The translations under genes were made by a program, and so were the position numbers. Positions 1 to 64,000 of a stretch of 64,000 bases of DNA are shown here, piece after piece. Each line of letters begins with the position of its first letter. Position 1 is the first letter of the stretch. Under the pieces are notes generated by a model. It was not told where the DNA came from and ran no database searches. It worked only from the letters and a program-made list of their open reading frames with translations. This DNA is from a virus: IMG/VR virus record IMGVR_UViG_3300050128_000053, positions 24,866 through 88,865 of that record; one strand, written 5' to 3'.

Positions 1-1294
1 TACCAGCTAATGCCTCAGCGGCCGACAAAGCCGATTTAGCCAAAAATGCAGTACCAAATGCCGCCTGAGCCAGAATGGGAGCAAATCCCAACACACCTTT
101 GCTCAAGGTCTGAAAATCGGTAGCCACTGTGTTGATAGCACCTTGCATACCGGCCGTATCAACGAATCCCTGCAGCCCTGTCGCTGTAGTCGCTGTGGAG
201 CGGGCCAGAGCCGAAGAAGCGACGGTGCTCTTCCCAACCGCCTCGGCCTTATTCAAGTTCAATCCAGACGCGGCGTACATTCTGAGCTGTTGAATATCAG
301 CCGTCGAGAGTCCCATCTGTACTTGAGCGTTTTGCGAGATAGCGGCCCATGAGCCAGGATTCTGGGCCCACTGTTTCGCCTGAGACCCACTGAAGTTCTT
401 TGGCATACCTAATGCCTCAAGAACCGTCTTGAAAATGGTGTTCGGATTATTCACTCCTCGAGTGACTGCGTTGTAAAGCCCCCCGCCCGTCGCCATCTGA
501 CCGCGACGCATCATGTAGTTGAGAGCCTGGGGAGAGGTCAGATCACTAGCAAACTGCGTTGCCCCCTGAGCACCCATAAGCGGATTGATCGCTTGAGCGG
601 CGTTGAGAAACGATTTGAGATTCTTGTTCCCCTTCCCACCTTGTAAAGCACTCAAAAACGGATTTGCCTGCGCAGTAGCAAGGGCACTCCCGAGATCAGC
701 ACCCCCGAGATTGGATATACCACTGAACGAAGCCACCATGTTGTTTGTGCCGCCGCCGTAGAGGGCAGAAGCCTGAGCCGCCATGAGCTGGATTGGCATG
801 CCGGTTCCTTGCCAACCAGCCATGGTGGTGTTTATGGCACCCGAAGCCTTGGACGCGACCTCAAGAGCGGCAAGACCAGGTATGGCACCCATCCCAGCAC
901 CCGACGGACCGCCAGACGGACCACCAGACACGGGTGCTGGAGTATTCCGATTGGTCACCCCGCCGGCACCGCCCATTGAAACAGGAGCAACCGTGTTATT
1001 GGATGCAGCAGTAGTGGTGACTCCTCCCGTCCCACCTCTGGTGCCGAAGATCTTTGAGAGTAGACCCCCTGTCGGCCTCAACTTCTGGTTCAAGGTATCA
1101 ATGGCCGAAGAGAGATGCTTGATCTCGGTAGTAATGCTGGCGATGCTCTCACTCAATGCCTTGAACGAAACGCTGTCGGCATTAGCCGAAAACGTGGGAC
1201 TGGCACTCCCGCCGGCAATGGTCGAAGCCGACTGCGAAAAAGAAGCCCGCCCAACTGCCACAGTTCCTTGGAGCCCAAGCCCGGGCAGTGACAT
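1..1294 (-). CDS. Tape measure protein, 5' part (continues beyond window start)
   Basis: ATG at 1294 overlaps the TGA of the upstream ORF (TGATG). Frame begins MSLPGLGLQGTVAVGRASFSQSAS and is Gly/Ala/Ser-rich. Lies directly after tail chaperone, tube and sheath. Absent from the ORF track, presumably because it has no stop in the window. Confidence 0.8.
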   Translation of the reverse strand, partial: MSLPGLGLQGTVAVGRASFSQSASTIAGGSASPTFSANADSVSFKALSESIASITTEIKHLSSAIDTLNQKLRPTGGLLSKIFGTRGGTGGVTTTAASNNTVAPVSMGGAGGVTNRNTPAPVSGGPSGGPSGAGMGAIPGLAALEVASKASGAINTTMAGWQGTGMPIQLMAAQASALYGGGTNNMVASFSGISNLGGADLGSALATAQANPFLSALQGGKGNKNLKSFLNAAQAINPLMGAQGATQFASDLTSPQALNYMMRRGQMATGGGLYNAVTRGVNNPNTIFKTVLEALGMPKNFSGSQAKQWAQNPGSWAAISQNAQVQMGLSTADIQQLRMYAASGLNLNKAEAVGKSTVASSALARSTATTATGLQGFVDTAGMQGAINTVATDFQTLSKGVLGFAPILAQAAFGTAFLAKSALSAAEALAG

Positions 1295-1443
1295 CAGTGC
1301 TTCTCAGCCAGGTAGGCCGCCAACCTCGACCAGTAATCCCGCTCCCTAGAAGTCATTTCCTTCACGTCTCTAGGTCTCCAGTTCGGGTATTGGCGCAGAA
1401 GTCGTGCGTAATGCTTGTACCGATCTACTTCGCTAGAGGCGAA
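1294..1443 (-). CDS. Tail assembly chaperone C-terminal extension (GT-like), probably reached by +1 frameshift
   Basis: Frame FASSEVDRYKHYARLLRQYPNWRPRDVKEMTSRERDYWSRL has the W-x5-6-(L/M)-x2-RER-x-YW pattern of pre-tape-measure chaperones and no convincing start of its own. Confidence 0.65.
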   Translation of the reverse strand, partial: FASSEVDRYKHYARLLRQYPNWRPRDVKEMTSRERDYWSRLAAYLAEKH

Positions 1444-2299
1444 ATAAGCTCGGAAGGCCCAGCGAAATCGGGTACTCCTCTCCGCAGGTGGCGCAGTTGA
1501 CAGGGATCTCTTGAAACTTCGGGCCAGGTTGGTGAGCGTTGAGGAAATCGACCAGGATGGCCCGGTCCCCCGACGGCATCGATTGGACGATTTCCTCTCG
1601 ACCGTAGGCGAGCACACCATCGACCTTGATCACGCTCTTGGCCAACATGATGGTGTTGAGTTCAGCGCTCGTCCTGCGCATCATGTTCTCGGACCAGGCC
1701 TCTTGAGCCAGCCCAGTGAGAAGACCGACCTCGGCGATGCGCCCATGACGAAGCTCGACCTCGAAGACCCGCTTCAGTGGGTCTTCGAGTGTATCGACCT
1801 TGACATCGGAGTCCAAGAAAACAGTGATCTTCGATTCCTTGTCACACATGGCGCAGCGAAGGGTGAACTCAACATCATTGCCGTAGGTGGCTTTACGGAT
1901 GCCGAGCATCAGGGCATCGCGGTCCCCGATAAGGAGCCGGCGCATCAGATCCTGATTGACTGTCTCATCACCCAACCGCTCAACCCCGATGGTCAACAGC
2001 TCGGTGACGAAGACCCCCATGTTCTTCTGCGGGTCAAGACGGGACAGCTTCTCTTCGGCGTACCCATCAAGCTCTCGCACCAAGGCGTCTCGGACCAATA
2101 CACCGCCAGCTGTGATATAGCCAACCGGCAGCTCCACCGAACAATCAGGAACATCGCCGATCTCGGGCTCTTTCTCAGTAGCCGCTATCTTGGCCGCCAC
2201 CTCTGCAGCGCTCGGCATCGAGTCGGGGGACGGTGGCGTGGGCAATGGCCGAGCGCCGGGGGTATCGGGCAACATGGGAGGGGAGTTCAAAGCTGTCAT
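1433..2299 (-). CDS. Tail assembly chaperone (T4 gp26/baseplate-hub-chaperone-like, two CxxC pairs)
   Basis: Start MTALNSPP after a GGAG SD. Motifs LLIGDRDALMLGIRKATYG, CAMC and CATC. Located between tube and tape measure genes. Confidence 0.75.
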   Translation of the reverse strand: MTALNSPPMLPDTPGARPLPTPPSPDSMPSAAEVAAKIAATEKEPEIGDVPDCSVELPVGYITAGGVLVRDALVRELDGYAEEKLSRLDPQKNMGVFVTELLTIGVERLGDETVNQDLMRRLLIGDRDALMLGIRKATYGNDVEFTLRCAMCDKESKITVFLDSDVKVDTLEDPLKRVFEVELRHGRIAEVGLLTGLAQEAWSENMMRRTSAELNTIMLAKSVIKVDGVLAYGREEIVQSMPSGDRAILVDFLNAHQPGPKFQEIPVNCATCGEEYPISLGLPSLFRL

Positions 2300-2343
2300 A
2301 TATGGCGCTCCTTTGAGTGAAGTGGGCTGCAGGCGTATTTCTA

Positions 2344-3003
2344 CTACCAGCCAACAGGGTTCGTCACGTACCCATTGACGTTGCCCGGCATCCCACCCCA
2401 CTGCATGTCGAAGCCCTCGTAGTTGATCGTCATCTGTTCGACCGCCACGGCGTTACCGCCGGCATCCATGTCCGAATAGGCCAACGACCCGATCCAAGCC
2501 GAATACAGCTTGAAGCTGATCTGGACGATGCTGGCCTGATTGACGTACGAACTCTCGTACGGAGCGTTCGGACCTGGTGCTGCCGCAGTGTTGTTCGGGT
2601 GCTGGAGCACATTGATGTACATGGTCGTGCGAAAGTCCGGTGCCGGTGTAAGCGTATCGGGGTTAAGCAGATTCACGCCGGCCTGACCCCCGTACATGGC
2701 AGTGAACAGGTTCGTCATCCAGTACCAGTTGTCGTAATCGGTCGGGAAAAGCCCTCTTGAACACGTGATCGGGTTGATGTCCGCTTGTCCGGGCATCTTC
2801 CTCGTAGTCAAGTTGTCACCGCCCTCACGGTACGTCAGCGGCTCGATCGAAACCCCAAGACCGGACACGGACATGAATCCAAACCGCGCTATGCCGCCGG
2901 TTATGCCGTCGCTTTGCGTAGTGAGTGGTATGTATAGGTTGAACTTGAAGGATCGCAGGGGATCAGATGTAATCGACCTGCTCACACCCACTGTAGCAGC
3001 CAT
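2344..3003 (-). CDS. Tail tube protein (T4 gp19-like)
   Basis: DPLRSFKF, GFMSVSGL, YREGG...KMPG, ITCSRG, LYSAW and VAVEQMTINYEG are gp19-family motifs. Follows the sheath gene. Confidence 0.92.
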   Translation of the reverse strand: MAATVGVSRSITSDPLRSFKFNLYIPLTTQSDGITGGIARFGFMSVSGLGVSIEPLTYREGGDNLTTRKMPGQADINPITCSRGLFPTDYDNWYWMTNLFTAMYGGQAGVNLLNPDTLTPAPDFRTTMYINVLQHPNNTAAAPGPNAPYESSYVNQASIVQISFKLYSAWIGSLAYSDMDAGGNAVAVEQMTINYEGFDMQWGGMPGNVNGYVTNPVGW

Positions 3004-3020
3004 TTAGAAAGCTCCTTCTC

Positions 3021-4679
3021 TTAGGTCGACGTAGTCGAGACCGACGTTGCTCCGGTGCTCTGGAACTGGGCGATAGTGATCTGGATGAACTCGGAGGGAA
3101 CCGCAAGAGCGACACCGGCCACCACATTGGTGACTCCGCTGGCGATTGTCTGCGGCGTGTTGATCGTGTCATCGCAGATCACGTAATAGGACTGCGCTGG
3201 CGTACCGCCCGGGAAAGCACCTGCGGCGTACATACTTGAGAGCAACGAGTTGCAGGTCGCAATGATCCGTCCCCACAGAGAAGACGAGTTGGGATCAAAG
3301 ACATACTGCTGCATCGAGGCCACCAGAGCGGACTCAATGTAGTTCAAGGTGCGGCGCACCGGTATGTACTTCGATGCGAAACCGATCTCGAGTGTGCGGG
3401 TGCCCCAAATGACCACAGAACCATCGGGCATTGTCCGCAGGGCGTTGACGTTCTGATTGTTGAGGAGGGCCATTTGACCCGGTGTGAGCTGATCCTCGGC
3501 GGCCACCACATTGGCCAAGACCGTGTTCGTCCCTGCAGGAGCTTCCCAAGGTCCCGAACTGTTGTCTGTAGCGGCGATCTGACCGAGGATGAAACCACCC
3601 GGCGGCAGATCAATCACGTTCTGGGGGTTCGATGAGGCCGGATTCGTGGCGTAAACCCATGGGTAATACAAGGCGACATAGGAAGGCGCTGGATTTGCCC
3701 CGAACGACAAACTGGCGAGGAAAGCCGACACTGAGTTCAAACCGCTCACCGGAGCACCTTGGGGAGGGTCGACGACCAAGAAGGTGTACGGGCGGCCGCC
3801 TGATGCGTACGTACCCGCAGCATCGATGACCGCCGTGTTCCCTTCAGCTGGGAGGTTGATGTTCAAGAGACCTTGGACCTTGTCGAAGGGCGATGTCCCC
3901 GCTGTCACTACAACCTCTTTGTCCGCAGGAGCAGGAGGAGAGAGAGGATCGGTCCCACCGCTAAAAGCGAGCCCAGTGGTTATTCCTGGGCAGCTCAATA
4001 CGGGAGAGGGCGCTGAGGTAGCCGGTGTCGACACCACAACCACCCAGGTGGAACCTTGAGAAGGTGAGTTGATGATCGAGGTGACGAACCGGTTACTGAG
4101 CGGATTCATGGATAGGTACGTCCACTGCTCCACCAAAGTGCCGGCAGCCGGCGCACCACCGGCATAGATGTTCATGTTGAAAGACGGGTAACCGGCACTG
4201 TCGCTTGCACCGGTCAGCGAAATGGAAGCCCACAGACCACTTGTTGCCTGGCCGTTGGCCCATTGGCCGGGATTCCCAGCCTTCCCTAAGACACCCGCCT
4301 CAAGAACGATCGCTGTCTGTGGCGTGGCCGTATAGGCGTCAGGAATGTTCAACGTGGCAGTCGCCCCAGGCGATGTCGAGTTCGTAATCCGTGCCACAAA
4401 GGCTGATTGCCCGCCGTTGGCAAAGAACTGATACACCGAATACGGCAGGTACGGGTTGTTCAGAACCGGGACGCTGTTCGGGTTGAAGCCCCCGAAGTAC
4501 CTGACGAAATCGCTCCAGCTGTTGCACAAGATGGCATACCCACTCGGGCCACGGAAATGCTCACCGGCAAACCCAGCCACCGACGGGGATGAGTTGGAAG
4601 GCGAGATGGTGGGCCCGAGCAGTTGTTCTACAGTGCTGACGCCTGGAGGGCCGGTGAGCGAGGGGGTCGTCATGGTCAT
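3021..4679 (-). CDS. Tail sheath protein
   Basis: SWSDFVRYFGG, YQFFANGG, ALYYPW, PPGG, WEAPAG, IWGTRTL, YIPVRR, YYVICDDTINT and PSEFI motifs. Confidence 0.95.
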   Translation of the reverse strand: MTMTTPSLTGPPGVSTVEQLLGPTISPSNSSPSVAGFAGEHFRGPSGYAILCNSWSDFVRYFGGFNPNSVPVLNNPYLPYSVYQFFANGGQSAFVARITNSTSPGATATLNIPDAYTATPQTAIVLEAGVLGKAGNPGQWANGQATSGLWASISLTGASDSAGYPSFNMNIYAGGAPAAGTLVEQWTYLSMNPLSNRFVTSIINSPSQGSTWVVVVSTPATSAPSPVLSCPGITTGLAFSGGTDPLSPPAPADKEVVVTAGTSPFDKVQGLLNINLPAEGNTAVIDAAGTYASGGRPYTFLVVDPPQGAPVSGLNSVSAFLASLSFGANPAPSYVALYYPWVYATNPASSNPQNVIDLPPGGFILGQIAATDNSSGPWEAPAGTNTVLANVVAAEDQLTPGQMALLNNQNVNALRTMPDGSVVIWGTRTLEIGFASKYIPVRRTLNYIESALVASMQQYVFDPNSSSLWGRIIATCNSLLSSMYAAGAFPGGTPAQSYYVICDDTINTPQTIASGVTNVVAGVALAVPSEFIQITIAQFQSTGATSVSTTST

Positions 4680-4695
4680 CGCTGTTCTCTACCTT

Positions 4696-5310
4696 TCACG
4701 CCGACACCGGAAATGGCTGGTCGGCATAGGGGATTACGGTCACATTCACTCCGGTCGACTGCTGTATCGCGTAGACCTGGCCCAAGAAGAACTCTGAGGA
4801 AACCGAAACGGTGAAGATGTTCCGGTACAAGCGGTGTTGTGAAGCATCAACCGTGTCTCGTCGAACCACCGACACCAGATCAGCTCGACGAACAGTGCCA
4901 TCGAAGTTCGTCATATCCAGACTGCCGAACTCCTCGGGGAACTGCTGGAAAAGAAGAGAGGTGAGCCATCTGTCATCTCGCGGCAGTCGGGAGTACGCGG
5001 CGAGTTGGTATACGAGATTCCAGGGCAGTGGAAAATCGTATGCGGCCAAGGAGAAACCATTCAATGGGGTCGCTGTCTCAGTGTCGTAATCGAGGATGAA
5101 CTCGTTTGCCACCCTGTGCGCCCGGTCAGGAGCGAAAGTGATTTCAGCCAAATCGATGGCAATGTGGGGAAAAGTCCGCTGGCGTTCTTCGGAATCTGGA
5201 AACCTGAAGTACACCGCTATCGGCTTGGCCCGCCCGTCGGCATAGTTGGTGACAGAGAACCCACTGAGCTTCGCCTTAAGGGCGTCGTCTTCATCGAGGA
5301 GCCAGGGCAT
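4696..5310 (-). CDS. Putative tail terminator / tail completion protein
   Basis: Immediately upstream of sheath; FPHIAIDL and PWNLVYQL patterns. Confidence 0.6.
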   Translation of the reverse strand: MPWLLDEDDALKAKLSGFSVTNYADGRAKPIAVYFRFPDSEERQRTFPHIAIDLAEITFAPDRAHRVANEFILDYDTETATPLNGFSLAAYDFPLPWNLVYQLAAYSRLPRDDRWLTSLLFQQFPEEFGSLDMTNFDGTVRRADLVSVVRRDTVDASQHRLYRNIFTVSVSSEFFLGQVYAIQQSTGVNVTVIPYADQPFPVSA

Positions 5311-5311
5311 G

Positions 5312-5671
5312 TCAGATCCCCAACTCTCGACGGAGGACCGAGTCGTAGATCACCTGAGCACCTGGACGAGTTGTTGTAGCAGCCGCCCGCAGAACAGGGC
5401 TCGGGGCGCTCTCGGGAGTCCCGTACTCAAAGTCAGCCAGCCGATCACCGTCGGGGGTGTGAGCGATCCCAACGAAGGGAGAACCCTTGTGCTCCGAGAG
5501 GACTACTGCGCCAGGCTCATGACCGGCCTTCTCAGCAGCCTGAGCCATCGCTCCGTGGAGATGTGTGAGAGCCGTCATCTGCGCTCTGCGATGGGCGACA
5601 GGGAGTCGATAGAGTGCACGTTCAAATGACGCCCGACGGGGCGTAATCGCATTGTCAGTGATCCTGAACAT
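5312..5671 (-). CDS. Putative neck/tail completion protein
   Basis: C-terminal EYGTPESAPSPVLR resembles the HK97 gp10-like EYGT motif; synteny supports it. Confidence 0.5.
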   Translation of the reverse strand: MFRITDNAITPRRASFERALYRLPVAHRRAQMTALTHLHGAMAQAAEKAGHEPGAVVLSEHKGSPFVGIAHTPDGDRLADFEYGTPESAPSPVLRAAATTTRPGAQVIYDSVLRRELGI

Positions 5672-5771
5672 TGCTCGACTTCCTATGGGCTCTTGTCCAT
5701 CGCTGGGTACTGCACGGAGCACGGCGGGTCCGCAACACTGATTCTGCCAGAGGACAGCGACCCCAAAATGG

Positions 5772-6278
5772 TCAACCGTCAGCGCCGGCCGCATAGGGAG
5801 CGAACATCGGGATGGCCGTGTCCTCGTCGAGATCGGACTGGGTCATTGCCAGACAGTCCACCGAGACAGTCAAGAAGTAATCCGCCACACGCCCGCGTGG
5901 CAAAAAAGTGTTGACGCTGAAGAGGCGGCCGTCAAAGCCCACTCGGTCATTCACGTGATCCTGGCCGAAAGGATCAGGATCAGGCATTGTCGTGGAAAAG
6001 AACTGATTAAAGCTGAAGATGAGGTGGAGCCGGTCAAGCTGATATAACCCGTCGTCATCGAAGTTCTGGCCCGCCCTCACATACTCGCCAATCAGAACCG
6101 GGAGAGTAATGGGGGGATACCACGTTCTTTGCGGACCGGTGTCATAAGTAGGATCCATTGTCGTGGCGGCGGCATTAAAGCGGAACCAAGCCGCCCACTG
6201 GCCCACGTTCAGTTGGTAATCATTCTTCATGCCCTCATAGGCCTGTCGAATATCCCGCAATGTCCTACGATCTGACAT
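5772..6278 (-). CDS. Putative head closure protein
   Basis: Position in the neck module; DPTYD and DRVGFDGRLF patterns. Confidence 0.55.
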   Translation of the reverse strand: MSDRRTLRDIRQAYEGMKNDYQLNVGQWAAWFRFNAAATTMDPTYDTGPQRTWYPPITLPVLIGEYVRAGQNFDDDGLYQLDRLHLIFSFNQFFSTTMPDPDPFGQDHVNDRVGFDGRLFSVNTFLPRGRVADYFLTVSVDCLAMTQSDLDEDTAIPMFAPYAAGADG

Positions 6279-7289
6279 TTATAAACCGGGGGGTATCGGT
6301 ATTTCCACAAGAGAAGGGCCGTACATGATAAAGGGCGCAGGCTGACCAACCACGAACTGCGCCGTACTCAACACAACTCCATACGGTGTCGTCACTCCCA
6401 CCTGACCGGTAATCGCACCAACGGGGACCACCGCAACGATCTCCATGTCATTGAGCACCGAGAACTGCGTAGCCGACACACCACCAAAGGTGACCGCTGT
6501 CGCCCCAGTGAAATACATCCCGTTGATGGTGACCTGTGAACCCACAGCAGCAACTGTTGGAGTAAACCCTGAGTAAGGTGTGTTGTACTCCTGCTCTCTG
6601 AAAATCGGGACAAGACGATTGGTGGTATAGCTGACTCGGCGCTGATTGAGGATCTGAATCCGGTAGATACCCAAACCCAATGCAAGCGACAACTGCTTGT
6701 ACTCATTATCAAGGGCAGAGATCTGCTGAATGAGCTGACGCCAGCGCTGAGACCGCGGAATGTGAACACCCTCTGGGGTATTGATGTCGATCGTCTGAGA
6801 GGCATCTGTCGAGCGCATCCACAGCAGCTCTTTGGCCGCCAGAATGGAGACCAAATAGTTTTCAGTCGAACTTATGCCGGTTTGCCCAAGCCCAGGATCA
6901 ATGACAGGAAGCGGGTCTTGATCTTGCACATGAAGGTTAAAACTATCGATTACTGACTGCCAGACCTCGTCATCGTCGAAGAAGTCGTATGTCGTTCCCG
7001 AAACCCCCAAAATGGCTCCAGCAGGCTGAGGAGCAGTGAAGAACTGAATGACTCCGTACTTGTAATCAAAGACATACGTTGGTGTGGCGGCCCCTGAAAT
7101 AATGGCACCACTCAAGACCACCTCAGGCGGATCGGCGTACTGAGAGATCGACTCAACCGGGAGGTCAAATGTGTTCGAAAGGCCATCTACGGTGATATTG
7201 GCGGCAAAGGGCCGTCCAGTATCTTGCACGAGCCTGCGCGTGCGTACCACCAGGTCATACATTGGTGGGTTCAGGGTGGCCAAGGTCAC
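6279..7289 (-). CDS. Head-tail adaptor with C-terminal IPT/TIG (Ig-like) domain
   Basis: DINTPEGVHIPRSQRWRQL adaptor-like segment, followed by GSQVTINGMYFTGATAVTFGG...VVPVGAITGQVGVTTP (IPT/TIG). Confidence 0.7.
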   Translation of the reverse strand: MTLATLNPPMYDLVVRTRRLVQDTGRPFAANITVDGLSNTFDLPVESISQYADPPEVVLSGAIISGAATPTYVFDYKYGVIQFFTAPQPAGAILGVSGTTYDFFDDDEVWQSVIDSFNLHVQDQDPLPVIDPGLGQTGISSTENYLVSILAAKELLWMRSTDASQTIDINTPEGVHIPRSQRWRQLIQQISALDNEYKQLSLALGLGIYRIQILNQRRVSYTTNRLVPIFREQEYNTPYSGFTPTVAAVGSQVTINGMYFTGATAVTFGGVSATQFSVLNDMEIVAVVPVGAITGQVGVTTPYGVVLSTAQFVVGQPAPFIMYGPSLVEIPIPPGL

Positions 7290-7591
7290 GCACTAAGTGT
7301 ACGAGATCTGCTTCCTATCCCAAGGCCGGCTGCACAGTCAGACCCATCGACTGGCGCTGTTCTACCCCCGCTGGCTGAACGCTCAGAAGAACCGATTGAT
7401 GACCGACCGTTACAACCATAAAAGCGACAGGCGCTCCATTCAACCCGAGGCTTGCTGTCATGGCACTCAAAAGGGGGAATAGCAGTGATTCCTCACCAAT
7501 CGATCTCGGTACAGGTGCTCAAGTTCGGGAAGGCGAAACTGTGCCCGTTGAATACCTGGGAGATAGAGCTTGCTGGCCATATCGAATCCTC

Positions 7592-7885
7592 TCACCAACT
7601 AACGGTCACGACAGAGGTACCACCGGGAGACACCAACTGCAAAGTCGGAGCAACCATGTGGTCCCCATAAAGGATCGGCTGGAAAACGAGTTCCTCTCCG
7701 AGATTGACCAACGATTTGATGTCACCACTCGACGGTGTGGTACTCGGAATCCCGGGCAGCGACCCATCAATGGTCCCATAGACCGGAGCAGCCCCCGAGA
7801 TCTTCTTCACCTTGACACTGCCCGTCGGCGAAGGGATGGGGATTACTGAGACGGCCGCACCAAGGGTGTACTCAACCGTCGCCAC
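7592..7885 (-). CDS. Hypothetical virion-associated protein
   Basis: Beta-rich 97 aa ORF within the structural operon. Confidence 0.5.
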   Translation of the reverse strand: MATVEYTLGAAVSVIPIPSPTGSVKVKKISGAAPVYGTIDGSLPGIPSTTPSSGDIKSLVNLGEELVFQPILYGDHMVAPTLQLVSPGGTSVVTVSW

Positions 7886-7888
7886 GTA

Positions 7889-8458
7889 TTACCCCCTGAC
7901 CCACTCTCGGATAAGCCCCCGCTCATCGAGATGCTCAGCCACCTCGTAGGGCAGTTCGTACATGAGCCCTTCACGGAGGTCGTAGTTGTTCGGCTCCTGG
8001 CTCACTGGGTTGATCCCGTACGTCATTTTCTCGATGTCCTGGTCGACACGAATCCGCACAACGGCACTGTGGACCCTCGGAGCACGCGGCCGGCGGCGCT
8101 CCTTGCGAGCCTGCAGGATCGGAGCCAAGGCCGCCTCATCCTCCTTACCAGTGAGGACGGGCTCTCGCTCTTCATCACCGTCGGTCGAGAACCGGTCAGG
8201 GGGGTCGAACTCGTCGATGGCATCGTCCTCATCGTCGTCTTCAACAAAGGCCACTGAGCGCTGATCAATGCGCTCACCGCTCCGCGGGTCGAACACCCCG
8301 TGACGCTCCTCTTCGCTCTGTGCCGCAGTCGCCATGGTGGTCTCGGCCACCCGGTCCTGCTGCTCGAGCTGTTGCTCCCGAGACGCCTTTGCACGCTGTC
8401 GCCCCGTCAAGTCGCCTGAGTTGGGCCGACTCCTCCGTTGTCCTGTGGTGGTTGCCAT
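7889..8458 (-). CDS. Conserved hypothetical protein downstream of capsid gene
   Basis: AAGGAG SD; begins DLTGRQRA and ends YELPYEVAEHLDERGLI. Confidence 0.6.
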   Translation of the reverse strand: MATTTGQRRSRPNSGDLTGRQRAKASREQQLEQQDRVAETTMATAAQSEEERHGVFDPRSGERIDQRSVAFVEDDDEDDAIDEFDPPDRFSTDGDEEREPVLTGKEDEAALAPILQARKERRRPRAPRVHSAVVRIRVDQDIEKMTYGINPVSQEPNNYDLREGLMYELPYEVAEHLDERGLIREWVRG

Positions 8459-8542
8459 TGGTGGTTTCTCCTTTGGCGGCTAATGCCGCAGTTCACGCAG
8501 CAGCGACCCCTACTTCTACAAGGGACCGCTTACGCCGCCAGC

Positions 8543-8643
8543 TTACGCATTGGTTGGGTTCTCAAGATAGTCAGCCGCCGAGCGAAGGCGGTCGGCACTG
8601 TCTCAGAACTTCCCCAGCAACTTTTCCTACAGCTGGTACATAG
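8543..8643 (-). pseudogene. Degenerate endonuclease VII-type homing endonuclease C-terminus
   Basis: Reads LCTSC / frameshift / KLLGKF*DSADRLRSAADYLEN, matching the EndoVII tail LCxxCNxxLGxFxDxxxxLxxAxxYL. Confidence 0.6.
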
Positions 8644-8684
8644 TTTGGGGGTCTCGATTAGGAGTAAAAGCCTCTGACCTGGAC

Positions 8685-9941
8685 CTAGTTGGTGTTTCCG
8701 ATTACCACGCTCCAATCTGTGATAAGTCCGAGGCCCCATATTGCATACCAGGCCAGAGCGTGCTCACGACCGAAGTCGAGGACCCCGCCGTCGCGCAGTT
8801 CCACCGGCAAGGAGATGGCATGCCCGAAGGCGTTGTCACCCAAGAAGATCGCCTGGTAGACGTTCTGTGGCGTGGCGGCCGAGCTGAGGAACGAGTTGAC
8901 CTGTGTGGTCTCGATGAACACGCAGTCGTACAGCCGGCCGATCTCTCCGAGGGCGAAGTTGCCCGGGGCAGCGTACTTGGTCACTTCGATGAACTCAGGA
9001 GTGTCACGCAAGCGACGGCTCTGAGCCGGGGCCACGAACGAGACATAGGTCTCGCCCAGTCGAGGCACGTTCTTCGACGCCAAGGTCAGAACAGCATCCT
9101 TGACCAGCGGCGGCGTGAAGTAGTACTGACCGCTCAAGCCCGTGGTCGAAGTGCCGACGGTGCCCTGATCATACGGCGAGAGCGTCGTACGCGGTGTGTC
9201 GTTGACCGTGGTGTTGTACCCGAAGATCACCGAACTGGCCAACAACAACGTGTTCCGCGCCGAGTAGTCGAGGTACTGGGCCATGTTGCGGCCGAGCAAC
9301 CGAGACGCCGACGCCATGACATCGTCGAAGGACGCATTCAGCAGCAGCTCGGTCACCGAGACGCCGAAGCCTTGCTCTGCCACCGTGATGGAGAACTGGC
9401 TGGCCGTCAGGGCCACGGTCTGCATGCGGACGCCTTCAACGAGCTGTGAGGCATTCGGCAGGTTGTTGTAGCGCATGAAGTTGATGGTGAGCCCAGGCTG
9501 AACACCTAGTTCCGTCTTCTTCACGGCGAACTGCTCGAAGCGCAGAATCGGCATCGCTTGGAACAAGATCTCTTTGGCAAACTGTTACCACCGTTTCCGG
9601 CGGGGTGATCATTTCTGTCACCCTCTGCAGATTTACCATCCCTGCAGATCGGACTGTATCTTCATCTTCAGCACCAGCACACTTCTCACCTAAGTGCTGA
9701 TCCTCTTGAAGATGTCTCCCGTGCAGTCTCTACGGAGTCCCAGGTGTTGGGTTCCCTCGGTATTCCCCTTTGTTGGCGGGGTTCACCGATACAGGGAGAT
9801 CATGATCTCATCGGTCACCCGATGAGACGGCCCTTATGTCGACCAAATTGTCTGGATTGCTTGTCCAAGCGTGCTATTGGCACCGGAATACCCGGTGGGG
9901 GAAGCGGCCAAATAAGGCGTCCCCGTCACGGCTGAGGGCAT
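8685..9941 (-). CDS. Major capsid protein (N4 gp56-like HK97 fold), spliced: exon 1 9941-9842, exon 2 9577-8685, 330 aa
   Basis: GGAGGT SD, then MPSAVTGTPYLAASPTGYSGANSTLGQAIQTIW-S-KEILFQAMPILRFEQF after intron removal. GEIGRLYDCVFIET and DFGREHALAWY motifs. Confidence 0.92.
9578..9841 (-). mobile_element. Group I self-splicing intron, 264 nt, no ORF
   Basis: 5' exon ends in U (TGGT|), intron ends in G (ACAGTTTG|CC AAA). R-like CGTAGAGACTGCACG and S-like AAGATACAGTCCGA give P7 GACTG/CAGTC. P2 GTCTCATCGG-GTGA-CCGATGAGAT; P3 TCTCCC/GGGAGA; P8 ATCTTCA/TGAAGAT. Removal restores the frame (100+893=993 nt). Confidence 0.93.
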
Positions 9942-10102
9942 GCAAATCACCTCCTGATGACTGATTGAAACTCTGAGTTGAGAGCTAGTTCATGCTCGCT
10001 CTCGTCAGCAGTCACCAGATTGTTTTCCAGATACGTATTCACAGGCCTATAATCAAAGCACTCATTTGCGCTCAAAACAAGTCAACTCAAAAAAGGTTCT
10101 TC

Positions 10103-10576
10103 TTAGGGGACTCGACCGCCGTATTTCCTTGAAACGCTGCGTGCCCATCTATCACCCTCGGGGGTTCTGACAGCGGAGTGTTGCGGCTTTAGGCGGGCCA
10201 TCGAGCGGCCCATGCCGTAAAGAGCTGATGCCACCCCCTGGCGCTCATGAGAGGGAGCCGTTTCGACCATGGAGATTTCGCCCTTTTTGTAGCCGCTATC
10301 AGGGCCTCCCTCGCTCCATTGCAGCATGGCACCGGGAAAGTGCTCATGAACCAAGGACCCACCTGCGGTCTCGGCCCACCGGTCAGTCGTAACGTGGTGG
10401 GAAGGCTCTGCCGAAAGCTGGTGGTAAGTATTGGCACCAAGCGGAATGGTGTCGGTTCGAAAGTGCCAACCCTGAGACAGCAGTTTGGCGCCGGGGTGAG
10501 CGTGCTCTTCTAGCCCGGGTAGAGCCATCTGATTCGGGTCGGCTCGCCAGAACTGCTGGCGAGAGAGGGAAGCCAC
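10103..10576 (-). CDS. GNAT-family acetyltransferase-like protein
   Basis: ISMVETAPSHERQGVASALY matches the acetyl-CoA-binding motif (R/Q-x-x-G-x-A). Confidence 0.7.
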   Translation of the reverse strand: MASLSRQQFWRADPNQMALPGLEEHAHPGAKLLSQGWHFRTDTIPLGANTYHQLSAEPSHHVTTDRWAETAGGSLVHEHFPGAMLQWSEGGPDSGYKKGEISMVETAPSHERQGVASALYGMGRSMARLKPQHSAVRTPEGDRWARSVSRKYGGRVP

Positions 10577-10599
10577 CTTGTGTCAACCCCCAATCAGTT

Positions 10600-11493
10600 T
10601 CACGGGGCGTAGATCCCCGCTTCCTTGGCTCGGGCGCTTACGGCACCGAGCAACTGGGGACGAAGACGGGAGTACTCCTCAGGCGACATGGCAGCCAGTT
10701 CCTCGTTGCTGAAGGTGACCTGCTGCTGATCGACCAAACCAGCCATATCGTAAGGCGGCATCCCAGACATCGGGAGACCAACCCGAGGCTGTTGCTGCTG
10801 CTGGCCAGTGCCACCGGCAGCAGCTTGAAACCCCTCAACGATCTCAGCCGTCTTCTGCGCCATCAAAGCCAAGGATGCTTCGATCTCCTCAGTGGTGTTG
10901 CCACGAACGAGATCATCGAACTGCGGCGCTATCTCGTCACGCATTTCAGCAATGCGCTGAACTCGGTACTGACCGAGCCGGGCCAACTCCTGCTCCTTTT
11001 GGAAGATGATCTGTTCACGCTTGCGCTCATCCTCGAGCTGAGCGAACCGGTGTTCCCAGGTCTGGTTGGAATCTTGAAGGCGCTGCTCGAGATCAAGATT
11101 CTTTAAGCGCTCGGCCTCAGCCTCGGCCTCAAGGCGCTGCTGCTCTTCTTGTTCGGCAGCAAGCCGAGCCTCACGGTCTTGGGCAAGAGTAGTTACCGTG
11201 CCGCGCAACTGCTCGAGTTCGGGATAGAGCTTGTCCTTCTCCTCGGCCCGAACATGACCCATCATCTCTTCGACCTGGGCTCTCGTAAAAACCTCTTCCT
11301 GCTGTTGCTGACTGCCGTTCGCAGCCGGCGGGACTCCTTGACCTTCGCCCCGCTCACCGACATTGATGGTGATCCCGGCCGGCGCACCGGGGATCCCTGA
11401 GGGGGAACCTTCGCCCGTCATTGACATTTGTGCATCTCCTTCTTCAGTTTGTCCAAGTAAGGCCACGTTACGTCGCTTGACAACAATCGTCAT
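10600..11493 (-). CDS. Capsid scaffolding protein
   Basis: Acidic coiled coil (VRAEEKDKLYPELEQL) with C-terminal LAAMSPEEYSRLRPQLLG; lies between portal and capsid genes. Confidence 0.8.
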   Translation of the reverse strand: MTIVVKRRNVALLGQTEEGDAQMSMTGEGSPSGIPGAPAGITINVGERGEGQGVPPAANGSQQQQEEVFTRAQVEEMMGHVRAEEKDKLYPELEQLRGTVTTLAQDREARLAAEQEEQQRLEAEAEAERLKNLDLEQRLQDSNQTWEHRFAQLEDERKREQIIFQKEQELARLGQYRVQRIAEMRDEIAPQFDDLVRGNTTEEIEASLALMAQKTAEIVEGFQAAAGGTGQQQQQPRVGLPMSGMPPYDMAGLVDQQQVTFSNEELAAMSPEEYSRLRPQLLGAVSARAKEAGIYAP

Positions 11494-11550
11494 TACCCAA
11501 TACCTCTCACTCCCAGCAACAGACTGCTGGGCACCATCACCTGATGCTAC

Positions 11551-14500
11551 TCAATCGTCGTCGCCCGATGAAAGCGGATTACGACGCTGCGGGATCTTGG
11601 TGCCGGCGGCAAGGGTGGTGAGCTGATTCATGATCGACTGGACCTCGGGAGTATCGGCAAACTGGGGCGGTGGCGCTTGTACACCGGCCGCTGTATTCAC
11701 GCCCGGGCCACCAGCCGAAGACACTCCCCCAGCGTCACCTCCAGGGGCAGGACCAGTCGACGATGGCGATGGCGGATCGGCACCATCAGGCGGTACCCCG
11801 GTAAGCATTGAAATGAGCACCCGGATCTGGGCATTCTGCAAATCGAGAGCACCTTGTTCAAGGGCATCTTGATGCAGTTCGTCCATAAGTTCCTGCAGCT
11901 TCTCGGCTGGATATTGCTCGCCCATGAGGCGCAGGGCCCCGGTCTTGGATTCAAGACCCATGCCCATTTTGAGCTGCAACTCATTGAGAAGGACCAGCAT
12001 GTCAAGCGGTAGCGGGGACTGGAACTCAACCGTATTGCGGTAAGTAATAGGGTCATTCGGGTCGAGAACCGTGACCTGACCCTCTTCAAGCGGTGGATCG
12101 CGCAACGGATCGATCTCGAGCATCTGGGGCAAATATGTCGCCGCCGTGAGGATCAACAACTCATTGAGCATGGCCAGGCCCGAAGACATCTGGGTCGTCT
12201 TTTGACGGAACTTTTGCATCAGCGGAAGGTATTGCAAAGAGAGCGCCACGCCCGATGTATTGCTGATCTGCTGTTCTTGGCCGAGCAAAGAAATGGGCAC
12301 ACCGACCAACTCGTGCATCTTCTCTTTGAGCAGTTCTAAAAACTTGATCGCCTCACCCAACTCAGCCCCGAGAGCGAGATTCTCAATCTTGGCCTTCTCA
12401 TTGGGGATGGACCATACCTTCTTGGGTCCCCGCTCGAGGCTGTTGGATTTCGCTCCCATGATGACTGTGGTGGGGGAGTTCCCGGTCCAATAGGTGTTCC
12501 CATTACGGCTCGCCATCCAAATGCTGTTTTTAACAGTTGGGCACCAGACGGTCACATCTTCAACATCGACCGTCTTTGCAGACTTCAATGTCGACTCAAC
12601 CTCAATCGATTGGCGGCTGTACTTGTCAATAAAGTTGCCTCGGGTATTGACCCGATCCCCCAACATCGCATTCAACATGCGATAACCCTCTTTACGAGCA
12701 CCGTCCTCCTGATACCACGAGCTTCGCTTTTCTGTAATCCAGTGGCCATCTGCATCAACAAGAATCTTCTGAAGCATTCGAGCTTGGGTGTACGTCAGCG
12801 AGTAAATAAAGGACGGGGAGAGTACCTTCTTAGGAGCGACCTCCTCCAAAGTCTCTTTCACCCCTTTACCCAGATACCAGTTATAACAGCCGTTATCCAT
12901 CGGCTTTGCCGATTCAGTAAAGGTGCCTCCACTGCGTTGCCAATACCGCATCAAACGTCGAATAGACCGCACATGGTCAGGGTTCTTTGTCCAACTCTGA
13001 CTTATGGTGATGGAGTGCCAATCATTCGGCCCGCTGTAGGCGTCACAACCTTCCGTGATATACCAGCCAACAGTCTCGACCAACTCGTCGTCCCACTTCG
13101 GCTGAGCTGCAAAAGCAAACGATGTCCCACCCCCCACCACCAAACGAGCATGAGACTTGAAATCAGCTAAAGCTGGTTCCTCAGCATCCCCAATCAAAGT
13201 TCGACCAATACGTCGAGCATCAAGTGGGTAGATCTGCTTTCTCGTCTTACGTTGCTCTACCAACCAGCGATGATTAGGGGTTACGAGGGCGTCAATGTGG
13301 TTAGACAGGTGAACGAGAGATCCCGTGTACGACTTGGAGAAAAGAGACTCGACCGGCTGCCATTCAATCTCATCAGTAGACGAGTTAAGAGTGAGGATCT
13401 CATCTCCAACAGTCAACTCGTCATGCTTCTTCCAACCCTCCGGAGTCAGAGCCAGGGTGGTCTCATCGACACAGGCGTAGTAATTAGTAATGTCCATCAG
13501 CAGGGTGGCCGTCTCGTTGTACGCCCGATTCAAGTCTGTGATGTCTTGGATGTCTGAAAGACCCCAAGGCGATGACGGCACCTTCTTGTTCGCTATGTGG
13601 ACGAAAGGAATGCGCCCCAAGGGGTTCTCTTGATCCTCCACCAACTCGTCATTGATAAAACTCTGCATCGAACTTTCAGTCCACAACTCGGTAAACGAGT
13701 TCCCTGTCCAATACGTACAGCCATTACGACGCGCAAACCAAGTACCAGACGGGGTCGTAGGACACCAAACTTTTCCTTGATAACCCTCCTCAGAAACATG
13801 AAGTCGCCTTGCCGTAATGTAAGGAGAATGGTAGACCGTTACGTTTGCGCAGTTATTCAAATCTCCACGCTTTTCTTTATGCTGCCTCCACCACTCTGAT
13901 GCATCACTCTTCCACCAATGGGTAAAGCTCCTCCTTCCGAGCATGGCAGTGAGCATTTGGAATCCGTCAATGAGGCCTTGATCTTGATTTATGAAGTTCT
14001 CCGTCTCAACAGTCCGCGTAAACCCATCGTGATTCCGAAGAACAGCGTAATGCCCATCCCCCTCAAGAAGGGTGTGGTAGAGAAGCTCTGCTTGATCCAT
14101 TGTAAGAGCACCAAGAAACTCTGGAGTCAGTGTCTTGTTCGGAGCAACTTGGCGAATAAGGTTGCCAATCCCGCTACCAAAATAGAACTGCCGACACCCT
14201 TCATACTTGGTTCCGTCATTGTAATCAGTATTGAGTTCTGTTGCAGTTGCCCCTTGCGCAGAAAATGCCTTCTGAAGATATCTGATGCGAGCGACCAAGT
14301 TGGGATTACTAGCCTCAGACTGACCAATCGTCACAGCAGTCTTTGCCGGAAACTTCGGGTAATGCCCTTCAGTAACAGCCCAACCAATAAGTTCAACAAA
14401 GTCGTCTGAAAAAGTTGGCCATTCTGCAAAGGAGGACAAATGCCCTCCAGCCGCAGCCCCAATAATCTGCTTGTTTGAGTGACCGGTGCTTAACTCTTCC

Positions 14501-16393
14501 GTTGTCATGAACCGAATGGGCCGATTTAAGTTCGGATAGGAATAACCATCCCGATCTCGGTATTCTACGAGCCACCGGTGATTTGGAGTCGAGAGGGCGT
14601 CCATTCGATCGGTCTGCCATCTGGTAAGTGAACCGTCCCAATCGAACACATTGACGGCTGTGTGCTCTTCCCAACGAACCTCGCGCGTCACAGGATCCAT
14701 CACAAGGAACTTGTCGTCGTCCTCGATGTTGTCCCAACGCTTCCAACCAGAAGACGTCAAAGCTTCAGTAGTTTCGTCCTGGCAAAATACTTGGCGGGTT
14801 CCCTCTAATGCCGTCCCCCAAAATCTGTACTTCATCTTGAACCGGATCACCCGAGTCATGTCGTGCGGGTGGTACATAACTCGGGGAAACAGTTCCCCGT
14901 AATGTAAACCGTATTACGGAAAATATTTCCCCTATCTGCACCAGCACCGCTTGCAGGAGTCACCTCCTTCCTGCGTGTGACCCATGTTCCTACAGAGGTG
15001 GTTGGGCACCATACTCGCCCTCTGTAGTGACGAACCGAACGATTCATCCATTTCATGTTCGCTGTCCGACTGTGATGCACCCCAACGGTGCCGTCTCGAC
15101 CTCCAAACTTTCCTCTAGGCGTATCAGAGACCTTTGAAATGCTTCGCTTGCCGAGCATCATGGCAAGCATTTGAAAAGAATCAATCAACCCGAGGTTGTT
15201 CTGGTAAAGACGCTCTCGACCGCCAATGCGTGCTGTCTCCCCATCCCCGTCGAGAAGTGTATTGAAAAGCAGTTCCGCTTGTGGGCGGGTGAGGTTTGTG
15301 AGGAAGCCTGAATCGATTTCCTTTTCCTCATGCAAAACGGCTTGGACCTGACGACCGATTGTTACCGGAAAATACCACTGAAGGAATCCGTCTGACCGCT
15401 CGTAAACAGACCCCTGAAAGTGGTGACAGAGCTTGTCAATACGTTCACAAAAGTCGGGATGAACACGAGGACTTTGCCCAACACAAACAGCCGAAGAATC
15501 AAACCAGCCTTCCGCAGCCACCCAACCCACCAGTTCTACAAACTCATCAGAGTGCTCTGGCATAGTCGGGAAATGCTTTAGTTCGCCGCCCGCCAAGACC
15601 AGAGACCCACCAGTCACCTCATGCAGCTCTGCTGTGGATCGCATCCCCCGGGTTCCACGCTCACCTGAGGTGTCATAGATCCATCGGTGGTCGGCCGTCG
15701 TGGCAGCACTGAAGTTCTTGCTACGCCATTCGTATAGGGGGCCGTCCCAGTCAAAAACGTTGATCCGCCCCACCCGAGACCAAACCAGCTCGTCGGTCTC
15801 GTAGTCAAGCACCAGAGCTTCGTCCCCAACTCTTACCTGATCAGCATTGAGCCAACCACGCTTAGTCAGGATTTCGTTCTCGTCGGCCGGCATGCAGAAA
15901 GCGCTGTTGAGCGGCAGGATGCGGATACGCGCCGGATGCTCATAACCCGCCGGATCGACAAATGATTCTTCGAAAGCCACCTTTACGAACGAGTCGCCTG
16001 ATACAGAAGATTGCTGCATAATTTCCCACATGACAGCGTCTTTGCCTTGGGGCTGATGCTCTTCCCAGATGGTACGCAGAAGCTCGGGGACAATGGCCTC
16101 AGTTGCTTTGGGCGATTTGAAGTAAGTGCCGTTGGTGAGGCAGAAGTTGGTCAAGAAGTCGCTAAAGGCAGCCGACCAGTTGAACGTGAGCTGAGGCTCA
16201 CCGATTTCGCGACGGTAGCTCCAATGATGGCCTAAGTAAAAAGCCCAGTTGCTGGCGTAGCGATTCAAGCGAGGTCCATGAACCTCGATCTAAACTCCTC
16301 ATCCGCTAACTCAACCAGGCCCAAGGGGCTGATGGCAATCGTTAGGTCTGAGGAGGCTGCACGGTAACTGGGTGTCACAAAACTAATGGCCAT
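11551..16393 (-). CDS. Portal protein (SPP1 gp6-like) with three inteins and two 5-nt frame-breaking insertions; about 581 aa mature if repaired
   Basis: Three frame segments: 16393-16292 (MAISF...LVELADEEF), 16286-14880 (EVHGPRLNRY...CFPE) and 14874-11551 (YHPHD...). Portal motifs ENPLGRIPFVHIAN, WGLSDIQDITDLN and ISNTSGVAL. Confidence 0.85.
12478..13473 (-). mobile_element. Intein 3 in portal (332 aa, LAGLIDADG-type)
   Basis: NYYA|CVDETTLALTPEGW...TPNHRW...VWCPTV...YWTGN|SPTT; VGWYITEG and LVDADG. Confidence 0.93.
13699..14784 (-). mobile_element. Intein 2 in portal (362 aa, LAGLIDADG-type)
   Basis: RQVF|CQDETTEALTSSGW...TPNHRW...VWCPTTPSGTW...YWTGN|SFTE; LIGWAVTEG and LLEGDG. Confidence 0.93.
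14892..15896 (-). mobile_element. Intein 1 in portal (335 aa, LAGLIDADG-type endonuclease domain)
   Basis: LNSAF|CMPADENEILTKRGW...TTADHRW...VWCPTT...ITGN|CFPE; LVGWVAAEG and LFNTLLDGDG helices. Confidence 0.92.
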
Positions 16394-16400
16394 TGTGCTT

Positions 16401-17075
16401 TCACCCCCTTCCCGGCTGAGACACGCTTTGCTTCCTAAGCTCACGCACTTTGTTGGCTATTTCCTTGCGCCGTTCCTCCGTGAACGGCCAACAGTTGCTC
16501 TTTCGGATATTGCACAGATCACACGAAGGCATAAGGTTATCAATCGTATGAGTTCCACCTGCTGTCAAGGGCTGATAGTGGTCCCAGTGGAGGTTGTTCG
16601 TCAGGAGCATCTCACAGATGTGACACCGCCCTCCAAACTCTGCAAGACGAAGGTCGAACTGTTCCGCTGAAATGACCTCAACCAAAGTGCCAGCCTTTAT
16701 GGCACGCCGTCTGCTCTCACATCGCTGCGTTGCCTTTCGGCGCTTCTCAGCGATCTCGGGTATTTTGCCTCGCTCAACATGGCGCTTGTAACGCTCTTCT
16801 CGATTGGCCACATGATGGACTCGAAGCCGCTCTTTCGACCACTCAGGGTGATCAATGTGGTATTGGCGTGCCTTAGTGATTTTGGTCGCCGGATCAGCAG
16901 CATAAATCTCTCGTGCTCGCTGATTACGCTTCTCTCGGCGGTTATCGTCAGTAACCTTCACACACAACTTACAACGGGGACGTCGTCCGTCTCTCGATGC
17001 AGAATCCTTGTGGAAATCAGTGAGTGGCTTGGAGATTCCGCACCCCTTGCAAACTTTCACATCAACTGCTGTCAT
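16401..17075 (-). CDS. Free-standing HNH endonuclease with N-terminal zinc finger
   Basis: CKGC...CKLC; CHIC...HWDHYQPLTAGGTHTIDNLMPSCDLCNIRK. Confidence 0.9.
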   Translation of the reverse strand: MTAVDVKVCKGCGISKPLTDFHKDSASRDGRRPRCKLCVKVTDDNRREKRNQRAREIYAADPATKITKARQYHIDHPEWSKERLRVHHVANREERYKRHVERGKIPEIAEKRRKATQRCESRRRAIKAGTLVEVISAEQFDLRLAEFGGRCHICEMLLTNNLHWDHYQPLTAGGTHTIDNLMPSCDLCNIRKSNCWPFTEERRKEIANKVRELRKQSVSQPGRG

Positions 17076-17094
17076 GGCGGCGGTCGTCCGCTTT

Positions 17095-17856
17095 TTACGG
17101 CGTGTCCACTCCGACCTTGGTGAATAGGGCGAACTGAGCAGCACTGATCGCTATGTCTGGGATGCCAGCCGAGGCAAACGCCGATAGATCGGCCGGGTCG
17201 GTGACGTGGGTGGCCACACCGCCCGAGACGAGGAACACCTCGTTGCCCTGCGTGGTGAGGAACATGGTCGGAACCTTTCTGTTTGGGACATGGGTGGGCG
17301 GTGGTGTCGGTGAAGTGAGCCCGAAGAGGGCATCGAAATCGGCCTGAGACCCCACCCAGTGCGAGGCGTCGACCTCCACTGGGATCCCCGGCACACTGAG
17401 TGAATCGGTGTACTGCCAGCAGTCCCCGAAGCCGTAGTCCTTGCCGTAGCTCGCCGGCCAGAGCATGGCCCTGATCCCTGACCGAGGCAGTGTCGAGGCG
17501 CTGCCGTAATCCATCTCTTCATCGGCGCTCAAGTTGAGAGCGACAAGGAAGGCGTTCTGCCACCCACTGTTGGTGCTGGTCTCCGAGTCAAGGATGCGAG
17601 CTTTCGATCCGGCGACTGATTTGAAGTAGGCCGCTTCATCTGAAGCACTGGTGAAATCGGCGAAGTGATAGGCCACGTGGGCGATGTTGTGCGATTCAGC
17701 AAGGGCGGCGGAATCGGAGTAATACGGGTTGGTGTAACCCGTCCCCTGTGTGGCCTTGATGATGAGAGCAAGGACGTTCTCAGAGATCAGAACCCAGTCC
17801 CAATCAGCAGGGTCGCCATTGTCAGAACTGATGTCGATGATGTTTGTTGCCGTCAC
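17095..17856 (-). CDS. GH25 muramidase (endolysin-like)
   Basis: IDISSDNG, IIKATQG, AYHFA, LDSE (DxE) and WQYT...VDAS motifs. Confidence 0.88.
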   Translation of the reverse strand: MTATNIIDISSDNGDPADWDWVLISENVLALIIKATQGTGYTNPYYSDSAALAESHNIAHVAYHFADFTSASDEAAYFKSVAGSKARILDSETSTNSGWQNAFLVALNLSADEEMDYGSASTLPRSGIRAMLWPASYGKDYGFGDCWQYTDSLSVPGIPVEVDASHWVGSQADFDALFGLTSPTPPPTHVPNRKVPTMFLTTQGNEVFLVSGGVATHVTDPADLSAFASAGIPDIAISAAQFALFTKVGVDTP

Positions 17857-17865
17857 ACTCTCACC

Positions 17866-18153
17866 TCAACGGAGTTCTGATCCCCAAGGGGTTCTCGAAA
17901 GATGACCCCGAAACTCGCTGACCACTTTCGAAGAACGAGCTACGACAGGAGATGAACCAGCCGACATCCAGTCCCAGACCATACCTCGTGACTCGATAAG
18001 CGGTTCGTTACCGGGCGCACGATGAAGAAACGTGGGCTGAGCCCGGTCGACACCATGGAACTGCTTGATGTGCTCGTCCATCCCATCAGGGCCATGCTTG
18101 GACCGTGTCTTCCAGCGGCACACCTCACACCGCTGCAAGCGAACTGCCCGCAC
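17866..18153 (-). CDS. Small zinc-finger-like hypothetical protein
   Basis: CEVC...HIKQFH (C2H2-like); translationally coupled to the upstream gene. Confidence 0.45.
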   Translation of the reverse strand: MRAVRLQRCEVCRWKTRSKHGPDGMDEHIKQFHGVDRAQPTFLHRAPGNEPLIESRGMVWDWMSAGSSPVVARSSKVVSEFRGHLSRTPWGSELR

Positions 18154-18773
18154 TATCGCTTCTGAGCGTAGAGCAGGATCTCAAGATTGGCTGCTGCGCC
18201 AACCGATGCCCCAGTCCCAGCGGCAGCAATCACGAAACTCAAAACGTCCCCAGCATGGACCGACAATGCAGGGACCGCCGTGAAGCCGTTGTAATCGGTA
18301 TAGGTGTTGTCGGGGGCCACCAAAGCGTTCAACGAGAACTTGTACATCTGCGGAGGCGCTGTCACCGGAGCTGTGGTGATCTGAGAAGTGGCCTGAGCCG
18401 TCTCATACCCGACCGTACCCGTGGGGCCAGGCAACGGGTAGTTGAGGGCGTAGGGCACGTTCTCAATGACCTCGAGAGCGTTAGTGGTGGTAAAGCTCTC
18501 CGTTCCCGCCCCCAGAATGGTAGGCACATTGGTCGCCGTCCACAGGTTGTACGCCGACACCGAAGAAAGGGCACCACCCTGCTGCGAGGTCGGGAGGTTA
18601 CTGATGTTGACAGTGATGCCGTCGTTGGTGCCCGGGGCGGTGCCCAACCACAACATCATGCCGATGACGTCAAGGTCACATGGAGCGGGATAACGCTGAG
18701 CAAGAGTTCCTACGGACGGAGCCGAAGCAAAACGCTCAACAAGAATCTGGTCTGGGTAAAGGCCGGAAGACAT
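18153..18773 (-). CDS. Hypothetical, probable virion protein
   Basis: AGGAG SD; Thr/Ala/Pro-rich beta-type sequence ending AGDVLSFVIAAAGTG...NLEILL. Confidence 0.55.
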   Translation of the reverse strand: MSSGLYPDQILVERFASAPSVGTLAQRYPAPCDLDVIGMMLWLGTAPGTNDGITVNISNLPTSQQGGALSSVSAYNLWTATNVPTILGAGTESFTTTNALEVIENVPYALNYPLPGPTGTVGYETAQATSQITTAPVTAPPQMYKFSLNALVAPDNTYTDYNGFTAVPALSVHAGDVLSFVIAAAGTGASVGAAANLEILLYAQKR

Positions 18774-18859
18774 CTTTCAAACTCCTTTGGGTTCGATCGG
18801 TTTACCCAGCCTCAAGTCCTGGGGGCACATGAAACGGTTTGTCCAAAGATAAGCGTACC

Positions 18860-19255
18860 TCAGTCGCGTACCCGCTCAGGGCTCTCTCTCTCATACCTCC
18901 CACCAGAGCGCTGCACATCGCCAAAGGTAACCGGCGGCTCGGTGACGCCACCGACGAACTCTTGAAGAACGCTCGGGGCATCGACCCAGGAGGCAGAGCC
19001 CGCATGGGCCCGCTCTTGCATCACCTGATCAGCGTGCTTGTACTGCGAATCCGGATTGTTGTGATTCGGCGATCCCGGCCCCGTCTGATAGCCGTCGCCC
19101 ATGCCCTGTTGGAAATCATCGGGCACGTCGGTGTCGGTCGCAAGACCTTCTTCAAATCGCAGTGGCCCTTTGTTTCCGGCCATGTTCGGACCCATGGTGC
19201 GCTGATACGACTGCGGCGAGCGTTCTGGCGGCACATTGGTTGGGGCAATCGTCAT
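18860..19255 (-). CDS. Conserved phage hypothetical protein
   Basis: GAGGAG SD; GPLRFEEGLATDTDVP and ERAHAGSASWV blocks. Confidence 0.65.
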   Translation of the reverse strand: MTIAPTNVPPERSPQSYQRTMGPNMAGNKGPLRFEEGLATDTDVPDDFQQGMGDGYQTGPGSPNHNNPDSQYKHADQVMQERAHAGSASWVDAPSVLQEFVGGVTEPPVTFGDVQRSGGRYERESPERVRD

Positions 19256-19310
19256 TGAGCACTCCTCGATTAGACCTTTAGGCAGTAGCATAGCCCTAAG
19301 GCCGAGTCGT

Positions 19311-20018
19311 CTAGTGCTCAGCCACCAGAGCCGCCATGAGGGGCTTGTTCCCTACTGCGCAACGGTATCGGTTACACAACCGACGGTTGTCCTCAAAATG
19401 CGGCTGTTCAAAGCGAACAGACTCGTCAGCTGGGTGCCAGAGATGGTAAAGCGGTCCTTGGATGCGGGTCCAATGCGGAGCCAGCGTCTCGAGCGCCATG
19501 TAAAAGGCCCGGTCCTCCTCGCCCCAGCCGATGAAGCGCTCGTCATAACCATGCACGACCTCAAAGGCCACTCGAGATACCACGATCCCACCCCCGACCG
19601 CCGGCTCGGGCGTCTCAACAGAAGGAAAACAATGCTCATACTCAGCAGGAGTGTCCCCGAGCATGTGCGCCTTCGTGCCCCCCTCGGTCAATGAGTAATA
19701 GCGGTCATAGGGCAACACCCACTGAGCCCCCACCTTGCCGAGAAGATCGAAAGCAATTTTCATCTGGCGCAGCGGCACACAGGAGTCGGCATCAACAAAG
19801 ACCAGTACATCTCCTTGCGCTTTCTTCGCTGCGGCGTTACGCGCTGCGGAACGATTGAAGTTCTCGGTCGGAGAATCCTCGATAAGAACCTCGATCTCGC
19901 CTGGCTCCCACCCTTGGAGGAGCTGTCCCCGCACATAATCCAAAGAAGTCGAGCGATAGGCATTCTCTGCCCGGTACGGGATGAGGAACGAAATCACTTG
20001 AGTCCTCTCACAAACCAA
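19311..20018 (-). CDS. Glycosyltransferase (GT2/GT7C-like)
   Basis: FNRSAARN, FVDAD and GYDERFIGWGEED. Confidence 0.88.
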   Translation of the reverse strand: MVCERTQVISFLIPYRAENAYRSTSLDYVRGQLLQGWEPGEIEVLIEDSPTENFNRSAARNAAAKKAQGDVLVFVDADSCVPLRQMKIAFDLLGKVGAQWVLPYDRYYSLTEGGTKAHMLGDTPAEYEHCFPSVETPEPAVGGGIVVSRVAFEVVHGYDERFIGWGEEDRAFYMALETLAPHWTRIQGPLYHLWHPADESVRFEQPHFEDNRRLCNRYRCAVGNKPLMAALVAEH

Positions 20019-20602
20019 GCCGCTGAGTGTTCGTCTTGAATCTGCTGAAAAACCCTGGCGTGCAAGCCAACGTCTTGATTACGACTGTTCGGACGCACGT
20101 GCACTCGATAGACGGCCTTCGGGCACTGGCCGACCGTGGCCCCGGCCAAACGAAGACGAATCCACAGGTCCCAGTCTTCAAGGACTGGCAAGTCCCTAAA
20201 CCCTCCAGCGGCAATAAAGAGATCTCGCCGAACCATACAACCGATGATGAGATGGTTCTTGGCCATGAAGTTCGGTCCCGGCGGAATAAGGACTGGGTAA
20301 TCGTCTTCAACACCATTGATCACACCAAGTGTTGAAGGCTGTCTGATGTCCCCTTCCCCAGCAAGCATCTCCTCGACGTAGCGGGGATCAAGCTCATCAT
20401 CGGCATCAAGGAAAATAAGCCAGTCAGCCCCAACATGAAGCGCTCCAATGTTACGTGCTTGAGAAACTGTAGGTCCCATTCTCGGAGTAACAAGTACGGC
20501 GTGCGCCGTCTGACTCTTTACAGAGTTCACAGCTCTCGCTTCTAGTGGATCCCAAACAGCCCTATCGCCGAAAGATGGAATGATTACTGCGGCAGATTCC
20601 AT
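19994..20602 (-). CDS. Glycosyltransferase family 2
   Basis: ARNIGA, FLDADD and GGF...EDWDLW. Confidence 0.88.
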   Translation of the reverse strand: MESAAVIIPSFGDRAVWDPLEARAVNSVKSQTAHAVLVTPRMGPTVSQARNIGALHVGADWLIFLDADDELDPRYVEEMLAGEGDIRQPSTLGVINGVEDDYPVLIPPGPNFMAKNHLIIGCMVRRDLFIAAGGFRDLPVLEDWDLWIRLRLAGATVGQCPKAVYRVHVRPNSRNQDVGLHARVFQQIQDEHSAAWFVRGLK

Positions 20603-21333
20603 GTCCGCATCTCATCAACGTAGGGGTAAGGCCAGCGCTCGAGGATTTTGTCGGCCGCAAGGATCGACTGCACGTGCTCATTTGAATGACCGAGCCGCCC
20701 AGTGTACCGATTGAACTTTGCTTGTTGGTCCTTCTCGGCCGCATAGCCGTAATGCATGAGGGCCAACAGAGTGGTCGACCCCCAGGACCGCCCCATGACG
20801 TAACTTGGCACCGCCGGCACACCGAAGCCGTGTGAAGGGTACCGGGCACCACTCTCGTACCGAAAGAGGCGAGGAGCGTGAATGGTGCCCCAAAGCCGGT
20901 CCACCCGAACTAAGGGCTGACCTATTTCACTGAACCCAAAAACTTCAGGGATATTAAGATCAATGGCCGATTCAGTAGCCACCTCAATAGCAGATTTCAG
21001 AGCAAGCCGCTGGGATTTGTAATCGATCCCTACAAGCACTTCATCACAATCAATGACGAGCACCCAGTCATTTTGCGGACGAGGGAAAAAGGTCGACTCA
21101 AACATTTTCCACGCCCCTCCTCGAAATAAGCCCTCATTCTCAAGGAAGCTAGGAGTCTGATCATCTCGCTGGAAGACGTTGCACCCGGCATCGTGTGCCA
21201 CCACGGCAGTGTCGTCTTCAGAGCAATCGTCGTAAAAGAACACAGCATCGACCGTCGACACCAAGGCCTCAAGCATCGGCCTCAAGTACCGCTGGGTCTC
21301 ATTACGCCCGACTACGAGCCCGAAAACACTCAC
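20584..21333 (-). CDS. Glycosyltransferase family 2-like
   Basis: RNE..YL, YDDCSEDDT, WVLVIDCDE, PRLFR and HYGY. Confidence 0.85.
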   Translation of the reverse strand: MSVFGLVVGRNETQRYLRPMLEALVSTVDAVFFYDDCSEDDTAVVAHDAGCNVFQRDDQTPSFLENEGLFRGGAWKMFESTFFPRPQNDWVLVIDCDEVLVGIDYKSQRLALKSAIEVATESAIDLNIPEVFGFSEIGQPLVRVDRLWGTIHAPRLFRYESGARYPSHGFGVPAVPSYVMGRSWGSTTLLALMHYGYAAEKDQQAKFNRYTGRLGHSNEHVQSILAADKILERWPYPYVDEMRTWNLPQ

Positions 21334-22103
21334 TCGGACTCAATCCCATGATGAGCACACATACGACGGTGCATTTCTTGAGACCGAGCAAAGTGCTGAT
21401 CCGCAAACCCACCGTGAGGCGAAGCCTTGTGCCAGAGATGAGTCATTACGACTGGTCCGTAATAGACACACTTGTAGCCGTGCGCCCGAGCATGGAGTGA
21501 GCACCACATCTCTTCGAAGTAGTGCTGCGTCTCAAGAAACGCTCCGACTGAGTCGGGCTGCATATCCTGAAACAACTCGCACGTCGTCAACTCGCCCCAG
21601 ACCTTGCGCTTGATGAAGTAGAGCGCTCCCGAGACGGAAATGACGTCGTCACGGACAGTTTTCAACTCAGGGCTGTTGCCTGAGTGCTGCCAACCCCGCT
21701 GACTTGGGCTGCGGTCTGGGCCCATGATGCCACCGGCTGTAATGAGCCCATCAGCGTCCACCTGGCGCGGACCGAGAACGCCCCAATGATCGATACCGGC
21801 GAGGGCGTCATAGCAATCTCGGAACCCGGCCGAAAGACGGGTATCGGCATTTGCGAGGAGAATGACGTCGTTCACTCCTCCTGCGGCACCTTCATTACAG
21901 GCTCGCCCGTAACCGACATTGTCGGCAAAAGAAATGAACTCGGCATCGTAGCGCTCAGCTGTCTGTCCCGGGTAGGGCGAATCGAGTGTGACATCGACCA
22001 CGGTCAACGTGCAGCCTTCGAACTTGTGGGATTCGTATGAAGCGCAGAAGTCATCAAGCAAATCCGGTGTCTTGTAATTGACCACAACGACGTCACAAGC
22101 CAT
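21330..22103 (-). CDS. Glycosyltransferase family 2 (rhamnosyltransferase-like)
   Basis: VVVNYKT, NVGYGRACNEG, LLANAD and YFEE. Confidence 0.85.
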   Translation of the reverse strand: MACDVVVVNYKTPDLLDDFCASYESHKFEGCTLTVVDVTLDSPYPGQTAERYDAEFISFADNVGYGRACNEGAAGGVNDVILLANADTRLSAGFRDCYDALAGIDHWGVLGPRQVDADGLITAGGIMGPDRSPSQRGWQHSGNSPELKTVRDDVISVSGALYFIKRKVWGELTTCELFQDMQPDSVGAFLETQHYFEEMWCSLHARAHGYKCVYYGPVVMTHLWHKASPHGGFADQHFARSQEMHRRMCAHHGIESE

Positions 22104-22803
22104 CTAATAACGTCCTTTCACTTGACGAGACGGCTTAACAGGGTCTGGTGGGGTTCCCACTCTTCGATCGTAAAGCACCTTGGCCATTGTGTACACCGCT
22201 TCAGCAGTGAGCATCATCTCATTCAATAAGTCGAGATTGCGCATGCGCCGGTACTCGCCGGTGAACTTGTTCAAAGCGCTGACATAGAGATCCTGTGCTT
22301 CGATCAGCTCTTCCTCGCTCAGCCGGCGGGCCCTAACCTCGAGCTGGTCAAGATTCCTAAACCTCTTGGGTCTGCGGACTGCCATCTTCGCCTACCTCTA
22401 GAATCAAGTGTTCGAGAAAACTAGCACCAGGAACCGAGGCCCCGCCAAGACCTTGTGGACTCTCAAAGACAGCGATGTCGTCCTCATCGTCACTACTGGG
22501 GTCAAGACTCTCCCAATCCTGCATTTGAGAAGGAGTAAAAGCAAGAAGGTGTGGGCCAATCCAAGCCTCACTGCGTGCTTCAGGTGATAGTTTGTGGAGC
22601 TGGCGGCGACGTCGTGGACCCACCCACCACAGACCGACGAGACACGCCCGAAGAGGCTTGTGCAAACGAATCAAAAGTGCCCTACCGCAACGCCAAGGTT
22701 CGTACTCCTCGATGACCTTGGCCGTACTGAGTAGTGGAGCGTCCTTTGTTACCTCAACAACCGCTCCGTAGAACCAGAGCCAGGAGTGTTCGTTAACGGG
22801 CAT
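22104..22803 (-). CDS. Two overlapping hypothetical proteins (22104-22385, 22357-22803)
   Basis: Co-oriented, closely packed ORFs. Confidence 0.55.
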
Positions 22804-22903
22804 TTCGCTCTGCCTTCTTCGTCAAGGGCGTCGTCAATGAGGTGGTCCAGGTCTTCGATCTCATGAAGAAGGTGCTCCCGTTCCTCCTTCGGCGAGAGCT
22901 TCT

Positions 22904-23293
22904 TCAAGTCCAAACGCCTCGATGATTCTGATACTGATTCAGGCGGCGGTTCACGAACTTCCCTTTCGATTTCACCCGCTGAAAATCACGCCACACATTT
23001 GATGGAACGCCCTCATAAACCCACGGCGTGCCGCCGGCATCAACTGGCTTGACGAAGCGCATGTAAAGGCGTCGAGATCCAGCGTCATACCCAGCTTCAA
23101 CGACGCGTGAGGATTGTGGAGTAAAGACAAAGTTGCCCGGTACGGTCTCATCCTCGTCGGGGAGGTCGACATCGACGGCAGCAGGACTCTGCGCCTCAGA
23201 GATCGGGCGGGCAGACACTCGGGCAGCATCGTGTGCAACCGCCTCTTGTACTGCTCTTTGGCCTAACGGTCCTAATCCACCTCGACGTGGCAT
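22904..23293 (-). CDS. KTSC-domain protein
   Basis: SSRVVEAGYD...LYMRF...YEGVP..VWRDF...SKGKFVN. Confidence 0.88.
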   Translation of the reverse strand: MPRRGGLGPLGQRAVQEAVAHDAARVSARPISEAQSPAAVDVDLPDEDETVPGNFVFTPQSSRVVEAGYDAGSRRLYMRFVKPVDAGGTPWVYEGVPSNVWRDFQRVKSKGKFVNRRLNQYQNHRGVWT

Positions 23294-23315
23294 TCAACCA
23301 AGTGTACCGAATACA

Positions 23316-24044
23316 TCATCCCCTTTCCAAGTAGTCGATGGGCTTGCCGAGAGCCGTGGCGTAGTCGATTTCGCTGTGCGTGCTCTCCCCGATGTACCGG
23401 CCCACGTTGAGTACCAGCACCCGGTCAGCCAAGTCGATCTTGCGCTTGTGAAGCTCGTCCAGGGCCTCTTTCTGTTCGACGGTGATCCCCAGCCCTTCGT
23501 CGGACTTGGTATCGCACCCGATGGTCAGGACGATCTCACCGGCCAACGTCAGGTCGTACCGTGCCTTCGCCCACGCCTCGGGGAATCGGGTTGAGCCACA
23601 CAGGACCACGATGGTCGGACGAGGCGTGGCGAAGTTGCCGTTCAGGCAGGCGGCGTACCCGTTGCTGTGCCGCCATGCCACCGGGTCGTCGCCGGGGTCG
23701 TAGTCAGGCTCCCAACCGCCCATCTGTGCATAGGTGGCACTCACGATCACCTTTGAGCACCAGCGGCAGTAGACCGGGCAATCTTCCTCAATCATCGGGT
23801 CGTCAGCCATGTGAGTCCTCCGTCGTTGCCGTCCATGCAGCCACAGTCCCACCACGACCGGGCCGGCCGAGACCTTCGGAAGCAGATCGTGGTACTGCGT
23901 GCGCCAACGCTTTGCAGCGTCCTGCCATTCGGGGGTTGCCTTCTCCCAATCGCCCTCGTTGGCGTTGGCGATGATCCCCCAGGCGAACTCAGCCAAGTCC
24001 AGCAGGGCGCGATGACCCTCGGATATCTCTTTGTCAGAACCCAT
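23316..24044 (-). CDS. Mosaic protein with C-terminal nucleoside deoxyribosyltransferase-like domain
   Basis: VVLCGSTRF...LHKRKIDLADRVLVLNVGRYIGESTHSEIDYA. Confidence 0.65.
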   Translation of the reverse strand: MGSDKEISEGHRALLDLAEFAWGIIANANEGDWEKATPEWQDAAKRWRTQYHDLLPKVSAGPVVVGLWLHGRQRRRTHMADDPMIEEDCPVYCRWCSKVIVSATYAQMGGWEPDYDPGDDPVAWRHSNGYAACLNGNFATPRPTIVVLCGSTRFPEAWAKARYDLTLAGEIVLTIGCDTKSDEGLGITVEQKEALDELHKRKIDLADRVLVLNVGRYIGESTHSEIDYATALGKPIDYLERG

Positions 24045-24313
24045 AGCGGTCCCTCCCGTGGTCTTGGGGCGAGCAGTTGTAACCGGCAAAGCCGCCCTCC
24101 CCATCTGAGCGTTGACCTCCGAAACACACGTAGTTGGAGCGTGGCGAGCCGCAGCACGGGCAGTGCGTTATCCGATTGCGGTGGTCCTGCGGCTTTACAG
24201 CGGCGAGGTAGGCCGTAATGGCGACACGGGCCATCGGGTCACGAAAGTCGTGGGTCCAAGCCGCTAGTGCCTTGATCGCCGCTCCCACTCCTACTCCGTC
24301 CAGTTCTTTCTCG

Positions 24314-24496
24314 TCAGGCATTGCGGTCCTCTCGTTTGCTCAGAATCTTCGCCACGGCAACATGGCTCATGCTGGCTGCTTTGGCTATCTCTCGCAGGGC
24401 TGCGCCCTCTGCTCGCATCTCAGCCATTGCCCGGTCCCTGGCCTCTATCGCCTTCGGGATAGCTGCACAACGCTTGCGGACCTTCTCGGCGGTCAT
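24314..24496 (-). CDS. Small HTH DNA-binding protein
   Basis: GAALREIAKAASMSHVAVAKIL helix-turn-helix. Confidence 0.6.
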   Translation of the reverse strand: MTAEKVRKRCAAIPKAIEARDRAMAEMRAEGAALREIAKAASMSHVAVAKILSKREDRNA

Positions 24497-24667
24497 CGAG
24501 TTGATCTCCAGTTGGCACGCGGCCTTGGAAGACGAAATCGACTTGGCTGGTAGTCGGTACTCCGTCCTTCACCACGATTCGTATCACGCCAACTTTCCAC
24601 CTTGAAGAACCGCCCATCGTCTCTCCGCTCGTCAAAACCGAGGAGTATTTCAAAGCGCTTTGGCCCG

Positions 24668-25450
24668 CTACGGACGACCAGGCTCCGGCTTAACCCACAG
24701 TACTTCCACTCGATAGGCGCCCTTTTCTGTCTTCGGGGCCTTCATCACAACTCGGTTCCAAGAACCCAGCACGTCGTCGTAAAGCTCGTTTGCATATCCA
24801 CTAATGACCACGGGTCCAGGATGCGCTCTCAGCACCTTGAGCATAAGGATGTGATCCTCATCTGACATCTCGTCGCTGTACATGTGTTGTGTTCTCACTG
24901 AGTGAGGGTACGGCGGGTCCGCATAGATCAGGCAATCCGTCCCGCCGTGGCGCTCGATGACCTCCAAGGCACCACGGTTCTCAATCTCTGCATCTTTTAG
25001 ACGCAGCGCAAGTACACGCAATTGTTCGGGAACCTTGTTCCAACGATGCGACATGCCCTGCGCCCGCTGGCTTGGCCCTCTGTTCTTCCATCCTGTCTTC
25101 TTTGCGAGATCACTGGCGTGCGCCTGCCAACACCTCACGACAAAGCGGCGGGCTGATTCAAGCGGGTCTTCTGCGAGTTCATCGCAGCGGTTGTACTCGT
25201 CCCGTGACCACGGAGTCGTCTCAATCGCCCAGCAAAGATCGTCGCTCCGATCCCGCAACATCGTGAATAAGTTCGACACAAGACTGTTTCGGTCGTTGAT
25301 GATCTCGTGAGGAACGGGGGGCTTTGAGAAAAACACTGCACCGGAGCCAAAGAACGGCTCTACATAGTGGAAGTGTGGCTGGAACTGCTCCACGATCCTT
25401 TCTGCGAGCGTCCATTTCGCCCCCGGGTACCTAATTACCGCCGGATTCAT
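24668..25450 (-). CDS. DNA adenine methyltransferase (Dam/D12 class)
   Basis: YPGAKW, YVEPFFGSGAV, IIND, YADPPY and VVISGY. Confidence 0.92.
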   Translation of the reverse strand: MNPAVIRYPGAKWTLAERIVEQFQPHFHYVEPFFGSGAVFFSKPPVPHEIINDRNSLVSNLFTMLRDRSDDLCWAIETTPWSRDEYNRCDELAEDPLESARRFVVRCWQAHASDLAKKTGWKNRGPSQRAQGMSHRWNKVPEQLRVLALRLKDAEIENRGALEVIERHGGTDCLIYADPPYPHSVRTQHMYSDEMSDEDHILMLKVLRAHPGPVVISGYANELYDDVLGSWNRVVMKAPKTEKGAYRVEVLWVKPEPGRP

Positions 25451-25601
25451 TCGACCCCTTCCCGTCCTCTCGTTTCCGAGGGGTATCCCAGTAGGCCGAC
25501 TTGCACCTAGGGCAGACTTTGGGCTGTTGACCCTTCTCCCGTGGCACCCATTCGTGAGAACACCGCTCGCACCGAAATCCTGAAATCTGAACTATCGGCA
25601 C
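25431..25601 (-). CDS. 56-aa zinc-ribbon protein upstream of the MTase (below ORF-track cutoff)
   Basis: GTG start; MPIVQISGFRCERCSHEWVPREKGQQPKVCPRCKSAYWDTPRK. Confidence 0.75.
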   Translation of the reverse strand: MPIVQISGFRCERCSHEWVPREKGQQPKVCPRCKSAYWDTPRKREDGKGSNESGGN

Positions 25602-25627
25602 CCTTCCAGTGTGTCACTTCTGGTGGG

Positions 25628-25693
25628 CACCTAAAAGGGACACTACAGCTGAAGGGGGACGGTGTCAACCTATTAGTGGCCACCTATTAGGTG
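25628..25693 (-). promoter_or_regulatory. Sigma70/SigA promoter with operator-like repeats
   Basis: TTGACA (25668-25663), 17 nt, TAGTGT (25645-25640); palindrome CACCTATTAGGTG at 25681-25693 plus two related copies. Confidence 0.7.
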
Positions 25694-25954
25694 CCGACTA
25701 TAAGGGCGGCATCCACGTGTTAGAGGCTGTCGATCTCAAGAATGCCAGCGCACTCAGTTCGGCCGAGTGGGCATAACCCGCTGCTGGCTGAATGCCCAAT
25801 GGCTCGCACGGTTCGCCGCAGACGCCGCAATGACGGACGCGGTCGAACACAGGACCGTTGATCGCCTCGTGATCGAAGTCGGGCATTTCAGGAGTGTCAC
25901 CTGGCATCGCTCGATTCCTTCTTTCTCTCGGTGTCGTGGTCGGATTCCATTGAA

Positions 25955-26293
25955 TCAAAGATTTCCGTGATGCCCCATCAGGTACAGAGCCCCGAGAGCG
26001 ATCCCTGAGTTCACCAAAGCCTGATTATGGCGGCTGGTCAGCATTTGATGGACGGCCGCTACTTCTTCGATGGTAGCGGGCCGGCCCCATTCGGCCTGCA
26101 GCTGGGCTGAGATCTGCGCTGGGCTCGGGATAGGGGCAGAGGCTACTCGCATCTCCCTGCCCGCCGCTGCGAAATACCGCCCCACCGAGCGCACCAAGAG
26201 GAAGAGGACGTAAGCAACCGGGGCCAGGATGCAACACAAGGCGAACCAGTTCACTGGGACGTTTCCGTTGGCGGCGGTAATCAACTCGATCAT
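25955..26293 (-). CDS. Membrane protein
   Basis: AAGGAG SD; hydrophobic stretch WFALCCILAPVAYVLFLLV. Confidence 0.6.
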   Translation of the reverse strand: MIELITAANGNVPVNWFALCCILAPVAYVLFLLVRSVGRYFAAAGREMRVASAPIPSPAQISAQLQAEWGRPATIEEVAAVHQMLTSRHNQALVNSGIALGALYLMGHHGNL

Positions 26294-27140
26294 TTCGTCA
26301 GCTCCTTTTTCCGCCTCAAGAATAGCATGCAAATGCCCTGCCTGTCCATTACCCTGATTTGAAATGATTTGAAATCGATTAGAGCGGGGCGCCCGTTATA
26401 TCGCACCCTTCGGGGTGAGGCGGCCAGGAAAAACGATGGGTGACCTGGTGTTTTGCTAGCGGTTTGACACGGAGGCTGAAGCTGATTAGGGTGGCGCGCA
26501 AGCGCCGGGTCATGGCGCTACCACTGGGTCTTTGGATAGGGGTAGAGGATCCCTTGAGAGAAGAGATTTTGAGAAGAGATTCTAGAGACTTGAGATTAGA
26601 TTCTTTGATTAGATTCTTTCTTCTAATCTTTTCTATCTTCTAATCAACTCTTGTAGCACAATTATATTGTAGCCGGGGTGCACAACTGTGCACCCAAGTA
26701 ATGCGCAGATTTGTATCTCAAAAGCATTTGATTTGAGCTGATTACTTCTGCTGCTCACCAAATGACAGGGATTAAGCGTGTGCCTTGCCTTCGCAACTGT
26801 GCCGAAATACAGCCATTTGTGGGTCATAGGAGTACCAGCGCACCAACTCGTTGGCCGGCATGGCATGACTCTGCTCGAGAGTGATCCCGCTGGTCTTGCC
26901 GCAGTGCCGGCACCGCCCGCCGTCTATCACCTCCTCAACCAGCCTGTAGAGGGCCTCTAGGGGGGGTTGGGGCCACTGCTGCGAACCAATATGCCTCTCA
27001 GGGGCGTTAGGGGGTTCTAGAGGGCCAGGGCGAGCCGTACCGCGGGCTCTTCGTCCTCTGAGTAGCGGAGCTGGAGCGAAGTAGCACCGGAACGCCCTAT
27101 GACATCGCTAATGGCTTTGATTCATCGCCGGCTAGGGGGT

Positions 27141-27467
27141 TCAGTCATTTTCAAATCTCACTAGGTGATGAGGCGGGCGTAGGGGTTCGCCCAGGCGCTC
27201 TGACTCACAGATCCCATGGCCACAGGCCCAGTCCCTCTCCTCGTCGCCTGAGACGGGAGTCCAGCAGGACCAGCACGACACGTTGCCCTTGAGTGCGATG
27301 AATCCGCACCGCCAGACGATGTCGCCAGGGAGCCCAGTACTGCAATCGTAGGTAATGGTCATGTATCCAGTGACGGGGTCAAGGTCTTGAAATACTCGAG
27401 CACCGGGATACCCGGCCTCGGATAGTGCCGTCGCGATTCTGTGTTCGATCTCGGTGCGGGTGGTCAT
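27141..27467 (-). CDS. Hypothetical Cys-rich protein, leaderless
   Basis: TACACT, 7 nt, ATG; CWSC...CGHGIC. Confidence 0.55.
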   Translation of the reverse strand: MTTRTEIEHRIATALSEAGYPGARVFQDLDPVTGYMTITYDCSTGLPGDIVWRCGFIALKGNVSCWSCWTPVSGDEERDWACGHGICESERLGEPLRPPHHLVRFEND

Positions 27468-27554
27468 GGGTGAGAGTGTAGTGGAACGGCCGTAATCCCG
27501 CACAAATACGTAATCGGCTCCCTGATTACATTCACCTCTTGCAAATAGTGCGAT

Positions 27555-27614
27555 TTGTGGGTTATCTGACTTGTGGGTTATCTAATCCGTTTGAGATGTG
27601 TTTGTGGGTTATCT
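27555..27614 (+). repeat. Three copies of TTGTGGGTTATCT
   Basis: Exact copies at 27555, 27571 and 27602. Confidence 0.9.
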
Positions 27615-27894
27615 AATCGTCATCGTGTGTGGATCTATGGGTAGGCTGCCCACCCCCCTTTCGCTGTCAAATCGCTTGATGATGGGGGGTCTAATAGTCA
27701 AATGGTGCTGCGCCATTACAGCAAATGAAGACAGTAATGCACGTTCATTTGGCTAATGGTGTTGTGCTATTTGGGTAATGCGCAGGTCCATTTACCTAAA
27801 TGGGGAGGGATTACACGGTCTATTTGGTGTTATGGAGTGTGGATGCGGTGGGGATGGGGGGCTGGGGCGGCAGCCATCCCCTCATAATCCAGAC

Positions 27895-28110
27895 AGTAAT
27901 AGCGTGCTACAAGCCAGCATACCCTCATTACTTGGATAGTAATAGAGTGCTACACGCACATGCCGTAACCTCAGAGAGCAGATCACAACAATCAAATGAG
28001 TGGTGTAGCTACTGACAGCACTATTGTCCCTTAAGTAGGTATTACGATGCCCCCTAATCAACAGCACATGCCATATACACACATAACCTGGGCAGTAATA
28101 GAGTGCTACA
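27895..28110 (+). repeat. Three copies of AGTAATAG(A/C)GTGCTACA
   Basis: Copies at 27895, 27938 and 28094. Confidence 0.9.
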
Positions 28111-28226
28111 ACCTCTTCCCACATGGGATGTATTTGTTAAGGCGGCGGATTTAGGGAGAGCCTCATTATTAGGGACTGACCTGGGCTGATGTACATTGAA
28201 CCAGCAATCAGATAACGTACCGACCC

Positions 28227-30107
28227 ATGGTCTCGTTCACTAGTAGTAATCACACTCACATTGATTGGTGCGCCTCTCCTTGGACTCACGATTACCGCAG
28301 AGGTCCTACTCAGTTCGATGGTACTGACTTTCCAACAGCATTGATCTGCGATTTGATATGTCTTCGATGCGGCGGATGTCTCATGGTCGCTACCGCAGAT
28401 GGTCGCTACGTCCCGCCCTACGACCCCTCAAGCGACTGGAGCGAGGGTCTGGAGGCCAAGCTGCACCGCCTCGATGCAAGAGATCCTGTGTATCCCTACG
28501 ACCGGTGGAACTCCGAGGTCGACATTTGATTTGGCGGCTGGTACGCTGCAGCCATTAGAGTGGCGGCTCACAAAGGAAGAGATCGAATGGCGATTAACAT
28601 CAACACGGCATTACGTGACTTGCCAAAGGGAGATCTGAAGCTGCTGGTCTCGCCGGCCATTTTTAGGTTACGTCGTGACTTCGGTCAAAAGCCCACCGTC
28701 ATTCATTTGTGGCACAACGCACACCCTGATTACTGGATTGGCTGCGGCAACGTGATGGACGATTACATTGAGGTGCACCCGAGTTGGTTCTTAGAGCCGG
28801 TGTGCTGTCGTAACTGCCTCAAGGGCGTCACCACGAGAAGGATTAAGCAATGACACTCAACGAGACGCTTAAGGCGTGTAAGGCATTGCTCGAGGTCTCA
28901 CCTGAGGCTGGTGATTTGCCGGTCACGATTATGTTCCGCGATGACATTGTCGATGGCGGCGGTAATCGATGGGCCGAACTCACCGATGTACTTGCGCCAC
29001 CCGTTGTGCTCGAGCAGGGGACCTTGACCACTGTGCTCTTTGGTGCGTCGAGCCCAGTGATTTGCCGGTCAATACGAATCGAGGAATGATTATGACGAAC
29101 TACGCCGATTACTCCATTGTCAATCGCGAGACGATGGCATGGCGATGCGATCGTTGTGGTGAAGTCGTCCCATCGCCAGTCGAACACGACGTGGTGTGTG
29201 GCAAAAAGCTTGACACGGGTCACATTTACGGCACGCTTCTGCTTGGTAATGGGGAAATCACCAACAGCGTTCAAGAGGTGCCGCCATTACCGATACTATT
29301 GCCTCCACTCAACTTCGATAACTTTGTAGCTATGGGGTGGGATTGGAATGGCATCTTCAGATTCTTTCGGGATTACGAGCCGGCTGAGGGCTACCACATT
29401 GTGACCGCCGCAGACGGTAATCAATGGATCGAGAAAGACGTCAACACAGTCGACGAGCAGGTCGATGCATCGTGAGGCGACCGCCTGGGCATGCCTCAAA
29501 CTGTTTTTGTGAACATTGCATGGCGCTGTGTAGAGCTGATCGTTTGTCGAGAGAAGATTTGCGGGCGGCGGCGGCGGCGGCGGCGGATTCTCCCCCTCGG
29601 TATTTGAGCCGGCCCTTTGCGCAGCGTCAGCCCAGCCCTCGTCGGGAGTGTTCGGTGTGCCACCGGTTGATCTCTGAGGACCCCAGCGGGAGGCTGCGCT
29701 CCCATGGGGCCAACCTGGCTTGCCCGGGGCGTTCTGAAGCCGCTGAAGAGGTCATGGAGGGCATTGGTGAGAGCGTTGGACCACTTGGCGAAGACTTCGT
29801 GCTCTCTGAGAATGCCCAGCGCTTCAGGGAATGGCTGAGGTCCATGAGAGAGTCACAACGGTGAACCTCAACAGGCGCAGTGGCTGCACTGCTGAAGAAC
29901 TTCAATAAAATCCATAAAGCAAGGGAAGGGGCAATAATGGAGATAATCGTTAGACCTCGAGTAAGCGGGAAATCGCAGGTCATTGCTGAAGCTCTCGCTC
30001 GAGATCCTGAAGCCGTTTGTGTCGTACCGTTTGCGATAATGCGCAGCTCCCTCGTCGAGGGTCGGGTACTTCGAGAAACCCGATTCGCCGTGTCTGCGAG
30101 GTCGTGA
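28227..30107 (+). CDS. Run of small hypothetical genes (28227-28529, 28587-28853, 28850-29089, 29086-29475 and others)
   Basis: Co-oriented ORFs with ATGA overlaps; several CxxC motifs. Confidence 0.5.
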
Positions 30108-31732
30108 TGACTCGGAGAGCAGAGAGGCGAGGCGCCCCTGACGCTCTCGACTCCCTCGGTGCGGTCATCAGCGCTGCCATTCAACTCGGCGCTGAATCTG
30201 TCGATGGCTGGTCGAAGGAAGAGCGGGCACTCGTGCGAACACTTCTCAGACGAACTGATCCCGTCAAGGTTCCCGTGACGGAGCTGCGGGAGCAGATTGC
30301 AAGCGGAGCTGACCCGCTGGGGGATGCGTACTGCCGCATCCGAAACAGTGAGGCACGCCGTGATCTTGGTCAGACGTATACGCCGTCCACCATCATCTCC
30401 TCGATGCTGGAGTGGTCAGCAAACGAGGTTGCACCGTCACGAGTGGTCGATCCCGGTTCAGGATCGGGACGATTCACGGTCGCTGCCGGGCGAAAGTTTC
30501 CCAAGGCGCAATTGCTCGCATCAGACGTTGACCCCATCGCAACGCTCATGACCCGTGGGAGCATCGCTGCGGCTGGCTTTGCCAAACGATCCACGGTCGT
30601 GCTTCGTGACTACCGAGGGATGGACCACGGCCCTGCAGATGGCCCAACGCTCTTTATTGGCAACCCGCCATACGTTCGGCACCACCAGATCGACCAAGAG
30701 TGGAAACGCTGGTTACTGCAAACGGCAGCAAGGCGTGGACATGTAGCAAGCGGCCTTGCCGGTTTGCATGTCCATTTCTTCCTCGCAACGGTCGAACACG
30801 GTACGCCTGGAGATGTTGGAACGTTCATCACGTCTGCCGAATGGCTTGACGTGAACTACGGAAGCCTCGTGCGACAGTTGCTGCTTGATGGGCTTGGTGG
30901 GCTTGGCGTTCACGTTCTCGATCCCGATGCTGCGCCGTTTACCGATGTGGCAACGACTGGCGTTATCACGACGTTCCGACTCGGGAGCCACCCCAAGTCC
31001 ATCAAACTCCGGCGTGTCAAAACCGTAAGCGCTCTTGGAGCATTAGAGGGTGGGCGTCCCGTTTCTCGTGAGCAACTTGCAGAAGCGAAACGGTGGACGC
31101 CGCTTATTCGTGTTACTCCCAAGTTGCCTGAGGGATGGATCGAACTTGGAGAGCTGTGCAGAGTGCACCGAGGGGCAGTCACCGGAGCCAACTACATGTG
31201 GGTGACCAAAGCAGATGAAACCGACCTCCCACCAGAAGTGTTGTTCCCGTCAGTCACTCGTGCCCGTGAGCTTTTTGCAGCGGGCGCTTCGTTGGGGGAT
31301 GCGGACCACTTGCGTCGTGTCATTGATCTTCCGGCAGACCTTGATATGTTCGACGCTGGGACACGCAAGACAGTGGACAAGTTCCTGCGACGTGCCAAGA
31401 AGGAGGGCGTTGCAGATGGCTATATCGCTCGCTCTCGGCGTGCATGGTGGAAGGTAGGACTGCGACAACCTGCGCCCATCTTGGCGACGTACATGGCACG
31501 ACGACCACCCGCATTTGTGCGCAACCTGGCAGACGCTCGTCACATCAACATTGCCCACGGTCTCTACCCCCGGCAACCCCTCAGTGACGAAGTGCTCGAC
31601 AAGCTGGCCCTAGCGCTAAGGTCATCCGTCGTTGTCGGCCAGGGACGAACGTACGCTGGTGGCTTGACCAAGTTCGAGCCAAAGGAAATGGAGCGAGTGC
31701 CAGTCCCCAGCCTGGAATTGCTGGGTGCATGA
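30107..31732 (+). CDS. N6-adenine DNA methyltransferase, M.XamI/Eco57I-like
   Basis: GQTYTP, VVDPGSGSG, IGNPPYVRHH and GRTYAGGLTKFEPKE; followed by an XamI-like REase N-terminus. Confidence 0.88.
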   Translation: MTRRAERRGAPDALDSLGAVISAAIQLGAESVDGWSKEERALVRTLLRRTDPVKVPVTELREQIASGADPLGDAYCRIRNSEARRDLGQTYTPSTIISSMLEWSANEVAPSRVVDPGSGSGRFTVAAGRKFPKAQLLASDVDPIATLMTRGSIAAAGFAKRSTVVLRDYRGMDHGPADGPTLFIGNPPYVRHHQIDQEWKRWLLQTAARRGHVASGLAGLHVHFFLATVEHGTPGDVGTFITSAEWLDVNYGSLVRQLLLDGLGGLGVHVLDPDAAPFTDVATTGVITTFRLGSHPKSIKLRRVKTVSALGALEGGRPVSREQLAEAKRWTPLIRVTPKLPEGWIELGELCRVHRGAVTGANYMWVTKADETDLPPEVLFPSVTRARELFAAGASLGDADHLRRVIDLPADLDMFDAGTRKTVDKFLRRAKKEGVADGYIARSRRAWWKVGLRQPAPILATYMARRPPAFVRNLADARHINIAHGLYPRQPLSDEVLDKLALALRSSVVVGQGRTYAGGLTKFEPKEMERVPVPSLELLGA

Positions 31733-31995
31733 CACCTGTTCCGCCCCCACAGTGGACGGATGAGGAATTCGAGAACGATCGTCGACAGTCAATTCACATT
31801 TTCCGTGAACGGCGCATGCAGGAACCGTTGGAGCAATACCTCGAAGCATTCGAGGTTAGCCGGGATGCAATCGACACGCTTCTTGAAAGCAGTCGATTAC
31901 GCAACATTTACCGGGCACAAGGTATCGAAGACCTCAAAAAAGCGGCGTGGTACGTCAACCGAGAGATTGAGCGCCAGGAGAAAGACCACTCATGA
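31729..31995 (+). pseudogene. Truncated XamI-family restriction endonuclease N-terminus fused to a DUF3310-like C-terminus
   Basis: PPQWTDEEFENDRRQSIHIFRERRMQEPLEQYLEAF, then GIEDLKKAAWYVNREI. Confidence 0.7.
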
Positions 31996-32597
31996 TTGGC
32001 CCAACGGCTTCAGAAGTCGTCTGGTTAAAAACCAGCTGGTCTCGTACTGCTCACAGATTAAACGACCGCACCAACTTTGGTAAAGCCCCGTGCGGGTTGC
32101 TGATTTACACCATGGGTTTGGGTCCTATAGGAGGGGAGAGAATCCGCTGGGACAGTCTTGATCAACAACGAGTTGAGCTATGCAAGATTTGTTGGAAGGG
32201 CTATACACCTGTTGACTCTCGCACCATCAATGAGTTGAAATGGTGGGCTGCTCAACACGAGCGAATCTCTCAGATCTTTGCTGAGGCGTGGACAGTGATC
32301 TCTGTACCCACGCACTTAGAAGAGTTCATCGTTGAAGGTCCAGGCGGCAACGTGGTGCACAGCAGGACCCTGCTCAACTACCAGACCCTCAAGGCCATGC
32401 TCAAGATCATGCTCGAAGAGGAGACGTATCGAAAGGTGTCTCGGGAACGCATGGGCCGTCTCATGGGCGCATTACGCACATGGGAATCGGCACACCCTTA
32501 CGGTGAGCCGCTGATTGACGATCCCGAGATTGTTGAAGAGGGCGAGATCGTTGACGAACTGGTGCCCGAAAAGAAAGAGCTACTCTCAGGCTACTAG
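31992..32597 (+). CDS. Hypothetical protein
   Basis: ATGA-coupled ORF, 201 aa. Confidence 0.55.
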   Translation: MIGPTASEVVWLKTSWSRTAHRLNDRTNFGKAPCGLLIYTMGLGPIGGERIRWDSLDQQRVELCKICWKGYTPVDSRTINELKWWAAQHERISQIFAEAWTVISVPTHLEEFIVEGPGGNVVHSRTLLNYQTLKAMLKIMLEEETYRKVSRERMGRLMGALRTWESAHPYGEPLIDDPEIVEEGEIVDELVPEKKELLSGY

Positions 32598-32801
32598 CCG
32601 AGCGTAATACGGGTCGACCGAGCGCAGGATCTCGTCGAGGTCGTCGCCCGTGATGCCGGCGCAGTGCTCACGCAGCCGCATCTCGTAGAGACGAGGATCG
32701 TACACCCAGCCGCACCCGGTACAGAGCCCTGAGTCCTGTCCCTTCACCATCCGTGGAGAAGGGATGTCGCACGAGCATTTGTATGAGGTGTGAAGTGCCA
32801 T
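32586..32801 (-). CDS. Small Cys-rich protein, paralog A
   Basis: CSC...GLCTGC..VYD..LYE.RLR.HC.GI.GDDLDEILR.VDP.YA.LVA. Confidence 0.75.
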   Translation of the reverse strand: MALHTSYKCSCDIPSPRMVKGQDSGLCTGCGWVYDPRLYEMRLREHCAGITGDDLDEILRSVDPYYARLVA

Positions 32802-33361
32802 GGGAGCAAGCCTACTCGCCCTACGGAACTCGGGCGCCCTCAAGAGGAGATCCTACTTCTGATTCGGCTCTGCGCATGGCCGACGTGCCCTCAGCGAGAA
32901 GGTTGAAGACGCCAGGCTCGGCATTTCCAAAGGCCCCTTTATTGAGCCGGCGGTGGCGGCTCGCTGGACTCGAGAGACGTGTTGAAGACGAATGGATCTA
33001 CGAGTCTCCTCAACCTCGAGCCACCGACGACCCGGTACCCACAGAGACCGGTTCGATGGGCACAAGTGCCCTTCCACCCGCCCAAGACACGTCACCTTGA
33101 TCAGGCATTTGGGGCACTCGTACGTCTTCAAACCCATTCAAGTAGCTTGACACGATTTGGGCCGGAATGAGAAACTCATCACCGGACGAAAGAGTTGCAG
33201 AAGACTCCACCTCGGTGCGGATTCCGCCCCTCCCGAGGATTGTGAGACCCCCACTGCTCTCTTTCGTCCGCTATTCTCTTTTGAAGGGGGCCGCTTGCTC
33301 GTAAGGTCAGTCGCCCCCTCATTACTCTTCAACTCACACACCACACAGGAGGAAAACGAAA

Positions 33362-33865
33362 ATGGCCACTCCAGTCCGTAAAAAAGTGACCCTCAAGGCT
33401 CCCACGCGGTTCAAGACTCCAGCGCAGTTGATGGATGAACTGACATCGATTCAGAACGCTTGTGACGAACTCGAACACATCAACAGCGAGCTGCGCAAGC
33501 AAATCGACGATCGTAATGCTCTAGTCGATACACAAAGGACCGAACTCCAGATGTATCTGAGTCGGGTCAACACTTTCAACGAGATCTTGCGCAAGGTCGA
33601 ACGGGCGGCTAATGGGGCAGCAATAATCACTCTCCCCGTCAACCCAACAAGCGGCAGTTGGGTCACCAACTTAACAAGCGCTACCGCGTACGCCGGATTA
33701 GCTTCACCGCCCCAATCTCGTTCTGAGCGCCAGGAGAACGAGATCCGCCGTCTTCACGAGTTCAACACTCAACTTGAACGTCAATTGGAGGCGGTTCGTG
33801 TTGTTGCGCAAATGGCCCAAGAGCACAAAGCATCATGCCTGACGAGAAAGAACTGGACGGAGTAG
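33362..33865 (+). CDS. Coiled-coil hypothetical protein
   Basis: AGGAGG SD; heptad-rich sequence. Confidence 0.65.
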   Translation: MATPVRKKVTLKAPTRFKTPAQLMDELTSIQNACDELEHINSELRKQIDDRNALVDTQRTELQMYLSRVNTFNEILRKVERAANGAAIITLPVNPTSGSWVTNLTSATAYAGLASPPQSRSERQENEIRRLHEFNTQLERQLEAVRVVAQMAQEHKASCLTRKNWTE

Positions 33866-34536
33866 GAGTGGAGGTCACAAATGCCGGATGATTTGGACGG
33901 TTTGCGATGAGTTGGGACGCCGCGCTGTACGACGACCGAGGCCACGTCGAGGGTGCCTGGAACTACACCCACAACACAAGCTGCATGTTCTACGACGTGC
34001 TCAACGTGGATTTCGTCTTGAAAGGAAGTGTGCGAGTAAATGGGTCCAAGTAAGAGCGAACTGTAAATGGATCCAAATACCCACACCCACACCCGAGAGG
34101 GCGAGCCGGATTACACCCACGATCACGCTGACCCTGGCTGCACGCACACCTGGAAAACGTGCCCGGTCCATGGCAAGCTCGATGGGGAGATGCCGAAGTT
34201 CCGTGTCGCCATGACGTGCATCTACGGCGGGGCTGAGTTGAAGGGTGGTGGCACCTGGGACCAGGACACGTCCAACGAGGTTGTCGAGAAGATCACCACA
34301 AGTTGGGGTAGGTAAATGTCCACATGGAGTGCCCACATGGAGTGCCCGTTCCGTCCCGAGTGCGACTGGGGCAGCGTGTCTTGGACCGACAATGCGGGCC
34401 GGGAGTTGGCAGCAGAGCAATGGCGTGTTCACAAGGCCATGCACACACGGTTCGGTCCCGTGTTCGTGAGGGAGCGGTGCGTAGTTGGAGCCCTTCAGGG
34501 CTACAGCGTACACGCCGGATTAGCTGAGGTACCGCA

Positions 34537-34752
34537 TCAAGCAACGAGCTGAGCGTAGTTCGGATCAACTGCTCGCAAGATCTCGTCGAGGTCATCACCC
34601 ACGATCCCATCGCAGTGCTGACGCAGCCGCCGCTCGTAAAGACTGGCGTCATAGACCCCGTTACAACCGTGACAAAGTCCGGTGTCCTCTCCCAAGTGCA
34701 TCAAAGGAGTGGGGATAGAGCACCTGCATTCGTAGCTGGGGTGAAGTTTCAT
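34537..34752 (-). CDS. Small Cys-rich protein, paralog B
   Basis: Colinear with 32586-32801; both are 71 aa. Confidence 0.75.
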   Translation of the reverse strand: MKLHPSYECRCSIPTPLMHLGEDTGLCHGCNGVYDASLYERRLRQHCDGIVGDDLDEILRAVDPNYAQLVA

Positions 34753-34793
34753 GAAGAGGGACTATAGCTGCTGCTCACCCTCTTCTCGATTCA

Positions 34794-35006
34794 TTACGAA
34801 ACAGGATTGCCGGCGGCGTCACGGCCCCACGCACCATTGGCGTAACCCCAACCACCGAAGATCATGTCGGCGAGGAAAGCCAAGAACGCTGCGGAAATCC
34901 ACAAGTTCCACGGCGAGCCCAGGCACAGAGCATTGTCGGCGGCACTGGCGATGACGGCAAATACGGTCAGAACAACCGCTGCCACGAGAAAGATGCGCAA
35001 TCTCAT
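34794..35006 (-). CDS. Small two-TM membrane protein
   Basis: AAGGAG SD; two hydrophobic segments. Confidence 0.65.
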   Translation of the reverse strand: MRLRIFLVAAVVLTVFAVIASAADNALCLGSPWNLWISAAFLAFLADMIFGGWGYANGAWGRDAAGNPVS

Positions 35007-35190
35007 TTGAAGCTCCTTTGTCTCAAGAGCCTTTACCCTACTTCAAAGGTGCGCTTGATTTGGGGTGAGCGGCCAGTGCGCTGAACGGGCTTGCGCTCGA
35101 CCACCTTTTCAGGTGCTTTCTTCTTGGTCGGAAAGCCCATTGTCAGAGTTTCCTTGCGGGGAGCCTTCTTTGGTTTCTTTGCAGCCACCC

Positions 35191-35496
35191 TCAACTCCTC
35201 ACGTATTCGCCAAGATGGATCATCTCAGCAAGGAAAATGCCTTCAATCTCGTTTCCCCACGCATCCCATCCGTCACGCTTGCGCCTTGCGAACATCTCCA
35301 ACCTGTGCGCGTCAGGATACATGGAGTCTATGCGATCTTGAACCTCGTCGGGCTTGCGACTGTGGTCCTGTTTCGGAGCGTAGACTTCTTCACCAATCAC
35401 GTCTTCACCCACAAACACCGTTTGACGGATTGACTCGTCAGCCAGTGGCAACGGACGCCCGGTTTCTTCCGTGGACCCCACCAGCACGAATTCGGT
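35191..35496 (-). pseudogene. C-terminal remnant of an MT-A70 family adenine methyltransferase
   Basis: TEFVLVG...HSRKPDEV...RLEMFAR...GWDAWGNE; the N-terminal DPPW half is missing. Confidence 0.78.
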
Positions 35497-35576
35497 TCGT
35501 CATGCGCCGTTCCGGGCCAAGAGCAGCGCATGGGCAGCATAAACCGGGAAAAGTATGGCCGATTGCAGGGATATTT

Positions 35577-36962
35577 TCAAGCATGATCGATTACTTCGGC
35601 CTCTCCCCAACCTTCTTCGTCGTCGTAGAACTCCTCTTCGTCTTCTTCGTCGTCACGTTCACCTCTCGTCATGCCTACGCCCACAGTAGCGCCAGGAGTA
35701 AGACCCATTGCGTCTAATGCCTGGCTGATAGCGCCTTGTGGTGGGCCCTCGGGATCGATGCGCTCGAGTTCCTTGACGTCCTTGAGCATTTTGAACCAGC
35801 GGTCATACTCTTGACCCACACGTGGCTGAATGTCACCGCCGTCGATTTGCTCAGCGAACGTGCTAAATGCGGCTCGGCCGAACTGCCACTCAAGAAGGGT
35901 CTGCCCCGCCGCCTCCCAATCAGCGCGTCCTTTGATCTCGACTGGGATCGAGTAAGCGCAGAGCTGGCCGGGAGTGTGTTTCGGGCATGATCCTGAAAGA
36001 TTGCAACTGTCGCATTGGCGCACTGACGTGGGTTTTGAGCCCACGCGCTCTTTATCAAGCTGGGCTTTCATCCCGATGATGGGCAAGATCTCATGACGTT
36101 CGTCATCATCCCTTGTCGGTACGAGTTCGGCCATTGGATCAGGTGTTTCTGTTGAAATAACCACCGAATCGGATTGTGGCATTTCAGTAGAGACAACTGC
36201 TATACGGTCACGAAGGCGCTCGGTCATCCTTTCAGCGGCCACGTACATCGATTTGATGGCCAGTTCAGTGAGCGCATCGCGGTCATTTGCAGCGCAACGG
36301 TCAGGGTCGACCCCGAGCGCCTCGATGTTGGCCCGATTGACTTGAACCGCCCGAATAAGACGATCAGCTGAATAGTGCTTCAGTTTGCCGGCGGCATAGA
36401 CCCACAGCTCTCCGTAACGCCTCGGAGAGAGCCATGCCATGGTCGTGGTGGCCACGAACTTGCCCGTGCGCAGGGTCTGCAGATCGAGCACATTGGATCC
36501 GTAGAGCGTAGCTGGGATGCGTCTCATGGCATTGGCCGGCAACGACTTGGCCAGATTGGCGTTCACTCCCAGGCGCTCATATTCAGCAGCCAGTTGTTGC
36601 AGTTCTTCATCTTCAGTGGGGAAGACCACCACATTAGGTAGGATGGTCAGGTGATTTCTCACCTCTCGGCGGATTTTGCTCGGGCATGCCGGCGCATCGA
36701 GATCGAAGATCAGGCATTGATCGGCATTGCGCTCAGCGAAATCGAGATAGCTCTTGGAGAAATCAGCAAAATCGAAGGAGTCCTTCTTCGAGACTCCGGG
36801 CATGATGATGACCGACACCCCACGCGGCACGATCTTGAAGATGTCGTCGATACTGTGGCGGCGGGCCCATTCGTAAAATGAGATAGCGACGTGCGTGATG
36901 CCTTGGGCAAGGAGTGCCTCAAGGTAGATCGGTTGTTCAGCCGAAGAGAAATACAGGTCCAT
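35577..36962 (-). CDS. Conserved phage protein with Cys cluster (CDSC-x4-CP...C)
   Basis: 461 aa; alpha/beta N-terminal region, then RQCDSCNLSGSCPKHTPGQLCAYSIPVEIK and an acidic tail. Function unknown. Confidence 0.6.
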   Translation of the reverse strand: MDLYFSSAEQPIYLEALLAQGITHVAISFYEWARRHSIDDIFKIVPRGVSVIIMPGVSKKDSFDFADFSKSYLDFAERNADQCLIFDLDAPACPSKIRREVRNHLTILPNVVVFPTEDEELQQLAAEYERLGVNANLAKSLPANAMRRIPATLYGSNVLDLQTLRTGKFVATTTMAWLSPRRYGELWVYAAGKLKHYSADRLIRAVQVNRANIEALGVDPDRCAANDRDALTELAIKSMYVAAERMTERLRDRIAVVSTEMPQSDSVVISTETPDPMAELVPTRDDDERHEILPIIGMKAQLDKERVGSKPTSVRQCDSCNLSGSCPKHTPGQLCAYSIPVEIKGRADWEAAGQTLLEWQFGRAAFSTFAEQIDGGDIQPRVGQEYDRWFKMLKDVKELERIDPEGPPQGAISQALDAMGLTPGATVGVGMTRGERDDEEDEEEFYDDEEGWGEAEVIDHA

Positions 36963-36965
36963 GCT

Positions 36966-38506
36966 TTACCCGGGAGGATAGACCTTCGACGTCCTCACGC
37001 GCCCTGATTTGTGCACCGCTACTCGGACAGAGCGGCCGAACTTCATTGCCCCCGATGGGTGCTTCTCGCCTGTCACCTCGAAAGCCCAGACCTGATTAGG
37101 ACGACCCGCTACCCCCCGCGTGGTCACCCCTTCATGCCCAAATGCCTTTGCCCCCGCTAATGCGCCGGCACGATGAGTAGCTTCAGATGCTGTAGGCGCA
37201 TACCAACTGTCTGGGTAAGGGCCGCTGAACTGTTCACTGAGATGTTCATCGGCGGCCATGGTTCTCCTCAGCCATAAGGCGTGCTGTGATCTCGGTCCAT
37301 TTCAGCGTCGGGTTCCGCCCGTGGGATCTGATTCTGCGCCCTGCTAATCGACCATTGCTGGTTCTGAAGGCGGTTGGCAATGGCACCGGGTCCTTCGATC
37401 GAGCTATCGGCCAACTGCCGGTGGATATCAGCCTCGGTACTCGACGGGCTCAGTTTGAAGATCGGCTGGGTAGGGGACTGTGAGTCATCCCTCTTGAAAC
37501 GATTCATTGATACCGGCCTCTCGTGCGCTCTTCACCGCATCCTGCAGCTCATCCCACGACTTGGTGGAATCGAGTGTCCCCACTGTACCTCTTCGACCAA
37601 AGAGGATGACCGCCTGACGGGTGGCCAGACACTGCTCGTAAATCGATTTGTAACCTGTAATGACCAAGTTGATTGGGCCTCTGGCCCGCTCACGAGAAAG
37701 AGCATTCCATTGGGAATCGTCGTACGTCTCGCATCGATCTTCGGGCGGCTCAATGACGACCTGGGCCTTGGGTAACCCATTCATTTTGCAGAAGTACGTG
37801 AGGTCTCGCTCTGAGTCAGTGGCAGCGAACACTACAAGCCGAGTGACATCGTGCATTAATGCGGTGACCAGCTCGAGGCCCTCTGTGATCGGGATGGCGT
37901 CAGCAATGATCTTCCGATTAGGGCGAAGGATGATGCCCTCGGCCCCGACGAAGAGGGGACCTGGCACTACCGGCCCGGGTGTCGACGCTGCTGACGATTC
38001 GGAAGTGTGGAGAGGTCGACAGCACCAGCGGGAGTGATCCCCCGACGAGCCATCTCCTGGGCCACATTTTGACTCTGCATAGCTTGAGCCATTGCAGCGG
38101 CGGCGGCCTGTTGAGCGGCCACGGTGCGATTCGCAATCTCAAAAGCAGTGACGTCTTTTTGGATGGTGGCCGCAGCTATGAAGAAATCGTTGTGATTGGC
38201 TTCTCGGCCCACAATCAATGGCCGGTTGATCAGCGTGGAATCGGCAGTCCAATGTCCTGTGTGATCGGGGTACACGACAAACGCTGTCTCAAGCGTCAGG
38301 GGCGGCATGTCCTCAGGTGCAGAGACCGCAGGTTGTCCTTTCTCTTCTTCCTCCACCTCATCACTGGGAACAACTTCTGCCTCGTCGAACTCCTGGGCTG
38401 AAAATCCTCCATGGAACTCGGTATCGTCGATAGCACCTTCGTCAACTACATCGGTCTGGGCGCTAGGCAAGCCAGACAGGTCGGCAGCGCCGCTTTCATT
38501 GGACAT
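36966..38506 (-). CDS. Four hypothetical genes (36966-37259, 37268-37507, 37485-37967 degenerate HAD-like, 37967-38506)
   Basis: Tightly packed, co-oriented ORFs. Confidence 0.55.
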
Positions 38507-38605
38507 CGGGATCCTCCAAAGGGTGATGAGTATGAAAGCCCATACCCTAGCCATTTGGGAGTACGGTGTCGACCCATGGGTGTAAGAGAGGTAAGCGGAA
38601 CAGCA

Positions 38606-39139
38606 ATGACATCAGGGGACAGAGTTGAAGCTCTTTTCTGCTCATTTTGTAAGACCCTTGAGGAGATCCCCGATTCTGATTACGACGGGCCCCGTGGTGA
38701 GAATCCCATAGTGGCCGAGCTATTGATGCGTCACAACCAACGAGACCCTCAAGGGCACGGGTGGGGCGACGGAGTCGCACCGTTCGCACTCTTCGATTTC
38801 GATCCGGACGAGTGGGCGAATCAGCGCGAGCGCTGCATCAAGATCGTCAACGAGCGACTGAAGAAGTCAGGGAACAACGCCTGGGTGGCCGAGGCCATGA
38901 ACACGTTCGGCGACGATGCTCTCAAGTGCTACCGCCAACACGGTCGCCCAACGGGTGGGTGCACTGATTACTGGTCAGACTCAAAGCGCATCGGCCGGCC
39001 CACCAGTGAAGGCAAGACAGTTCTCAAGCAGGCGCCCAAGCTTGGTGCAAAGGACCCCCACCTCTGCCAGTGGTGTCCAGTTCACACCTACGTCACAACG
39101 GAGCGCAGAGCGAAAGCGGGAATGTACAAAGAGCGCTAG
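38606..39139 (+). CDS. Hypothetical zinc-binding protein
   Basis: CSFCKTLEEIPD...CYRQHGRP...C...LCQWCPVH. Confidence 0.65.
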   Translation: MTSGDRVEALFCSFCKTLEEIPDSDYDGPRGENPIVAELLMRHNQRDPQGHGWGDGVAPFALFDFDPDEWANQRERCIKIVNERLKKSGNNAWVAEAMNTFGDDALKCYRQHGRPTGGCTDYWSDSKRIGRPTSEGKTVLKQAPKLGAKDPHLCQWCPVHTYVTTERRAKAGMYKER

Positions 39140-39473
39140 AGCGGCTCGCATTCTTCAGCGATTGGATCGTCAGCGGTGCCGTGAGGTTCCCCATCGTGAT
39201 CCGGCGTCCTTGTGCATCGGAACGCCTCTTTGCCAACGAAGAACAACTCGCCACAAATAATCTTCTCTCCGGTTTGATTCTCATGCCAGACAACCGGCCC
39301 CGACACGTCTTTGCTCCCGCCACCACCGATGCGGAGCGTCCCGTGCGAGTGTGATTCCGTACCGTCATGGTCTTCGATTACCTGACCGCCAATGGTGAAG
39401 CCGGCGGCAAAGTGTCGATGCTTACGGCCGTCTGCGTGGCGGTGCAAGACGCCTCGCTCGTCGTCAAAAGTGG

Positions 39474-40316
39474 TCATCGATTTGCCTCCTTGTTGGCTGC
39501 CTTCGTCCATTTGGCGATCAGTGGGGCGACATCGATGTCCCGACGGGCTAGGGCGGCAGAGAGAACCTGAATGCCGTTCGTGCGCTCTTCCTCTTCGCCG
39601 TAGTAGATGTTGCGCTCGACGAAGCTCTTCAGCTCTTGCTTAGCGCTGTAGATGGTCGTGATCGTCCACCGTCCGAGACGCACGGGCTCGACGAGATTCT
39701 TGGCTGCCTTCAGGGCGTCCTTCTCAGCCTTCTCAGCGGCGCGTGCCTCTTTCTCGGCAGTGCTGAAGCGAGCAATGGCCGACGTCCCGTCACCAAATCC
39801 CTTGAAGGTCGGGGCCGAAGGAAAACACACCGTGCAGGCCAGCTCGCCGTACTCGGCCACGAGGGCCTCTTCGCTGGCGTCGGCCAGCTCGACGATCCAA
39901 CCGTAAACGGTGGTGGAGTAGCAGGTCGAGCAGTTGCGCTCACGGTGCACGTGGCCATTTGAGTTGCGCACGATGAAGTAACGATTCCACGGGCGCCGGG
40001 TGTACTCAGCCTCGTAGGGGATCGCCTCTTCGGTCAGCATCTCCAGGCAAATGGTGCCCTCGACGACCTCCTCGACGCCCGCAACGAACTGGTTGCCGGC
40101 GTAACCGGAGACCTGAGCGATTTCACTGCATCGGTCGATGGCTTCGGTGAGCGTGCCGTTCCACAGCTTGGTGCGACGGTCCTGCTTTTGGCCGGCGATC
40201 CGACGCACTGCACTCTTCGCCCAGGCCAGCTTTCGATTGGCCTTGGCCTGCTCCTCCCAGTTGGCAGCAAGGAAGGTGTCGATCTCGACTGGAGTGGCGC
40301 TGGTCAGTTCGGGCAT
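39474..40316 (-). CDS. Hypothetical early protein, leaderless
   Basis: GHVH...CSTC...ACTVCFPSAP; strong promoter 6 nt upstream of the ATG. Confidence 0.7.
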   Translation of the reverse strand: MPELTSATPVEIDTFLAANWEEQAKANRKLAWAKSAVRRIAGQKQDRRTKLWNGTLTEAIDRCSEIAQVSGYAGNQFVAGVEEVVEGTICLEMLTEEAIPYEAEYTRRPWNRYFIVRNSNGHVHRERNCSTCYSTTVYGWIVELADASEEALVAEYGELACTVCFPSAPTFKGFGDGTSAIARFSTAEKEARAAEKAEKDALKAAKNLVEPVRLGRWTITTIYSAKQELKSFVERNIYYGEEEERTNGIQVLSAALARRDIDVAPLIAKWTKAANKEANR

Positions 40317-40454
40317 GTAGATAGAGTAATCGATTTCCTCATTACTGTCAAGAAAAAGGAAAAAATGGAGTAATCTGAAAAGATTACCTCTGATCAGGGA
40401 TTATATAATCAGGTTTTCCTTGACAGAAAAAAGTTTTTCCATTACTCTTTACCC
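40317..40454. promoter_or_regulatory. Divergent pair of SigA-type leaderless promoters with central palindromes
   Basis: Minus: TTGACA 40351-40346, 17 nt, TACTCT 40328-40323, 6 nt, ATG. Plus: TTGACA 40420-40425, 17 nt, TACTCT 40443-40448, 6 nt, ATG 40455. Confidence 0.85.
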
Positions 40455-40477
40455 ATGCCCAACTTTGGGGTGGTGTA

Positions 40478-41725
40478 ATGACGAAGACGTGTTACGCACC
40501 GTGTCGGGCATGCGCCGCCACCAAAGTGACCCGCACCGTCGCACCTCGGGGCAAGAAGAAGGAACGGGTCATCATCAACTGTGCCAGCTGTGGGCAACAG
40601 CGGGCCGATTACACCAGGAAGAGGAACAATGACTAATTTGCGAGGCGATTACATCGACACGCCTAACGTGGTGGGCTACGACTGGATCTCGGAATACGAG
40701 ACCGACGACAAGGTCTATCACCACCAGCTTGTGTGGCCACGGCCGCAGGAGGACCCGGGTTGGGTGGAGTACGCCACCAGCGTCGATGGCCGGCCATGGG
40801 TGACCACACGTATCGTCAACCCCGAGCGCCTCGGGTTTGACAACACCAGAGAGGGGTTCGTTCGACTTGTCGAGCAGTTCCTCGCCGACGCAACTTCAGA
40901 GTGAGGAGGAGTAACCGTCAAGAGTGGCCTAATCGATTCTGCAACCGTCTATTACTGAAGGGAGTGTCAAATGTCCGCTTGGTTCGTTACTGAAAAACAC
41001 ATCAACGTCATCGTCACCGCAGCGATTGCGCTCGACGTCATTGACGAAGGTCTCGCTCAAGAGACCGGCCGAGAACTGTGGGGCGAGAACGCCAAGAGCC
41101 TGATCTTCAGGTACGGGACGGACTCTAAACTCGCCGACGCCGTGGGCGATTACCAGTTCAAGCCCGAGCCAACTGAGGATCTCATCTTCATCTACAAACA
41201 GGTCCGCTGCTTCAACTACCAGGCTTGTGAAGACCCGGGCTACGAGACAAGCCCATCGTCCGCACTGGTTGAGAAACTATGTGCTCGAATCCTCGAAGTG
41301 ACCGGCCTCACCCACGCCCCCTCATTACTCCACACCGACATCAGCCTCCGTCAAGATTACAACAGTGCCCCTTGGGGCGTCTAATCCATCCAACTGAAAA
41401 GGGAGGCTTTACAATGCCCATCACGTCGTCACTGTTCGGAAACGCCGTCACTGCAGCTGTGACCAAGACCAACGAGAAGCTGGCCACCCTCGAGCCCGAT
41501 GCCATTGCCCGGCTCGAAGAGACGGCAACCCTCGAGTTCAGGGACTGGTACGAGCTAGGAGAGCTGGCGTCCCGTGCTCTGCTGGCCGGCCACGTCGACG
41601 CCGATACGGCACAGACCATCTACGTCATCCACACCCGCTTCAACAGCGGCGCCAGCTTGGCCGAGCGGCTCGTGTTCTTGCAGGTAGCCGAAGAGCTTCT
41701 CTCAGCCCGTCTAGCTTGGAAGTGA
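40478..41725 (+). CDS. Small early genes (52-aa Zn ribbon from 40478, 40629-40904, 40971-41384, 41414-41725)
   Basis: Co-oriented ORFs with SD sites or stop/start overlaps. Confidence 0.6.
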
Positions 41726-41804
41726 GCGATTACGCAAAAGTAATCCGTAATCGCTGATTACCTGCTACACTCCCATTAAATCAAATCACTCGAAAGGAAC
41801 AAAA

Positions 41805-42875
41805 ATGTCGAAGGAATCCATCACTTGGCTCAACCAGAACATTTTGATCGGCCGCACCGATCAGAGAGGGCACGCTTGGCATTACAAGGCGGCGGCACAG
41901 GGCGATGAGTCCAATCATTACCCAGGCTTCATCCCAGTCCCTGACGTCGAGCGCCGGCTCTTCGCCTTTGACCCTGTCGAGCGGCCTGCCGCTACCCTGC
42001 GGCCCTATGTGGTGGGGGAAGGGAACCCCCTCGCCCTCGTAGAGATCGAAGGCGTGCGCTACGAGGTCATCATCGACTCCGAGCACAAGGCGATCTGTGA
42101 CCCCGATCACGGTGTGGTGTTCAACTACCCCACCAGTGATTACCAGATTCACAACTACCGCCAGTGGCTGCTCAATAATGTTGCCACCATTCTCGACGCC
42201 GATTTGGGAATCAGCTCTGCTGGTCTCTTGCGCCGTCGGGCTCAAGCCTGGGTCGAGGTCTCAGTACCCGAGAACATCGAGACCCCCGAGGGTGTCACCT
42301 TCCGGCCCAACCTGCTGGTGTTCACGTCGCTCGACGCCACTTTGGCCACGACGTACAAGCGCACCATTGGCGAGGTCGTGTGCGATAACACGCTACAAGC
42401 TCGCATTGGAGAAGAAGGCGAGACCTTCCGCATCCGCCACACGGCGAACTCGTTGGGGCGGGTGACCGAAGCCCGTCAAGCACTGAACATCATCTACAGC
42501 GCTGCGGACGATTTCGCTGCCGAGGTAGCAGAACTGTGTCGGGTCGAGGTGACCGAGAAGGAGTGGCAGAGCGTGCTGAGCGCTCTAGTGCCGACTGAGG
42601 GCAAGGAGCCGGGGCGCTCACTCACCATCGCTGAGAACAAGAAGGGCAAGCTGAATCAGCTCTACCACTTCGATCCCCGCTGTGCACCCTGGGAGGGCAC
42701 CAAGTTCGGTGTGATCCAAACCGCCAACACCTACAACCTCCATGAGGCCACAGTGCGCAACACCCACGGCGGTGGGCGCGTGGAGCGCAATCAGCTCAAG
42801 ATCATCTCGGGCCAAGCCGCTCGAGTAGACAACTACGTGGCCGAGGTCGTTGACCTTGTGCTCGCTGCTTCCTGA
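41805..42875 (+). CDS. DUF932/DUF945 (LGT_TIGR03299-like) protein
   Basis: AWH, YQIHNY, SSAGLL, PNLLVFTSLD, VVCDNT, IRHT and GTKFGVIQ. Confidence 0.8.
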   Translation: MSKESITWLNQNILIGRTDQRGHAWHYKAAAQGDESNHYPGFIPVPDVERRLFAFDPVERPAATLRPYVVGEGNPLALVEIEGVRYEVIIDSEHKAICDPDHGVVFNYPTSDYQIHNYRQWLLNNVATILDADLGISSAGLLRRRAQAWVEVSVPENIETPEGVTFRPNLLVFTSLDATLATTYKRTIGEVVCDNTLQARIGEEGETFRIRHTANSLGRVTEARQALNIIYSAADDFAAEVAELCRVEVTEKEWQSVLSALVPTEGKEPGRSLTIAENKKGKLNQLYHFDPRCAPWEGTKFGVIQTANTYNLHEATVRNTHGGGRVERNQLKIISGQAARVDNYVAEVVDLVLAAS

Positions 42876-42925
42876 ATCACCCACCACACATCAAATCAAA
42901 TCAATCACGCACAAGGAGCAACACC

Positions 42926-43309
42926 ATGAGCAACACAACCACCATCACAGGCAACCTGACCAGGGAGCCGGAGATCCGTTACACCAAGGAGGGTCAGGCC
43001 ACGGCGCAATTGGGCGTAGCGGTCAACCGGCGCTGGTTGGATCGGACCACCCAGGATTGGCAGGAGTCCGTCTCCTTCTTCGAGGTCGTGTGCTGGAGGG
43101 ATCTGGCCGAGAACGTGGCCCTCTCCCTCTCCAAAGGTATGCGGGTTGTCGTCACTGGCCGCCTGGAGCAGCGCAGCTGGGAGACCGAGGAAGGAGAGCA
43201 CCGCTCCAAGGTGGAGATCACGGCCGATGAAATCGGGCCATCGCTCCGCTTCGCCACCGCCGACGTACAGCGCACCGAGCGCCGAACCAGCGAGGAGGAG
43301 ACCAGGTGA
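42926..43309 (+). CDS. ssb: Single-stranded DNA-binding protein (no acidic tail)
   Basis: ITGNLTREPEIRYT...LAENVALSLSKGMRVVVTGRLEQRSWET...DEIGPSLR (actinobacterial type). Confidence 0.95.
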   Translation: MSNTTTITGNLTREPEIRYTKEGQATAQLGVAVNRRWLDRTTQDWQESVSFFEVVCWRDLAENVALSLSKGMRVVVTGRLEQRSWETEEGEHRSKVEITADEIGPSLRFATADVQRTERRTSEEETR

Positions 43310-45669
43310 GTACTCGATCCATCATTGCTGTTCCCCATGGCGACTCGTGGAGAGGGCGCTACGTCCATTCGGACGGCTACCCGACCTGGCGAGCCCGCAA
43401 CCTCTGGGTCCTCGTTAAGCGAGGGGGCCTCGAGCAAACCCGCAAAGTGTTGACCGAAGACCATTTCGGTTGGTCCCAGGTCGATGACAATCAGCCGGCA
43501 GGAGAAGGGCGAGCTGACGGCAGGTGGGTGATCGTCCCCGGGTGGGGAGAGGCCTACACGCCCGAAGAGCATCCATCTGACCGGTGGTATACCCCTGAAG
43601 ATTACGGCGACACCGAATGGACTTACATCCTCGGTGATGACGGGTTACGGGTGCTCAAGCAAGGGGCGTTTGGTTCGGCCACTTCTGTCCTCATTGGCAC
43701 CTACCGCTGGGACGAAGACGAGCCCAACTGGGAAGCAGTCGAAAAGGAGGGATACGCCCAATGACCATCCACGATTACAGCACGGGCGACCTGCCCACTC
43801 AAGAAGCCCCGCAGTGGAGCACTGAAGAACTGCAACGGGACTTTGATGTGCTCGGTTTCCAAGCACCGTTCGTTGTTGTGCGGCGGCGCAGCGACGGCGT
43901 CAAAGGTTCACTGCAGTTCAACCACAATCCCCGTGTCTATTTCGGATTTCAGGAGGTGTGATGAAGAAGAACTACGAACTGCTCGATGCTGTGGTCAAAA
44001 AGATTGAAACCGATCCTGCGAGACCCAAGACGAGGCAGCGGCCAATGTCGCTGATCGCAACAAGCGGGCCGAAGAGCTGGGCATCGTAGCCCGCTACGAA
44101 GCCTTCGCCAAGTAGTCCAACATCAAATCAAAAGGAGCAAAAATGGCGTATAGTCAAATCATTCCACTGAGCAATCGACCATCGATTCTTGTCTCGGTTC
44201 AACCCGGACCAGGGCATGAGGTCATCTGGATCGAACAGGCAACAAGTGCAGTGATCGAACACCAAACCAATGCCCTGGTGTTCTCGATCGACGATCTCGA
44301 CAAGGTAGCCTCTGTCTTGACAGAACTGCGCGACTTCCTCAAGCCAAAGAGCCTCACCTCTCACCAAAGGCAACAGAAGAACAGGCTGGAATCAGAACTT
44401 GGGAGACTGCGCAGATAGGGACTCTTTTGAGACGAGGTGCGCTTTGCTTGGCGATTTTGAAGAGCCGTGTTCAATCCCTGAAGCATTTACGAGACGGCGA
44501 ATCCTCATCGGCGAGATCCAAGAGATACAAGCTCAACTCGGAGACTGGACCAAGCGTGAGAAGGTGCGCCATAACCGGAGGGCCTATCAAGACTACGCCC
44601 ACTGGAGAACCAGTGCCGTTTGGGCCATGACGTCTCGACTGGAAGAACTTCGCTACATCAAAAGTTGGATCTTTGAGCGCCAAACCTTTGAGGAAGATCG
44701 AGTGAGCGCTTGAGGTCTACCCATCTTCGAGCAGTTTGAGGAGTTTCAAGATGATTGAGGAAGATTTCACCAAGGCTGGCAGCATCACTCGGCGGTGTCG
44801 CCCCCTATGGATGGCCCCGTTCCTTGCTGCCCGCTATGCGGTCAAGCGTCGTCGGCTGCGGGCGTTCCATAGATACCTCCACGGCTGGTGGCTTGTCCAT
44901 GAGTACGACCGGCAACATCGGGCGGTGGAGGGGGCACGATGAGCGTCGGCAAGATCATCTCAGTCCATTGTGACTCCTGCGGCCAATGGGCGGATCGTCC
45001 GACTGGTGGTACGGCCACTCAGATGCGAGCGGCCCTACATCGTGGCGGCTGGCGCACGCTGCCGGGCGGGAAGGACATCTGCAATGAATGTCGAGCCAAG
45101 GATGGAGCGTGAGCGAGAAGACCGACCGTTTCAGGTGGTGCCCACACGGAGAGCCGTTCTGGACTCCTGAGAACCAAGTGGCTCATCCGGCGTATTCCTG
45201 TGTGGTCTGTAGTCGGCCAGTTCATCACCCAACCTCTAGCCCGTGTGGCTGTGCCGCGGAGCGGAAGGAAACGGGAATGGGCTTCTACTGCACGGCGTGT
45301 CGAGATGCCCTTGATGTGTTGGAGGCCGATACGCACGTCGGGAAGGTGCATCGCATCCTTGTTCGCAAGGCCAATATGGCTGGGAGGCCGTGTAGTGACG
45401 ACTGAAAAACCATTCCCATTTGAAAGGGTGTTTGCCTGATGACTCAGCCGATTTTGATCGCTCCTGTGACAAGGGTCATTGCTCGCGTACTTGATGCCTG
45501 GTTATATGACCTTAGGGACGGAGACGTTTGGGGCGAACTTACCGATGAAGAAATCAGCGACGTCGCTTGCGACATCGCCGACTCTTTGAACCCGAGACCG
45601 GATCCCGATGATCCCTGCAAATGGTGGATTACGCTTCCCTCAGCTGACGGGACTCTTCCTCAAAGCTAG
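43306..45669 (+). CDS. Run of small hypothetical genes (43306-43764, 43761-43961, 44143-44418, 44399-44713, 45439-45669 and others)
   Basis: Overlapping start/stop codons; 43306 begins MSTRSII...YVHSDGYP, a common phage family. Confidence 0.55.
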
Positions 45670-46189
45670 GCTTCCCCATCTTTTTCCGCAGCCCTTCTGT
45701 GTAGAGGTCCATGGCATGCCCCAGTGCGTGCTCATGGAGTCTTTGGCCCTCAGGGGTGAGACCCGCAATGTGCGCTCCTGATCCAGGCTTGCCTGCATTA
45801 CCTGGGTGAATCGAGTTGTAGATGTCCTTACCAGAAGAGACGTGATACATAGCCCGTTGCTTATTCATAAGCATCTCTTCTGTAGCTCGGCGGTGTTCAC
45901 GCTCAGGGAACCTTCGAGACACGTCAGCATCCCCTTCAGGTCCATTATCCTCATGCCAGAAGCCGAAATGAGCACCGGGCCCGTGCAAGGCACCATGAAA
46001 CGTCTTGGTGTAGTCCTCAAGGGCTTCGGCAGTTGTGGGGATACTCACCTTGCGCTCGGACCCGGGTTGAGAGACCATGATGCCCGTTGTGGGCTCTTCG
46101 CCTGTCTTCACCTTGACCGAGAACCCACTACTCGGAGCGTTCGCCCGCTCAGCTAAGGCGCTGAACTGTTCGCGTCGAAGCGGTGGCAC
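45629..46189 (-). CDS. Hypothetical protein with N-terminal LRREQF motif
   Basis: GFSV...PTTGIMVS...HFGFWHE...DVS...NKQRAMY pattern. Confidence 0.65.
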   Translation of the reverse strand: MPPLRREQFSALAERANAPSSGFSVKVKTGEEPTTGIMVSQPGSERKVSIPTTAEALEDYTKTFHGALHGPGAHFGFWHEDNGPEGDADVSRRFPEREHRRATEEMLMNKQRAMYHVSSGKDIYNSIHPGNAGKPGSGAHIAGLTPEGQRLHEHALGHAMDLYTEGLRKKMGKPSFEEESRQLREA

Positions 46190-46199
46190 GAACTAGAGG

Positions 46200-46676
46200 C
46201 TAGTACTCGAGATCATCGCCGGCTGATCCACCCACGTCGTACGCTGGCACATTCGGATTGGGCGGTACGCCCATGGCACCGTCAAAGAACGCTTCCCCAA
46301 TTGGTGCCTGATTGAGCGCCGTGTAAGGAGCCGCCACAACAGCTGGGTTCATATCGTATGCACCAGCACCAACAGGATTGGCGTCTGCAGTCCAATCGGG
46401 AGTGAAACCTGTGTCTTGAGCCGTATACGGCGGGAATGCCGCTCCCGTGTCCTTCTGCGCCGTCCAGCCAATGGTGGCCGGATTACCCGTCCCAAGGCGC
46501 TCATAACACTGCGGAACCGAACCTGCGGTCTCAGCGCACAAGATATTGGCTTGAGCAGCAGCCTCTTGAAGGGCTGCTCGAGAGACTGGGTCAGAGTTCC
46601 CGCCGTCAGGCTGGCCAAAGATTCCACCCTGGATCTGTTGATAATAGCCAATGTCACTCACACTTGAGATTACCAT
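46200..46676 (-). CDS. Hypothetical Gly/Ala/Pro-rich protein
   Basis: Acidic low-complexity ORF; start uncertain. Confidence 0.55.
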   Translation of the reverse strand: MVISSVSDIGYYQQIQGGIFGQPDGGNSDPVSRAALQEAAAQANILCAETAGSVPQCYERLGTGNPATIGWTAQKDTGAAFPPYTAQDTGFTPDWTADANPVGAGAYDMNPAVVAAPYTALNQAPIGEAFFDGAMGVPPNPNVPAYDVGGSAGDDLEY

Positions 46677-46682
46677 CAGGAC

Positions 46683-47354
46683 ATGAAGATTTTGATTGGG
46701 TGCCCGATCAAGGACCGCGGCTGGTGCCTTCCTTCTTGGTACGAGGGCATTGAAGACCAAGGCCTTGAGGTCGAGGTGATCACGATTTTGAGCCCTTCAG
46801 CTGACAATACCGAACTGCTGCTCAAAGAACGAAATATCGAAATCCTCTACGATGATGATCCAGGCCGACCACCACAAGAGATAGACGGGCATGTCTGGCA
46901 CGCTGTCCAATACGCCTATATGGCGCGACTCAGGAACCAGTTACTCGACTGGGCTACCGCAGCTGAAGCTGATTACTTTCTCTCTTTGGATTCGGACATC
47001 GTCTTGTCAGCGAATGCGCTCTCGGCACTCATTGCCTTCAATCAGAGCCACCCGGGCGTTGTGGCCCCCGCCGTCAATATGTCAAGCGGCAACTCAGTGG
47101 CGTGGAACACCATGAACTGGACAAACCCGAATGCTCCCCGTCTTGCCACACGTGGATCTCCACCGACAAGCGGGAAAGTGGACGTCATCATGGCGGCCAT
47201 GCTTTTCGACCGCCGATCGATAGCGCAGTGCCGCTGGCAAGACAACAACCAGGGCGAGGACGTCGGGTTTTGCCTCGATGCCGAAGCAAGGGGGATCAAT
47301 CGGTATTGGCTTTCTGAAATCCGCTGCGCTCACCGAGTTCGCAAGATGACCTAA
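46683..47354 (+). CDS. Glycosyltransferase (GT-A fold)
   Basis: ILIGCP, ARLRN, LSLDSD and GEDVGFC. Confidence 0.85.
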   Translation: MKILIGCPIKDRGWCLPSWYEGIEDQGLEVEVITILSPSADNTELLLKERNIEILYDDDPGRPPQEIDGHVWHAVQYAYMARLRNQLLDWATAAEADYFLSLDSDIVLSANALSALIAFNQSHPGVVAPAVNMSSGNSVAWNTMNWTNPNAPRLATRGSPPTSGKVDVIMAAMLFDRRSIAQCRWQDNNQGEDVGFCLDAEARGINRYWLSEIRCAHRVRKMT

Positions 47355-48115
47355 GGCAACGGCGCAAGCGGTGGCCGGTGTAAGAGGTCCTGAACCCCTG
47401 TATGCGTAGCGGCTGGGTGCGTGATGTTGTCAGCCAGAGGATTGGCATGGTTGTAGAGACACAGGACTTCTTCAAGGCAGCGGTAACGCCCAGCGGCCAG
47501 CTCGAGCCCCGCCGTCATGAAGGCGTAATCAGTTCCATTCTCCAGCCAACGGTTCGAGTTCTGCCATTTGAACTGGTGCTCGGGGATGGCCTTGAAGACC
47601 TTCCCTTTCATCGTTCGGAGATGATTGAAACAACTGCCCGCACCCGAAAGGATGTACTGGCGGTACGAAGAATCCCTCACCACTTCGTCTGGAAAAGGAA
47701 CTGCCGGCGGGCAGGTATCAACCCATGGGACAGGACGGTAGTTGCCGTAAGTCAAAAGGACATCAGGATCGGCATAGCAGTCAGCTAACTGTTGCAACAC
47801 TTCGGAGTGGGCCAGCTGATCACCATCGAGATCGAGGAAGACGATTACGTCCTCGTCTTCCACTTCAAGGGCGATTAGACCGTCGTACTGATTACGCACT
47901 GCGAAGCGCTGATCAGGATTGATCTGATACCCAAAGTGGTCGCAGAAGTCAGGAGAGTTGCACCATTCTTCGATTACTCTATCCCCACGATCAGAACAAG
48001 CATCGTAAACGATCATCGATTCCCAGTCGTCACGAGTTTGGCGTTTGATTGAGCACAGTGTCTGCTCAATGAAACCCTCACAGCTCCAACCAACAGAGAT
48101 GATCTTAAATGTCAT
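47351..48115 (-). CDS. Glycosyltransferase family 2
   Basis: YDACSD, VFLDLDGDQL, HLRT and LYN..NP. Confidence 0.82.
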   Translation of the reverse strand: MTFKIISVGWSCEGFIEQTLCSIKRQTRDDWESMIVYDACSDRGDRVIEEWCNSPDFCDHFGYQINPDQRFAVRNQYDGLIALEVEDEDVIVFLDLDGDQLAHSEVLQQLADCYADPDVLLTYGNYRPVPWVDTCPPAVPFPDEVVRDSSYRQYILSGAGSCFNHLRTMKGKVFKAIPEHQFKWQNSNRWLENGTDYAFMTAGLELAAGRYRCLEEVLCLYNHANPLADNITHPAATHTGVQDLLHRPPLAPLP

Positions 48116-48651
48116 ACTGGAACCAGACGTATGATGTCGTCCTCAAGTTTGTAATGGAAGCCGTTGTCCTGCGCGAAGGTTCGCACCCACGAAAGCGGTG
48201 GATAATCCTTGAACTCTTCGGTGTGCTCAGGACCCTCGCCAAAAAGACGAGCGTCATCGATGAGGATGACCGATCCCTTAGGAGCAGTTACCGCAACCGA
48301 CAACTCGGAGACAATCGGTGTGTCGATCTCTCCGCGTACGGGTCCACCGGACCAATGTCCGTCAAGCCAGAAGAGGACTGGAGTTGAAAAGTAGGCCACC
48401 AAGCCCGCTAAGTAGTCTCCACTATCTCCGCAGTAGCAGTTGACCTTCTCTATTCCAGAGAAACGATCTTTCGCCCGGTAATAAAGATCACGGTCAAGTT
48501 CGATGGTATTCAACACGTCAAAGTCGTCGAGCAAAGCGGCAACTGTGTCACCAACACTGGTGCCAGTCTCTATGAAGACCTTGGTTTCAAATGCTCGAGC
48601 GTAAGTGCGGATGATCTCGACACGCTCTGCAGCCGGCAGATAAAGAGGCAT
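48112..48651 (-). CDS. SAM-dependent methyltransferase-like protein
   Basis: FIETGT..G, TIELD, GDS, FWLDGH and ILIDDARLF. Confidence 0.8.
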   Translation of the reverse strand: MPLYLPAAERVEIIRTYARAFETKVFIETGTSVGDTVAALLDDFDVLNTIELDRDLYYRAKDRFSGIEKVNCYCGDSGDYLAGLVAYFSTPVLFWLDGHWSGGPVRGEIDTPIVSELSVAVTAPKGSVILIDDARLFGEGPEHTEEFKDYPPLSWVRTFAQDNGFHYKLEDDIIRLVPV

Positions 48652-49247
48652 CAGCAGTAAACCACCCCCATACCTGGGTACTGACCTTCGAAGTCCCAAT
48701 CCTCCAAACTGTGCGCTTTGCAGAACTCCAACATTGCAGTACGCACTGGGAAAGGCGGCTGTGGAGTCACAGCATTCCCTGTCACTTCAAGTGCCGTGTC
48801 GTGCAAGAGGATGCGCCCACCATTTCGTACTTTTCCGTAATACAGACTTAACTCCCTCAGCGTCTGTTCGTATGTGTGCTGTGTATCGATGAAGACGATG
48901 TCGACTACTCCAGGTAGCGCATCCAAGATCATGCTGTCAGTGTCGTTACCAAGAAGAAAGGTCCAGTAATCAACACACCCGAGCGGACCTTGCGAGTTGA
49001 GTAGTTCTATTCCGGTCTCGGGATCAACCACTGGGAACGAACAGTCAACAGACCAGAGCTGGCCTCTTGTCTGTTGAAGGGCATAAAGCCAAGCGATGGT
49101 CGAGGCCCCATAACGAACCCCGAGTTCGATTACCTTCGTGGCATCGATGGCATCAACCGTGGACAAGATGTAGTGCATGAAGGGACCCATGTCGGAGTTC
49201 TTCTCGCACAGAAGATCGAACCGCTCTTTGAGTACAACAGGATCCAT
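48651..49247 (-). CDS. Class I SAM methyltransferase (Methyltransf_24-like)
   Basis: VIELGVRYGAST, VFIDTQHTYE and GGRILLHD. Confidence 0.88.
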   Translation of the reverse strand: MDPVVLKERFDLLCEKNSDMGPFMHYILSTVDAIDATKVIELGVRYGASTIAWLYALQQTRGQLWSVDCSFPVVDPETGIELLNSQGPLGCVDYWTFLLGNDTDSMILDALPGVVDIVFIDTQHTYEQTLRELSLYYGKVRNGGRILLHDTALEVTGNAVTPQPPFPVRTAMLEFCKAHSLEDWDFEGQYPGMGVVYC

Positions 49248-49257
49248 GCTTGCGTCC

Positions 49258-50016
49258 CTACCAGTTGAGGTAGCTTGAGTGTTCGTTACCACCCAGCTCA
49301 AAATCGAGTGATTCGATTTTCTGCCCGCGGTACCAGCCGACCATGTCGGGCGTCCTGCTGTCTCCGTAGACCGGAGGTTTACCTGACCCTTGCTCTCGAT
49401 GCACCAAGTAGGAGCCGTATTGGCTGAGCACTCCACAGCGAGCCCCCGTACGGGTAATGGCACAGACCTGGTCATCGAGTCCGTAGTACCAGGGGAAGTC
49501 GGTGCTCATGTCACGCCAGACTGAGCGTCGGTACATGATGCACCAGCCCTCAGGGCGCACGAAACCGCTCTCGAGGGTTCCGTCGTGCGACCAGCCAATA
49601 GAGACGATGTCGAGTGGCCCAGGCTCGGGCTGGGCCGGCTGAAGGCCCCACACGCTAGGCCAGTGCTCAATGGTCCCCTCCATCCAAGCCAGTTGCTTTA
49701 CGAGCCAATCAGGGCGCAGGAAAGCCACATCAGAGTTGAGCAGCAAAACGTATTCCGACTCCTGATTCGATCTTGCCACTCCGATGTTGTTGCCTTGACT
49801 GTAGAGCCAGTTCCGGTCTTCTTCGATCAACGTGGTCATGAGACCGGTATCGCGAAGCTTGCGCAACACCTCAACGGTCTCGGGGGTGCTGGCATTGTCG
49901 ACCACTACCACTTCGTAATCGACAAACTGAGTGATTGCCAACGTGTTCAGGCAGATGGTGATCAACTCGGGGTGGTTGTAGTTGACGATTATGATGCTGA
50001 CCTTCGGAGCACTCAT
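49258..50016 (-). CDS. Glycosyltransferase family 2
   Basis: VSIIIVNYN, VVVDNAS and LLLNSD. Confidence 0.88.
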   Translation of the reverse strand: MSAPKVSIIIVNYNHPELITICLNTLAITQFVDYEVVVVDNASTPETVEVLRKLRDTGLMTTLIEEDRNWLYSQGNNIGVARSNQESEYVLLLNSDVAFLRPDWLVKQLAWMEGTIEHWPSVWGLQPAQPEPGPLDIVSIGWSHDGTLESGFVRPEGWCIMYRRSVWRDMSTDFPWYYGLDDQVCAITRTGARCGVLSQYGSYLVHREQGSGKPPVYGDSRTPDMVGWYRGQKIESLDFELGGNEHSSYLNW

Positions 50017-50675
50017 ATGTCACGTCTACAGTAAAAGGCATCGCCCCATCCCTGGTCTCCTACCCAGTGGGTCTCCATGCGCATGAACCCAGCACCGAGG
50101 AGAAAATCATCGATGTCCCAAATCTTTGAGCAGCCGACGTACACCTCGTCCTTGTTGACCTCGGTCATTATGAAGTCGACACTTTGCAAAAAGATCTGAG
50201 CGCCGTGGAGCACTTCCAGCTCGACACCTTGGAGATCCATGACCAGCATATTGGCGTAAAGAATCGAGGCGTAGTAAGGAATCGAGGCGTACCTATGCCC
50301 GAGAAGCGTGTCGAGAGTTTCGGTCTCTACTGTGAGTTGTGACTCGAATACCGTGTCAGGGGAGAACTCAGGATGAGTACCGAACTCGAGCAGAGAAGAT
50401 GACATGCCGGCATAGTTTGTGATGTTGAACTTGCGCTCTTCATGGTCCTTACCGCCGAGCACGCATTGCTGGTAATGCTGATTCGGGTAGGACGCTAGAG
50501 CTTGTGCGATCAGCGGCAGGACTGCAGGGTTCCCCTCAATCCACCAGACCTCTATCCCCGTTCCGAATACCCGATTGTAATCGGAAGCCTCCTCACAAAG
50601 GTGGGCTCCTGCATGAACAATGCCCATCACGCTTTCCCGCAGGTTGTACTTGTCGGCCAGATTGTCAAGATTCAT
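50013..50675 (-). CDS. FkbM-family methyltransferase
   Basis: HAGAH, SSSLL, MDLQGVELEVLHG, TEV and WGDAFY. Confidence 0.88.
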   Translation of the reverse strand: MNLDNLADKYNLRESVMGIVHAGAHLCEEASDYNRVFGTGIEVWWIEGNPAVLPLIAQALASYPNQHYQQCVLGGKDHEERKFNITNYAGMSSSLLEFGTHPEFSPDTVFESQLTVETETLDTLLGHRYASIPYYASILYANMLVMDLQGVELEVLHGAQIFLQSVDFIMTEVNKDEVYVGCSKIWDIDDFLLGAGFMRMETHWVGDQGWGDAFYCRRDI

Positions 50676-51478
50676 CAACACGCAGCGATGCCCCATTCAA
50701 GAAGGAAGAGAAGGTCCGCATCAATGTAGTCCAAAAACGGGCCATACACCTTGGATGGTCGCACCACATTCTGCGGCGGCACGTCTGCGAGAAGAGCGGC
50801 CCAGATACCGAAGGTAGACCCAGTGACCGAGAACTGGTCACATCTGGACATCAAGAACAAGTCGATCCAGTCAGTCGGCTCGTAGGTCCCAAACGAGGGC
50901 TCATGTTCTTTGGCGTAGGGTGCGCCCACGCTGTAAAAGCATGCAGGAGGAAGGTTGGACCGGCACCAGGGAACGTCATCAGAGAAGATGGCCAGATCAC
51001 GATGCTGAGGCAGGACAGTGAGAGAGTGCCTGTAGTACTCCGCTGGGTATTGCAAGTGGTAATCATTCTTGTTCGCCACACCGGGGTCGAACACATTGTC
51101 ACCGCGGCGTACGTGCAAAGCAGCTATCGGCCCATCGATGACCGGCCACGCAATGGTGTCGAGTGTCTGCTGAGCGAACTCACTGGGCTGAAAGTAATCA
51201 CGGATCAAATCGATGTAGGGCCAGAACAGGTTGATGTCTTGAAGGTAATCACGACACCTGGCATCAAGATGGGCACAGAAGTTCTGAGCGTCGGGGACAT
51301 AGGGTGGGATCTCGTCAGCGAAGAACTCATCTGGCACGCTGAAGTAAGGCCGGTGCAGCCAGTTGGCTGGGAAGACCGGCTCCTCTCCAAGGTCAAGAGC
51401 GATGCCGACGGTCGCCGCCAGCTCGTAAAGGGCGTTCCCAAGACGCCCTCTTTGCCCCAGTGCACGGTAAGCAATCAT
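50675..51478 (-). CDS. Alpha-1,2-fucosyltransferase-like (GT11)
   Basis: GRLGN, ALHVRRGD, FSDDVPWC and DLFLMSRC...STF..WAA. Confidence 0.9.
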   Translation of the reverse strand: MIAYRALGQRGRLGNALYELAATVGIALDLGEEPVFPANWLHRPYFSVPDEFFADEIPPYVPDAQNFCAHLDARCRDYLQDINLFWPYIDLIRDYFQPSEFAQQTLDTIAWPVIDGPIAALHVRRGDNVFDPGVANKNDYHLQYPAEYYRHSLTVLPQHRDLAIFSDDVPWCRSNLPPACFYSVGAPYAKEHEPSFGTYEPTDWIDLFLMSRCDQFSVTGSTFGIWAALLADVPPQNVVRPSKVYGPFLDYIDADLLFLLEWGIAAC

Positions 51479-51822
51479 TGGTGGTCGGGATGAATGTCGT
51501 GTAGGACCAGCTTGTCGTTAGGAAGAGAGATGCACTTCTTACAAAGTCGGTGCCCATTCTTCGTGGTGTGGTGTGCTGGCCAATGACATGGTTCGTTATG
51601 GCATTCGTGAGATCGGTAAAAACTGAACACGCTTGCCAACACAGCAGTGATTAGCGTGACTTCTCCCAAATCACTTCCAAATCCCGACCAGAACCCGTAA
51701 TAGGGTCCAGCCTCGTTGACGGTTCCGGTATGAACTTCAACCCAGTGCCACCCAGCATGGATGAGGAGAAATACGAGAATGACAACCAGTCCCGCACAAA
51801 CGGATAAGAGAACTCGTCTCAT
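51475..51822 (-). CDS. Membrane protein with C-terminal Cys/His cluster
   Basis: Two hydrophobic segments; YGFWSGFGSDLGE; CH..PC...LCKKC. Confidence 0.65.
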   Translation of the reverse strand: MRRVLLSVCAGLVVILVFLLIHAGWHWVEVHTGTVNEAGPYYGFWSGFGSDLGEVTLITAVLASVFSFYRSHECHNEPCHWPAHHTTKNGHRLCKKCISLPNDKLVLHDIHPDHQ

Positions 51823-51824
51823 AG

Positions 51825-52964
51825 CTACCTCCAAAGATAGACAGAACTACGCTCGGGTTCAACAAGGTGCTCATACTCACGCAGTGTGACCACTAAAACT
51901 TCGCATTTGACGACGTCTTTGAGATCATCGCCTGATGGGATCGCCTCGTCGTAAACCCGGACATGGATTTCACGATCTAGCATTTGCTTCAGCAACCACA
52001 TACCCGGCGAAGCTTCTGTGACATCAGTCCCGTACTTGTAGGCCAGCCCAAGAATCCCCACTGAGGCCGGGGAGTCCTTGAGCACTTTCGAGAGGATGTG
52101 ATTGAGCAAATGGGCATTCACGTCGTCGACAGCCTCAGTAATCGGAAGAGTCATCCCCTGGTGGTATGCCGCCGCTTGAAGGGCCCGCCCATCCCGAGGC
52201 AAGCAGGGCCCACTCAGAGGTGACCCAGGAGTCCAGTAACCAGTCCCAAGACGTTGGTCTTCCCCCAGGATTTCAACTGCCTTAGGGTCGACGCCGTAGG
52301 CCTCAAAGAGCCGACCCAGCTGATTAGCCAGAGAGATCTTGGTCCCGAGCGCTGCGTTGACCGAAAGCTTGAGCAGTTCGATTTCCTCGAACTCAGCAAT
52401 GTGCCGTGGGGCATCACAGATCTTTGACTGCACCTCGATGACCTTCTCCATCACTGGGCTGTAAACCACTGGACTTCCGATGTCGAGACCACCGAGCAAC
52501 AAAAAGTGTGGGTGACTCAGGTCATGGATAACGGATCCAAGGGCGATGAAGCTGGGCGTATAGACGATGGGACCGTACTGGCAAGCCAACCGAGAACAAG
52601 TCCCAGGAGAGACAGTTGAGACAATAGCCACATCGGACTTGCGCCGCACCTTTGCAATATCGCTTAGTGCCTGCTCAACGTAAAGACTGCTGAAACTGCC
52701 GTCAGCCGCCGAAGGAGTAGGCACCACAATGAAGCTGAGATCGGCAACTGTCGGCTCATCAGTAAAGGACAAACCATCTGAAGAGATGTCGACATCGGGC
52801 TCAAGAAACAGGTTGGTTGCCCCACTGCGGGCGTGAGCCTGAAGGGTCCTCAACTCGTTCACTCGCTCAGTGTCGTTGTCTATGCCGGTCACGGTGTAGT
52901 GCCGCGACAAGAGGGATGCCAACGGCACCCCTAATCGACCCATACCGTAAACCGCTATTTCCAC
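51825..52964 (-). CDS. UDP-glucose/GDP-mannose dehydrogenase family
   Basis: GMGRLG, VVPTP, STVSPGT, KLSVN...KISLAN, GPCLPRD and GLAYK. Confidence 0.92.
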   Translation of the reverse strand: MEIAVYGMGRLGVPLASLLSRHYTVTGIDNDTERVNELRTLQAHARSGATNLFLEPDVDISSDGLSFTDEPTVADLSFIVVPTPSAADGSFSSLYVEQALSDIAKVRRKSDVAIVSTVSPGTCSRLACQYGPIVYTPSFIALGSVIHDLSHPHFLLLGGLDIGSPVVYSPVMEKVIEVQSKICDAPRHIAEFEEIELLKLSVNAALGTKISLANQLGRLFEAYGVDPKAVEILGEDQRLGTGYWTPGSPLSGPCLPRDGRALQAAAYHQGMTLPITEAVDDVNAHLLNHILSKVLKDSPASVGILGLAYKYGTDVTEASPGMWLLKQMLDREIHVRVYDEAIPSGDDLKDVVKCEVLVVTLREYEHLVEPERSSVYLWR

Positions 52965-52965
52965 A

Positions 52966-54621
52966 TTAACCTGCCCTTAATGGATGTCCCTGGACAAATG
53001 GGTTGACCGACCACTCTTCTACCTCGAGATTCTGTCCGAAGTCTTTGGTCAACGAGGCGGCCAGAGCGAGCGAATCGATGAAATCGTCATGGGCGTTCTT
53101 CTCGTTCTTCGGAGCGCTGACAAGAAGATACTTGCCTCGGTACTCCTTTTCAACCTCGCTCATCTGATGACAGAAGCGCTTGTACACCTGTAGGCGGCGG
53201 GTGCGCGGATGCGCCGGCCAGCCAATGAAACCCTTCTGGATCAACTGCATCAAATGGGTCCAGCGCTCTGACTGGTCGATCGGGTTCATCGCCATAGGGA
53301 CCACTTCGATATTCGGCAACAACACACCGAGTCGTTCGGCTACCGGATCACCCATACCTTGGGAGTCGACACCGATCCGCGCCACGTAATAGCGATCAGC
53401 AAAATCACAGATCTCCCGATACTGACTCTCCCAGTTCTCACCACGCAACTCGAGCCACGCCAAGATTCGGTGGTTGTAGAACCCGAAGTTGTCGGGGTGC
53501 TCCCAATCGACCCAAAGCGCTGTGCACACAGTTGAGTCGTGTTTCTTAGCCACATCGATGCCGATCACAATGGGCGAGTCGTTCCAATAGGGCACGATCT
53601 CCATTGTTTTGTCGCCAAGTTCTTCTATGCGCTCTTCGGTGATGAACATGCCTCGTTCAAGCAACCAAACGCAGCAGTAACTCGTGCGAAATTCGTCGCT
53701 GTCTTCACCAAGGCGCTGCTTCTCTTTCTCGATGGCTTGGGCATAGTACGGGTTCTCTCGAGCGGCCCGCTTCCAATCGAAGCAGAAGTGGTTCCGTTTC
53801 CCGTTTACCGGCCTGCGGTGCCGGTTACGTTGACATGCTTCGTAGTAATCGCTTTTAGAATAGCCAGGAGTGCCTACCTTGAGAATCGATCCAGCGGTGG
53901 CCGTCATCATTGGGTGAATCGATCTCCGAACCTTGGTTGAATCGGCATCTTGGGCCTCGTCGATGATGGCCAAATGATAGGTCTTTGATTCGATTTTGGC
54001 CTTGGCGTGCGCTGTCTGACGTCGGCAGATCGAACCGGAGTCTGTTTTGATCTCACTGCCGCTTTTTATGACAATCGTATTGATCTCGGGGTCGGCCAAG
54101 AAGAGCTGCGCTGCCCTTGAGGTCAGTCGTGTCTCAACACGGCCGAAGATCGTGTCGGCCTGATCGTCAATGGGAGCGAAACAACCGATTTCAATGCCGT
54201 TCTTGAACTTCTTGAGCACTGGATCGTCGGGGTAAAGAGCAGCGAGCTTGGGGAAAATCACCATGGAAGTTGCTGCAACATCGGCAAGTGTTTCGCTTTT
54301 GCCGGCCTGTCTTGCGCACTCGATTGTTATCTCTTCGGAGTCGCCGATCAACAAAGAGAAGAGGATCCGGTCAGCCATTTCAGTCTGATACGTGTAGAGA
54401 TCGATATCGCAGAGCTGCACCAAGAGAACAAGGCACAGATCAGTCAAGGTTTGGATGAAACGAATACGATCCCTATCCACTGAACTGGATCGTAGTCCGA
54501 ATGACCTTGATTTCCACAGGCGGTTTGCTAGGCCGGTCAAAAACCGAATAGAATGCTCCATCCTTTTGAAAGGGGATGCCAGACGCCCGAGTTCCTCATC
54601 GGACACAGCAACCCGTTGCAC
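52966..54621 (-). CDS. terL: Terminase large subunit (true start may be GTG at 54480)
   Basis: Walker A ARQAGKS, Walker B IIDEAQD, GTP, RNase H-like IGIDVAKKHDSTV and HDDFIDS. Confidence 0.93.
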   Translation of the reverse strand: MQRVAVSDEELGRLASPFKRMEHSIRFLTGLANRLWKSRSFGLRSSSVDRDRIRFIQTLTDLCLVLLVQLCDIDLYTYQTEMADRILFSLLIGDSEEITIECARQAGKSETLADVAATSMVIFPKLAALYPDDPVLKKFKNGIEIGCFAPIDDQADTIFGRVETRLTSRAAQLFLADPEINTIVIKSGSEIKTDSGSICRRQTAHAKAKIESKTYHLAIIDEAQDADSTKVRRSIHPMMTATAGSILKVGTPGYSKSDYYEACQRNRHRRPVNGKRNHFCFDWKRAARENPYYAQAIEKEKQRLGEDSDEFRTSYCCVWLLERGMFITEERIEELGDKTMEIVPYWNDSPIVIGIDVAKKHDSTVCTALWVDWEHPDNFGFYNHRILAWLELRGENWESQYREICDFADRYYVARIGVDSQGMGDPVAERLGVLLPNIEVVPMAMNPIDQSERWTHLMQLIQKGFIGWPAHPRTRRLQVYKRFCHQMSEVEKEYRGKYLLVSAPKNEKNAHDDFIDSLALAASLTKDFGQNLEVEEWSVNPFVQGHPLRAG

Positions 54622-54768
54622 ACCCTGTCACTGAAGAAGTGAGGTCGTAGACGCCCTTCCCGGCCCTCGACCGGGGCCTCGCATGTGCTGGCTTAGCGGG
54701 AGTCCGCAAGAAACACCGAACCGAAAGAGAAGCACTGTCGGAAGTGCTCGACCCGAAGGGAGGTGTCA

Positions 54769-55326
54769 ATGCGAATACCCCGCATGGCACTCATTACCGT
54801 TGTTCTAATGGCGGCTATTGCCGTCCTCACTCCGTCACTTGTCGCTGCCCACAATCATCGAGAGGTTCCCGCATCATGGAAATGGTCGTTATCGCCAACC
54901 CAGCGTTCCCAGAGCGAGTTGTTGACCACAGCGAATCTCGGACCTCTGTGGACCGAGTTCGCAGCAATCAACGCTGCTGCAGCAGCGAAAAGGTCTGCAG
55001 TTGTGGCAACGAAACCGATCATCGCCGCCTCGTCACCATCCTCCACGACGACGACATCGCCACCATCCTTAGCGAGTGGTAATGATGCAACGTCTACTGG
55101 CACACCGGACTGGATATGTATCAAGGACCATGAGAGCGGGGATAACTACAGCGAGCCAGGGGGCGGGGCTTTTCAGTTTGAAGATGGGACGTGGCAGTCA
55201 ATCACCGGCCTAAGCGGTTCTGCACAGGATTACCCACCGGCGGTGCAGGACGCAGCGGCCCTGAAGCTCTACAGCGAGAGAGGTTTCGAGCCCTGGACGA
55301 CGCGTTGGGTGTGCGGCTTGGGGTAA
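54769..55326 (+). CDS. Secreted Rpf-like lytic transglycosylase
   Basis: Signal peptide, Ser/Thr linker, WICIKDHESG..Y...GGAFQF...TW...QDAAA.KLY...G..PW...CG. Confidence 0.88.
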   Translation: MRIPRMALITVVLMAAIAVLTPSLVAAHNHREVPASWKWSLSPTQRSQSELLTTANLGPLWTEFAAINAAAAAKRSAVVATKPIIAASSPSSTTTTSPPSLASGNDATSTGTPDWICIKDHESGDNYSEPGGGAFQFEDGTWQSITGLSGSAQDYPPAVQDAAALKLYSERGFEPWTTRWVCGLG

Positions 55327-55340
55327 AGGAAGGTTTTGGG

Positions 55341-55371
55341 AAGGGGCGAGGCCACTCCTACCTCGCCCCTT
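55341..55371. terminator. Hairpin between convergent genes
   Basis: AAGGGGCGAGG-ccactccta-CCTCGCCCCTT inverted repeat. Confidence 0.7.
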
Positions 55372-55422
55372 CACACTCGAGAGCTGCACTCCAACGGGCC
55401 CGCAGCGACCCGTGGGTCAACC

Positions 55423-56620
55423 TCACGATCCTTTGACGTACCCCCGGGTGTAGCGGCGGGGTTCATTGTCGCCCTCGCTCCAGTCGAAACCACCCTCAAC
55501 GTGCGAGAGCAAGGATCGCGCTGAATCGGTGGCATCTTGGATGCGGTTCGACCAGTTTGGGGCGGCCTTCTTGAGTGCTCCATCCGTTGAGCCCTCAAGC
55601 AGCTCCTCGGTGAGGTTTCTTCGGATCCTTCCAAATGGATCAGGCAACAGGGCCACCTCCAGGCGGAACCGGAGCAGGAGCTTCTGTCGTCGTCGGCTCG
55701 GTCTCGACCGGTGCCGCAGTCGTGGTGGGCTCGGGTGTCGTCTCTCCTGGGCCAGGAGGCGGCGCTGGAGCGGCCGTGGTGGTCGTGGCAGTCTCTTGTG
55801 GGCCAGGATCGCTGACAGCCAGGGTCTTGAGGCCTGAGGCCACAGAGGTGATGTTGGCGACAGCGGCCTCAATGGCAGCAGAATCGCCCGCCGCAGCGGC
55901 ATTGGTCAGATTGGTCACCTCAGCCAGGAGGTCGTCGACTGTGGAGGCCACAGCCGTCTCCTCGGCCTGCAGGCTTGCTACAGCTGCGTTCAGATCGTCA
56001 ATAGCTGCCATCAGAAATCTCCATCTCTCGTGGTCTTGTCCGTCCCCGACATTAAAGCGCAAATCGAAGGCAAACAAGAGATCACCCAACATCACTCGTC
56101 CTCAGGCTCGACGTCGGCTGAGAAAGTAGCCAGAGATTTGGCATGGCCACCCCCGTTTTGCGCTCCAGAAAGAGGAGGGTTCGAGAACTGGGCACTGGGG
56201 TCGACCACGGTGCGCCGACCTATACCGAGTTGTGCCCCCCGAGCCACTGTGTCCATTGACAACCTCTGGAACTGCAAGCCGGCAGCGGAACGATCGATGC
56301 CCTCTTGGGCATTGCCGAGCTGACCGGCGGTCGAGGATCGAGCTGGCTCGCTGGGTTCAATCATCCCCACTCCCCACCACGCTATTGGCCGAGTTCATGA
56401 TGGCCGAAGCCAGGCCTTGAGCATCAAATCCACCTGCTGTACCCCGAGCAGCGTGTTTGAACGTGTTGATCCGGCGCAGGTTCCCGAGCGCCTTATCCGC
56501 CGGGTGCTCAGTGCCCCAGGCCGATGAGGTCGGCCCTTCCCACTGGTGGCCCAGGAAACTGCCCCACTGGCGACCGCCGAGCATGGAGTGTTCTGGGGAA
56601 AGAGCCTCTTCTTCAGCCAT
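55423..56620 (-). CDS. Small hypothetical genes (55423-55647, 55640-56011 coiled coil with Pro/Thr tail, 56092-56370, 56357-56620)
   Basis: Packed, co-oriented ORFs. Confidence 0.55.
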
Positions 56621-56657
56621 CGGTCAAATGTTACTTGGCATTTGAGCTGCTCCTCGG

Positions 56658-58151
56658 TCACTGGTGGGGTGCCTCGTGCGGCTTTAGCAACTGCTCGACG
56701 CGCCCCATGAACTCAAGCAGGCCGCCGGTGACGACCGGGCTCCCGTCGAGGTTCCGCCTGAACGGGTCGGGGCTGCCCTCGATGAACACGATCACCTTGC
56801 GCAGCGCTATGTCCACCTCGGTGTACTTGGCCTGCAAGTCGGCCACCGCCGACGTCAACACAGCGAGGCTGGCGATGCGGTTCGCCTTGCGCTTGTCGCG
56901 CCACTCGCGGAGCGGGCGGCGGCCGACGATGGCGGTGACTACCGTGCTCCCTGCGCCGGCAAACACGATCGCCCATATCGGACTCACCGCAGCTTCGCAC
57001 AGTCCCTCGGGGCAAAAATGGTGTGGACCTGCACCGCTATCGCCGTCGTCTCGGCGCTCGTTGGGAACCGGGCCAGCACGAAGGACCACAGCTTGATCTG
57101 CGCCGCTCGCACCGTGTCGCCATTGACGCACTGCGCATACTGCCCGGCTTGCACCGCTGCAGCCTTGTTCCTAGCGCCGTTGACTTGGGTGAGCCCGATC
57201 ACCAATCCGATCGTCAGCAGAATGTCGAAGATGACGACGCCGATAATGACTCGCATCCGGGTCCGATGTGAGGCGAGCGTTTCGGTCAGATGATCCACTG
57301 CGTCGGTGAGGTCTTGCGCTGTTTTCAGAATCCGCTCAGGCATCGACCCCCTCCTCGATCGGTTCTACAAACGTCCTCAGCAACTCGGCCAGAGCAACGG
57401 CAGAAGCGCGCAAGTCGGGCACCATCTCGGCCACCTCGCGCATTTCGTGACGCTCGTCCGCCCACTGGTCACTTCGTAGTGAACGCAGCACAGTTCCTCG
57501 GTGCGAATGTCGTGTCGACCTGGGTCAGGAAACGTGTCACGGCAGCACGGATCGCCGCATTGGGCGATCCACCCAGCTGCTCGATGCCGATGATCTCGGT
57601 GTGCCACAGCCCCTTGTCATCGGAGCGGCTGACGTTATCAGCGTGGCACTGCGCGAGCAGCACTTGATGATTCGTCTGCGTCGCCGCCTTCGCTTGACTG
57701 GCGGCGACGTTCGACTGGACCGACACGTGGATGAATCCGATCGTCAGCAGAATGTCGAGCACCAAGACGGCGGCCGTCACGATGAGCCGGTTGCGATTGC
57801 GCCGCTCGCTCTCTTTCACTAGGTCGATGCGCTCCGTCAGGTCATCGAAGGACCCGGCGAGGACGCGCGCCGCTTCGAGGACGCGCGCCGCTTCATCGGC
57901 TGCCGTGTGCACCACGCGATCCGCTTGCGCAGCGGCAACCGACAGCCTCTCACTCTCCTCGCTCACGGTGCCCCTCTCTCATCGATCACCCTATTGAGCC
58001 GCTTCATGACGATCTGCGCCTGATTCACCAGCACGGTCGCCTTGGCGATCAGTTCCTTGGAGTCCATCGTCGCAAGTGGTTTGTCCAAATCGGTCACTGT
58101 CCTCGGTCTGCGCCAACGCATCAAGCCAGAATAGCGATAAAGAAACTCCAC
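56658..58151 (-). CDS. Membrane/lysis-type cassette (56658-56987; paralogs 56984-57343 and 57469-57966; 57963-58151)
   Basis: Single-TM proteins; the two paralogs share DILLTIG, QC...D..R, LW and FAPRxC. Confidence 0.6.
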
Positions 58152-58166
58152 GCATTTACTCCCCCG

Positions 58167-58520
58167 TCACCACGAGACACCTCCAAGTCCTAATGGGTCA
58201 CCTGCATTGGTGTTGCGGTCGGATCCTTGGTAATGACCTTGTGACCTTGAGTAGTCGACTCGATCCTCTCCGTGCATCTGGGGGATACCAGGGATGCGCC
58301 CAGACGGCATGCGGGTGATCCCGAACACCTGCATGACCGACCACTGACGTTGTGCGTATGTCGGGTAACCGAATCGTGGCGGCAGGTATCGGATCTGTGG
58401 CAGCGGGGGGCGAAGGGCTCGCAGTTGATCGTCCGACATCGACGTGGCCGCATTGAAAGCGTCGTCGGCCTGTCGGGCGTAGTTGTTGATCCAGGGGTGT
58501 GGTGGGATCTGGACCTGCAC
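58167..58520 (-). CDS. Hypothetical protein
   Basis: RPPLPQIRYLPPRFGY block. Confidence 0.55.
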   Translation of the reverse strand: MQVQIPPHPWINNYARQADDAFNAATSMSDDQLRALRPPLPQIRYLPPRFGYPTYAQRQWSVMQVFGITRMPSGRIPGIPQMHGEDRVDYSRSQGHYQGSDRNTNAGDPLGLGGVSW

Positions 58521-58720
58521 AAGGCAAGACTACCGCCTGGACTCCAGTGCTCTTCGGGCAAGCGATGCTGCCTTGGGAGAAGCAAGAAGACCCGCTATCT
58601 GCAAAAGAGTAGCTCGGTACCGATCTCGTTCCTTCTCGGCGTGATCAGCTCTGCGCTTAGCACAGTCGAGATCAGCTTTTAATGTCTCAGTAGTTCGCCA
58701 TAATCAGGTATAATAGAAGA

Positions 58721-58930
58721 GTGCCTGTGACGTTCAGCGACGACGAGTTCGACTTCGTCTACGACGTCTTTGAACTGCTCATGTCGCCGTTTGCCAATAA
58801 CGAACGCCTGGCCGACGCACTCCGTGGCGAAAACGACGTCTGGAAGATCCTCAAGGAGAAGCAGGAAGCTAGACGTACGGCTGGCGCTTGCGGGGAACGC
58901 CCTGAACTCGAGGGTTCCCAGATACCGTAG
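58721..58930 (+). CDS. Small leaderless hypothetical protein
   Basis: TATAAT (58709), 6 nt, GTG. Confidence 0.55.
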   Translation: MPVTFSDDEFDFVYDVFELLMSPFANNERLADALRGENDVWKILKEKQEARRTAGACGERPELEGSQIP

Positions 58931-59840
58931 GAGCCGATCGCTCTATGCGCTTGCCGGTAATCCAGGTGCGGGCTTGCACCACATTACGGTGGACACCTAG
59001 AGCGTTTCCGGCTTCGCTGTAGCCATTCGAGAACTGCTCGTATCGAGAAGGTTTACCAAAGTAAGCGGCAGGTTCGCCGTTCTTCTTGAGCTTCCTCGAA
59101 GCCGGAAGATCAGCACTACTGATCCCACGACCTGTGTACTCCCACGGCCACTGCTCGTTCTGAGCGATATCGTGAGCCCGCTTGTCGATGGTTGCGAGTG
59201 CAGGACGGACTCTTCCCTCCCGAGTCGTAATCGTGTCCGCTTCTGGGTCGTCAATAGCGTGTGTGAAAGAGTTCGTCTTCGGGTTCGACTGCGGCGGCAT
59301 TACGTCGTCCGGATGCTCGCCCCGGCGGATCCGATAGGCCTTGAGCAGTCCACTGTCGGTCGCTGTCGAAAGGGACATCCCTTTCAGAAGAGCCGATGCC
59401 TCAGGAGTGCGCTTGTGCATCGGACCGGCCGGAGTGGCCGTTGCCGAGTGGACGAGAACGTCCCAGTCCTTTTGACGCAGTTTTCCTATTTCGTGGAAAG
59501 CATCGATGTTGTTGCGCTCCCAGTCCATGCTCGGGCTCACCGCGGCAATTTCACCGGCTGCGTGAAGGGGAGAGATTCTGAGAAGGCGGGCACCTTTCGC
59601 AGCGGCCTCGTGGACTTTGGGATACCAAATCCTTCCCTCTTCGTGTTCTTCAGGAGTACCGAAATCGTGCACATTGAGTACGTGACGAACGGACAAGCGG
59701 AACTGGCTCGGGTTCATGAGATCGTGCTTTGGGAAGTCAGCAGCACGGTACTTCACTGCCCGAGGAACGTCCTCACCACCCGCTTGACCTTCATAGTCGT
59801 CACCAAAGACGTCGTAATCACCTGACGGTCTAGCCGCCAT
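58869..59840 (-). CDS. Conserved phage protein (DUF7178-like, possible helical DNA-glycosylase-like fold)
   Basis: GRIWY, IAAVSP..DWERN, KTNSF, TIDKRAHDIA and VQARTW. Confidence 0.6.
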   Translation of the reverse strand: MAARPSGDYDVFGDDYEGQAGGEDVPRAVKYRAADFPKHDLMNPSQFRLSVRHVLNVHDFGTPEEHEEGRIWYPKVHEAAAKGARLLRISPLHAAGEIAAVSPSMDWERNNIDAFHEIGKLRQKDWDVLVHSATATPAGPMHKRTPEASALLKGMSLSTATDSGLLKAYRIRRGEHPDDVMPPQSNPKTNSFTHAIDDPEADTITTREGRVRPALATIDKRAHDIAQNEQWPWEYTGRGISSADLPASRKLKKNGEPAAYFGKPSRYEQFSNGYSEAGNALGVHRNVVQARTWITGKRIERSAPTVSGNPRVQGVPRKRQPYV

Positions 59841-60063
59841 CTGAAGACCTCCGGTCGTTGAAGAGAGAGCTGATGCGGTACTGCACCGGCCCCTTCTTCT
59901 GCGGATTAGCACCGAGAACGTGTTGGGGAGCAAGGGTGAGAAGGCCGCTTCTCCGCAGCTCTTGGTCGTACCGAGGCTCATCACCACTGGGGAAGTGCGT
60001 GAGGTACCCAGGATTATCACTGAGGTCTTTGGCGTACGAGTCTGGCTTCGGGACGTCAACCAT
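59830..60063 (-). CDS. Hypothetical protein
   Basis: Overlaps both neighbours in the operon. Confidence 0.5.
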   Translation of the reverse strand: MVDVPKPDSYAKDLSDNPGYLTHFPSGDEPRYDQELRRSGLLTLAPQHVLGANPQKKGPVQYRISSLFNDRRSSDGG

Positions 60064-61150
60064 TGGTCGCTCCACTCACGAAAGTCGACAACTTGTGGCC
60101 ACAGACGCCCTTCCCGTATTTACGGAGAGCACCGTTAGCCATCGTATCAGTCCCCTCGACCTGGAACATCTTCTTTGAGTTGTGCACAACAAATCCATTA
60201 GCCAAGAAGTTATGAGGCTCCGTAACCACCTCGATGTCATAAGTCATTTCAAATCCAAAATGAACAATCGAAAGTATTTTCTCACTGGTTACTTTGGCGA
60301 TTACCCTTGAAGGGTTTTCAAGACCATGTATGCGCCCGTGTTCCCGGTGCGTAATGACTTTTAGATTCGCAGGCTCATTGTTCGTGTGGTCTTCATCGAG
60401 GTGGTGCACGGTCCAAACGCTCGGGTCAATAAACCGCAGATTATCGGTCTCACCAATACGAATCATTTGAATAAAATCTTCGTAATCAAGACCATTTAGT
60501 GTAGCTTCTGCCACCAAACGATGTTGGTTAACCACAAACTTCTCACCTGTAGCCTTATTTGGCTTCCAGTAGTTGGCATAAGGGTGGTTTTTCATACCAA
60601 ATACTCTCTTGTATCGCAGATTGGGTTTCCACGGGGTTCCCGTTGCCTTCTCGCCCTGGACATGCACATGCCGACCGGCATCTAGATTGCCCAATACTGT
60701 CCAGCCAGAAGGGGTGGAAAATGGATGATCTGTTGTTGCACGAATAGAGCGCCCAGTCTCGGTAGTGATCACAAATGTCTCTTTGCGTCCACTCGACCAA
60801 GCACTACTCAGTTCGACAAGTCGAACAGCACCATCCCGAGCCTGTTGAACAAATGTAGGGATGTCCAAGTCCCAGGAACGCCCACTGCGACCATTGTTGA
60901 GGCCGTTGAAACGATGTACAACATCTCGAAGTTTCATTGGACTGCTCTTACCGCCCCGATTTACAATAATCAGGGCATCGCCCTGAAGACACTGACAACC
61001 GTGACAGTGTGCCTCGAGCAGCTCAACGGGGCCAGGGCCACTTCCAGCGCCCCCCAGCGTCGGCACAGCAGCCAGAGGCCCCGACGCCGCCGGATTGATC
61101 TTGATGGCCGCCAGGCCAAGTTGGTGCACCGCTGAGACCCCATCAGCCAT
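60056..61150 (-). CDS. DUF5679-like zinc-ribbon protein (93 aa after splicing) containing an intein
   Basis: Exteins join to EAHCHGCQ|SKKMFQVEGTDTMANGALRKYGKGVCGHKLSTFV. Confidence 0.75.
   Translation of the reverse strand: MADGVSAVHQLGLAAIKINPAASGPLAAVPTLGGAGSGPGPVELLEAHCHGCQCLQGDALIIVNRGGKSSPMKLRDVVHRFNGLNNGRSGRSWDLDIPTFVQQARDGAVRLVELSSAWSSGRKETFVITTETGRSIRATTDHPFSTPSGWTVLGNLDAGRHVHVQGEKATGTPWKPNLRYKRVFGMKNHPYANYWKPNKATGEKFVVNQHRLVAEATLNGLDYEDFIQMIRIGETDNLRFIDPSVWTVHHLDEDHTNNEPANLKVITHREHGRIHGLENPSRVIAKVTSEKILSIVHFGFEMTYDIEVVTEPHNFLANGFVVHNSKKMFQVEGTDTMANGALRKYGKGVCGHKLSTFVSGATNG
60179..60991 (-). mobile_element. Intein with HNH homing endonuclease (271 aa)
   Basis: CLQGDALI...IRATTDHPF...VHHLDEDHTNNEPANL...TYDIEV...HNFLANGFVVHN|S. 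Confidence 0.93.
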
Positions 61151-61185
61151 GTCATTGGCCGTGTAGAGCCGCTTCGGTTTCCGTC

Positions 61186-62100
61186 TCACGGCGCAGGAGG
61201 GGGATTGACCGATCCATCGTGAGCACCGCTTGTCCAAGCAGCCAGGGGTTCGGTGTCGCGCATCTCTCGCATCATGGCATTCCAGTGCGATGCACGGCCC
61301 GTCGGCTTGCCCGAGCCCGTCCCGTGGCCACCACTGGGGCTGTCGCCAGGGGTCGACCCGTCGATGAGTTGATCGGACTCGTTCTGTGGAGCAGCATTGC
61401 TGCCGCCCATAGCACGATCTCCACCGTCGAGCGCACTGGTGACATCGGTCTGATCAGCCCATAGGCACTGACGAGCCTCGGCAATGAGCCCGTCAGGGCC
61501 CTGCTGCCAAACAGCAGGCGTCCACGGCGTCTGTGGGACAGCATCGCCTGAGTACTGCTCAGTAGGAAGCATTACCTTCTCCGATCGTTGATCGGCTCGT
61601 GGTCGTGGAAATCGATCCCACAGTTGCGGCAGCGGTAATGATTTACTTGACCGAGAGTCCCAAGTGTTTGACCCCAGCCACCACATGCTGGACAATCTTC
61701 GCCGAGATCATCGGGATCGTAAGCCGTCACGTATCACGTTCCCACTCTTGGATCGGAGGATTGTCGTGCTTGCCGGCGGCCGCCGCCGCTGAAGCAAAAG
61801 CAGCATTGTTGAGCATCCGAGCCTCCTCTTGAAGCTGCTCGGGACTTTTGGTCCAGCACTGAGGACGCCAGGGTCCACCAGTCCCTTCGAAGGGGTAGTG
61901 CATGGCTCCTTCGCCCTGATCGATGTCTTCGTTGGGCATCATGGTCATGACTGTCTCCTCGATCCCTCGTCGAAGTGCTCTCGACGCGTCTTTGGTCCAT
62001 CGTAGTCTGTGAACGAGCGATTACAGCCGTCACTGTCTCGAGGCGGCTCGTCGTACCCGGGTTCCTGCCAGTTAACAGACCCACCAGTACCATCGGCCAT
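61186..62100 (-). CDS. Four small coupled genes (61186-61572, 61572-61730 Zn ribbon, 61727-61948, 61945-62100)
   Basis: TAATG/ATGA/GTGA overlaps; CPAC...CRNC in the 52-aa gene. Confidence 0.6.
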
Positions 62101-62642
62101 TAGCCCTGCACCGACATCTTGCGACGGGGCGGCATTCCATACGTGGGCCGCAAAAGAGCAAGTTGTGACGCCCTGTGTTGATCTATTGTCAGGACGGAAG
62201 TAGAACCGCGTGGGGCGAGCTTGCCCTCAACCGTCGGCGTCGGCTGGAAGAACTGCAAAGACGGTGCTGCACGAAGTCCGGTAGTCGCTTCGGCGACCAA
62301 ACCACGCAAGGGGTTCTGCTGTTCAGGCCAGAGGTAGTCCCCCGGGTCAATCCTCTCGCCGAGGTGTACTCCTCTTTGGTAACCACGCTGGTTGATACGG
62401 GACTTGAGGGAATCGAAGAGGCGGTCCCCGCGTCGACTTGTAATTGTCCCGGGTCAAAGGTAGCCATCGGGATAGCTGGCTTCTGGTGTCCTGTTGTACA
62501 TCATCCGCCGGGCATCCAACACTGATCTAACCCACGGTTGGGGAGGCATTGATCCAACAGTTGCGCTTGGATTCATTGCTCCTGGGGAACCAGGAACATA
62601 GGTCTGTGAAAACCCAACACCTCCAGTGTTACTTCCGGCCAC
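62100..62642 (-). CDS. Conserved phage protein interrupted by an in-frame TGA within a probable 6-nt insertion (62451-62456)
   Basis: One frame reads MAGSNT...YPDGYL*PGTITSRRGDRLFDSLKSRINQRGYQRGVHLGERIDPGDYLWP...; both halves are otherwise intact and the stop overlaps the next ATG. Confidence 0.75.
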
Positions 62643-63183
62643 TTGGCATCACCTCCTTCCGATTCCTCTCGACAGTGCGAACTCGGTGGCAGTTTGCACA
62701 AACCACATCGCACTTCATGATCTCTTCCAACAATGCAACCCAACCAAATGAGGCACCTGATCGGATGTCAGCAACCTTCAGCGTACCGGGCAAGTGGTCA
62801 AAGTCCAAAGCGGCCCAGTGCTCGTTGTATCCACAGTCGGCACAGCCCTTTTCTATTTTGTAGGCCCGAACCCAGGCTTTGCGCTGGGCTCCTGATTTCC
62901 CAGGAGTAGATGAAGCTCGACCCTGGACATGCGGCGTGCCATATTTGCGATTCAACTTGTAATGTCGTGAACAGAAGCCGCCTCTGGCTTCTCGCAATGG
63001 GCACTCTTCTACACCACATTTACGGTCACCAGGCTCCGCTACAACGGGCCGCTGTCGATCAGCTACGCACTCTTTGCACCAACTGGCATAACGGTTGGTC
63101 TTGTTGATCCAGGCGAAATCGTTCAACATTTTCAGCTCGCCACACTTGGTGCACTTCTTGCGCACTTTCACGATGATGGTCAT
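62629..63183 (-). CDS. Free-standing HNH endonuclease with zinc fingers
   Basis: CTKC..CKEC, C...C...CSRHY, CADCG...ALDFDH...KCDVVCANCHRVRT. Confidence 0.88.
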   Translation of the reverse strand: MTIIVKVRKKCTKCGELKMLNDFAWINKTNRYASWCKECVADRQRPVVAEPGDRKCGVEECPLREARGGFCSRHYKLNRKYGTPHVQGRASSTPGKSGAQRKAWVRAYKIEKGCADCGYNEHWAALDFDHLPGTLKVADIRSGASFGWVALLEEIMKCDVVCANCHRVRTVERNRKEVMPSGRK

Positions 63184-63533
63184 TCTTCAGTCCATTTATG
63201 CTTGCCGATTACACGGGCGCTCGTCGTTCGATAAGAGTGTTGTGCTGGATTGTCTCCAGAGACAAACGCCCTGTTGTAAAGGGCGTACTCCTGGTCTCTC
63301 TTCACCGGGCCAAGAGGTTGAACAGCATAATCGTGCTTACCGAACTGCTCAATGTGCGCTGGGTCTACATCAGGATGGCTGATATAGACGTGCTTCGGGT
63401 TATAGGTGCCAGGGTTATCAGGCCAACGATCCTTAATCCCTAACTCCGCTGCTGACTTAACGATGTCGCCAGGCCTCAGTTTTGCGTCGGTCGTATGGAT
63501 GAACTGTTGACCCAGGTGATCGCCGGCCGTCAC
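63180..63533 (-). CDS. Arr-like (rifampin ADP-ribosyltransferase fold) ADP-ribosyltransferase
   Basis: FIHTT.A.LRPGD, HVY, YAVQPLGP..RD and NP..HSYRT...RVIG parallel Arr motifs. Confidence 0.65.
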   Translation of the reverse strand: MTAGDHLGQQFIHTTDAKLRPGDIVKSAAELGIKDRWPDNPGTYNPKHVYISHPDVDPAHIEQFGKHDYAVQPLGPVKRDQEYALYNRAFVSGDNPAQHSYRTTSARVIGKHKWTEE

Positions 63534-63916
63534 AACTCACCACGCCTGCGCTGATGGCCCTCCACGAAGGCCTTTCCATCTTCGCTCAACGCTTCAGAGT
63601 GCTGCAGCGGTTTGCCGTACCGGGCCTGAGCGTGCTGATCTGCAAAATCAAACATGGCTGACGCCACGCCTTTTCGACGGTGTGGCGGCTTTACGAAGGC
63701 CTTGTAAACGGTTGGTTGATCGGGACTTCGGGCGGCGCCAATGTTGGTGTCGAAATAGCTGAGACTGGCGACAGGCGCTTTACTCAACTCACCACCGGGC
63801 TTCACCACGTGAGCGTGAATCAGGTTCCAACCTTCAGGTGGTTTGCGGATTTGGTACTGCTTACCGGTCGGTGCCGTGTAGAACTGCTCATTGGAGAGGT
63901 GGTCGGAAGCAGTCAT
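63530..63916 (-). CDS. GNAT-family acetyltransferase-like protein
   Basis: AFVKPPHRRKGVASAMF...HSEALSEDGKAF. Confidence 0.78.
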   Translation of the reverse strand: MTASDHLSNEQFYTAPTGKQYQIRKPPEGWNLIHAHVVKPGGELSKAPVASLSYFDTNIGAARSPDQPTVYKAFVKPPHRRKGVASAMFDFADQHAQARYGKPLQHSEALSEDGKAFVEGHQRRRGEL

Positions 63917-64000
63917 GTGTACATCCGCCGTTGAGATTTTCGCGCTAACGAGACACGGTCAGGGCTCACATCGTGCGGTGTGTAATGGAATCCCCATTCA

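What the first reader, a model, noticed from the sequence alone, without database searches (positions are those of the whole stretch)
14850..62456. Candidate micro-bypass system: three 5-6 nt insertions in conserved genes, each beside a homing endonuclease
Seen: three otherwise intact genes/segments break at tiny gaps. On the minus strand these are GAG GAG TTT [AGATC] GAG GTT (portal, 16291-16287), CCC GAG [TTATG] TAC CAC (portal, 14879-14875) and TAC CTT [TGACCC] GGG ACA (62456-62451). In each case the first codon of the gap is a stop or a codon usually rare in high-GC hosts (AGA, TTA, TGA) and begins in or just after a TT run. Two of the three have a clear hairpin at the gap. Two gaps lie about 110 and about 175 nt past the end of a free-standing HNH gene; the third lies 12 nt after an endonuclease-bearing intein. 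Established: the T4 gene 60 50-nt ribosomal bypass is linked to the MobA HNH nuclease and disrupts its target, and a 10-nt bypass has been proposed in a Streptomyces phage terminase. Inference: these are minimal self-immunity insertions that destroy the nuclease target and are removed by ribosome hopping or RNA micro-excision. Portal is essential, so simple pseudogenisation is unlikely in a viable phage. The take-off and landing codons do not match, so the mechanism would differ from T4. The uninterrupted motifs (DEEFEVHG, FPE[FY]HPHD, DGYLGTI) are my recollection of homologs and need confirming.
Basis: partly seen in the sequence, partly recalled or inferred. Interest (0 to 1): 0.92.

Follow-up and report, generated by a model that had tools for sequence, protein, structure and literature searches.

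The report
Nuclease-linked micro-gaps in phage genes
An uncultured peat-soil phage carries three real 5-6 base inserts inside conserved genes, each beside a selfish nuclease element, and comparison with relatives suggests that ribosomes hop over them, a miniature of the phage T4 gene 60 bypass.

Summary
The portal gene (minus strand, 16393-11551) is broken by 5 extra bases at 16291-16287 and at 14879-14875. A small conserved gene (62642-62100) carries 6 extra in-frame bases, TGA CCC, at 62456-62451. Homologs read straight across all three sites. Independent DNA assemblies from two other studies hold one or both portal inserts, and contigs from an RNA library keep both.

Across about 130 related portal loci I found ten further gap instances of 5-10 nt. 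All 13 instances begin with a stop codon, TTA or AGA. The gaps track mobile nucleases. A homologous HNH gene upstream always goes with a gap at DEEF|EVHG. An endonuclease VII-type gene upstream goes with a gap at LNR(Y)|. An intein at SAF|C goes with a gap 3-4 codons later in 4 of 7 loci.

Gap lengths fall in every class mod 3, so only skipping the whole insert explains all of them. Ribosomal hopping is the best reading (about 0.65) but is untested. In this window the take-off and landing triplets are not cognate.

This is a new variant of a known kind (T4 gene 60/MobA, phiHau3). Earlier notes of this scan describe similar portal gaps on other DNA; I did not test those.

The parts
16401..17144 (-). 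Free-standing HNH endonuclease gene directly upstream of the portal gene
   Evidence: Pfam PF01844 at E 7e-6 and phrog_1035 at 2.8e-28. Homologs of 64% and 50% identity sit at the same place in L009 and L103/L104.
16292..16393 (-). Portal segment 1: 34 codons, ATG 16393 to the take-off codon TTT 16294-16292
   Evidence: Translation. Matches residues 3-35 of the pSt2308 portal. Under purifying selection: 16 synonymous and 0 non-synonymous codon differences against L009 over 21 codons.
16287..16291 (-). Gap 1: 5 nt, AGATC; the A-site codon would be AGA
   Evidence: Adjacent tblastn segments with query gap 0, subject gap 5 nt and a frame change. Present in contigs of DNA runs X2 and X4 and RNA-library run X10.
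15897..16286 (-). Portal segment 2: N-extein, EVHGPRLNRY... to ...LPLNSAF
   Evidence: 84% identical to L003.
14892..15896 (-). Intein 1: 335 aa, C...GN, followed by Cys
   Evidence: Absent from 51 of 52 IMG/VR homolog loci. A profile of 5 related inteins hits solved inteins (6zgq, E 4e-5). The endonuclease domain is inferred only from the size and from LAGLIDADG-like motifs that I recalled.
14880..14891 (-). Four C-extein codons, TGT TTC CCC GAG (CFPE); GAG is the take-off codon
14875..14879 (-). Gap 2: 5 nt, TTATG; the A-site codon would be TTA. It also creates an ATG in the downstream frame
   Evidence: The 9 closest relatives read [CV]FPEYHPHDM. Present in contigs of DNA run X2 and RNA-library run X10. 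A related strain in X2 lacks both the intein and the gap (loose end at 14875).
14847..14887 (-). 12-bp RNA hairpin whose 5' arm contains gap 2
   Evidence: Minimum free energy -28.7 kcal/mol, z -3.38, 1 of 200 shuffles as good. Not found at the equivalent gaps of L037 and L112.
11551..14874 (-). Portal segment 3: YHPHD... to the stop codon, including intein 2 (13699-14784) and intein 3 (12478-13473)
   Evidence: Pfam SPP1_portal and phrog_64 portal matches.
62629..63183 (-). Second free-standing HNH endonuclease gene
   Evidence: phrog_2255 HNH endonuclease at 4.7e-32. No Pfam HNH match at E 0.01.
62457..62642 (-). Conserved gene of unknown function, part 1: GTG 62642 to the take-off codon CTT 62459-62457
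   Evidence: Aligns with the G001 and GiJojo gp168 homologs. The start overlaps the end of the HNH gene.
62451..62456 (-). Gap 3: 6 nt in frame, TGA CCC
   Evidence: Absent from 40 of 40 IMG/VR homolog loci, from G001 and from 6 GenBank Streptomyces phage records.
62100..62450 (-). Conserved gene, part 2: GTITSRR... to TAA

Best explanation
The three inserts are short coding gaps that belong to homing-element cassettes. Two cassettes are free-standing HNH genes and one is an intein. The mRNA keeps the gaps.

Proposed mechanism. The ribosome translates up to the last sense codon (UUU, GAG or CUU). It stalls because the A site holds a rare codon (AGA, UUA) or a stop codon (UGA). The peptidyl-tRNA then leaves its codon and the mRNA slides 5-6 nt. 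Decoding resumes at the next codon (GAG, UAC or GGG). The products are the conserved ...ADEEF-EVHG..., ...CFPE-YHPHD... and ...DGYL-GTI... proteins.

At the DNA level the extra bases probably alter the nuclease's target in the element-bearing genome, as shown for MobA and the T4 gene 60 gap.

Shown here: the inserts are real, homologs lack them, they are linked to homing elements, they start with a stop or rare codon, and the coding sequence on both sides is under selection.

Inferred: the hopping itself and the protective role.
For: 1. Exact removal restores conserved, gap-free alignments.

2. Recurrence. I found 13 gap instances, representing 12 different inserts, in the window and in L009, L010, L011/L113, L037 (two), L103/L104, L112 (two), L131 and L193.

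3. All 13 start with TGA (5), TAG (3), TAA (1), TTA (3) or AGA (1). Eight of them shift the frame, where an immediate stop or rare codon is not expected by chance (5 of 64 codons each).

4. Gap lengths are 5, 5, 5, 5, 6, 6, 6, 7, 8, 8, 9, 9 and 10 nt. Every class mod 3 is represented, so neither one kind of frameshift nor readthrough fits all of them.

5. Take-off codon and landing triplet share 23 of 39 positions against 9.4 expected by permutation; 0 of 200,000 permutations reach that. Three pairs are identical: UUC/UUC in L104, GAA/GAA in L131 and CCG/CCG in L193.

6. Link to homing elements.
- HNH homologs directly upstream of portal occur only in the window, L009 and L103/L104. All of these have a gap at DEEF|EVHG.
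- Endonuclease VII-type genes directly upstream occur only in L010, L011, L112 and L113. All of these have a gap at LNR(Y)|.
- Gaps at CFP(E)| occur only in loci with the intein: 4 of 7 intein-bearing loci and none of the intein-less ones.

7. The 34-codon 5' piece stays under purifying selection in gap-bearing lineages, for example 16 synonymous and 0 non-synonymous differences between the window and L009. The roughly 1100-codon downstream frame stays open.

8. The inserts are present in independent DNA assemblies and are retained in RNA-library contigs.

9. TTA and AGA are the rarest and fourth rarest sense codons in this genome. TGA is its main stop codon, 55 of 89 ORFs, so the code is not reassigned.

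10. Precedents. The phiHau3 10-nt UUA gaps have a junction peptide detected by mass spectrometry (PMC10732093: abstract, section 19 and passages read). [quoted passage not shown]
Against: - There is no protein-level or ribosome-level evidence. The genome is an uncultured IMG/VR fragment, estimated 63% complete, so its viability is unproven.
- In this window the take-off and landing triplets share only 3 of 9 positions, about chance: UUU/AUC, GAG/AUG and CUU/CCC.
- No RNA structure is shared across gaps. Only site 2 (z -3.4) and weakly site 1 fold better than shuffles, and 9 other gap regions have z between -1.3 and +1.3.
- No Shine-Dalgarno-like element is shared across gaps, judged by eye only.
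- The take-off/landing similarity could also be a relic of origin by local duplication.
- Two intein-bearing loci have no gap (L148/L194 and L196), and two gaps have no recognisable nuclease gene upstream (L037a, L131).
- The cultured relative GiJojo shows no gap.
- The RNA-library contigs may derive from DNA carry-over, and contigs hide rare variants.
Confidence: 0.65

Rival explanations
1. Conventional recoding that keeps the inserted bases as codons. This would be a -1 (or +2) frameshift at the two portal gaps and TGA readthrough at the third, giving proteins with about two extra residues at each site.
For: - Both portal gaps need the same -1 shift.
- Site 2 has a T_TTC_CCC heptamer three codons upstream.
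- Site 3 is in frame, and by my recollection UGA followed by C is a weak terminator in E. coli.
Against: - At site 1 the target frame has TAG inside the gap, and no later codon allows re-pairing after a -1 slip.
- Relatives at the same junctions have 6-, 7-, 8-, 9- and 10-nt inserts. These would need several different mechanisms.
- The junction motifs are invariant in length across about 130 loci.
- In L112 the zero frame stops at once (TAA), and a -1 slip from GAG onto TGA has no pairing.
Confidence: 0.1
2. The genes are truly split at the gaps. The upstream piece terminates, and the downstream piece is made by termination-reinitiation or independent initiation, as in nuclease-split 'genes in pieces'.
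For: - Gap 2 creates an ATG exactly before YHPHD, and the upstream frame stops 20 nt later.
- Gaps at site 1 in the window and in L009 end in ATC, 5-6 nt after GAGGAG.
- Homing nucleases are known to split genes: T4 39/60 and Aeh1 nrdA (bioRxiv 10.1101/2022.08.31.505936, section 12).
Against: - No start codon stands at the resume point of gap 3, nor in L010, L011/L112a, L037a, L104, L112b, L131 or L193.
- A free 34-residue N-terminal portal peptide and a free 62-residue fragment would have to assemble.
- Gaps that start with TTA or AGA would add several out-of-frame residues before termination.
Confidence: 0.08
3. The gapped alleles are non-functional damage left by homing elements. They persist because the elements spread faster than selection removes them, or because co-infecting intact phages supply portal in trans.
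For: - The genome is an uncultured fragment.
- A related strain without intein or gap co-occurs in the same sample (loose end at 14875 in X2).
- The genome is crowded with mobile elements: 3 inteins, 2 HNH genes and a likely group I intron.
Against: - Both sides of every gap stay open and conserved, with almost only synonymous change in the 5' piece between gap-bearing lineages whose HNH genes have diverged to 64% identity. Against the 50%-identity lineage L104 the 5' piece differs at 9 non-synonymous codons.
- The first codon of every gap is a stop or rare codon, which random damage would not give.
- The same strain is assembled from several studies, with run years 2019 to 2025.
Confidence: 0.1
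4. The extra bases are removed from the RNA (micro-excision or editing) or from the DNA before packaging.
For: None directly. It would also give exact removal.
Against: - Contigs of RNA-library run X10 span both portal gaps with no gap and no other letters (14653-15010 and 16238-16454).
- No joint or deletion was reported in any of the 4 runs (tables 4 and 5).
- I know of no mechanism for excising 5-10 nt of varied sequence.
Confidence: 0.03

Closest known systems
Phage T4 gene 60 50-nt translational bypass carried with the MobA HNH homing endonuclease (bioRxiv 10.1101/2022.08.31.505936, abstract and sections 12 and 16 read; PMC5009743, passages read; Bonocora et al. 2011, recalled)
   Same: - A non-coding insert in a conserved gene sits next to an HNH homing nuclease gene.
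- The insert starts with a stop or hungry codon.
- Some relatives keep the gap after losing the nuclease, as L131 and L037a may have done.
- Protection of the element-bearing genome from its own nuclease is the proposed role.
   Different: - The gaps are 5-10 nt, not 50.
- No conserved take-off stem-loop or in-gap Shine-Dalgarno element was found.
- The codon pairs in this window are not cognate.
- The target gene is portal or a small unknown gene, not topoisomerase, and the gene is not also split by the nuclease gene.
- Three kinds of element are involved: HNH, endonuclease VII-type and intein.
UUA-led 10-nt (and 7-nt) coding gaps in the large terminase gene of Streptomyces phage phiHau3 and two prophages (PMC10732093: abstract, section 19 and passages read; its supplements are closed)
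   Same: - Short frame-breaking inserts occur in an essential actinophage structural or packaging gene.
- The flanks are contiguous in homologs.
- A rare UUA stands at the 5' end, as in gap 2, L010 and L104.
- An upstream Shine-Dalgarno-like element and a stem-loop are proposed as signals.
   Different: - No nuclease link is described there (0 occurrences of 'HNH' or 'homing').
- A regulatory role through bldA tRNA is proposed there.
- Most gaps here start with stop codons, and they are as short as 5 nt.
- I could not see that paper's take-off and landing codons because its supplements are closed.
Synthetic 'stop-hops' and hungry-codon hops in E. coli (Weiss et al. 1987 and Gallant et al., as cited in passages of PMC5009743 and PMC10732093)
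   Same: Peptidyl-tRNA hops over a stop or slow codon to a nearby triplet. The in-frame 6- and 9-nt forms (gap 3, L009, L037, L193) look like this.
   Different: - Those are engineered or low-level events with matched codons.
- The 2016 review states that no natural in-frame stop hop was known.
- The codon pairs in this window are not matched.
Translational bypassing elements (byps) in Magnusiomyces capitatus mitochondria (as cited in PMC5009743 and PMC10732093 passages)
   Same: [quoted passage not shown]
   Different: - By my recollection those are 27-55 nt mobile GC-rich elements in a mitochondrion.
- They have no nuclease partner.
HNH insertion upstream of the tape-measure gene of Cluster O mycobacteriophages (PMC4351075, passages read)
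   Same: An actinophage HNH gene inserted just upstream of a structural gene is associated with non-canonical translation of that gene, supported by mass spectrometry. Bypassing was raised as a possibility.
   Different: The anomaly there is at the start of the gene (no start codon). It is not a short internal insert.

Membership tests
Programmed translational bypass (gene 60 type) | A coding gap absent from homologs, with flanks that are contiguous in homologs | tested here: met
Programmed translational bypass (gene 60 type) | A stop or slow-to-decode codon in the A site at take-off | tested here: met
   AGA, TTA and TGA in the window. All 13 instances overall meet this.
Programmed translational bypass (gene 60 type) | Matched (cognate or wobble) take-off and landing codons | tested here: not met
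   In the window: UUU/AUC, GAG/AUG and CUU/CCC, 3 of 9 positions identical. Across the family the similarity is strong, 23 of 39, and 3 pairs are identical.
Programmed translational bypass (gene 60 type) | A take-off stem-loop or other conserved RNA signals | tested here: inconclusive
   Site 2 has a 12-bp hairpin (z -3.4) and site 1 a weak one. The other gaps have none.
Programmed translational bypass (gene 60 type) | A junction peptide or reporter product that shows a single polypeptide across the gap | not testable with these tools
   This needs mass spectrometry or reporter assays.
Homing-endonuclease plus bypass cassette (MobA type) | The gap co-occurs with an adjacent homing nuclease gene across relatives | tested here: met
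   HNH with site B, and endonuclease VII-type with sites C and D, in every locus that has the nuclease. Exceptions without a nuclease: L037a and L131.
Homing-endonuclease plus bypass cassette (MobA type) | The gap protects the element-bearing DNA from cleavage by its nuclease | not testable with these tools
   This needs cleavage assays on alleles with and without the gap.
phiHau3-type UUA-led short bypass | UUA as the first codon of the gap, in a host that decodes UUA poorly | tested here: inconclusive
   Gap 2 starts with TTA, and TTA is the rarest sense codon (3.0 per 1000). However, it is used 73 times, including once in portal segment 1. The host is unknown. Gaps 1 and 3 do not start with TTA.
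-1 programmed ribosomal frameshift | A slippery X XXY YYZ heptamer inside the overlap of the two frames | tested here: not met
   None at site 1. Site 2 has T_TTC_CCC, but the product would carry 2 extra residues in an invariant motif.
Stop-codon readthrough or reassigned TGA | The stop is read as an amino acid, and homologs tolerate residues there | tested here: inconclusive
   This applies to gap 3 only. None of 40 homolog loci has extra residues there. TGA ends 55 of 89 ORFs, so it is not reassigned. Low-level readthrough cannot be excluded.
Intein with homing endonuclease | An in-frame insertion at a conserved site with Cys at its first position, a terminal Asn and a +1 nucleophile, a Hint fold and an endonuclease domain | tested here: inconclusive
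   The insertion and its terminal residues are met. The profile hits solved inteins over the N-terminal Hint part only. Pfam finds nothing. The endonuclease domain is inferred from the 335-aa size.

The most novel reading that the evidence does not exclude
These are the shortest natural programmed ribosome hops (5-6 nt), and they work without a cognate landing codon. They belong to a widespread and so far undescribed class of 'homing element plus micro-gap' cassettes in soil, peat and freshwater phages. At least three unrelated kinds of selfish element (HNH, endonuclease VII-type and inteins) use such cassettes to mark or protect the genomes that carry them. The class would include the first natural in-frame stop-hops.
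Probability: 0.5. Interest if true: 0.9.

Novelty: new variant of a known kind. Interest (0 to 1): 0.8.

Why it matters
Programmed translational bypass is known from very few natural systems: T4 gene 60 and its relatives, one yeast mitochondrion, and a candidate in phiHau3. The 2016 recoding review states that no natural in-frame stop hop was known.

This finding offers a family of very short gaps with natural sequence variation: 5-10 nt, a stop or rare codon at the start, and cognate or non-cognate landing triplets. They sit in an essential, easily assayed gene and are tied to identifiable nucleases.

That makes two questions directly testable. First, what is the minimum a ribosome needs in order to hop? 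Second, do homing elements routinely buy self-immunity with inserts that only translation can repair?

There is also a practical consequence for annotation. Gene callers split or truncate such genes, so portal and other core genes of uncultured phages are mis-annotated.

Tried and rejected
- Megablast of both regions against GenBank phages found nothing.
- A single-protein scan of IMG/VR with the portal-side HNH found no relative. The profile scan then did.
- The scan with the second HNH gave one distant, AT-rich locus of no use (L101).
- Distant HNH loci L105-L108 have no portal next to them.
- Whole-genome six-frame comparisons found no further gaps in G000 beyond sites 1 and 3; site 2 is hidden by the intein. 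I compared G000 with the 101-kb relative G001 and with GiJojo. Neither G001 nor GiJojo shows a gap.
- A weak event at window 46195 was dropped. The two ORFs there are in different frames and the match is only 30% identical.
- A universal hairpin was rejected.
- A universal Shine-Dalgarno-like element was rejected by eye only. GAGGAG or GGTGGAG abuts the take-off codon at sites A and B only, and it is encoded by residues conserved in all homologs.
- Pfam and NCBIfam do not recognise the intein.
- G000 has no tRNA genes, so a phage-borne suppressor or rare-codon tRNA was not found in this fragment.
- Rfam finds nothing at gathering score in the window.
- The contig of RNA run X15 ends 4 nt past gap 2 and does not bridge it. 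Stretches without RNA cover say nothing.
- The intein-linked 4-nt candidate in L214 could not be checked because no family was found for its host gene.
- Upstream ORFs of the IMG/VR loci were clustered and inspected only by eye for nuclease motifs. Nuclease families unrelated to my tblastn queries could have been missed.
- Overlap between the IMG/VR and JGI locus sets was not removed.

Full report
**What the window is.** The window is 64 kb of an 88,865-bp IMG/VR virus record. CheckV estimates it as 63% complete and IMG/VR classes it as linear. Its nearest named relatives are the roughly 113-kb Streptomyces phages BRock, pSt2308, GiJojo, LuckySocke and Alone3, whose portal N-terminal part is 53-55% identical. 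Index words of the portal region occur in 24 listed runs from 23 peat and permafrost studies, and 7 of these runs hold at least half of the words. The record has no tRNA genes. TGA is its commonest stop codon, ending 55 of 89 ORFs.

**The observation.** On the minus strand, ATG 16393 opens a frame that ends ...LVELADEEF and then reads RSRFMDLA-stop. The frame one base upstream reads EVHGPRLNRYASNW... from 16286. That frame runs through a 335-residue insertion (C...GN, 15896-14892) and then reads CFPE followed by LCTTRTT-stop. A third frame, again one base upstream, reads YHPHDMTRVIRFK... and stays open to 11551. It carries two more insertions of the same type.

In the pSt2308 portal the corresponding stretches read SDEEFEMHGPRLNRY and CFPTWHPHD without interruption. 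tblastn of that protein on the window gives adjacent segments with query gap 0, subject gap 5 nt and a frame change at site 1.

The third site is a single in-frame TGA in YPDGYL*PGTITSRR, where GiJojo gp168 reads YPDGYLGSITDRR. An alignment with the closest long relative, G001, shows that this gene starts at GTG 62642, overlapping the end of the HNH gene, and that G001 lacks exactly six bases here.

The two free-standing nuclease genes are confirmed: 16401-17144 (Pfam HNH, phrog_1035) and 62629-63183 (phrog_2255).

**The inserts are real.** In Logan contigs of run X2, from a different study, stretches 14567-15153 and 15913-16675 match with no differences and no gaps. Run X4, from a third study, covers 16172-16322 with no gaps.

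Contigs of the metatranscriptome run X10 cover 14653-15010 and 16238-16454, also with no gaps. The RNA library therefore holds the gap-containing form. DNA carry-over cannot be excluded, and contigs hide rare variants.

A contig of a related strain in X2 joins ...CCCGA directly to G-TAC. That strain has neither intein nor gap, so gapless alleles co-occur in the same sample.

**Relatives.** I examined three sets of loci:
- 52 IMG/VR portal loci;
- 2 more reached with a profile of the HNH protein (L103 and L104);
- 80 JGI metagenome loci. Some of these duplicate IMG/VR contigs, and I did not remove the overlap.

Of the 52 IMG/VR loci, 48 read the N-terminal region without a break. Of the 80 metagenome loci, 75 give one uninterrupted match.

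The exceptions are further micro-inserts in the same part of the gene. Each is written as take-off codon, insert in brackets, resume codon:

| Locus | Insert | Length | Note |
|---|---|---|---|
| L009 | TTC[TGAATC]GAG | 6 nt | Same junction as site 1 |
| L103/L104 | TTC[TTACCTTC]GAA | 8 nt | Same junction as site 1 |
| L131 | GAA[TAGTGAA]GTT | 7 nt | One codon after site 1 |
| L010 | CGA[TTACCCCAGC]TAT | 10 nt | |
| L011, L113 | TAC[TGAAC]GCC | 5 nt | |
| L112 (a) | TAT[TGAAC]GCC | 5 nt | Same insert as L011 |
| L037 (a) | CTT[TGACCGCCC]GCC | 9 nt | |
| L037 (b) | CCG[TAGCTG]GAG | 6 nt | After an intein at the site of intein 1 |
| L112 (b) | GAG[TAACTAAG]TAC | 8 nt | Same junction as site 2 |
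| L193 | CCG[TAGGTACCG]GAG | 9 nt | After an intein at the site of intein 1 |

With the window's three gaps this makes 13 instances and 12 different inserts. L192 has an in-frame TTACCT at the same place with no stop codon. I left it out as ambiguous.

For the third gene, all 40 IMG/VR homolog loci are uninterrupted.

**Regularities.**

First, every instance starts with TGA (5), TAG (3), TAA (1), TTA (3) or AGA (1). For the eight frame-breaking instances this is not a detection artefact. The chance is 5 in 64 per insert. In this genome TTA is the rarest sense codon (3.0 per 1000) and AGA the fourth rarest (5.3 per 1000).

Second, the lengths are 5, 5, 5, 5, 6, 6, 6, 7, 8, 8, 9, 9 and 10 nt. 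No single frameshift direction, and no readthrough, can serve all of them. Skipping the whole insert restores the invariant motif in every case.

Third, the take-off codon and the triplet just before the resume codon are alike. They share 23 of 39 positions against 9.4 expected when partners are permuted, and none of 200,000 permutations reaches that value. The earlier 12-pair test gave 20 of 36, P about 1e-5. Three pairs are identical: UUC/UUC, GAA/GAA and CCG/CCG.

Fourth, the gaps follow homing elements:
- A homolog of the window's HNH gene lies directly upstream of portal only in L009 (64% identity) and L103/L104 (50%). These are exactly the loci with a gap at DEEF|EVHG.
- An endonuclease VII-type gene (Pfam PF02945, E 3.7e-25 for L010) lies directly upstream only in L010, L011, L112 and L113. 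These are exactly the loci with a gap at LNR|Y or LNRY|A.
- An intein at SAF|C is present in the window, L112, L037, L193, L192, L148/L194 and L196. Four of these seven have a stop-led or frame-breaking gap 3-4 codons later. No intein-less locus has one.
- There are exceptions. L037a and L131 have gaps with no recognisable nuclease gene upstream. This parallels MobA elements that lost the nuclease and kept the bypass (bioRxiv 10.1101/2022.08.31.505936, section 12).
- None of the 40 homolog loci of the third gene has a homolog of the second HNH or the insert.

**Selection.** Between gap-bearing lineages the 21 codons compared in the 5' piece differ almost only synonymously. The counts are 16 synonymous and 0 non-synonymous for window against L009, 16 and 0 against L010, and 17 and 0 against L011. 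The more distant L104 differs from the window at 9 synonymous and 9 non-synonymous codons. The downstream frame stays open for about 1100 codons. Both pieces therefore behave as translated sequence in lineages whose nuclease genes have diverged to 50-64% identity.

**Mechanism.** The best-supported reading is a translational hop. The ribosome pauses with a stop or rare codon in the A site. The peptidyl-tRNA releases its codon, the mRNA slides by the length of the insert, and decoding resumes.

This is the logic of T4 gene 60/MobA and of the phiHau3 terminase gaps. For phiHau3, a junction peptide was found in E. coli with a UAA variant (PMC10732093; abstract, section 19 and passages read). I could not compare that system's take-off and landing codons because its supplements are closed.

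The case is weaker for this particular window in four ways:
- The three codon pairs (UUU/AUC, GAG/AUG, CUU/CCC) share only 3 of 9 positions.
- No RNA structure is common to the gaps. Site 2 has a striking 12-bp hairpin that the insert itself completes (z -3.4). Site 1 has a weak 7-bp one. Nine other gap regions give z between -1.3 and +1.3.
- GAGGAG directly before the take-off codon of site 1 could act like the Shine-Dalgarno element of the RF2 frameshift site (recalled). However, it encodes residues conserved in all homologs.
- Nothing here shows the protein.

**Rivals.**
- Conventional frameshifting plus readthrough would add residues to invariant motifs. It lacks slippery sites at site 1 and in L112, and it would need several mechanisms across relatives.
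- A true split with reinitiation is conceivable for gap 2, where the insert creates ATG before YHPHD. Most gaps, however, have no start codon at the resume point.
- Dead alleles maintained by element drive or by helpers are hard to square with the conserved first codon and the purifying selection. They cannot be excluded for an uncultured fragment.
- RNA or DNA removal is disfavoured by the RNA-library contigs and by the absence of joints.

**Novelty.** Full-text searches were:
- 'translational bypass', 'Streptomyces phage', 'terminase';
- 'translational bypassing', 'homing endonuclease', 'phage';
- 'portal', 'bypassing', 'coding gap'.

They found the phiHau3 work, the gene 60/MobA work and a Corndog tape-measure case. 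None describes portal-gene micro-gaps or gaps of 5-9 nt linked to homing elements. Subscription journals are not covered by these searches.

Earlier notes of this scan describe similar portal, FEN and iscU gaps on other genomes. I did not test those notes, and they are not independent evidence.

This window adds four things: three gaps in one genome, a link to an intein, 5-nt gaps with non-cognate triplets, and gap-containing contigs in an RNA library.

**Limits.** The endonuclease domain of the inteins therefore rests on their size and on motifs I recalled. Nuclease detection in relatives used tblastn with five query proteins, and only three upstream ORFs were checked against Pfam. All read evidence comes from contigs.

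Noticed in passing
window 9625-9848 (-): Rfam Intron_gpI (RF00028) matches at 40.3 bits, below the gathering score of 50, with E 1e-8 in a local search. The whole-window search at gathering score found nothing.
   Followed up: partly
window 12478-15896 (-): Three related inteins of 335, 362 and 332 aa sit in one portal gene. All end in GN and are 32-41% identical to each other. Pfam and NCBIfam do not recognise them. A profile of five such inteins hits solved inteins only over the first ~80-100 profile positions.
   Followed up: partly
L214:2296-2311: In an unrelated 110-kb IMG/VR contig, a related intein is followed by three codons (TYD) and then TGA. The open frame continues 4 nt further on, which would be a GAT-to-GAC hop over TGAC. 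The host gene has no Pfam family and no homologs were compared.
   Followed up: partly
L192:1189-1200: A portal allele with the intein has an in-frame TTACCT after CFP, reading CFPLPRWHPHD where relatives read CFPEWHPHD. It could be a TTA-led in-frame hop or simply two extra residues.
   Followed up: no
window 16272-16289 (-), and the same place in relatives: The codons for EVHGP form a near-perfect DNA palindrome, GGTCCATGGACC in L003. It lies between the gap sites linked to the HNH gene and those linked to the endonuclease VII-type gene. It may be the nuclease target; this was not tested.
   Followed up: no
L189 (GiJojo 5.7-18.9 kb): The cultured relative GiJojo encodes about 30 tRNAs. They include Arg(tct), which reads AGA, but no Leu(taa). 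The window's genome fragment has no tRNA genes.
   Followed up: no
GenBank actinophages, e.g. Mycobacterium phages Minerva, Optimus, Wanda and Baka: Homologs of the portal-side HNH, about 30% identical, sit directly upstream of lysin A in cluster-mates and in other actinophages. I did not check whether the downstream genes there carry micro-gaps. A cultured example would prove viability.
   Followed up: no
window 62454-62462 (-) and L037:2974-2982: Gap 3 and gap L037a share the context CTT TGA CC. From memory, this is the same core as the E. coli prfB +1 frameshift site (CUU UGA C). Here, however, the +1 frame is not the conserved one.
   Followed up: partly

Follow-up and report, generated by a model that had tools for sequence, protein, structure and literature searches.

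To our knowledge, only a handful of natural systems use translational bypassing: gene 60 of phage T4 and its homologs, the mitochondrion of one yeast, and, as a candidate, the terminase of phage Hau3. The inserts called byps in mitochondria of Magnusiomyces capitatus are 27 to 55 nt long. In the available parts of the work on the T4 mobile endonuclease MobA, the element carries a bypass cassette that protects it from its own nicking (bioRxiv 10.1101/2022.08.31.505936). For the short UUA-led gaps of Hau3-type terminase genes, the accessible portions of the report describe a junction peptide identified by mass spectrometry in E. coli (PMC10732093). These portions read the terminase gaps as regulation through bldA, and the words 'homing' and 'HNH' occur in them 0 times (PMC10732093). 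A 2016 review of recoding, as far as its available sections go, gives no natural in-frame stop hop as known (PMC5009743). Our literature search found no publication that joined 'bypassing', 'portal protein' and 'coding gap'.

The locus described here lies in a window of 64,000 nt, the whole stretch of DNA that was analyzed, from an uncultured soil phage. The interrupted gene encodes the portal protein, which is essential, and like all features given below it is on the minus strand. Its first 34 codons (MAISF...LADEEF; 16292..16393) run from ATG 16393-16391 to the proposed take-off codon, TTT 16294-16292, and are followed by a 5-nt coding gap, AGATC (gap 1; 16287..16291). Beyond the gap, the resume codon GAG (16284..16286) is the first codon of the conserved EVHGPR and lies in the frame of a 470-aa ORF, which from there translates as EVHGPRLNRYASNW. 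When aligned at the DNA level with the uninterrupted gene of pSt2308, a cultured Streptomyces phage, the region contains a single 5-column gap and nothing else, and the extra bases fall between Phe34 (TTT) and EVHGPR. Two out-of-frame segments jointly encode one conserved protein, and the bases between them have no counterpart in homologs. Together with relatives and independent contigs, this alignment bears out the claim of an earlier, sequence-only reading that a 34-codon portal N-terminus had been cut off by a 5-nt insert. Without a hop, translation from ATG 16393 runs into a zero-frame tail, RSRFMDLA plus TGA (16265..16291, stop at 16267-16265), and ends as the 42-aa peptide that reading described. 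The 470-aa frame is closed upstream of the gap because it contains TAG 16292-16290, and since this target-frame TAG overlaps the TTT, the same reading was right that a -1 slip at the TTT cannot work.

The 5 extra bases are real and are not an assembly error. A 763-nt contig from an independent permafrost run (X2) spans 15913-16675 with 0 differences and 0 gaps, a contig from another run (X3) spans 16172-16322 with 0 gaps, and two contigs from metatranscriptome libraries (X11, 16111-16370; X12, 16238-16454) retain all 5 bases. Overall, the bases are identical and ungapped in contigs from a further two DNA studies and from two RNA libraries, with the caveat that DNA carry-over may be the source of the RNA-library contigs. 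Codon comparison adds a second kind of evidence. In the 33 codons 5' of the gap, the window differs from a related interrupted allele, L008, by 21 synonymous changes and 1 non-synonymous change, and EVHGPRLNRY is preserved through synonymous changes, a pattern of codon substitution that shows strong purifying selection on both flanks, each in its own frame. The selection argument is somewhat weakened because the N-terminal peptide may travel with a mobile cassette. Gap 1 goes beyond chance because 17 other alleles are interrupted at the same site with a common architecture and because synonymous changes are in 21:1 excess. Homologs, independent contigs, codon changes and the 18 alleles all uphold the earlier inference that some non-standard decoding is needed.

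Among IMG/VR relatives, 69 of 72 read DEEF-EVHGPR-...-NRY-ASNW unbroken through this region, the three exceptions being L008, L009 and partial cases. At least 17 further alleles from other metagenomes (about 16 data sets) carry an insert at the identical spot. Counting the window, there are at least 18 alleles at this site, in which DEEF|EVHGPR is restored by skipping 1, 5, 6, 7, 8 or 9 nt. The A-site codon at take-off is TTA in six of the 18, TGA in five, TAG in five, TGT in one and AGA in one, the window itself. Of 17 hop alleles, a count that takes in the window, 13 repeat the last decoded codon as an identical or synonymous landing triplet just before decoding resumes. The window allele is atypical in combining a rare sense codon in the A site with a near-cognate landing triplet, ATC, which in place of TTT can pair with the tRNA-Phe anticodon at two of three positions. 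L274 is a +5 allele with an exact codon repeat, TTC[TG]TTC, and L008 is an in-frame stop-hop allele, TTC TGA ATC, of which the window allele looks like a one-base-shorter derivative. Gaps of the same architecture are also seen in relatives at six further positions of the portal. These allele counts are lower bounds; in a metagenome scan, portals accounted for 4 of 121 among the matches listed and yielded at least one new allele. The five cultured phages of this portal family (six records) are all uninterrupted, and with no gap-bearing isolate among them, viability is unproven by any isolate.

The adjacent HNH gene, which the sequence-only reading had mentioned, proved key to the question of the gap's origin. 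This HNH-type endonuclease ORF (16401..17144) scores 26.5 bits against Pfam HNH (cut-off, 21.4), matches the PHROG endonuclease VII and HNH families, and likely has its true start at an internal ATG, residue 24. It ends just before the portal start, as had been noted, its TGA (16403-16401) being separated from the portal ATG by 7 nt. Homologs occupy the same position in six other loci (L101, L133, L112, L132, L201 and L195). Of 16 interrupted loci, 11 have a nuclease gene directly 5' of the portal, compared with 0 of 61 uninterrupted ones, although this control rests on five nuclease queries only and the statistics are uncorrected for relatedness. No upstream nuclease is detectable at 5 of the 16 gap loci, and the link between nuclease and gap is therefore not obligatory. 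In L132, one copy of portal codons 1-31 forms a fusion with the HNH ORF and is followed by a second copy with the gap; the duplicated 5' end marks codons 32-35 as the point of insertion. Upstream of the window's HNH gene, a search for a relic duplicate of the N-terminal peptide, like that of L132, found none. Gap 1 appears to be a self-protection mark of a selfish upstream nuclease gene, a function that we infer, without cleavage data, from the association.

In the absence of protein data, we favor, as the probable reading, a non-coding micro-gap that is hopped (+5) to give one full-length portal precursor and that serves as the immunity mark of a homing-endonuclease cassette. According to this proposal, a ribosome holding TTT (Phe34) in the P site would pause at the rare Arg codon AGA (16291-16289) in the A site. 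Directly 5' of the TTT, an SD-like GAGGAG formed by two Glu codons (16295..16300) could pair with the anti-Shine-Dalgarno sequence of 16S rRNA. Its spacing is 0 nt to the take-off TTT, which would strain the pairing, and 5 nt to the proposed landing triplet ATC (16289-16287). Sliding of the mRNA 5 nt forward would bring normal spacing and place ATC in the P site, after which GAG would enter the A site and decoding would resume as EVHGPR. The junction peptide expected from the +5 hop is AASSDLTIAISPLGLVELADEEFEVHGPR. The mobile cassette would unite the 5' end of the portal gene with the HNH homing endonuclease that precedes it, and the gap would belong to this cassette. Following the logic of T4 MobA and gene 60, the extra bases would disrupt the nuclease target in the phage's own genome and leave the conserved protein unchanged.

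The candidate recoding signals differ in their support. GAGGAG, correctly placed just 5' of the gap by the sequence-only reading, is present in 13 of 15 gap alleles versus 32 of 91 uninterrupted alleles (uncorrected for relatedness), and its role as a putative signal is supported by this comparison. A slow A-site codon is likewise supported by the allele family, in which all other alleles present a stop, TTA or TGT. AGA is the contig's rarest Arg codon (4.3 per 1000), but the pause at it may be weak because AGA is a sense codon and occurs 92 times among the roughly 21,000 codons of the contig itself. A 7-bp hairpin with a CATG loop (16270..16287), made up of the final base of the gap plus the codons for EVHGPR, exists as the earlier reading had said and is part of the MFE fold, but it is not clearly specific to gap alleles. 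Its pairing is only marginally higher in gap than in uninterrupted alleles (mean, 5.3 versus 4.8 of 7 pairs; one-sided p of 0.03, no phylogenetic correction), and the 71-nt fold around gap 1 is not unusual (z-score, -1.0). We rejected it as a specific stimulator on these grounds; for the most part it follows simply from the need to encode EVHGPR. Decoding by a tRNA with an unusual anticodon loop was also considered and set aside, as no tRNA or tmRNA gene was found in the window or in the 88.9-kb contig, which is estimated to be 63% complete.

In the parts of the MobA preprint available, several features of T4 gene 60 match the portal locus (bioRxiv 10.1101/2022.08.31.505936): a nuclease gene of the HNH family has inserted at a conserved gene, the element brings along a copy of the coding segment that flanks its target (here seen in L132), a ribosome-skipped non-coding insert guards against self-cleavage (a function only inferred here), and in some relatives the nuclease is lost but the gap kept. 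A nearby SD-like element is a further likeness, and a slow or stop codon after the take-off codon may be another, as far as the accessible sections of the review show (PMC5009743). Unlike the 50-nt gap of gene 60, the portal gap is 5 nt long, is unrelated in sequence to the T4 cassette, and comes with no evident take-off stem-loop, UAG or nascent-peptide signal. Its target is a portal rather than a topoisomerase and is not split into two proteins, and in the window the landing triplet does not match the take-off codon. By sequence comparison alone, the portal gap is an element that would work like the gene 60 cassette and not a member of it.

Hau3 and two prophages, in the portions of that study available, have 7- to 10-nt inserts in highly conserved regions of the large terminase gene and so share with the portal locus a setting in actinophage structural or packaging genes, as well as a rare A-site codon, an SD-like sequence 5' of the gap and a proposed hop (PMC10732093). 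The hosts of the gap-bearing phage are probably actinobacteria. The gene differs (terminase versus portal), and gap 1 is led by AGA, not UUA. According to the accessible text, 3 of 100 terminase genes are affected (PMC10732093), compared with a whole allelic series at one portal site. In synthetic hops in E. coli (Weiss et al. 1987), as summarized in the available part of the review, peptidyl-tRNA re-pairs a few bases further on, over a stop or hungry codon, as is proposed here, and +5 and +6 events are included (PMC5009743). Those hops were engineered and of low efficiency, whereas portal hops would occur naturally, and an essential gene would depend on them. The same partial source describes M. 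capitatus byps as numerous short inserts within essential genes; their A-site codon is an unused one, and take-off and landing codons do not match in every case (PMC5009743), much as here; byps differ in being GC-rich and mitochondrial and in having no link to a nuclease gene.

Other explanations deserve consideration. One possibility is that the portal is split, the N-terminal peptide (34 aa, here 42 aa) assembling non-covalently with a body made by internal initiation at ATC. The GAGGAG-N5-ATC spacing is ideal for initiation, L008 has GAGGAG-N6-ATC, and gap 2 of the same gene, described below, creates an ATG in the resume frame. However, AUC is a very poor initiator, and the triplet preceding the resume codon is TTC, TTT, GAA, GAG, CTC or TAC in 16 of 18 alleles at this site, with no ATG, GTG or TTG after those triplets and a Val codon that is never GTG in the 17 alleles listed. 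Initiation would also leave unexplained the repeated-codon architecture common to in-frame and frame-shifting inserts, and we consider a split portal unlikely. It also remains possible, if no less doubtful, that the allele is dead, a repair scar or mutation having inactivated the portal in a decaying or helper-dependent genome, or that it is a consensus of errors. Random damage would not give a rule-bound architecture that recurs in 17 other alleles, and identical bases in contigs of at least three independent studies, an intact remainder of the gene with intact neighbors, and the 21:1 ratio 5' of the gap all point away from decay. What keeps this explanation alive is that no isolate bears a gap, that the window departs from the family rule in both its sense A-site codon and its non-matching landing triplet, and that the same portal has three inteins and a second gap.

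The remaining alternatives concern how the ribosome or the transcript would reach the second frame. Peptidyl-tRNA-Glu could hop 11 nt between perfectly matched GAG codons (16297-16295 to 16286-16284), at the cost of Phe34 and one Glu, and a 12-nt version would be possible in L008. The A-site codon would then be an ordinary TTT (12.4 per 1000) that offers no pause, DEEFEV is complete in the products restored by all other alleles, and the Phe codon remains TTT or TTC in all alleles, making this longer hop quite improbable. We give least credence to a conventional frameshift or to loss of the 5 bases from the RNA, even though the frame change required is the -1/+2 of a frameshift and gap 2, unlike gap 1, has a T TTC CCC heptamer close by. 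No slippery heptamer lies between the resume-frame TAG that overlaps the TTT and the zero-frame stop, and any later shift would substitute invariant EVHGPR residues. Transcriptional slippage lacks a homopolymer run at gap 1, and the RNA-library contigs retain the 5 bases, with the reservation that contigs hide rare variants.

Extending the favored reading, a +5 hop over a nuclease immunity mark, to relatives, we judge it slightly better than an even bet that gaps of 1 to 9 nt form a large and diverse family of immunity marks created and spread by HNH cassettes. Ordinary bacterial ribosomes would cross them by short hops, among them natural in-frame stop-hops and, as at gap 1, hops prompted by a pause at a sense codon, with non-matching, SD-positioned landings. 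Besides portal genes in phages from soil and freshwater, the family would include one or more further genes here. The window and the allelic series around it would provide a natural and experimentally tractable set of hops (+1, +4, +5, +6, +7, +8 and +9) that share one conserved context, a second, independent instance of nuclease-plus-bypass logic, and a test case for whether landing can be positioned by an internal Shine-Dalgarno sequence despite a mismatched landing codon. If the reading is true, bypassing over short distances requires much less signal than T4 gene 60 led one to expect, and many database entries for 'frameshifted' phage genes represent intact genes. Such gapped genes are split or truncated by gene callers, and a public protein collection contains 32 orphan 'proteins' of 34 to 74 aa from portal N-termini. 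These short ORFs break at many positions, and micro-gaps, introns and contig ends were not told apart among them.

Apart from their gaps, interrupted portals are full length. In the window, segment 2 of the portal (15897..16286; mature-protein residues 35 to about 164) leads up to intein 1 (C...GN|C; 14892..15896), recognized from its translation and from a hole of about 1 kb between tblastn segments q36-166 and q168-201. Gap 2, TTATG (5 nt; 14875..14879), lies between GAG (E) and TAC (Y) in CFPE|YHPHD and would place TTA in the A site, its insert starting with TTA as in Hau3-type gaps. The remainder of the gene (11551..14874), delimited by translation, relatives and tblastn, holds the other two inteins. 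A third micro-gap, an in-frame TGACCC (62451..62456), interrupts the invariant motif YPDGYL|GTI in a different gene and lies shortly after a second nuclease-like ORF (62629-63183); the motif is uninterrupted in 40 of 40 relatives.

The portal gene lies on the minus strand of the window (bases 24866-88865 of the source contig, an IMG/VR virus record of 88,865 bp) and is read in two frames. The first opens at ATG 16393 with MAISFVTPSYRAASSDLTIAISPLGLVELADEEF, continues as RSRFMDLA and stops at TGA 16267-16265; the long frame runs from GAG 16286, after five intervening bases (gap 1, 16291-16287), as EVHGPRLNRYASNW... and is closed a short way upstream by TAG 16292-16290, which overlaps the Phe codon TTT 16294-16292 and is the target-frame stop noted in the sequence-only reading. 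In a DNA alignment with the portal of the cultured Streptomyces phage pSt2308, there is one 5-column gap, GAG TT[.....]C GAG, and the two frames meet exactly at DEEF-E(V/M)HGPR. Only five cultured phages, all of them Streptomyces phages, have a related portal N-terminus: pSt2308, GiJojo, LuckySocke, Alone3, and BRock (6 records). None of these has an interruption within its first 100 portal residues. When the pSt2308 portal was searched by tblastn against 72 IMG/VR relatives of the N-extein, frame breaks appeared only in the window and the related locus L009, and an in-frame stop appeared in another, L008.

Contigs from public sequencing runs were compared over window positions 15900-16700. 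A permafrost run from a different study (X2) yielded a single 763-nt contig that kept the gap 1 bases and had no differences from the window; a peat contig (X3, 16172-16322) and two contigs from metatranscriptome libraries (X11 and X12, 16111-16370 and 16238-16454) also carried these bases with no indel. Assembly error is excluded as their source. The bases are extra and real, and with the frames rejoining exactly against pSt2308, this confirms the earlier proposal that a 5-nt insertion cuts off a 34-codon portal N-terminus. Removal of the bases from RNA would be an alternative, and the RNA-library contigs retain them, but because such contigs may contain DNA and mask rare variants, removal in a minority of RNAs is only argued against, not excluded.

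Selection appears to have acted on both flanks. In comparison with L008, which likewise has an insert at this codon, differences are seen in 22 of the 33 codons that follow the start, and just one of them alters an amino acid, a nonsynonymous-to-synonymous proportion about the same as among uninterrupted portals. Right after the gap, EVHGPRLNRY is preserved through synonymous changes. Judged by these substitution patterns, both sides of gap 1 are translated, and translation must then switch from one frame to the other inside this short stretch.

Pattern scans for the motif with inserts between DE and EV, two in IMG/VR and a third in a metagenome collection, recovered at least 17 further alleles in about 16 data sets. 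Among the matches listed, DEEF-EVHGPR was restored in all 18 alleles parsed by script by skipping +1 (one allele), +5 (two), +6 (three), +7 (five), +8 (five), or +9 (two) bases. The codon following the last decoded one was TGA (five), TAG (five), TTA (six), TGT (one), or, in the window only, AGA. Of the 17 hop alleles listed, 13 have a landing triplet (the one just before the codon where decoding resumes) that repeats the take-off codon or is a synonym of it (TTC...TTC, GAA...GAA, GAG...GAG); in the other four it is near-cognate: ATC in the window and L008, CTC in L198, and TAC in L132. The +1 allele, TTT-T-GAA in L118, is a release-factor-2-type site. L274 skips +5 as the window does, but there the take-off codon is repeated exactly, TTC[TG]TTC. 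When gaps at other sites are counted as well, in-gap stop codons are followed by C in 10 of 15 listed cases (TAGC, TGAC, TAAC), a context in which bacterial termination is weak. One clade (L142, L194, L200, L202, L078) has gaps led by TTA, with the spacers TTACC, TTAGC, TTAA, and TTAT; TTACC follows three different take-off codons (GAG, TTC, GAA), and no nuclease gene was found upstream wherever flanking sequence was available.

This series bears on the remaining explanations. A dead allele would account for a broken frame, but random damage could not produce alleles that obey a rule. A split portal, with the second part initiated internally at ATC, could not yield that rule either; most alleles listed offer no ATG, GTG, or TTG, and none of them encodes the post-gap Val as GTG. 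There could also be an 11-nt hop from GAG to GAG, or conventional frameshifting or RNA-level removal. Jointly, we regard these four rivals as unlikely without dismissing them. A +5 ribosomal hop over a mark of immunity to a nuclease cassette is the most likely reading, one we hold with moderate confidence, as protein evidence is lacking for all of these portal gaps. The allelic series and the selection on both flanks support the hidden N-terminus and frame jump of the sequence-only reading, the product itself being inferred.

In such a hop, the ribosome would pause with TTT in the P site and AGA in the A site; at 4.3 per 1000, AGA is the contig's rarest Arg codon. A 5-nt slide would bring ATC into the P site at a distance of 5 nt from GAGGAG, as at an initiation site; ATC would offer tRNA-Phe two matching bases, its second and third, and GAG would be the next codon to enter the A site. 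The Shine-Dalgarno-like GAGGAG reported just 5' of the gap does abut the take-off codon and is commoner in gap alleles, occurring in 13 of 15 with a gap after F or FE (at least 15 such alleles) versus 32 of 91 distinct uninterrupted alleles (p = 3e-4, uncorrected). The 7-bp hairpin described at the other edge exists, but its pairing follows largely from the need to encode EVHGPR; all 7 occur in 5 of the 91 uninterrupted alleles, and gap and uninterrupted alleles differ marginally. Because L008 reads TTC TGA ATC at this place, the window's TTT-AG-ATC looks like a 6-nt stop-hop allele of that type minus one base, a loss that would turn the in-frame stop into the overlapping TAG and leave AGA in the A site. 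Only 12 portal copies are needed per virion, so modest hop efficiency could suffice.

The gene upstream of the portal was correctly called HNH: its ORF, ending 7 nt before the ATG, scores above the Pfam HNH cutoff and matches PHROG endonuclease VII/HNH families. A nuclease gene lies directly upstream in 11 of the 16 interrupted loci with sufficient upstream sequence; seven of these are homologous to the HNH gene of the window, and the others match Pfam HNH (L198), Endonuclease_7 (L118), or phrog_374 HNH (L173 and L197). No nuclease was found upstream in L142, L194, L200, L202, or L196. Upstream homologs of five nuclease queries were found in 0 of 61 loci lacking an insert at the gap 1 site (flank of at least 900 nt), giving a Fisher p of 6.5e-10 that is uncorrected for relatedness and does not cover other nuclease families. 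In L132 (3058-3920), the HNH ORF starts with an in-frame fused first copy of portal codons 1-31. Downstream of this ORF come a ribosome-binding site and a diverged second copy, of codons 1-34, which leads into the gap and the remaining portal. This duplication places the cassette's insertion point at codons 32-35, the position of the gap; by its arrangement, L132 is a snapshot of the insertion. No first-copy relic of this type was found in the window. In three related contigs (L004-L006), a distant HNH homolog (4704-5189, 31% identity) lies directly downstream of an uninterrupted portal.

According to the accessible part of a preprint on MobA in T4-like phages, the mobile unit combines an HNH gene, a bypass cassette, and a short homologous stretch that replaces the target sequence, and protection from MobA nicking comes from the bypass insert (bioRxiv 10.1101/2022.08.31.505936). 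The nuclease-linked portal loci share the architecture described there for T4 gene 60/MobA, with HNH gene and gap and, in L132, a copied target 5' end. The other closest published cases, as far as the available text goes, are UUA-led terminase gaps of 7 to 10 nt in Streptomyces phage Hau3 and two prophages (3 of 100 terminase genes), with a junction peptide detected in E. coli and regulation as the interpretation; homing endonucleases are not mentioned in that portion of the paper (PMC10732093). A recoding review, in the part available, knows stop-hops from synthetic constructs only, with no natural in-frame case (PMC5009743). Our literature searches turned up no portal gene for which bypassing is described.

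Gaps of the same design occur at other portal positions in six relatives: L009 (TAC[TG]AAC), L118 (TGG[TGACTA]AGG), L142 (CGA[TTAC]CGC), L173 (TCT[TGAA]TCC), L197 (AAT[A]AAC), and L198 (TAT[T]AAC). Several of these portals have two gaps, and gaps aside, the interrupted portals give full-length alignments. Four near-cognate landing triplets equal the take-off codon with its first base changed from T to A (TTY to ATC, TAY to AAC twice, TGG to AGG). The window's own portal has three inteins within 11551-15896 (minus strand), one C...GN-C and two C...GN-S, and L045 carries an intein at the site of the first. A second gap, GAG [TTATG] TAC at 14875-14879 (minus strand), was confirmed four codons past intein 1, where the closest relatives read NSAF-CFPEYHPHD uninterrupted. 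It would place TTA, the least used Leu codon of the contig (3.1 per 1000), in the A site; its landing triplet, ATG, is a poor match, and a T TTC CCC heptamer just upstream could alternatively support a -1 shift adding two residues. With three inteins and two gaps, the portal precursor would need three splicing events and two hops. Elsewhere on the minus strand, an in-frame TGACCC (62451-62456) splits the motif YPDGYL-GTI, contiguous in 40 of 40 IMG/VR relatives; this gene begins right after a Cys-rich nuclease-like ORF (62629-63183) without a Pfam HNH match at E 0.01. Public protein sets also contain 32 orphan ORFs (P0002-P0033; 34-74 aa) that are portal N-termini and end at many positions (after DEEF, EVH, EVHGP, NRY, NRYAS, ASNW, WAFY, and others), some of them on contigs longer than 100 kb.

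Follow-up and report, generated by a model that had tools for sequence, protein, structure and literature searches.

The window analysed here, 64,000 nucleotides of an uncultured phage from peat soil (positions 24,866 to 88,865 of IMG/VR record IMGVR_UViG_3300050128_000053), carries a portal gene that is broken twice by short insertions, hereafter called gaps, and interrupted by three inteins. The closest cultured relatives are Streptomyces phages, with protein identities of 58-59% for the N-terminal part and 48% for the C-terminal part. The features that concern us are as follows.

16401..17144, minus strand: free-standing gene for an HNH endonuclease, immediately upstream of the portal gene (Pfam HNH, E 7e-6; PHROGs endonuclease VII/HNH families)
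16292..16393, minus strand: portal codons 1-34 (alignment)
16287..16291, minus strand: gap 1, AGATC, five additional bases following DEEF, first in-frame codon AGA (alignment and contigs)
15897..16286, minus strand: portal codons 35-164, the N-extein between gap 1 and intein 1 (alignment)
14892..15896, minus strand: intein 1, 335 aa, Cys1 to Thr-Gly-Asn, then Cys+1 (in-frame insert, profile match to inteins)
14880..14891, minus strand: CFPE, the four C-extein codons between intein 1 and gap 2 (sequence reading)
14880..14882, minus strand: proposed take-off codon GAG, Glu, the final residue of CFPE (from alignment with intact relatives)
14875..14879, minus strand: gap 2, TTATG, first in-frame codon TTA, last three bases ATG in the resume frame (alignment and contigs)
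14872..14874, minus strand: proposed resume codon TAC, Tyr of YHPHD (alignment with intact relatives)
14850..14885, minus strand: 12-bp hairpin with one G-U pair and a 12-nt loop (folding, MFE -24.5, z -3.88)
11551..14874, minus strand: remaining portal frame, YHPHD to stop (SPP1_portal, E 5.2e-7)
14784-13699, minus strand: intein 2, within the remaining portal frame
13473-12478, minus strand: intein 3, within the remaining portal frame
62451..62456, minus strand: third gap, CTT TGACCC GGG, 6 nt with an in-frame TGA, in another conserved gene (against the G004 homologue, GFLGTIT)
62629..63183, minus strand: HNH endonuclease gene directly upstream of the third-gap gene (PHROGs phrog_2255, E 4.7e-32; no Pfam match)

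Neither intein 2 nor intein 3 is followed by a gap. The HNH gene upstream of the portal gene has a 64-66% identical counterpart at the equivalent place in the related locus L008, and an Rfam scan of 9300-17200 gave a group I intron in the capsid gene as its only match.

The 335-aa insert is, from its sequence, an intein whose splicing is predicted: it is in frame and absent from homologues, begins with Cys1, ends in Asn followed by Cys, and shows Hint-fold similarity. A profile of 8 related inserts matched solved inteins only (10/10, best E 6.8e-5), Hint_2 matches were weak and seen in 2 of the 8, and intein 1 itself had no match above threshold in Pfam, PHROGs or NCBIfam. Its central domain lies nearest to LAGLIDADG clusters (ESM Atlas score 0.94), and an active endonuclease is a lead only.

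Reading along the minus strand, intein 1 ends with ACG GGG AAC (14894-14892) and is followed by TGT TTC CCC GAG, encoding CFPE. Then come the five extra bases TTATG (14879-14875) and, from 14874 and in a different frame, TAC CAC CCG CAC GAC, encoding YHPHD; this portal resume frame translates as MYHPHDMTRVIRFK. The zero frame continues after CFPE for seven sense codons (LCTTRTT) up to a TGA at 14858-14856. The first-pass annotation had described a 5-nt insertion four codons past intein 1, beginning with TTA, containing an ATG in the downstream frame, and leading the zero frame (TTA TGT ACC) to an early stop; sequence reading and comparison with intact relatives confirmed this description in all its parts. 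In the closest intact relatives (L004-L010) and in the portal of Streptomyces phage pSt2308, CFPE or CFPT is directly joined to [YW]HPHD, and deleting TTATG restores CFPEYHPHD as encoded in L005. The YHPHD motif was present in all 102 loci scored by motif, and the spacing from PLNSAF to [YWF]HPHD was exactly 30 nt in 99 of the 102. Gap 2 is thus a block whose flanks are contiguous in homologues and behind which coding resumes exactly.

Gap 2 in independent assemblies

We compared the window with Logan contigs of other runs. X2 record 8 (14567-15153) and X4 record 16 (14763-14954), which come from different samples and studies, crossed gap 2 with 0 differences and 0 gaps, and so did an RNA-library contig, X12 record 1 (14653-15010), in which TTATG was kept. 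X14 record 4 ends at 14883, too near gap 2 to be counted as bridging. Gap 1 was likewise unchanged in X2 record 11 and X12 record 3. This support consists of assembled contigs rather than raw reads; 24 runs from 23 studies contained the stretch, and contigs from 4 of these runs were used as evidence. The five bases are real DNA that recurs in independent samples, and the earlier claim that they are no assembly error was borne out by the contigs of X2, X4 and X12. A sequencing or assembly artefact might be suspected in a window taken from a metagenome assembly; no positive sign of one was found, independent contigs reproduce gap 2 exactly and sister gaps occur in many contigs of other samples, so that this explanation is extremely improbable.

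We also considered that the gaps might be removed from the RNA. This is unsupported because the RNA-library contigs retain both portal gaps, with the limit that such contigs may derive from carried-over DNA and that rare processed forms would be missed.

A series of gaps in the phage family

Searching the phage family brought to light 20 short gaps of 4, 5, 6, 7, 8, 9, 11 and 43 nt, and after every one of them the homologous frame picks up exactly. Eight of the lengths are multiples of three, five are of the form 3n+1 and seven of the form 3n+2; all three length classes occur, meaning that no single frameshift or readthrough rule fits. The first in-frame codon was a stop, TTA, AGA or ATA in 18/20 gaps, most sister gaps beginning with a stop codon and not with TTA. 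In 53 intact portals TTA ranks 1st, AGA 3rd and ATA 4th in rarity among the 61 sense codons, and the corresponding ranks in the long ORFs of the genome carrying gap 2 are 1st, 4th and 3rd. When the 20 gaps were grouped into 14 events (a grouping that reflects our own judgement of gap homology), a stop or rare first codon was found in 7 of the 9 events with a length indivisible by three (P about 6e-6), and the last gap triplet shared at least two of three positions with the take-off codon in 10/14 events, compared with 2.6 expected (permutation, P 3e-5). Both perfect take-off/landing matches belong to L128 (CCG/CCG and CAC/CAC); the CCG pair belongs to a 9-nt gap, and the CAC pair to a 43-nt gap that also has a 14-bp stem with a CC-UUCG-GG cap. 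The resume-frame triplet directly before the resume codon is TGA in both L117 and L111, and decoding must therefore restart exactly at that codon. The insert of L127, the 6-nt TTA-CCT, is without a stop and could simply encode Leu-Pro.

The N-terminal part of the portal gene was equally strict in its spacing. The interval from the start codon to LG[HY]HW measured exactly 153 nt in each of the 57 distinct intact alleles where this motif could be located, and was lengthened by 4 to 11 nt in 12 gapped alleles; the portal protein, judged from these alignments, takes no indels between its start and LG[HY]HW. Across gaps shared by three pairs of diverged genomes, pN/pS was 0.06-0.16 upstream and 0.20-0.39 downstream (pS 0.63-0.89), and both sides of these gaps are under purifying selection. 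No cultured phage with a gapped portal was found, the 6 matching Streptomyces phage records having the N-terminal part in one piece.

These data bear on the possibility that the allele is non-functional, the gaps being scars left by repair after nuclease attack, the genome being defective or dependent on a helper, and no portal being made from this gene. Two frame breaks and three inteins in one gene would suit such a genome, as would a record that is a fragment, 63% complete by CheckV. A second X2 contig, with 6 differences in 66 nt, represents a relative that co-occurs there, is without intein 1 and without TTATG, and could in principle supply the portal in trans. However, the identical sequence was recovered from different samples and studies, purifying selection flanks the gaps common to diverged genomes, and the first codon and last triplet of the gaps are non-random, which decay would not give. 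Besides the two portal gaps and the third gap no further disruption was found when internal stops were inspected in the 128 G004 frames matched in the genome, all such stops lying before a start codon or in a low-identity match judged to be off-frame. We regard a dead allele as quite improbable.

Two further candidates were rejected. An alternative genetic code does not account for 12 of the 20 gaps, whose lengths are indivisible by three, and under table 11 the remaining frames inspected among the 128 G004 frames with a match in the gap 2 genome are open. As for suppressor or otherwise unusual tRNAs, neither the window nor the full 88,865-base record yielded a tRNA gene with ARAGORN.

Decoding across gap 2

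Short-range translational bypassing is the best explanation of gap 2, and we give it somewhat better than an even chance; the five bases would then be a heritable non-coding "coding gap" in an otherwise intact, essential portal gene. We infer the hop and its efficiency from sequence comparison. Peptidyl-tRNA(Glu) would sit on GAG in the P site with UUA in the A site, where decoding would stall; the mRNA would slip forward by five bases and decoding would resume at UAC. The product would read ...LNSAF-[intein 1]-CFPE-YHPHD..., and protein splicing would turn it into the junction encoded by intact relatives (...LNSAFCFPEYHPHDMTR). The hop fits the comparative data best because this predicted junction, given in the first-pass annotation as LNSAFCFPE(Y/F)HPHD, is exactly what intact relatives encode.

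The codon beside the take-off site is of the slow kind. TTA is the rarest sense codon, with 2.3 per 1000 in the long ORFs of the same genome and 0.4 per 1000 in the 53 intact portals, a rarity taken from phage codon usage. The landing side of gap 2 is poor: GAG and ATG agree in 1 of 3 positions, among the lowest values of the series, so that the landing triplet does not match the take-off codon. This poor GAG/AUG match counts against bypassing, together with the in-frame ATG that would allow reinitiation and a hairpin unique to this genome. The need for two hops and three protein-splicing events to obtain one portal chain was counted on the same side.

We then considered the ATG. If the portal were split, a first chain would end in ...CFPELCTTRTT at the TGA, a second would start at the gap ATG (14877-14875, MYHPHD...) or at the ATG of the ATGA that overlaps the zero-frame stop (MTRVIRFK...), and the two would assemble non-covalently. 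The first of these ATG codons lies directly before TAC, the 13 codons upstream of TAC are open in the resume frame, the second is in the same frame, and an 1108-aa ORF is called from the gap ATG. Yet no Shine-Dalgarno-like or AGGAG-like sequence was seen by eye either before the ATG or just 5' of GAG, and the gap ATG sits within the 12-bp stem. A start at the second ATG would lose YHPHD, which all scored loci possess, and the N-side fragment would end in 7 unrelated residues. The sister gaps also argue against two chains. A canonical start codon in the resume frame was present in only 2 of the first 15 gaps checked, gap 2 being one of them; the gaps of L089 (8 nt) and L045 (6 nt) contain no ATG, GTG or TTG in that frame, the printed sequences of the L128 and L129 gaps at the gap 2 site, each 9 nt long, have no resume-frame start codon, and no Shine-Dalgarno-like element common to the sister gaps was seen by eye. 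We thus consider a split portal unlikely.

Conventional frameshifting would join the two frames with added residues, either by a -1 shift on T_TTC_CCC that the hairpin would stimulate (CFP-RVM-YHPHD) or by a -1 or +2 shift at GAG-TTA (CFPE-VM- or CFPE-L-YHPHD). The heptamer fits the formal X XXY YYZ pattern and is followed by a strong stem, the resume frame is open across the site, and a hungry TTA codon could promote a shift. However, the stem starts inside the heptamer, with a spacer of about -3, compared with the 5-6 nt usual for bacterial sites according to PMC10732093; gap 2 does not offer the combination of a heptamer and a structure a few nucleotides downstream. One or two extra residues would fall where 99 of the 102 loci keep a fixed spacing. 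In L089, whose gap occupies the same site, the zero frame stops at once and, 3 codons upstream, the resume frame is already closed, making the heptamer route impossible there, and one rule cannot cover all three length classes. Frameshifting of this kind is distinctly improbable.

The hairpin had been the main argument of the first-pass annotation. It exists as described: its arms are CCCGAGTTATGT (14885-14874), which contains CCC, the take-off codon, gap 2 and the first base of the resume codon, and ACATGACTCGGG (14861-14850), which lies in coding sequence past the resume codon. A 65-nt stretch folded with -24.5 kcal/mol and z = -3.88 compared with 200 dinucleotide-preserving shuffles. None of the 14 other gaps tested showed an unusual fold or a comparable stem-loop whose 5' arm contains the take-off codon (z was +0.77 in L089, which shares the site of gap 2, +0.75 in L045, one codon upstream, and from -1.4 to +0.4 in 12 others). 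The search for covariation that had been proposed gave no support because the sister gaps show no unusual fold; the near-identical X2 and X4 strains have 0 differences across the stem and carry no covariation information. A role of the hairpin in the hop is our inference, for a fold unique to this genome among the gaps tested. From the interpretation of the first-pass annotation we therefore keep the real insertion and the hop as best fit, set aside the hairpin argument, and retain its two-chain alternative at the low standing given above.

The inserted bases lengthen a pre-existing 7-bp stem, and for this reason templated quasi-palindrome repair was considered as the origin of TTATG. It was rejected: the 8-nt gap that L089 carries at this site is unrelated, and the explanation does not generalise.

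Homing elements and known bypass systems

A gap was found 3-4 codons behind intein 1 in 6/6 intein-1 alleles and in 0/99 loci without intein 1, which links it genetically to a homing-endonuclease element. Gap 2 and intein 1 appear to travel as one unit. N-terminal gaps accompany an HNH or endonuclease VII gene directly upstream: such a gene was present in 6 of 12 gapped and 0 of 60 intact alleles, a count that took in only the longest frame ending at most 400 nt upstream of the portal start and left out L128. For L128, no nuclease gene came out of a motif search over the entire locus. In L010 and L090 the gap is retained and the nuclease gene is reduced to a remnant.

By analogy with T4 MobA and gene 60, gap 2 may interrupt a nuclease recognition sequence in a segment that is intolerant of amino-acid insertion. 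Against this stands that an intein already splits its own target site and would not obviously need a protective gap beside it. We tentatively propose, at a little less than an even chance, that intein 1 together with the gap makes up a single composite mobile unit, an "intein plus micro-bypass". Any homing element that targets the portal gene (HNH, endonuclease VII or intein) would bring or select an untranslated gap of 4-43 nt that shields an indel-intolerant segment, and the hosts would hop such gaps routinely with a slow A-site codon and two-of-three landing pairing. A full-text literature search, most of whose results were seen as titles and the openings of abstracts, yielded no precedent for gaps tied to an intein or to a portal gene.

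The nearest known system is that of the Streptomyces phage phiHau3 and two Streptomyces prophages, in which UUA-led short coding gaps lie in the large terminase gene (Smith et al. 2013, cited in Antonov et al. 2023, PMC10732093). The phiHau3 terminase has UUA-led gaps of 10 nt, a junction peptide was detected by mass spectrometry from an E. coli construct in which UAA replaces the UUA at the start of the gap, and a regulatory link of such gaps to bldA and the host life cycle has been proposed (PMC10732093). Gap 2 resembles it as a short frame-disrupting block with the rare UUA at its 5' end in an essential, conserved phage morphogenesis gene, with flanks adjacent in relatives that lack the insert and strong local RNA structure around the UUA; the argument that added residues are not tolerated is the same for both. 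The closest cultured relatives of the gap 2 phage infect Streptomyces. Among the internal signals of the phiHau3 type, gap 2 has the stem-loop; an AGGAG-like sequence 5' of GAG was not seen by eye. In contrast to phiHau3, gap 2 measures 5 nt rather than 7 or 10 nt, is located in a portal instead of a terminase gene, follows an intein by four codons, and has sister gaps that are mostly led by stop codons and not by UUA.

In T4 gene 60, a 50-nt stretch is bypassed within a MobA homing-endonuclease element (Manning and Atkins 2022, bioRxiv 10.1101/2022.08.31.505936; Atkins et al. 2016, PMC5009743), and the gap protects its carrier from the element's own nuclease (bioRxiv 10.1101/2022.08.31.505936). 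Like it, gap 2 is non-coding sequence inserted into a conserved coding segment, has a stop or hungry codon after the take-off codon, and is genetically linked to a homing element; a take-off codon in the 5' arm of a stem-loop is common to gene 60 and gap 2 but absent from the 14 other gaps tested; the loss of the endonuclease with retention of the gap has its parallel in L010/L090. On the other hand, gap 2 is ten times shorter, is without a matched landing codon, is too small to hold a Shine-Dalgarno sequence or AU-rich tract, and has no known nascent-peptide signal. It is linked to an intein, where gene 60 has a free-standing HNH gene, and there is no sequence homology. The 43-nt gap of L128, with its matched CAC codons and capped stem, is much nearer to the gene 60 design.

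The bypassing elements (byps) of Magnusiomyces capitatus mitochondria, with 81 sites in one genome (PMC5009743), are likewise numerous short inserts in conserved genes with an unused or slow A-site codon; they are mitochondrial and numerous, compared with 3 phage-borne, bacterial sites linked to homing endonucleases in the gap 2 genome. The synthetic stop-hops and hungry-codon hops of E. coli (Weiss et al. 1987; Gallant and Lindsley 1998; both via PMC5009743, PMC10732093 and the Manning preprint) also pass over a few bases at a slow A-site codon, but these are low-efficiency events on constructs with matched codons, whereas gap 2 is natural and fixed in an essential gene.

So far, translational bypassing has been represented by a single classical case, T4 gene 60, a single mitochondrial system and, among actinophages, a single candidate, phiHau3, that has been tested in part. 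Twenty natural gaps, mostly in one conserved gene, with varied lengths, take-off codons and landing triplets and with ties to homing elements, allow the requirements of a ribosomal hop to be studied by comparison. Gap 2 contributes a tie to an intein in place of a free-standing nuclease, and a UUA-led gap just five bases long. Should the hop prove true, correction would be due for gene callers that break up or throw out such genes, and short "frameshifts" beside homing elements in essential phage genes would be signals and not errors. If the intein and the gap do form a composite unit, bypassing would be a common, evolvable answer to homing nucleases and not a curiosity of T4.

Gap 2 and the junction behind intein 1

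Behind its first intein, the portal gene of the window carries five extra bases, arranged as follows.

16393-11551, minus strand: portal gene
15896-14892, minus strand: intein 1, an in-frame insert of 335 residues
14891-14880, minus strand: codons TGT TTC CCC GAG (CFPE), directly behind intein 1
14879-14875, minus strand: gap 2, extra bases TTATG

After TTATG the gene continues with TAC CAC CCG CAC GAC (YHPHD), in a frame different from that of CFPE. As the first-pass annotation had indicated, the zero frame closes early past CFPE, reading LCTTRTT with a stop after seven sense codons, and the 12-bp stem described there is present (14885-14874 pairs with 14861-14850, with one G-U pair and a 12-nt loop). 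The span it assigned to the gap, 14850-14891, does hold the hairpin and CFPE, but the extra bases proper are limited to the five of TTATG. Folding of a 65-nt stretch around the stem gave -24.5 kcal/mol, with z = -3.88 relative to 200 shuffles that preserve dinucleotides. Among the gaps tested only gap 2 folded unusually; z values of the 14 others ranged from -1.4 to +0.8. The take-off codon (the last before the gap) lies in the 5' arm and the 3' arm lies beyond the resume codon (the first behind the gap). The take-off codon of T4 gene 60 is likewise placed in the 5' arm of a stem-loop, and the gap 2 hairpin may have a role in a hop.

The window belongs to an IMG/VR virus record of 88,865 bases, and a 2.4-kb stretch around gap 2 is present in 24 public runs, which come from 23 studies of peat and permafrost. 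Assembled contigs, not reads, were compared for four of these runs (X2, X4, X12 and X14). The X2 contigs, from a different sample and study, cover 14567-15153 and 15913-16675 without a single difference or alignment gap, and therefore reproduce both portal gaps. An X4 contig (14763-14954) also showed 0 differences, as did contigs 14653-15010 and 16238-16454 of the RNA library X12, so that both gaps are kept in this library; RNA libraries can, however, hold DNA. The X14 contig ends 4 bases past gap 2 and was left out as bridging evidence. The insertion, which the annotation had thought unlikely to be an assembly error, is thus found as TTATG, unchanged, in the contigs of X2, X4 and X12.

A relative that co-occurs in X2 is represented there by another contig (6 differences in 66 nt), which runs from ...GGTAC straight into the PLNSAFCFPE coding sequence without intein 1 and without the five extra bases; target and carrier alleles therefore meet in one sample. 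In X2 record 9 (window 14810-14875) the relative is about 91% identical, lacks intein 1, intein 2 and the gap, and has a contig depth similar to that of the gapped strain.

The closest cultured relatives, BRock-like Streptomyces phages, have uninterrupted portals (protein identity 48% in the C-terminal part and 58-59% in the N-terminal part). With the 125-residue N-extein as query we collected loci from viral contigs (72) and from metagenomes (41), and the 110 that include a portal start represent 72 distinct N-termini. In the intact alleles closest to the window, L004-L007 (82% identical), the sequence is ...PLNSAFCFPEYHPHD..., exactly what skipping the five bases yields and the hopped junction that had been predicted. 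In 99 of the 102 loci covering the gap 2 site the distance from PLNSAF to [YWF]HPHD is exactly 30 nt, in a single frame; in the remaining three (the window, L089 and L045) an intein is present together with 5, 8 and 6 additional bases, respectively.

Gaps behind intein 1 and elsewhere

A query with the intein itself gave three further intein-1 alleles, all gapped at the gap 2 site. A second hot spot was found in the N-terminal 52 portal codons, and a third window gap, found against the 101-kb relative genome G004, lies in another conserved gene of unknown function.

Gaps in the window and in portal loci of relatives (L numbers), as take-off codon, gap, resume codon

Behind intein 1
Window (gap 2): GAG, TTATG, TAC
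L089: GAG, TAACTAAG, TAC
L129: GAA, TAGCCCGTA, TGG
L045: CCG, TAGCTG, GAG
L128: CCG, TAGGTACCG, GAG
L127: CCA, TTACCT, CGC
N-terminal
L045: CTT, TGACCGCCC, GCC
Window (gap 1): TTT, AGATC, GAG
L008 (same site as window gap 1): TTC, TGAATC, GAG
L128, 1484-1494 (11 nt): GAA, CATACCCCGTA, GAG
L128, 1510-1552: CAC, 43 nt, GGA
L010 (= L090): TAC, TGAAC, GCC
L089: TAT, TGAAC, GCC
L111: TAC, AGACCCTGA, GCG
L114 (= L115, L116): AAC, TAGC, TGG
L118: AAT, TAGC, TGG
L125: AAT, TAGT, TGG
L122: TGG, TGAATGC, GCC
L117: TGG, ATACAAACTGA, TTT
Other gene
Window, 62456-62451, minus strand: CTT, TGACCC, GGG

In all, 20 gaps were found (8 multiples of three, 5 of length 3n+1 and 7 of length 3n+2), and in 20 of 20 the codon that immediately follows the gap is back in the homologous frame. 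At the gap 2 site all six intein-1 alleles are gapped, whereas none of the 99 loci that lack the intein is (Fisher P 6e-10, the loci not all being independent). The L127 insert is in frame, has no stop and could simply encode Leu-Pro. No gap was seen behind inteins of the same family elsewhere (window inteins 2 and 3, the site-2 inteins of L106, L115 and L136, and five in other proteins). The intein already splits its own target and would not obviously need a gap 9-12 bases downstream.

The third window gap is 6 nt long with an in-frame TGA (window GYL-stop-PGTIT, G004 GFLGTIT); its 'CTT TGA CC' recurs at the N-terminal gap of L045, which is 9 nt long. Both N-terminal gaps of L128 fall inside 70 nt, and neither opens with a stop or rare codon. 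The 43-nt one, outside the set scored for folding, has matched CAC take-off and landing codons and, directly behind the take-off codon, a 14-bp stem with a CC-UUCG-GG cap; according to the Manning and Atkins preprint, the take-off stem-loop of gene 60 has the same cap conserved at its tip. This is a gene-60-like design in an unrelated gene. The 11-nt gap and L129:1966-1974, at unrelated sites, both take off from GAA and end in CCCGTA (landing triplet GTA), a coincidence or perhaps a landing context favoured by tRNA-Glu.

Shared design and possible decoding

The first in-frame codon is TGA, TAG, TAA, TTA, AGA or ATA in 18 of 20 gaps, the two N-terminal gaps of L128 being the exceptions. TTA is the rarest sense codon both in 61 long ORFs of this genome (ATA third, AGA fourth) and in 53 intact portal frames (26,271 codons; AGA third, ATA fourth). 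Because in-frame gaps are detected only via their stop, the test of this rule was limited to gaps that are not multiples of three, grouped into events; 7 of 9 followed it (P about 6e-6 if 7 of the 64 triplets qualify). The last gap triplet and the take-off codon are alike at two or more positions in 10 of 14 grouped events, against an average of 2.6 when triplets were dealt among sites (P 3e-5). Perfect matches occur twice, CCG/CCG and CAC/CAC, both in L128. L117 and L111 have an in-frame TGA (resume frame) as the triplet preceding the resume codon, which leaves that codon as the only place where decoding can restart.

The distance from the start codon to LG[HY]HW is exactly 153 nt in 57 of 57 intact distinct alleles with this motif (three more intact alleles lack it), and 157-164 nt in the 12 gapped alleles. 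The fixed spacing indicates that the protein accepts no amino-acid insertion in this segment, so that products gaining residues by readthrough or frameshifting are disfavoured; Antonov et al. (PMC10732093) reasoned likewise for phiHau3.

Translational bypassing is proposed, from these sequence patterns, as the explanation covering all 20 gaps. The ribosome would stall when its A site is occupied by a stop or starved codon; the peptidyl-tRNA would release the take-off codon, the mRNA would slide by 4 to 43 bases, and the tRNA would re-pair, often through two of three positions only, before the next codon is decoded. At gap 2 the predicted hop is from GAG over UUAUG to UAC. Two-of-three landing is described for yeast mitochondrial bypassing in the Atkins review (PMC5009743). 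As general rules, readthrough was rejected since it is usable only for multiples of three, any single frameshift rule since it serves one length class only, and reinitiation since most sites have no start codon; decay does not predict the first-codon rule, the landing rule or purifying selection.

Two of these routes were kept for gap 2, because its landing match is among the poorest (GAG and ATG, one position of three), setting it apart from its sister gaps, and an ATG in the resume frame lies inside the strong hairpin. A canonical start codon in the resume frame occurs in 2 of the first 15 gaps, the other being TTG in gap 1 of L089. Reinitiation at this ATG is nevertheless unlikely: the 8-nt gap of L089, at the identical position behind a 73%-identical intein, has no start codon. 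That gap also speaks against frameshifts adding residues; it has an immediate TAA and its resume frame is closed three codons upstream, making this route quite improbable at gap 2.

Inteins, nucleases and known bypassing systems

The three portal inteins of the window (14892-15896, 13699-14784 and 12478-13473) are related, with 29-38% identity to intein 1. All three end in Thr-Gly-Asn; the usual intein ending is His-Asn. None is recognised by Pfam, PHROGs or NCBIfam. A profile from eight related inserts matched solved inteins only (10 of 10, best E 6.8e-5), and the ESM Atlas clusters closest to the central domain of intein 1 were those of LAGLIDADG homing endonucleases (score 0.94, 181-184 shared features), which is no more than a lead. 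The second intein of L129 (L129:1501-3453) begins right after RFWG, and window intein 2 after RQVF, another position; there are several neighbouring intein sites within the portal.

The pairs window/L008, L010/L089 and L114/L118 each share a gap, yet their synonymous sites are saturated (pS 0.63-0.89), with pN/pS of 0.06-0.16 upstream and 0.20-0.39 downstream of the gap. The gapped genes are alive and under purifying selection. Directly upstream of the portal lies an HNH gene in the window and L008 (Pfam HNH; PHROGs) and an Endonuclease_7 gene in L089, L111, L114/L115 and L122 (E 1e-16 to 1e-24); no such gene was found there in L045, L116, L117, L118 and L125, and in the 60 distinct intact alleles the frame upstream matched no nuclease family. 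An upstream nuclease thus accompanies 6 of 12 gapped and 0 of 60 intact alleles (Fisher P 6e-6, independence being overstated as alleles are related). In L010/L090 (L010:1-142, L090:858-987) only the last ~30 codons of the endonuclease VII gene, intact in L089, are left; the nuclease was lost and the 5-nt gap TGAAC kept, as described for some MobA elements. The third window gap lies ~170 nt behind an HNH gene (62629-63183; phrog_2255, E 4.7e-32) that Pfam does not recognise. The major capsid protein gene carries a group I intron at 9625-9848, minus strand (Rfam RF00028, 40.3 bits, E 1e-7, below the gathering score of 50), in an insert of ~258 nt with stops whose flanks match the uninterrupted G004 gene (IWS/KEILFQ).

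The closest published case is the phiHau3 terminase, with two 10-nt blocks, and 7-nt blocks in two prophages, each UUA-led, within a conserved gene and with strong local structure; mass spectrometry detected a junction peptide when a construct with UAA instead of UUA at the start of the gap was expressed in E. coli (PMC10732093). Several features are new relative to the phiHau3 and gene 60 papers, the Atkins review and our literature searches: gaps can be as short as 4-5 bases, the target is the portal gene, the gaps form a large natural series, and gap 2 is constantly accompanied by an intein. By analogy, the evolutionary logic for the gaps would be supplied by T4 gene 60, whose bypass insert, as Manning and Atkins describe in their preprint, moves together with the MobA homing endonuclease and shields its carrier from nicking, and whose homologues have a stop or hungry codon, some keeping the gap without the nuclease.

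What the first reader, a model, noticed from the sequence alone, without database searches (positions are those of the whole stretch)
62100..63183. In-frame TGA-CCC insert in a conserved gene directly downstream of an HNH gene
A 180-codon frame has a single stop in YPDGYL*PGTITSRR, and both halves look intact. Removing 6 nt gives DGYLGTI, the motif as I recall it in related phage proteins. The HNH gene overlaps this gene's start, the same layout as HNH-portal. Stop readthrough (adding X-Pro) or a 6-nt hop are both possible.
Basis: partly seen in the sequence, partly recalled or inferred. Interest (0 to 1): 0.78.

Follow-up and report, generated by a model that had tools for sequence, protein, structure and literature searches.

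The report
Homing-endonuclease cassette with recoded stop insert
A selfish HNH nuclease gene sits in front of a conserved phage gene whose most conserved motif carries a 6-base insert starting with a stop codon, apparently the nuclease's self-protection mark, and the ribosome probably has to hop over or read through it.

Summary
On the minus strand an HNH gene (62629-63183) overlaps by 14 nt the start of a 180-codon frame (62100-62642) holding one TGA (62454-62456). Every uninterrupted homolog reads YPDGYLG(T/S)I, so the window carries a 6-nt insert (TGA CCC) in the family's most conserved motif. Contigs from three other studies, one an RNA library, show it unchanged.

It is not a lone nonsense mutation. 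Of 107 family loci, all 19 with a related HNH directly upstream carry an indel inside the same 27-nt motif (1, 6, 8 or 10 nt, one sense +6). None of the 86 loci without that HNH does. On the tree the HNH state needs at least 7 changes. All 19 interrupted alleles whose end is in view keep a full downstream frame, under purifying selection (dN/dS 0.04-0.25).

The 1-nt alleles form a prfB-like +1 shift site (GGAG, 3 nt, CCC_TGA_C). The window's sister allele has CTT TGA CTC, a matched Leu/Leu stop-hop. The window has CTT TGA CCC, an imperfect landing codon.

Best reading: a homing-endonuclease cassette with a self-immunity insert, as in T4 MobA and the gene 60 gap, decoded by a stop-hop or UGA read-through. 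Translation was not tested, and this allele could be dead.

The parts
62629..63183 (-). Free-standing HNH homing-endonuclease gene, 184 aa. It has an N-terminal Cys-rich extension and an HNH core (DFDH ... CANCH).
   Evidence: ORF. phrog_2255 E 4.7e-32 and phrog_3106 E 1.6e-24. Relatives at 52-60% identity over the whole alignment (tblastn best segments 57-67%) lie directly upstream of the same target gene in L020, L092 and L093. H130, N164 and H166 are invariant. It is the only copy in the 88.9-kb contig.
62629..62642 (-). 14-nt overlap between the end of the HNH gene and the GTG start of the target gene.
   Evidence: In 15 HNH-linked alleles the target start lies from 14 nt inside to 6 nt beyond the HNH stop.
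62457..62642 (-). Target gene, part 1: 62 codons ending ...YPDGYL, with CTT as the last codon (the proposed take-off codon).
   Evidence: It aligns with the N-terminal part of uninterrupted homologs.
62442..62474 (-). The family's most conserved motif (YPDGYL..GTI), which is the inferred HNH recognition region and is interrupted here.
   Evidence: All 19 indels of HNH-linked alleles fall at three positions inside this stretch.
62451..62456 (-). The 6-nt insert TGA CCC (equally well placed as TTGACC, 62452-62457). TGA is at 62454-62456.
   Evidence: DNA alignment with L005. Absent from 86 uninterrupted loci. Present with 0 differences in contigs of three other studies.
62100..62450 (-). Target gene, part 2: 116 codons in the same frame (GTITSRR ... 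VQG) plus TAA.
   Evidence: It is 78% identical to the same part of sister allele L090 with saturated synonymous sites. The next in-frame start codon is only at 62309, so separate initiation would lose the conserved core.
62341..62350 (-). Second copy of the 10-mer TTGACCCGGG. The first copy, 62448-62457, spans the insert. It is a possible template of the insert.
   Evidence: only 2 matches in 64 kb, both in this gene, against 0.19 expected.

Best explanation
The HNH gene and the 6-nt insert belong together as one mobile cassette.

1. The free-standing HNH homing endonuclease recognises the highly conserved DNA that encodes YPDGYLGTI in HNH-less relatives of this phage gene, whose function is unknown.
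2. It cuts that DNA during mixed infection and is copied in next to the gene by repair.
3. Its own copy of the site is made uncuttable by a small insert, here TGA CCC between the Leu and Gly codons.
4. The motif cannot tolerate change in the protein, so the insert is placed where ribosomes can neutralise it. A ribosome pauses with peptidyl-tRNA-Leu on CUU and the weak stop UGA-C in the A site.
5. A fraction of ribosomes then either hop 6 nt and resume at GGG, restoring ...DGYLGTI..., or read UGA through, giving ...DGYL-X-P-GTI...
6. The remaining ribosomes terminate after 62 residues.

Shown here: the insert, the strict HNH/indel linkage, the intact and selected downstream frames, and shift-prone sequence contexts in relatives. 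Inferred: cleavage of the uninterrupted site, protection by the insert, and any recoding in this particular allele.
For: 1. Insert relative to all uninterrupted homologs.

2. Linkage. There are 107 loci with the gene's core. All 19 with a related HNH ending 143-193 nt upstream of the motif carry an indel in the motif. 0 of 86 without it do. L089 and L090 are interrupted, but their upstream DNA is not on the contig.

3. Tree of the downstream part: the HNH state needs 10 changes, at least 7 on well-supported branches. 6 of 6 independent pairs are concordant, sign test p = 0.031.

4. Insert types:
- 1 nt (CCC-T-GAC or CCT-T-GAC)
- 6 nt (TAGCTT; TGACTC; TGACCC)
- 8 nt
- 9 nt
- 10 nt
- one sense +6
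In 20 of the 21 interrupted loci the upstream frame meets a stop at the insert: at its first codon in 19, and as the last sense-frame codon spanning its end in L121.

5. Of the 21 interrupted loci, the 19 whose downstream end is in view (two more run off their contigs short of the conserved C-terminal end) keep a downstream frame that reaches that conserved end.

6. dN/dS of that part among interrupted alleles is 0.04-0.25. This includes close pairs whose HNH genes diverged in step: L106/L109 have HNH dS 0.48 and target dS 0.57; L020/L095 have 0.61 and 0.76.

7. The window is sister to L090 (support 96), which has the insert at the same place. The two differ at about 23% of bases, with no more-similar tract around the insert. 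The interrupted state is therefore old, and the downstream part stayed conserved.

8. Contexts fit known recoding sites.
- L090 has matched CUU/CUC around UGA, the synthetic 'stop-hop' design (passages of PMC5009743).
- The +1 alleles have GCG-GAG (GGAG) 3 nt before CCC_UGA_C in 7 of 8 distinct alleles, against 1 of 65 HNH-less alleles. This layout matches prfB as I recall it.

9. The protein database holds 9 diverged N-terminal fragments ending exactly at ...GYL or ...EYP. It also holds 14 C-terminal fragments starting at the first internal Met. Three of the 14 are the products of L089, L090 and L092.

10. Precedent: T4 MobA and the gene 60 gap protect against self-nicking (section 12 of preprint 10.1101/2022.08.31.505936).
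Against: - No measurement of translation or of DNA cleavage exists for any member.
- In the window the landing codon is CCC, not CUN. By my own base-pairing reasoning tRNA-Leu would mismatch at the middle base, so a hop should be inefficient.
- There is no SD-like element before CUU in the window.
- There is no significant RNA structure (z -1.4).
- Read-through would put two extra residues into the most conserved motif. Against that objection, L094 carries a sense +6 two codons further on.
- Selection measured between alleles could partly predate the inserts if cassettes moved into diverged backgrounds. L145 and L146 show such mosaicism.
- HNH-linked loci include near-duplicates, giving about 15 distinct alleles.
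- Four of the 86 HNH-less loci show less than 600 nt upstream of the motif.
- The target protein has no known function or confident fold, so essentiality is unknown.
Confidence: 0.6

Rival explanations
1. Dead gene. The insert is a repair scar or immunity mark that simply inactivates a dispensable gene. Only the 62-residue fragment is made, and the downstream frame looks intact because the event is recent in this lineage.
For: - UGA is a normal stop here: 32 of 60 long ORFs end in TGA.
- The landing codon CCC does not match CUU.
- No stimulatory structure or SD was seen.
- The 10-mer spanning the insert recurs 107 nt downstream, as expected for a templated repair insertion.
- The function of the gene is unknown.
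Against: - All 19 interrupted alleles whose end is in view, in at least 6 lineages, keep full downstream frames, with dN/dS of 0.04-0.25.
- The window and its sister L090 share the insert site yet differ at about 23% of bases, while the protein is 78% conserved.
- No frameshifted or otherwise decayed allele was seen among 107 loci.
- A quarter or so of the close clade's database entries appear interrupted, which is many for a null allele.
Confidence: 0.22
2. Split gene. The insert divides the protein into two polypeptides (62 aa and about 116 aa) that assemble, the second being made by re-initiation after the stop. This would resemble homing-endonuclease 'genes in pieces'.
For: - Database protein P0042 (116 aa) starts with a start codon placed exactly before GTI. 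In that allele the second inserted codon is therefore ATG, GTG or TTG.
- Split genes made by MobA or MobE insertions are described in the preprint read.
Against: - In the window the codon after TGA is CCC, and the next in-frame start is 49 codons further on (62309), beyond the conserved core.
- L090, L020, L095 and the 1-nt alleles also lack a start codon at the junction.
- The 1-, 8- and 10-nt inserts change frame without creating a start.
Confidence: 0.08
3. Altered decoding of the stop codon as such: TGA reassigned, a phage suppressor tRNA, or selenocysteine.
For: TGA followed by C is a leaky context (recalled). The contig is only about 63% complete, so a tRNA gene could lie outside it.
Against: - No tRNA gene is present in the 88.9-kb contig.
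- TGA ends 32 of 60 long ORFs.
- Relatives use TAG and TAA, and frame-changing inserts of 1, 8 and 10 nt, at the same motif. No stop-codon reassignment can explain these.
- There is no significant hairpin after the TGA.
Confidence: 0.04
4. Sequencing or assembly artefact.
For: The window is a metagenome-assembled contig.
Against: Contigs of three other studies cover the site with 0 differences. Diverged relatives carry inserts at the same motif.
Confidence: 0.01

Closest known systems
Phage T4 MobA homing endonuclease with the 50-nt translational bypass gap of gene 60 (Bonocora et al. 2011, cited in the preprint; preprint 10.1101/2022.08.31.505936, outline, section 12 and passages read)
   Same: - A free-standing HNH-type endonuclease gene sits directly upstream of, and overlaps, the start of the gene it targets.
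- A non-coding insert lies about 50-60 codons into that gene, inside a highly conserved stretch.
- A stop or hungry codon comes right after the take-off codon.
- The insert disrupts the nuclease's own site while the protein sequence is preserved by recoding.
- The cassette is scattered over the host-gene tree.
   Different: - The inserts here are 1-10 nt, not about 50 nt.
- No take-off hairpin or gap SD is evident.
- The target is an uncharacterised ~175-aa protein of actinophage-like viruses, not topoisomerase, and the gene is not split by the endonuclease.
- Several different inserts and three insertion points occur within one motif.
- Recoding is not demonstrated.
Synthetic 'stop-hops' in E. 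coli: matched codons flanking a stop, 9 nt encoding one residue (Weiss et al. 1987, as described in PMC5009743; passages read)
   Same: L090 has CUU UGA CUC, exactly this design. The window has CUU UGA CCC at the same place.
   Different: Those were laboratory constructs. The review states that no natural in-frame stop-hop was known. The window's landing codon is mismatched.
prfB (RF2) programmed +1 frameshift, CUU_UGA_C with an SD-like element 3 nt upstream (recalled; CCC_UGA sites in Listeria phages and pheL from passages of PMC5009743)
   Same: The window and L090 carry the heptamer CUU_UGA_C. The 1-nt alleles carry GGAG-UAU-CCC_UGA_C with the same spacing.
   Different: In the window a +1 shift leads into a non-conserved frame: 28% identity to L090's, with openness not significant. 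A +1 shift therefore cannot restore the protein in this allele. It can only do so in the 1-nt alleles of relatives.

Membership tests
HNH homing endonuclease (free-standing) | HNH catalytic core (His ... Asn ... His with Cys pairs) | tested here: met
   phrog_2255 E 4.7e-32. Five relatives score E 1e-24 to 2e-32. H130, N164, H166 and the Cys pairs are invariant in the 3-way alignment. Pfam gives no hit above threshold and no PDB relative is found by sequence.
HNH homing endonuclease (free-standing) | Sporadic distribution: present next to the same gene in some genomes and absent from close relatives | tested here: met
   19 of 105 loci with visible upstream DNA carry it. At least 7 to 10 changes are needed on the target-gene tree.
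HNH homing endonuclease (free-standing) | Cleaves the endonuclease-less allele and is copied in by repair | not testable with these tools
   Indirect only. L145 and L146 are about 99% identical genomes with a 77-87% patch 65-300 nt downstream of the site. Synonymous divergence is lower between the HNH and the site than beyond it.
Homing endonuclease plus recoding-insert cassette (T4 MobA / gene 60 type) | Insert in the target's conserved site strictly linked to the endonuclease | tested here: met
   19 of 19 against 0 of 86. 6 of 6 independent pairs are concordant.
Homing endonuclease plus recoding-insert cassette (T4 MobA / gene 60 type) | Insert protects own DNA from the endonuclease | not testable with these tools
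   Inferred from the linkage. It needs a cleavage assay.
Homing endonuclease plus recoding-insert cassette (T4 MobA / gene 60 type) | Ribosomes bypass or shift over the insert to give the full-length protein | tested here: inconclusive
   For: intact downstream frames, dN/dS 0.04-0.25, and shift-prone contexts. Against, in the window: a mismatched landing codon and no stimulator. There are no protein data.
Homing endonuclease plus recoding-insert cassette (T4 MobA / gene 60 type) | Homology to MobA or to the 50-nt gap sequence | not tested
   The inserts are 1-10 nt, so they cannot be homologous to the gap. The HNH was not compared with MobA, because no MobA sequence was fetched.
Translational stop-hop | Take-off and landing codons readable by the same tRNA, flanking a stop | tested here: not met
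   Window: CTT / CCC. The feature is met in sister allele L090: CTT / CTC.

The most novel reading that the evidence does not exclude
A widespread, old family of HNH homing cassettes in actinophage-like viruses of peat, soil and fresh water makes itself immune by putting 1-10-nt inserts into the most conserved motif of its target gene. The host ribosome erases them, by a prfB-like +1 shift in some lineages and by natural in-frame stop-hops of 6-10 nt in others, including the window's lineage. That would be the second known endonuclease-plus-recoding cassette after T4 gene 60, and the first natural stop-hops.
Probability: 0.45. Interest if true: 0.9.

Novelty: new variant of a known kind. Interest (0 to 1): 0.8.

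Why it matters
The only known pairing of a homing endonuclease with translational recoding is T4 MobA with gene 60. The preprint read calls its bypass cassette unique. The 2016 review (passages) says no natural in-frame stop-hop is known.

The same logic appears here in miniature and in many versions on one target: one base, six, eight, nine and ten bases, and one translated insert. This gives a natural allelic series for asking what a ribosome needs in order to shift or hop. It also bears on how selfish nucleases escape their own cut when the target cannot change its protein sequence.

It matters for annotation too. Gene callers split these genes into fragments: 9 N-terminal and 14 C-terminal fragment clusters were found in the database.

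Tried and rejected
- **+1 frameshift product in the window.** The +1 frame after CTT_TGA_C is open for 86-88 codons in both the window and L090. Synonymous-codon permutation gives P = 0.07-0.5, and the two +1 translations are 28% identical. Rejected.
- **RNA structure around the site.** z-scores are -1.4 (window), -1.0 (L090), -0.6 (uninterrupted L087) and +1.9 (L119). No support.
- **Function of the target protein.**
  - Pfam, PHROGs and NCBIfam gave nothing.
  - The PDB profile search gave nothing useful (best E 0.8).
  - The AlphaFold2 model from a 31-sequence alignment had mean pLDDT 51.9 and pTM 0.18, so no fold search was made.
  - Atlas hits were at or below 0.80.
- **More 6-nt stop inserts after DGYL in IMG/VR.** The pattern scan gave 3 stretches, all unrelated chance matches.
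- **GTDB genomes.** One weak, irrelevant hit.
- **GenBank phages.** Only 6 records, all Streptomyces phages with an uninterrupted motif; the four fetched have no HNH upstream. Distant DNA search found only an HNH fragment in an Arthrobacter phage.
- **Earlier findings of this scan.** None.
- **Papers.** Five searches listed nothing on an endonuclease-linked frameshift or hop other than T4 gene 60. Supplements were not opened. Subscription journals are not covered.
- **Read laying.** No variant alleles appeared at 80% likeness. Parts of the stretch without cover (62593-62840 in most runs) say nothing.
- **Tree.** 3 of 107 loci with a downstream part under 80 residues were left out.
Full report
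**What is there**

The window is the last 64 kb of an 88.9-kb IMG/VR viral contig, estimated 63% complete. It has no tRNA genes.

On the minus strand a 184-aa HNH endonuclease gene lies at 62629-63183 (phrog_2255, E 4.7e-32). It overlaps by 14 nt the GTG start (62642) of a frame that runs to TAA at 62100-62102. That frame has:
- 62 codons ending ...YPDGYL (CTT);
- TGA at 62454-62456;
- CCC at 62451-62453;
- 116 further codons beginning GTITSRR.

Two open stretches around one stop are common in this genome. The case therefore rests on homology, not on openness.

**Homologs**

The read-through translation has no Pfam, PHROG or NCBIfam family. It does match 172-aa hypothetical proteins of six Streptomyces phage records: GiJojo, pSt2308, LuckySocke, Alone3 and two BRock entries. 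The four fetched were GiJojo gp168, LuckySocke gp177, BRock gp48 and the pSt2308 homolog. It also matches an IMG/VR relative at 73-74% identity.

All of these align on both sides of the stop and lack exactly two codons there. An alignment-seeded scan found 530 family stretches in IMG/VR, of which 80 were kept. The motif TAY CCN GAY GGN TAY CTN GGN ACN ATH is the most conserved part of the gene.

Contigs of three other studies, one of them an RNA library, cover the insert with 0 differences. The insert is therefore real, and it is not removed in that RNA-library contig. DNA carry-over in that library cannot be excluded.

**The insert is one of many, and always comes with the HNH**

- In the 80 IMG/VR loci, one (L020) had TAG CTT inserted four codons upstream, after YP.
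- The protein database holds 9 diverged fragments (63-81% identical) that end exactly at ...GYL or ...GFL (7) or ...EYP (2). A tenth begins inside an HNH C-terminus and runs on into the N-terminal part of the target gene.
- The metagenome scan gave 7 loci:
  - three uninterrupted;
  - L090 with CTT TGA CTC;
  - L089 with a 9-nt insert starting TAA;
  - L092 and L093 with an 8-nt insert starting TAG, which changes frame.
- tblastn with the window's HNH hit only L020, L092 and L093, directly upstream of the gene.
- An HNH-seeded scan kept 80 of 159 relatives. It gave 17 loci with the target gene just downstream.
  - Sixteen are interrupted by a stop or frame change: TAGCTT (L095), a 10-nt insert (L121), or a single T that creates CCC_TGA_C or CCT_TGA_C (12 loci, 8 distinct). 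One of these loci, L098, is the same place as L020.
  - L094 instead has a translated +6 two codons further on.

Tally over the 107 loci that hold the gene's core:
- HNH-linked: 19, with 19 of 19 carrying an indel in the motif. These are about 15 distinct alleles.
- HNH-less: 86, with 0 of 86 interrupted.
- Undecidable: 2 (L089 and L090, interrupted, with upstream DNA off the contig).

Four of the 86 HNH-less loci show less than 600 nt upstream of the motif. On a tree of the downstream part (104 rows), the HNH state needs 10 changes, at least 7 on supported branches. 6 of 6 independent pairs are concordant, p = 0.031.

The HNH stop lies 143-193 nt before the motif in all 19. The target start lies from 14 nt inside to 6 nt beyond the HNH stop.

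**Are the interrupted genes alive?**

- The 19 interrupted loci whose end is in view keep a downstream frame that runs to the family's conserved C-terminal end. L093 and L142 run off their contigs before the frame ends; L149 holds only 25 codons of it.
- dN/dS of that part between interrupted alleles is 0.04-0.25. Examples: L106/L109 0.037 at dS 0.57; L119/L145 0.040; L020/L095 0.25.
- HNH genes diverge in step with the target. L106/L109 have HNH dS 0.48 and L020/L095 have 0.61. The interrupted state is therefore not a recent accident in these lineages.
- The window is sister to L090 (support 96), which has the insert at the same point. The two differ at about 23% of bases, with no more-similar tract around the insert. 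The downstream protein is 78% identical with saturated synonymous sites.
- Caveat: cassettes also move. L145 and L146 are about 99% identical genomes with identical HNH genes, but they have a 77-87% patch 65-300 nt beyond the site. Some divergence may therefore predate a given insert.
- In the close clade the database also holds 14 clusters of 104-106-aa C-terminal fragments that all start at the first internal Met. I fetched 23 of the 77 hits. Three of the 14 are the products of L089, L090 and L092.

**How the inserts could be decoded**

- *1-nt alleles.* These read GCG GAG TAT CCC T GAC. The stop UGA-C follows CCC, tRNA-Pro can re-pair on CCU, and GGAG lies 3 nt before the shift codon.
  - GCG-GAG occurs in 7 of 8 distinct such alleles, against 1 of 65 HNH-less alleles.
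  - CCC_UGA is a documented +1 site in Listeria phages and pheL (passages of PMC5009743).
  - The SD spacing matches prfB as I recall it.
  - A +1 shift restores ...EYPDGYLGTI... exactly.
- *6-, 8- and 10-nt inserts after Pro.* The codon just before the resume codon GAY is CTT or CCT. By my own pairing reasoning, tRNA-Pro could re-pair there with G-U pairs.
- *L090.* It has CUU UGA CUC, the matched-codon stop-hop known only from constructs. The review says no natural case is known.
- *The window.* It has CUU UGA CCC: the same take-off codon and stop, but a landing codon with a middle-base mismatch. A hop should be weak here. UGA-C read-through would add two residues, and L094 shows that a +6 close by can be carried as sense.
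- *Rejected or unsupported.* A +1 shift at CUU_UGA_C leads into a frame that is open for 86-88 codons but neither conserved nor significantly open. No RNA structure stands out.

TGA is the commonest genuine stop in the contig, ending 32 of 60 long ORFs. Relatives use TAG, TAA and frame-changing inserts. Code change, suppressor tRNA or selenocysteine therefore cannot explain the family.

**Origin of the window's insert**

The 10-mer TTGACCCGGG that spans the insert occurs only once more in 64 kb. That copy lies 107 nt downstream in the same gene, where it encodes IDPG (0.19 expected). This fits a templated repair insertion at a break, but it is a single observation. L090 has no such second copy.

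**Comparison with what is known**

The closest system is T4 MobA with the 50-nt gap of gene 60. There, an HNH-type endonuclease gene overlaps the start of the downstream gene. A non-coding insert sits in a highly conserved stretch and blocks self-nicking. Ribosomal bypass restores the protein.

The differences here:
- The inserts are 1-10 nt.
- There are several insert types and three positions within one motif.
- The target has no known function.
- The gene is not split.
- There is no experimental evidence.

I therefore file it as a new variant of a known kind. Five literature searches listed nothing similar. The library does not cover most subscription journals.

**Verdict**

- The HNH link and the insert character are strongly supported.
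- Recoding is well supported for the family, especially the +1 alleles, but unproven.
- For the window's own allele the mode of decoding, and even whether it is still decoded, stays open.

My estimates:

| Reading | Estimate |
|---|---|
| Cassette with recoding | 0.60 |
| Dead allele | 0.22 |
| Split gene | 0.08 |
| Altered stop decoding | 0.04 |
| Artefact | 0.01 |

Noticed in passing
window 60056-61237 (-): A 393-aa ORF contains an intein (Pfam Intein_splicing E 1.2e-10) with an HNH_3 domain (E 1.2e-5). It appears to be inserted after a His-Cys-x-x-Cys motif of a small zinc-ribbon-like protein. The relative in L005 (ORF 2309-2758) appears to have the flanking parts without the intein. This is a second selfish nuclease element within 2 kb of the finding.
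   Followed up: partly
L008 1944-2501 and L007 1-294: Two uninterrupted close relatives carry a different endonuclease-like ORF in the same slot, ending at the start of the target gene. L008's ORF scores phrog_5046 E 2e-16 and Pfam LAGLIDADG_1 E 8e-4, below threshold; L007's matching ORF had no Pfam hit and was linked to it by eye only. L008's N-terminal zinc ribbon hits the same PHROGs as the window HNH's N-terminus. The slot seems to be a hotspot for unrelated nuclease genes, and the indel goes only with the phrog_2255 HNH.
   Followed up: partly
L145 vs L146, about 3000-3240 of L146: These are nearly identical genomes (98-100%) with identical HNH genes. They have a 77-87% identity patch inside the target gene, 65-300 nt downstream of the insert. 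It looks like a gene-conversion tract next to the presumed cut site.
   Followed up: partly
database proteins P0042 and P0011: P0042 (116 aa, on 11 contigs) starts with a start codon immediately before GTI. One allele therefore has stop plus start as its insert, a possible true split gene. P0011 starts inside an HNH C-terminus, runs into the target's N-terminal part, and stops early at ...SVLDGG, hinting at a further interruption point.
   Followed up: no
window 62341-62350 and 62448-62457 (-): TTGACCCGGG occurs twice in 64 kb, both times in this gene. One copy spans the insert.
   Followed up: partly
window 63180-63916 (-): There are two small genes upstream of the HNH. One is a 128-aa protein with weak GNAT acetyltransferase hits (E 2e-4, below threshold). 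The other is a 117-aa protein with a weak hit to rifampin ADP-ribosyltransferase Arr (E 0.013, below threshold).
   Followed up: no
L097 (end of the contig that also holds L005/L007): The 101-kb relative whose target gene is uninterrupted carries a related HNH (52% identity) elsewhere on the contig, about 1.2 kb from its other end. What it sits next to was not examined.
   Followed up: no
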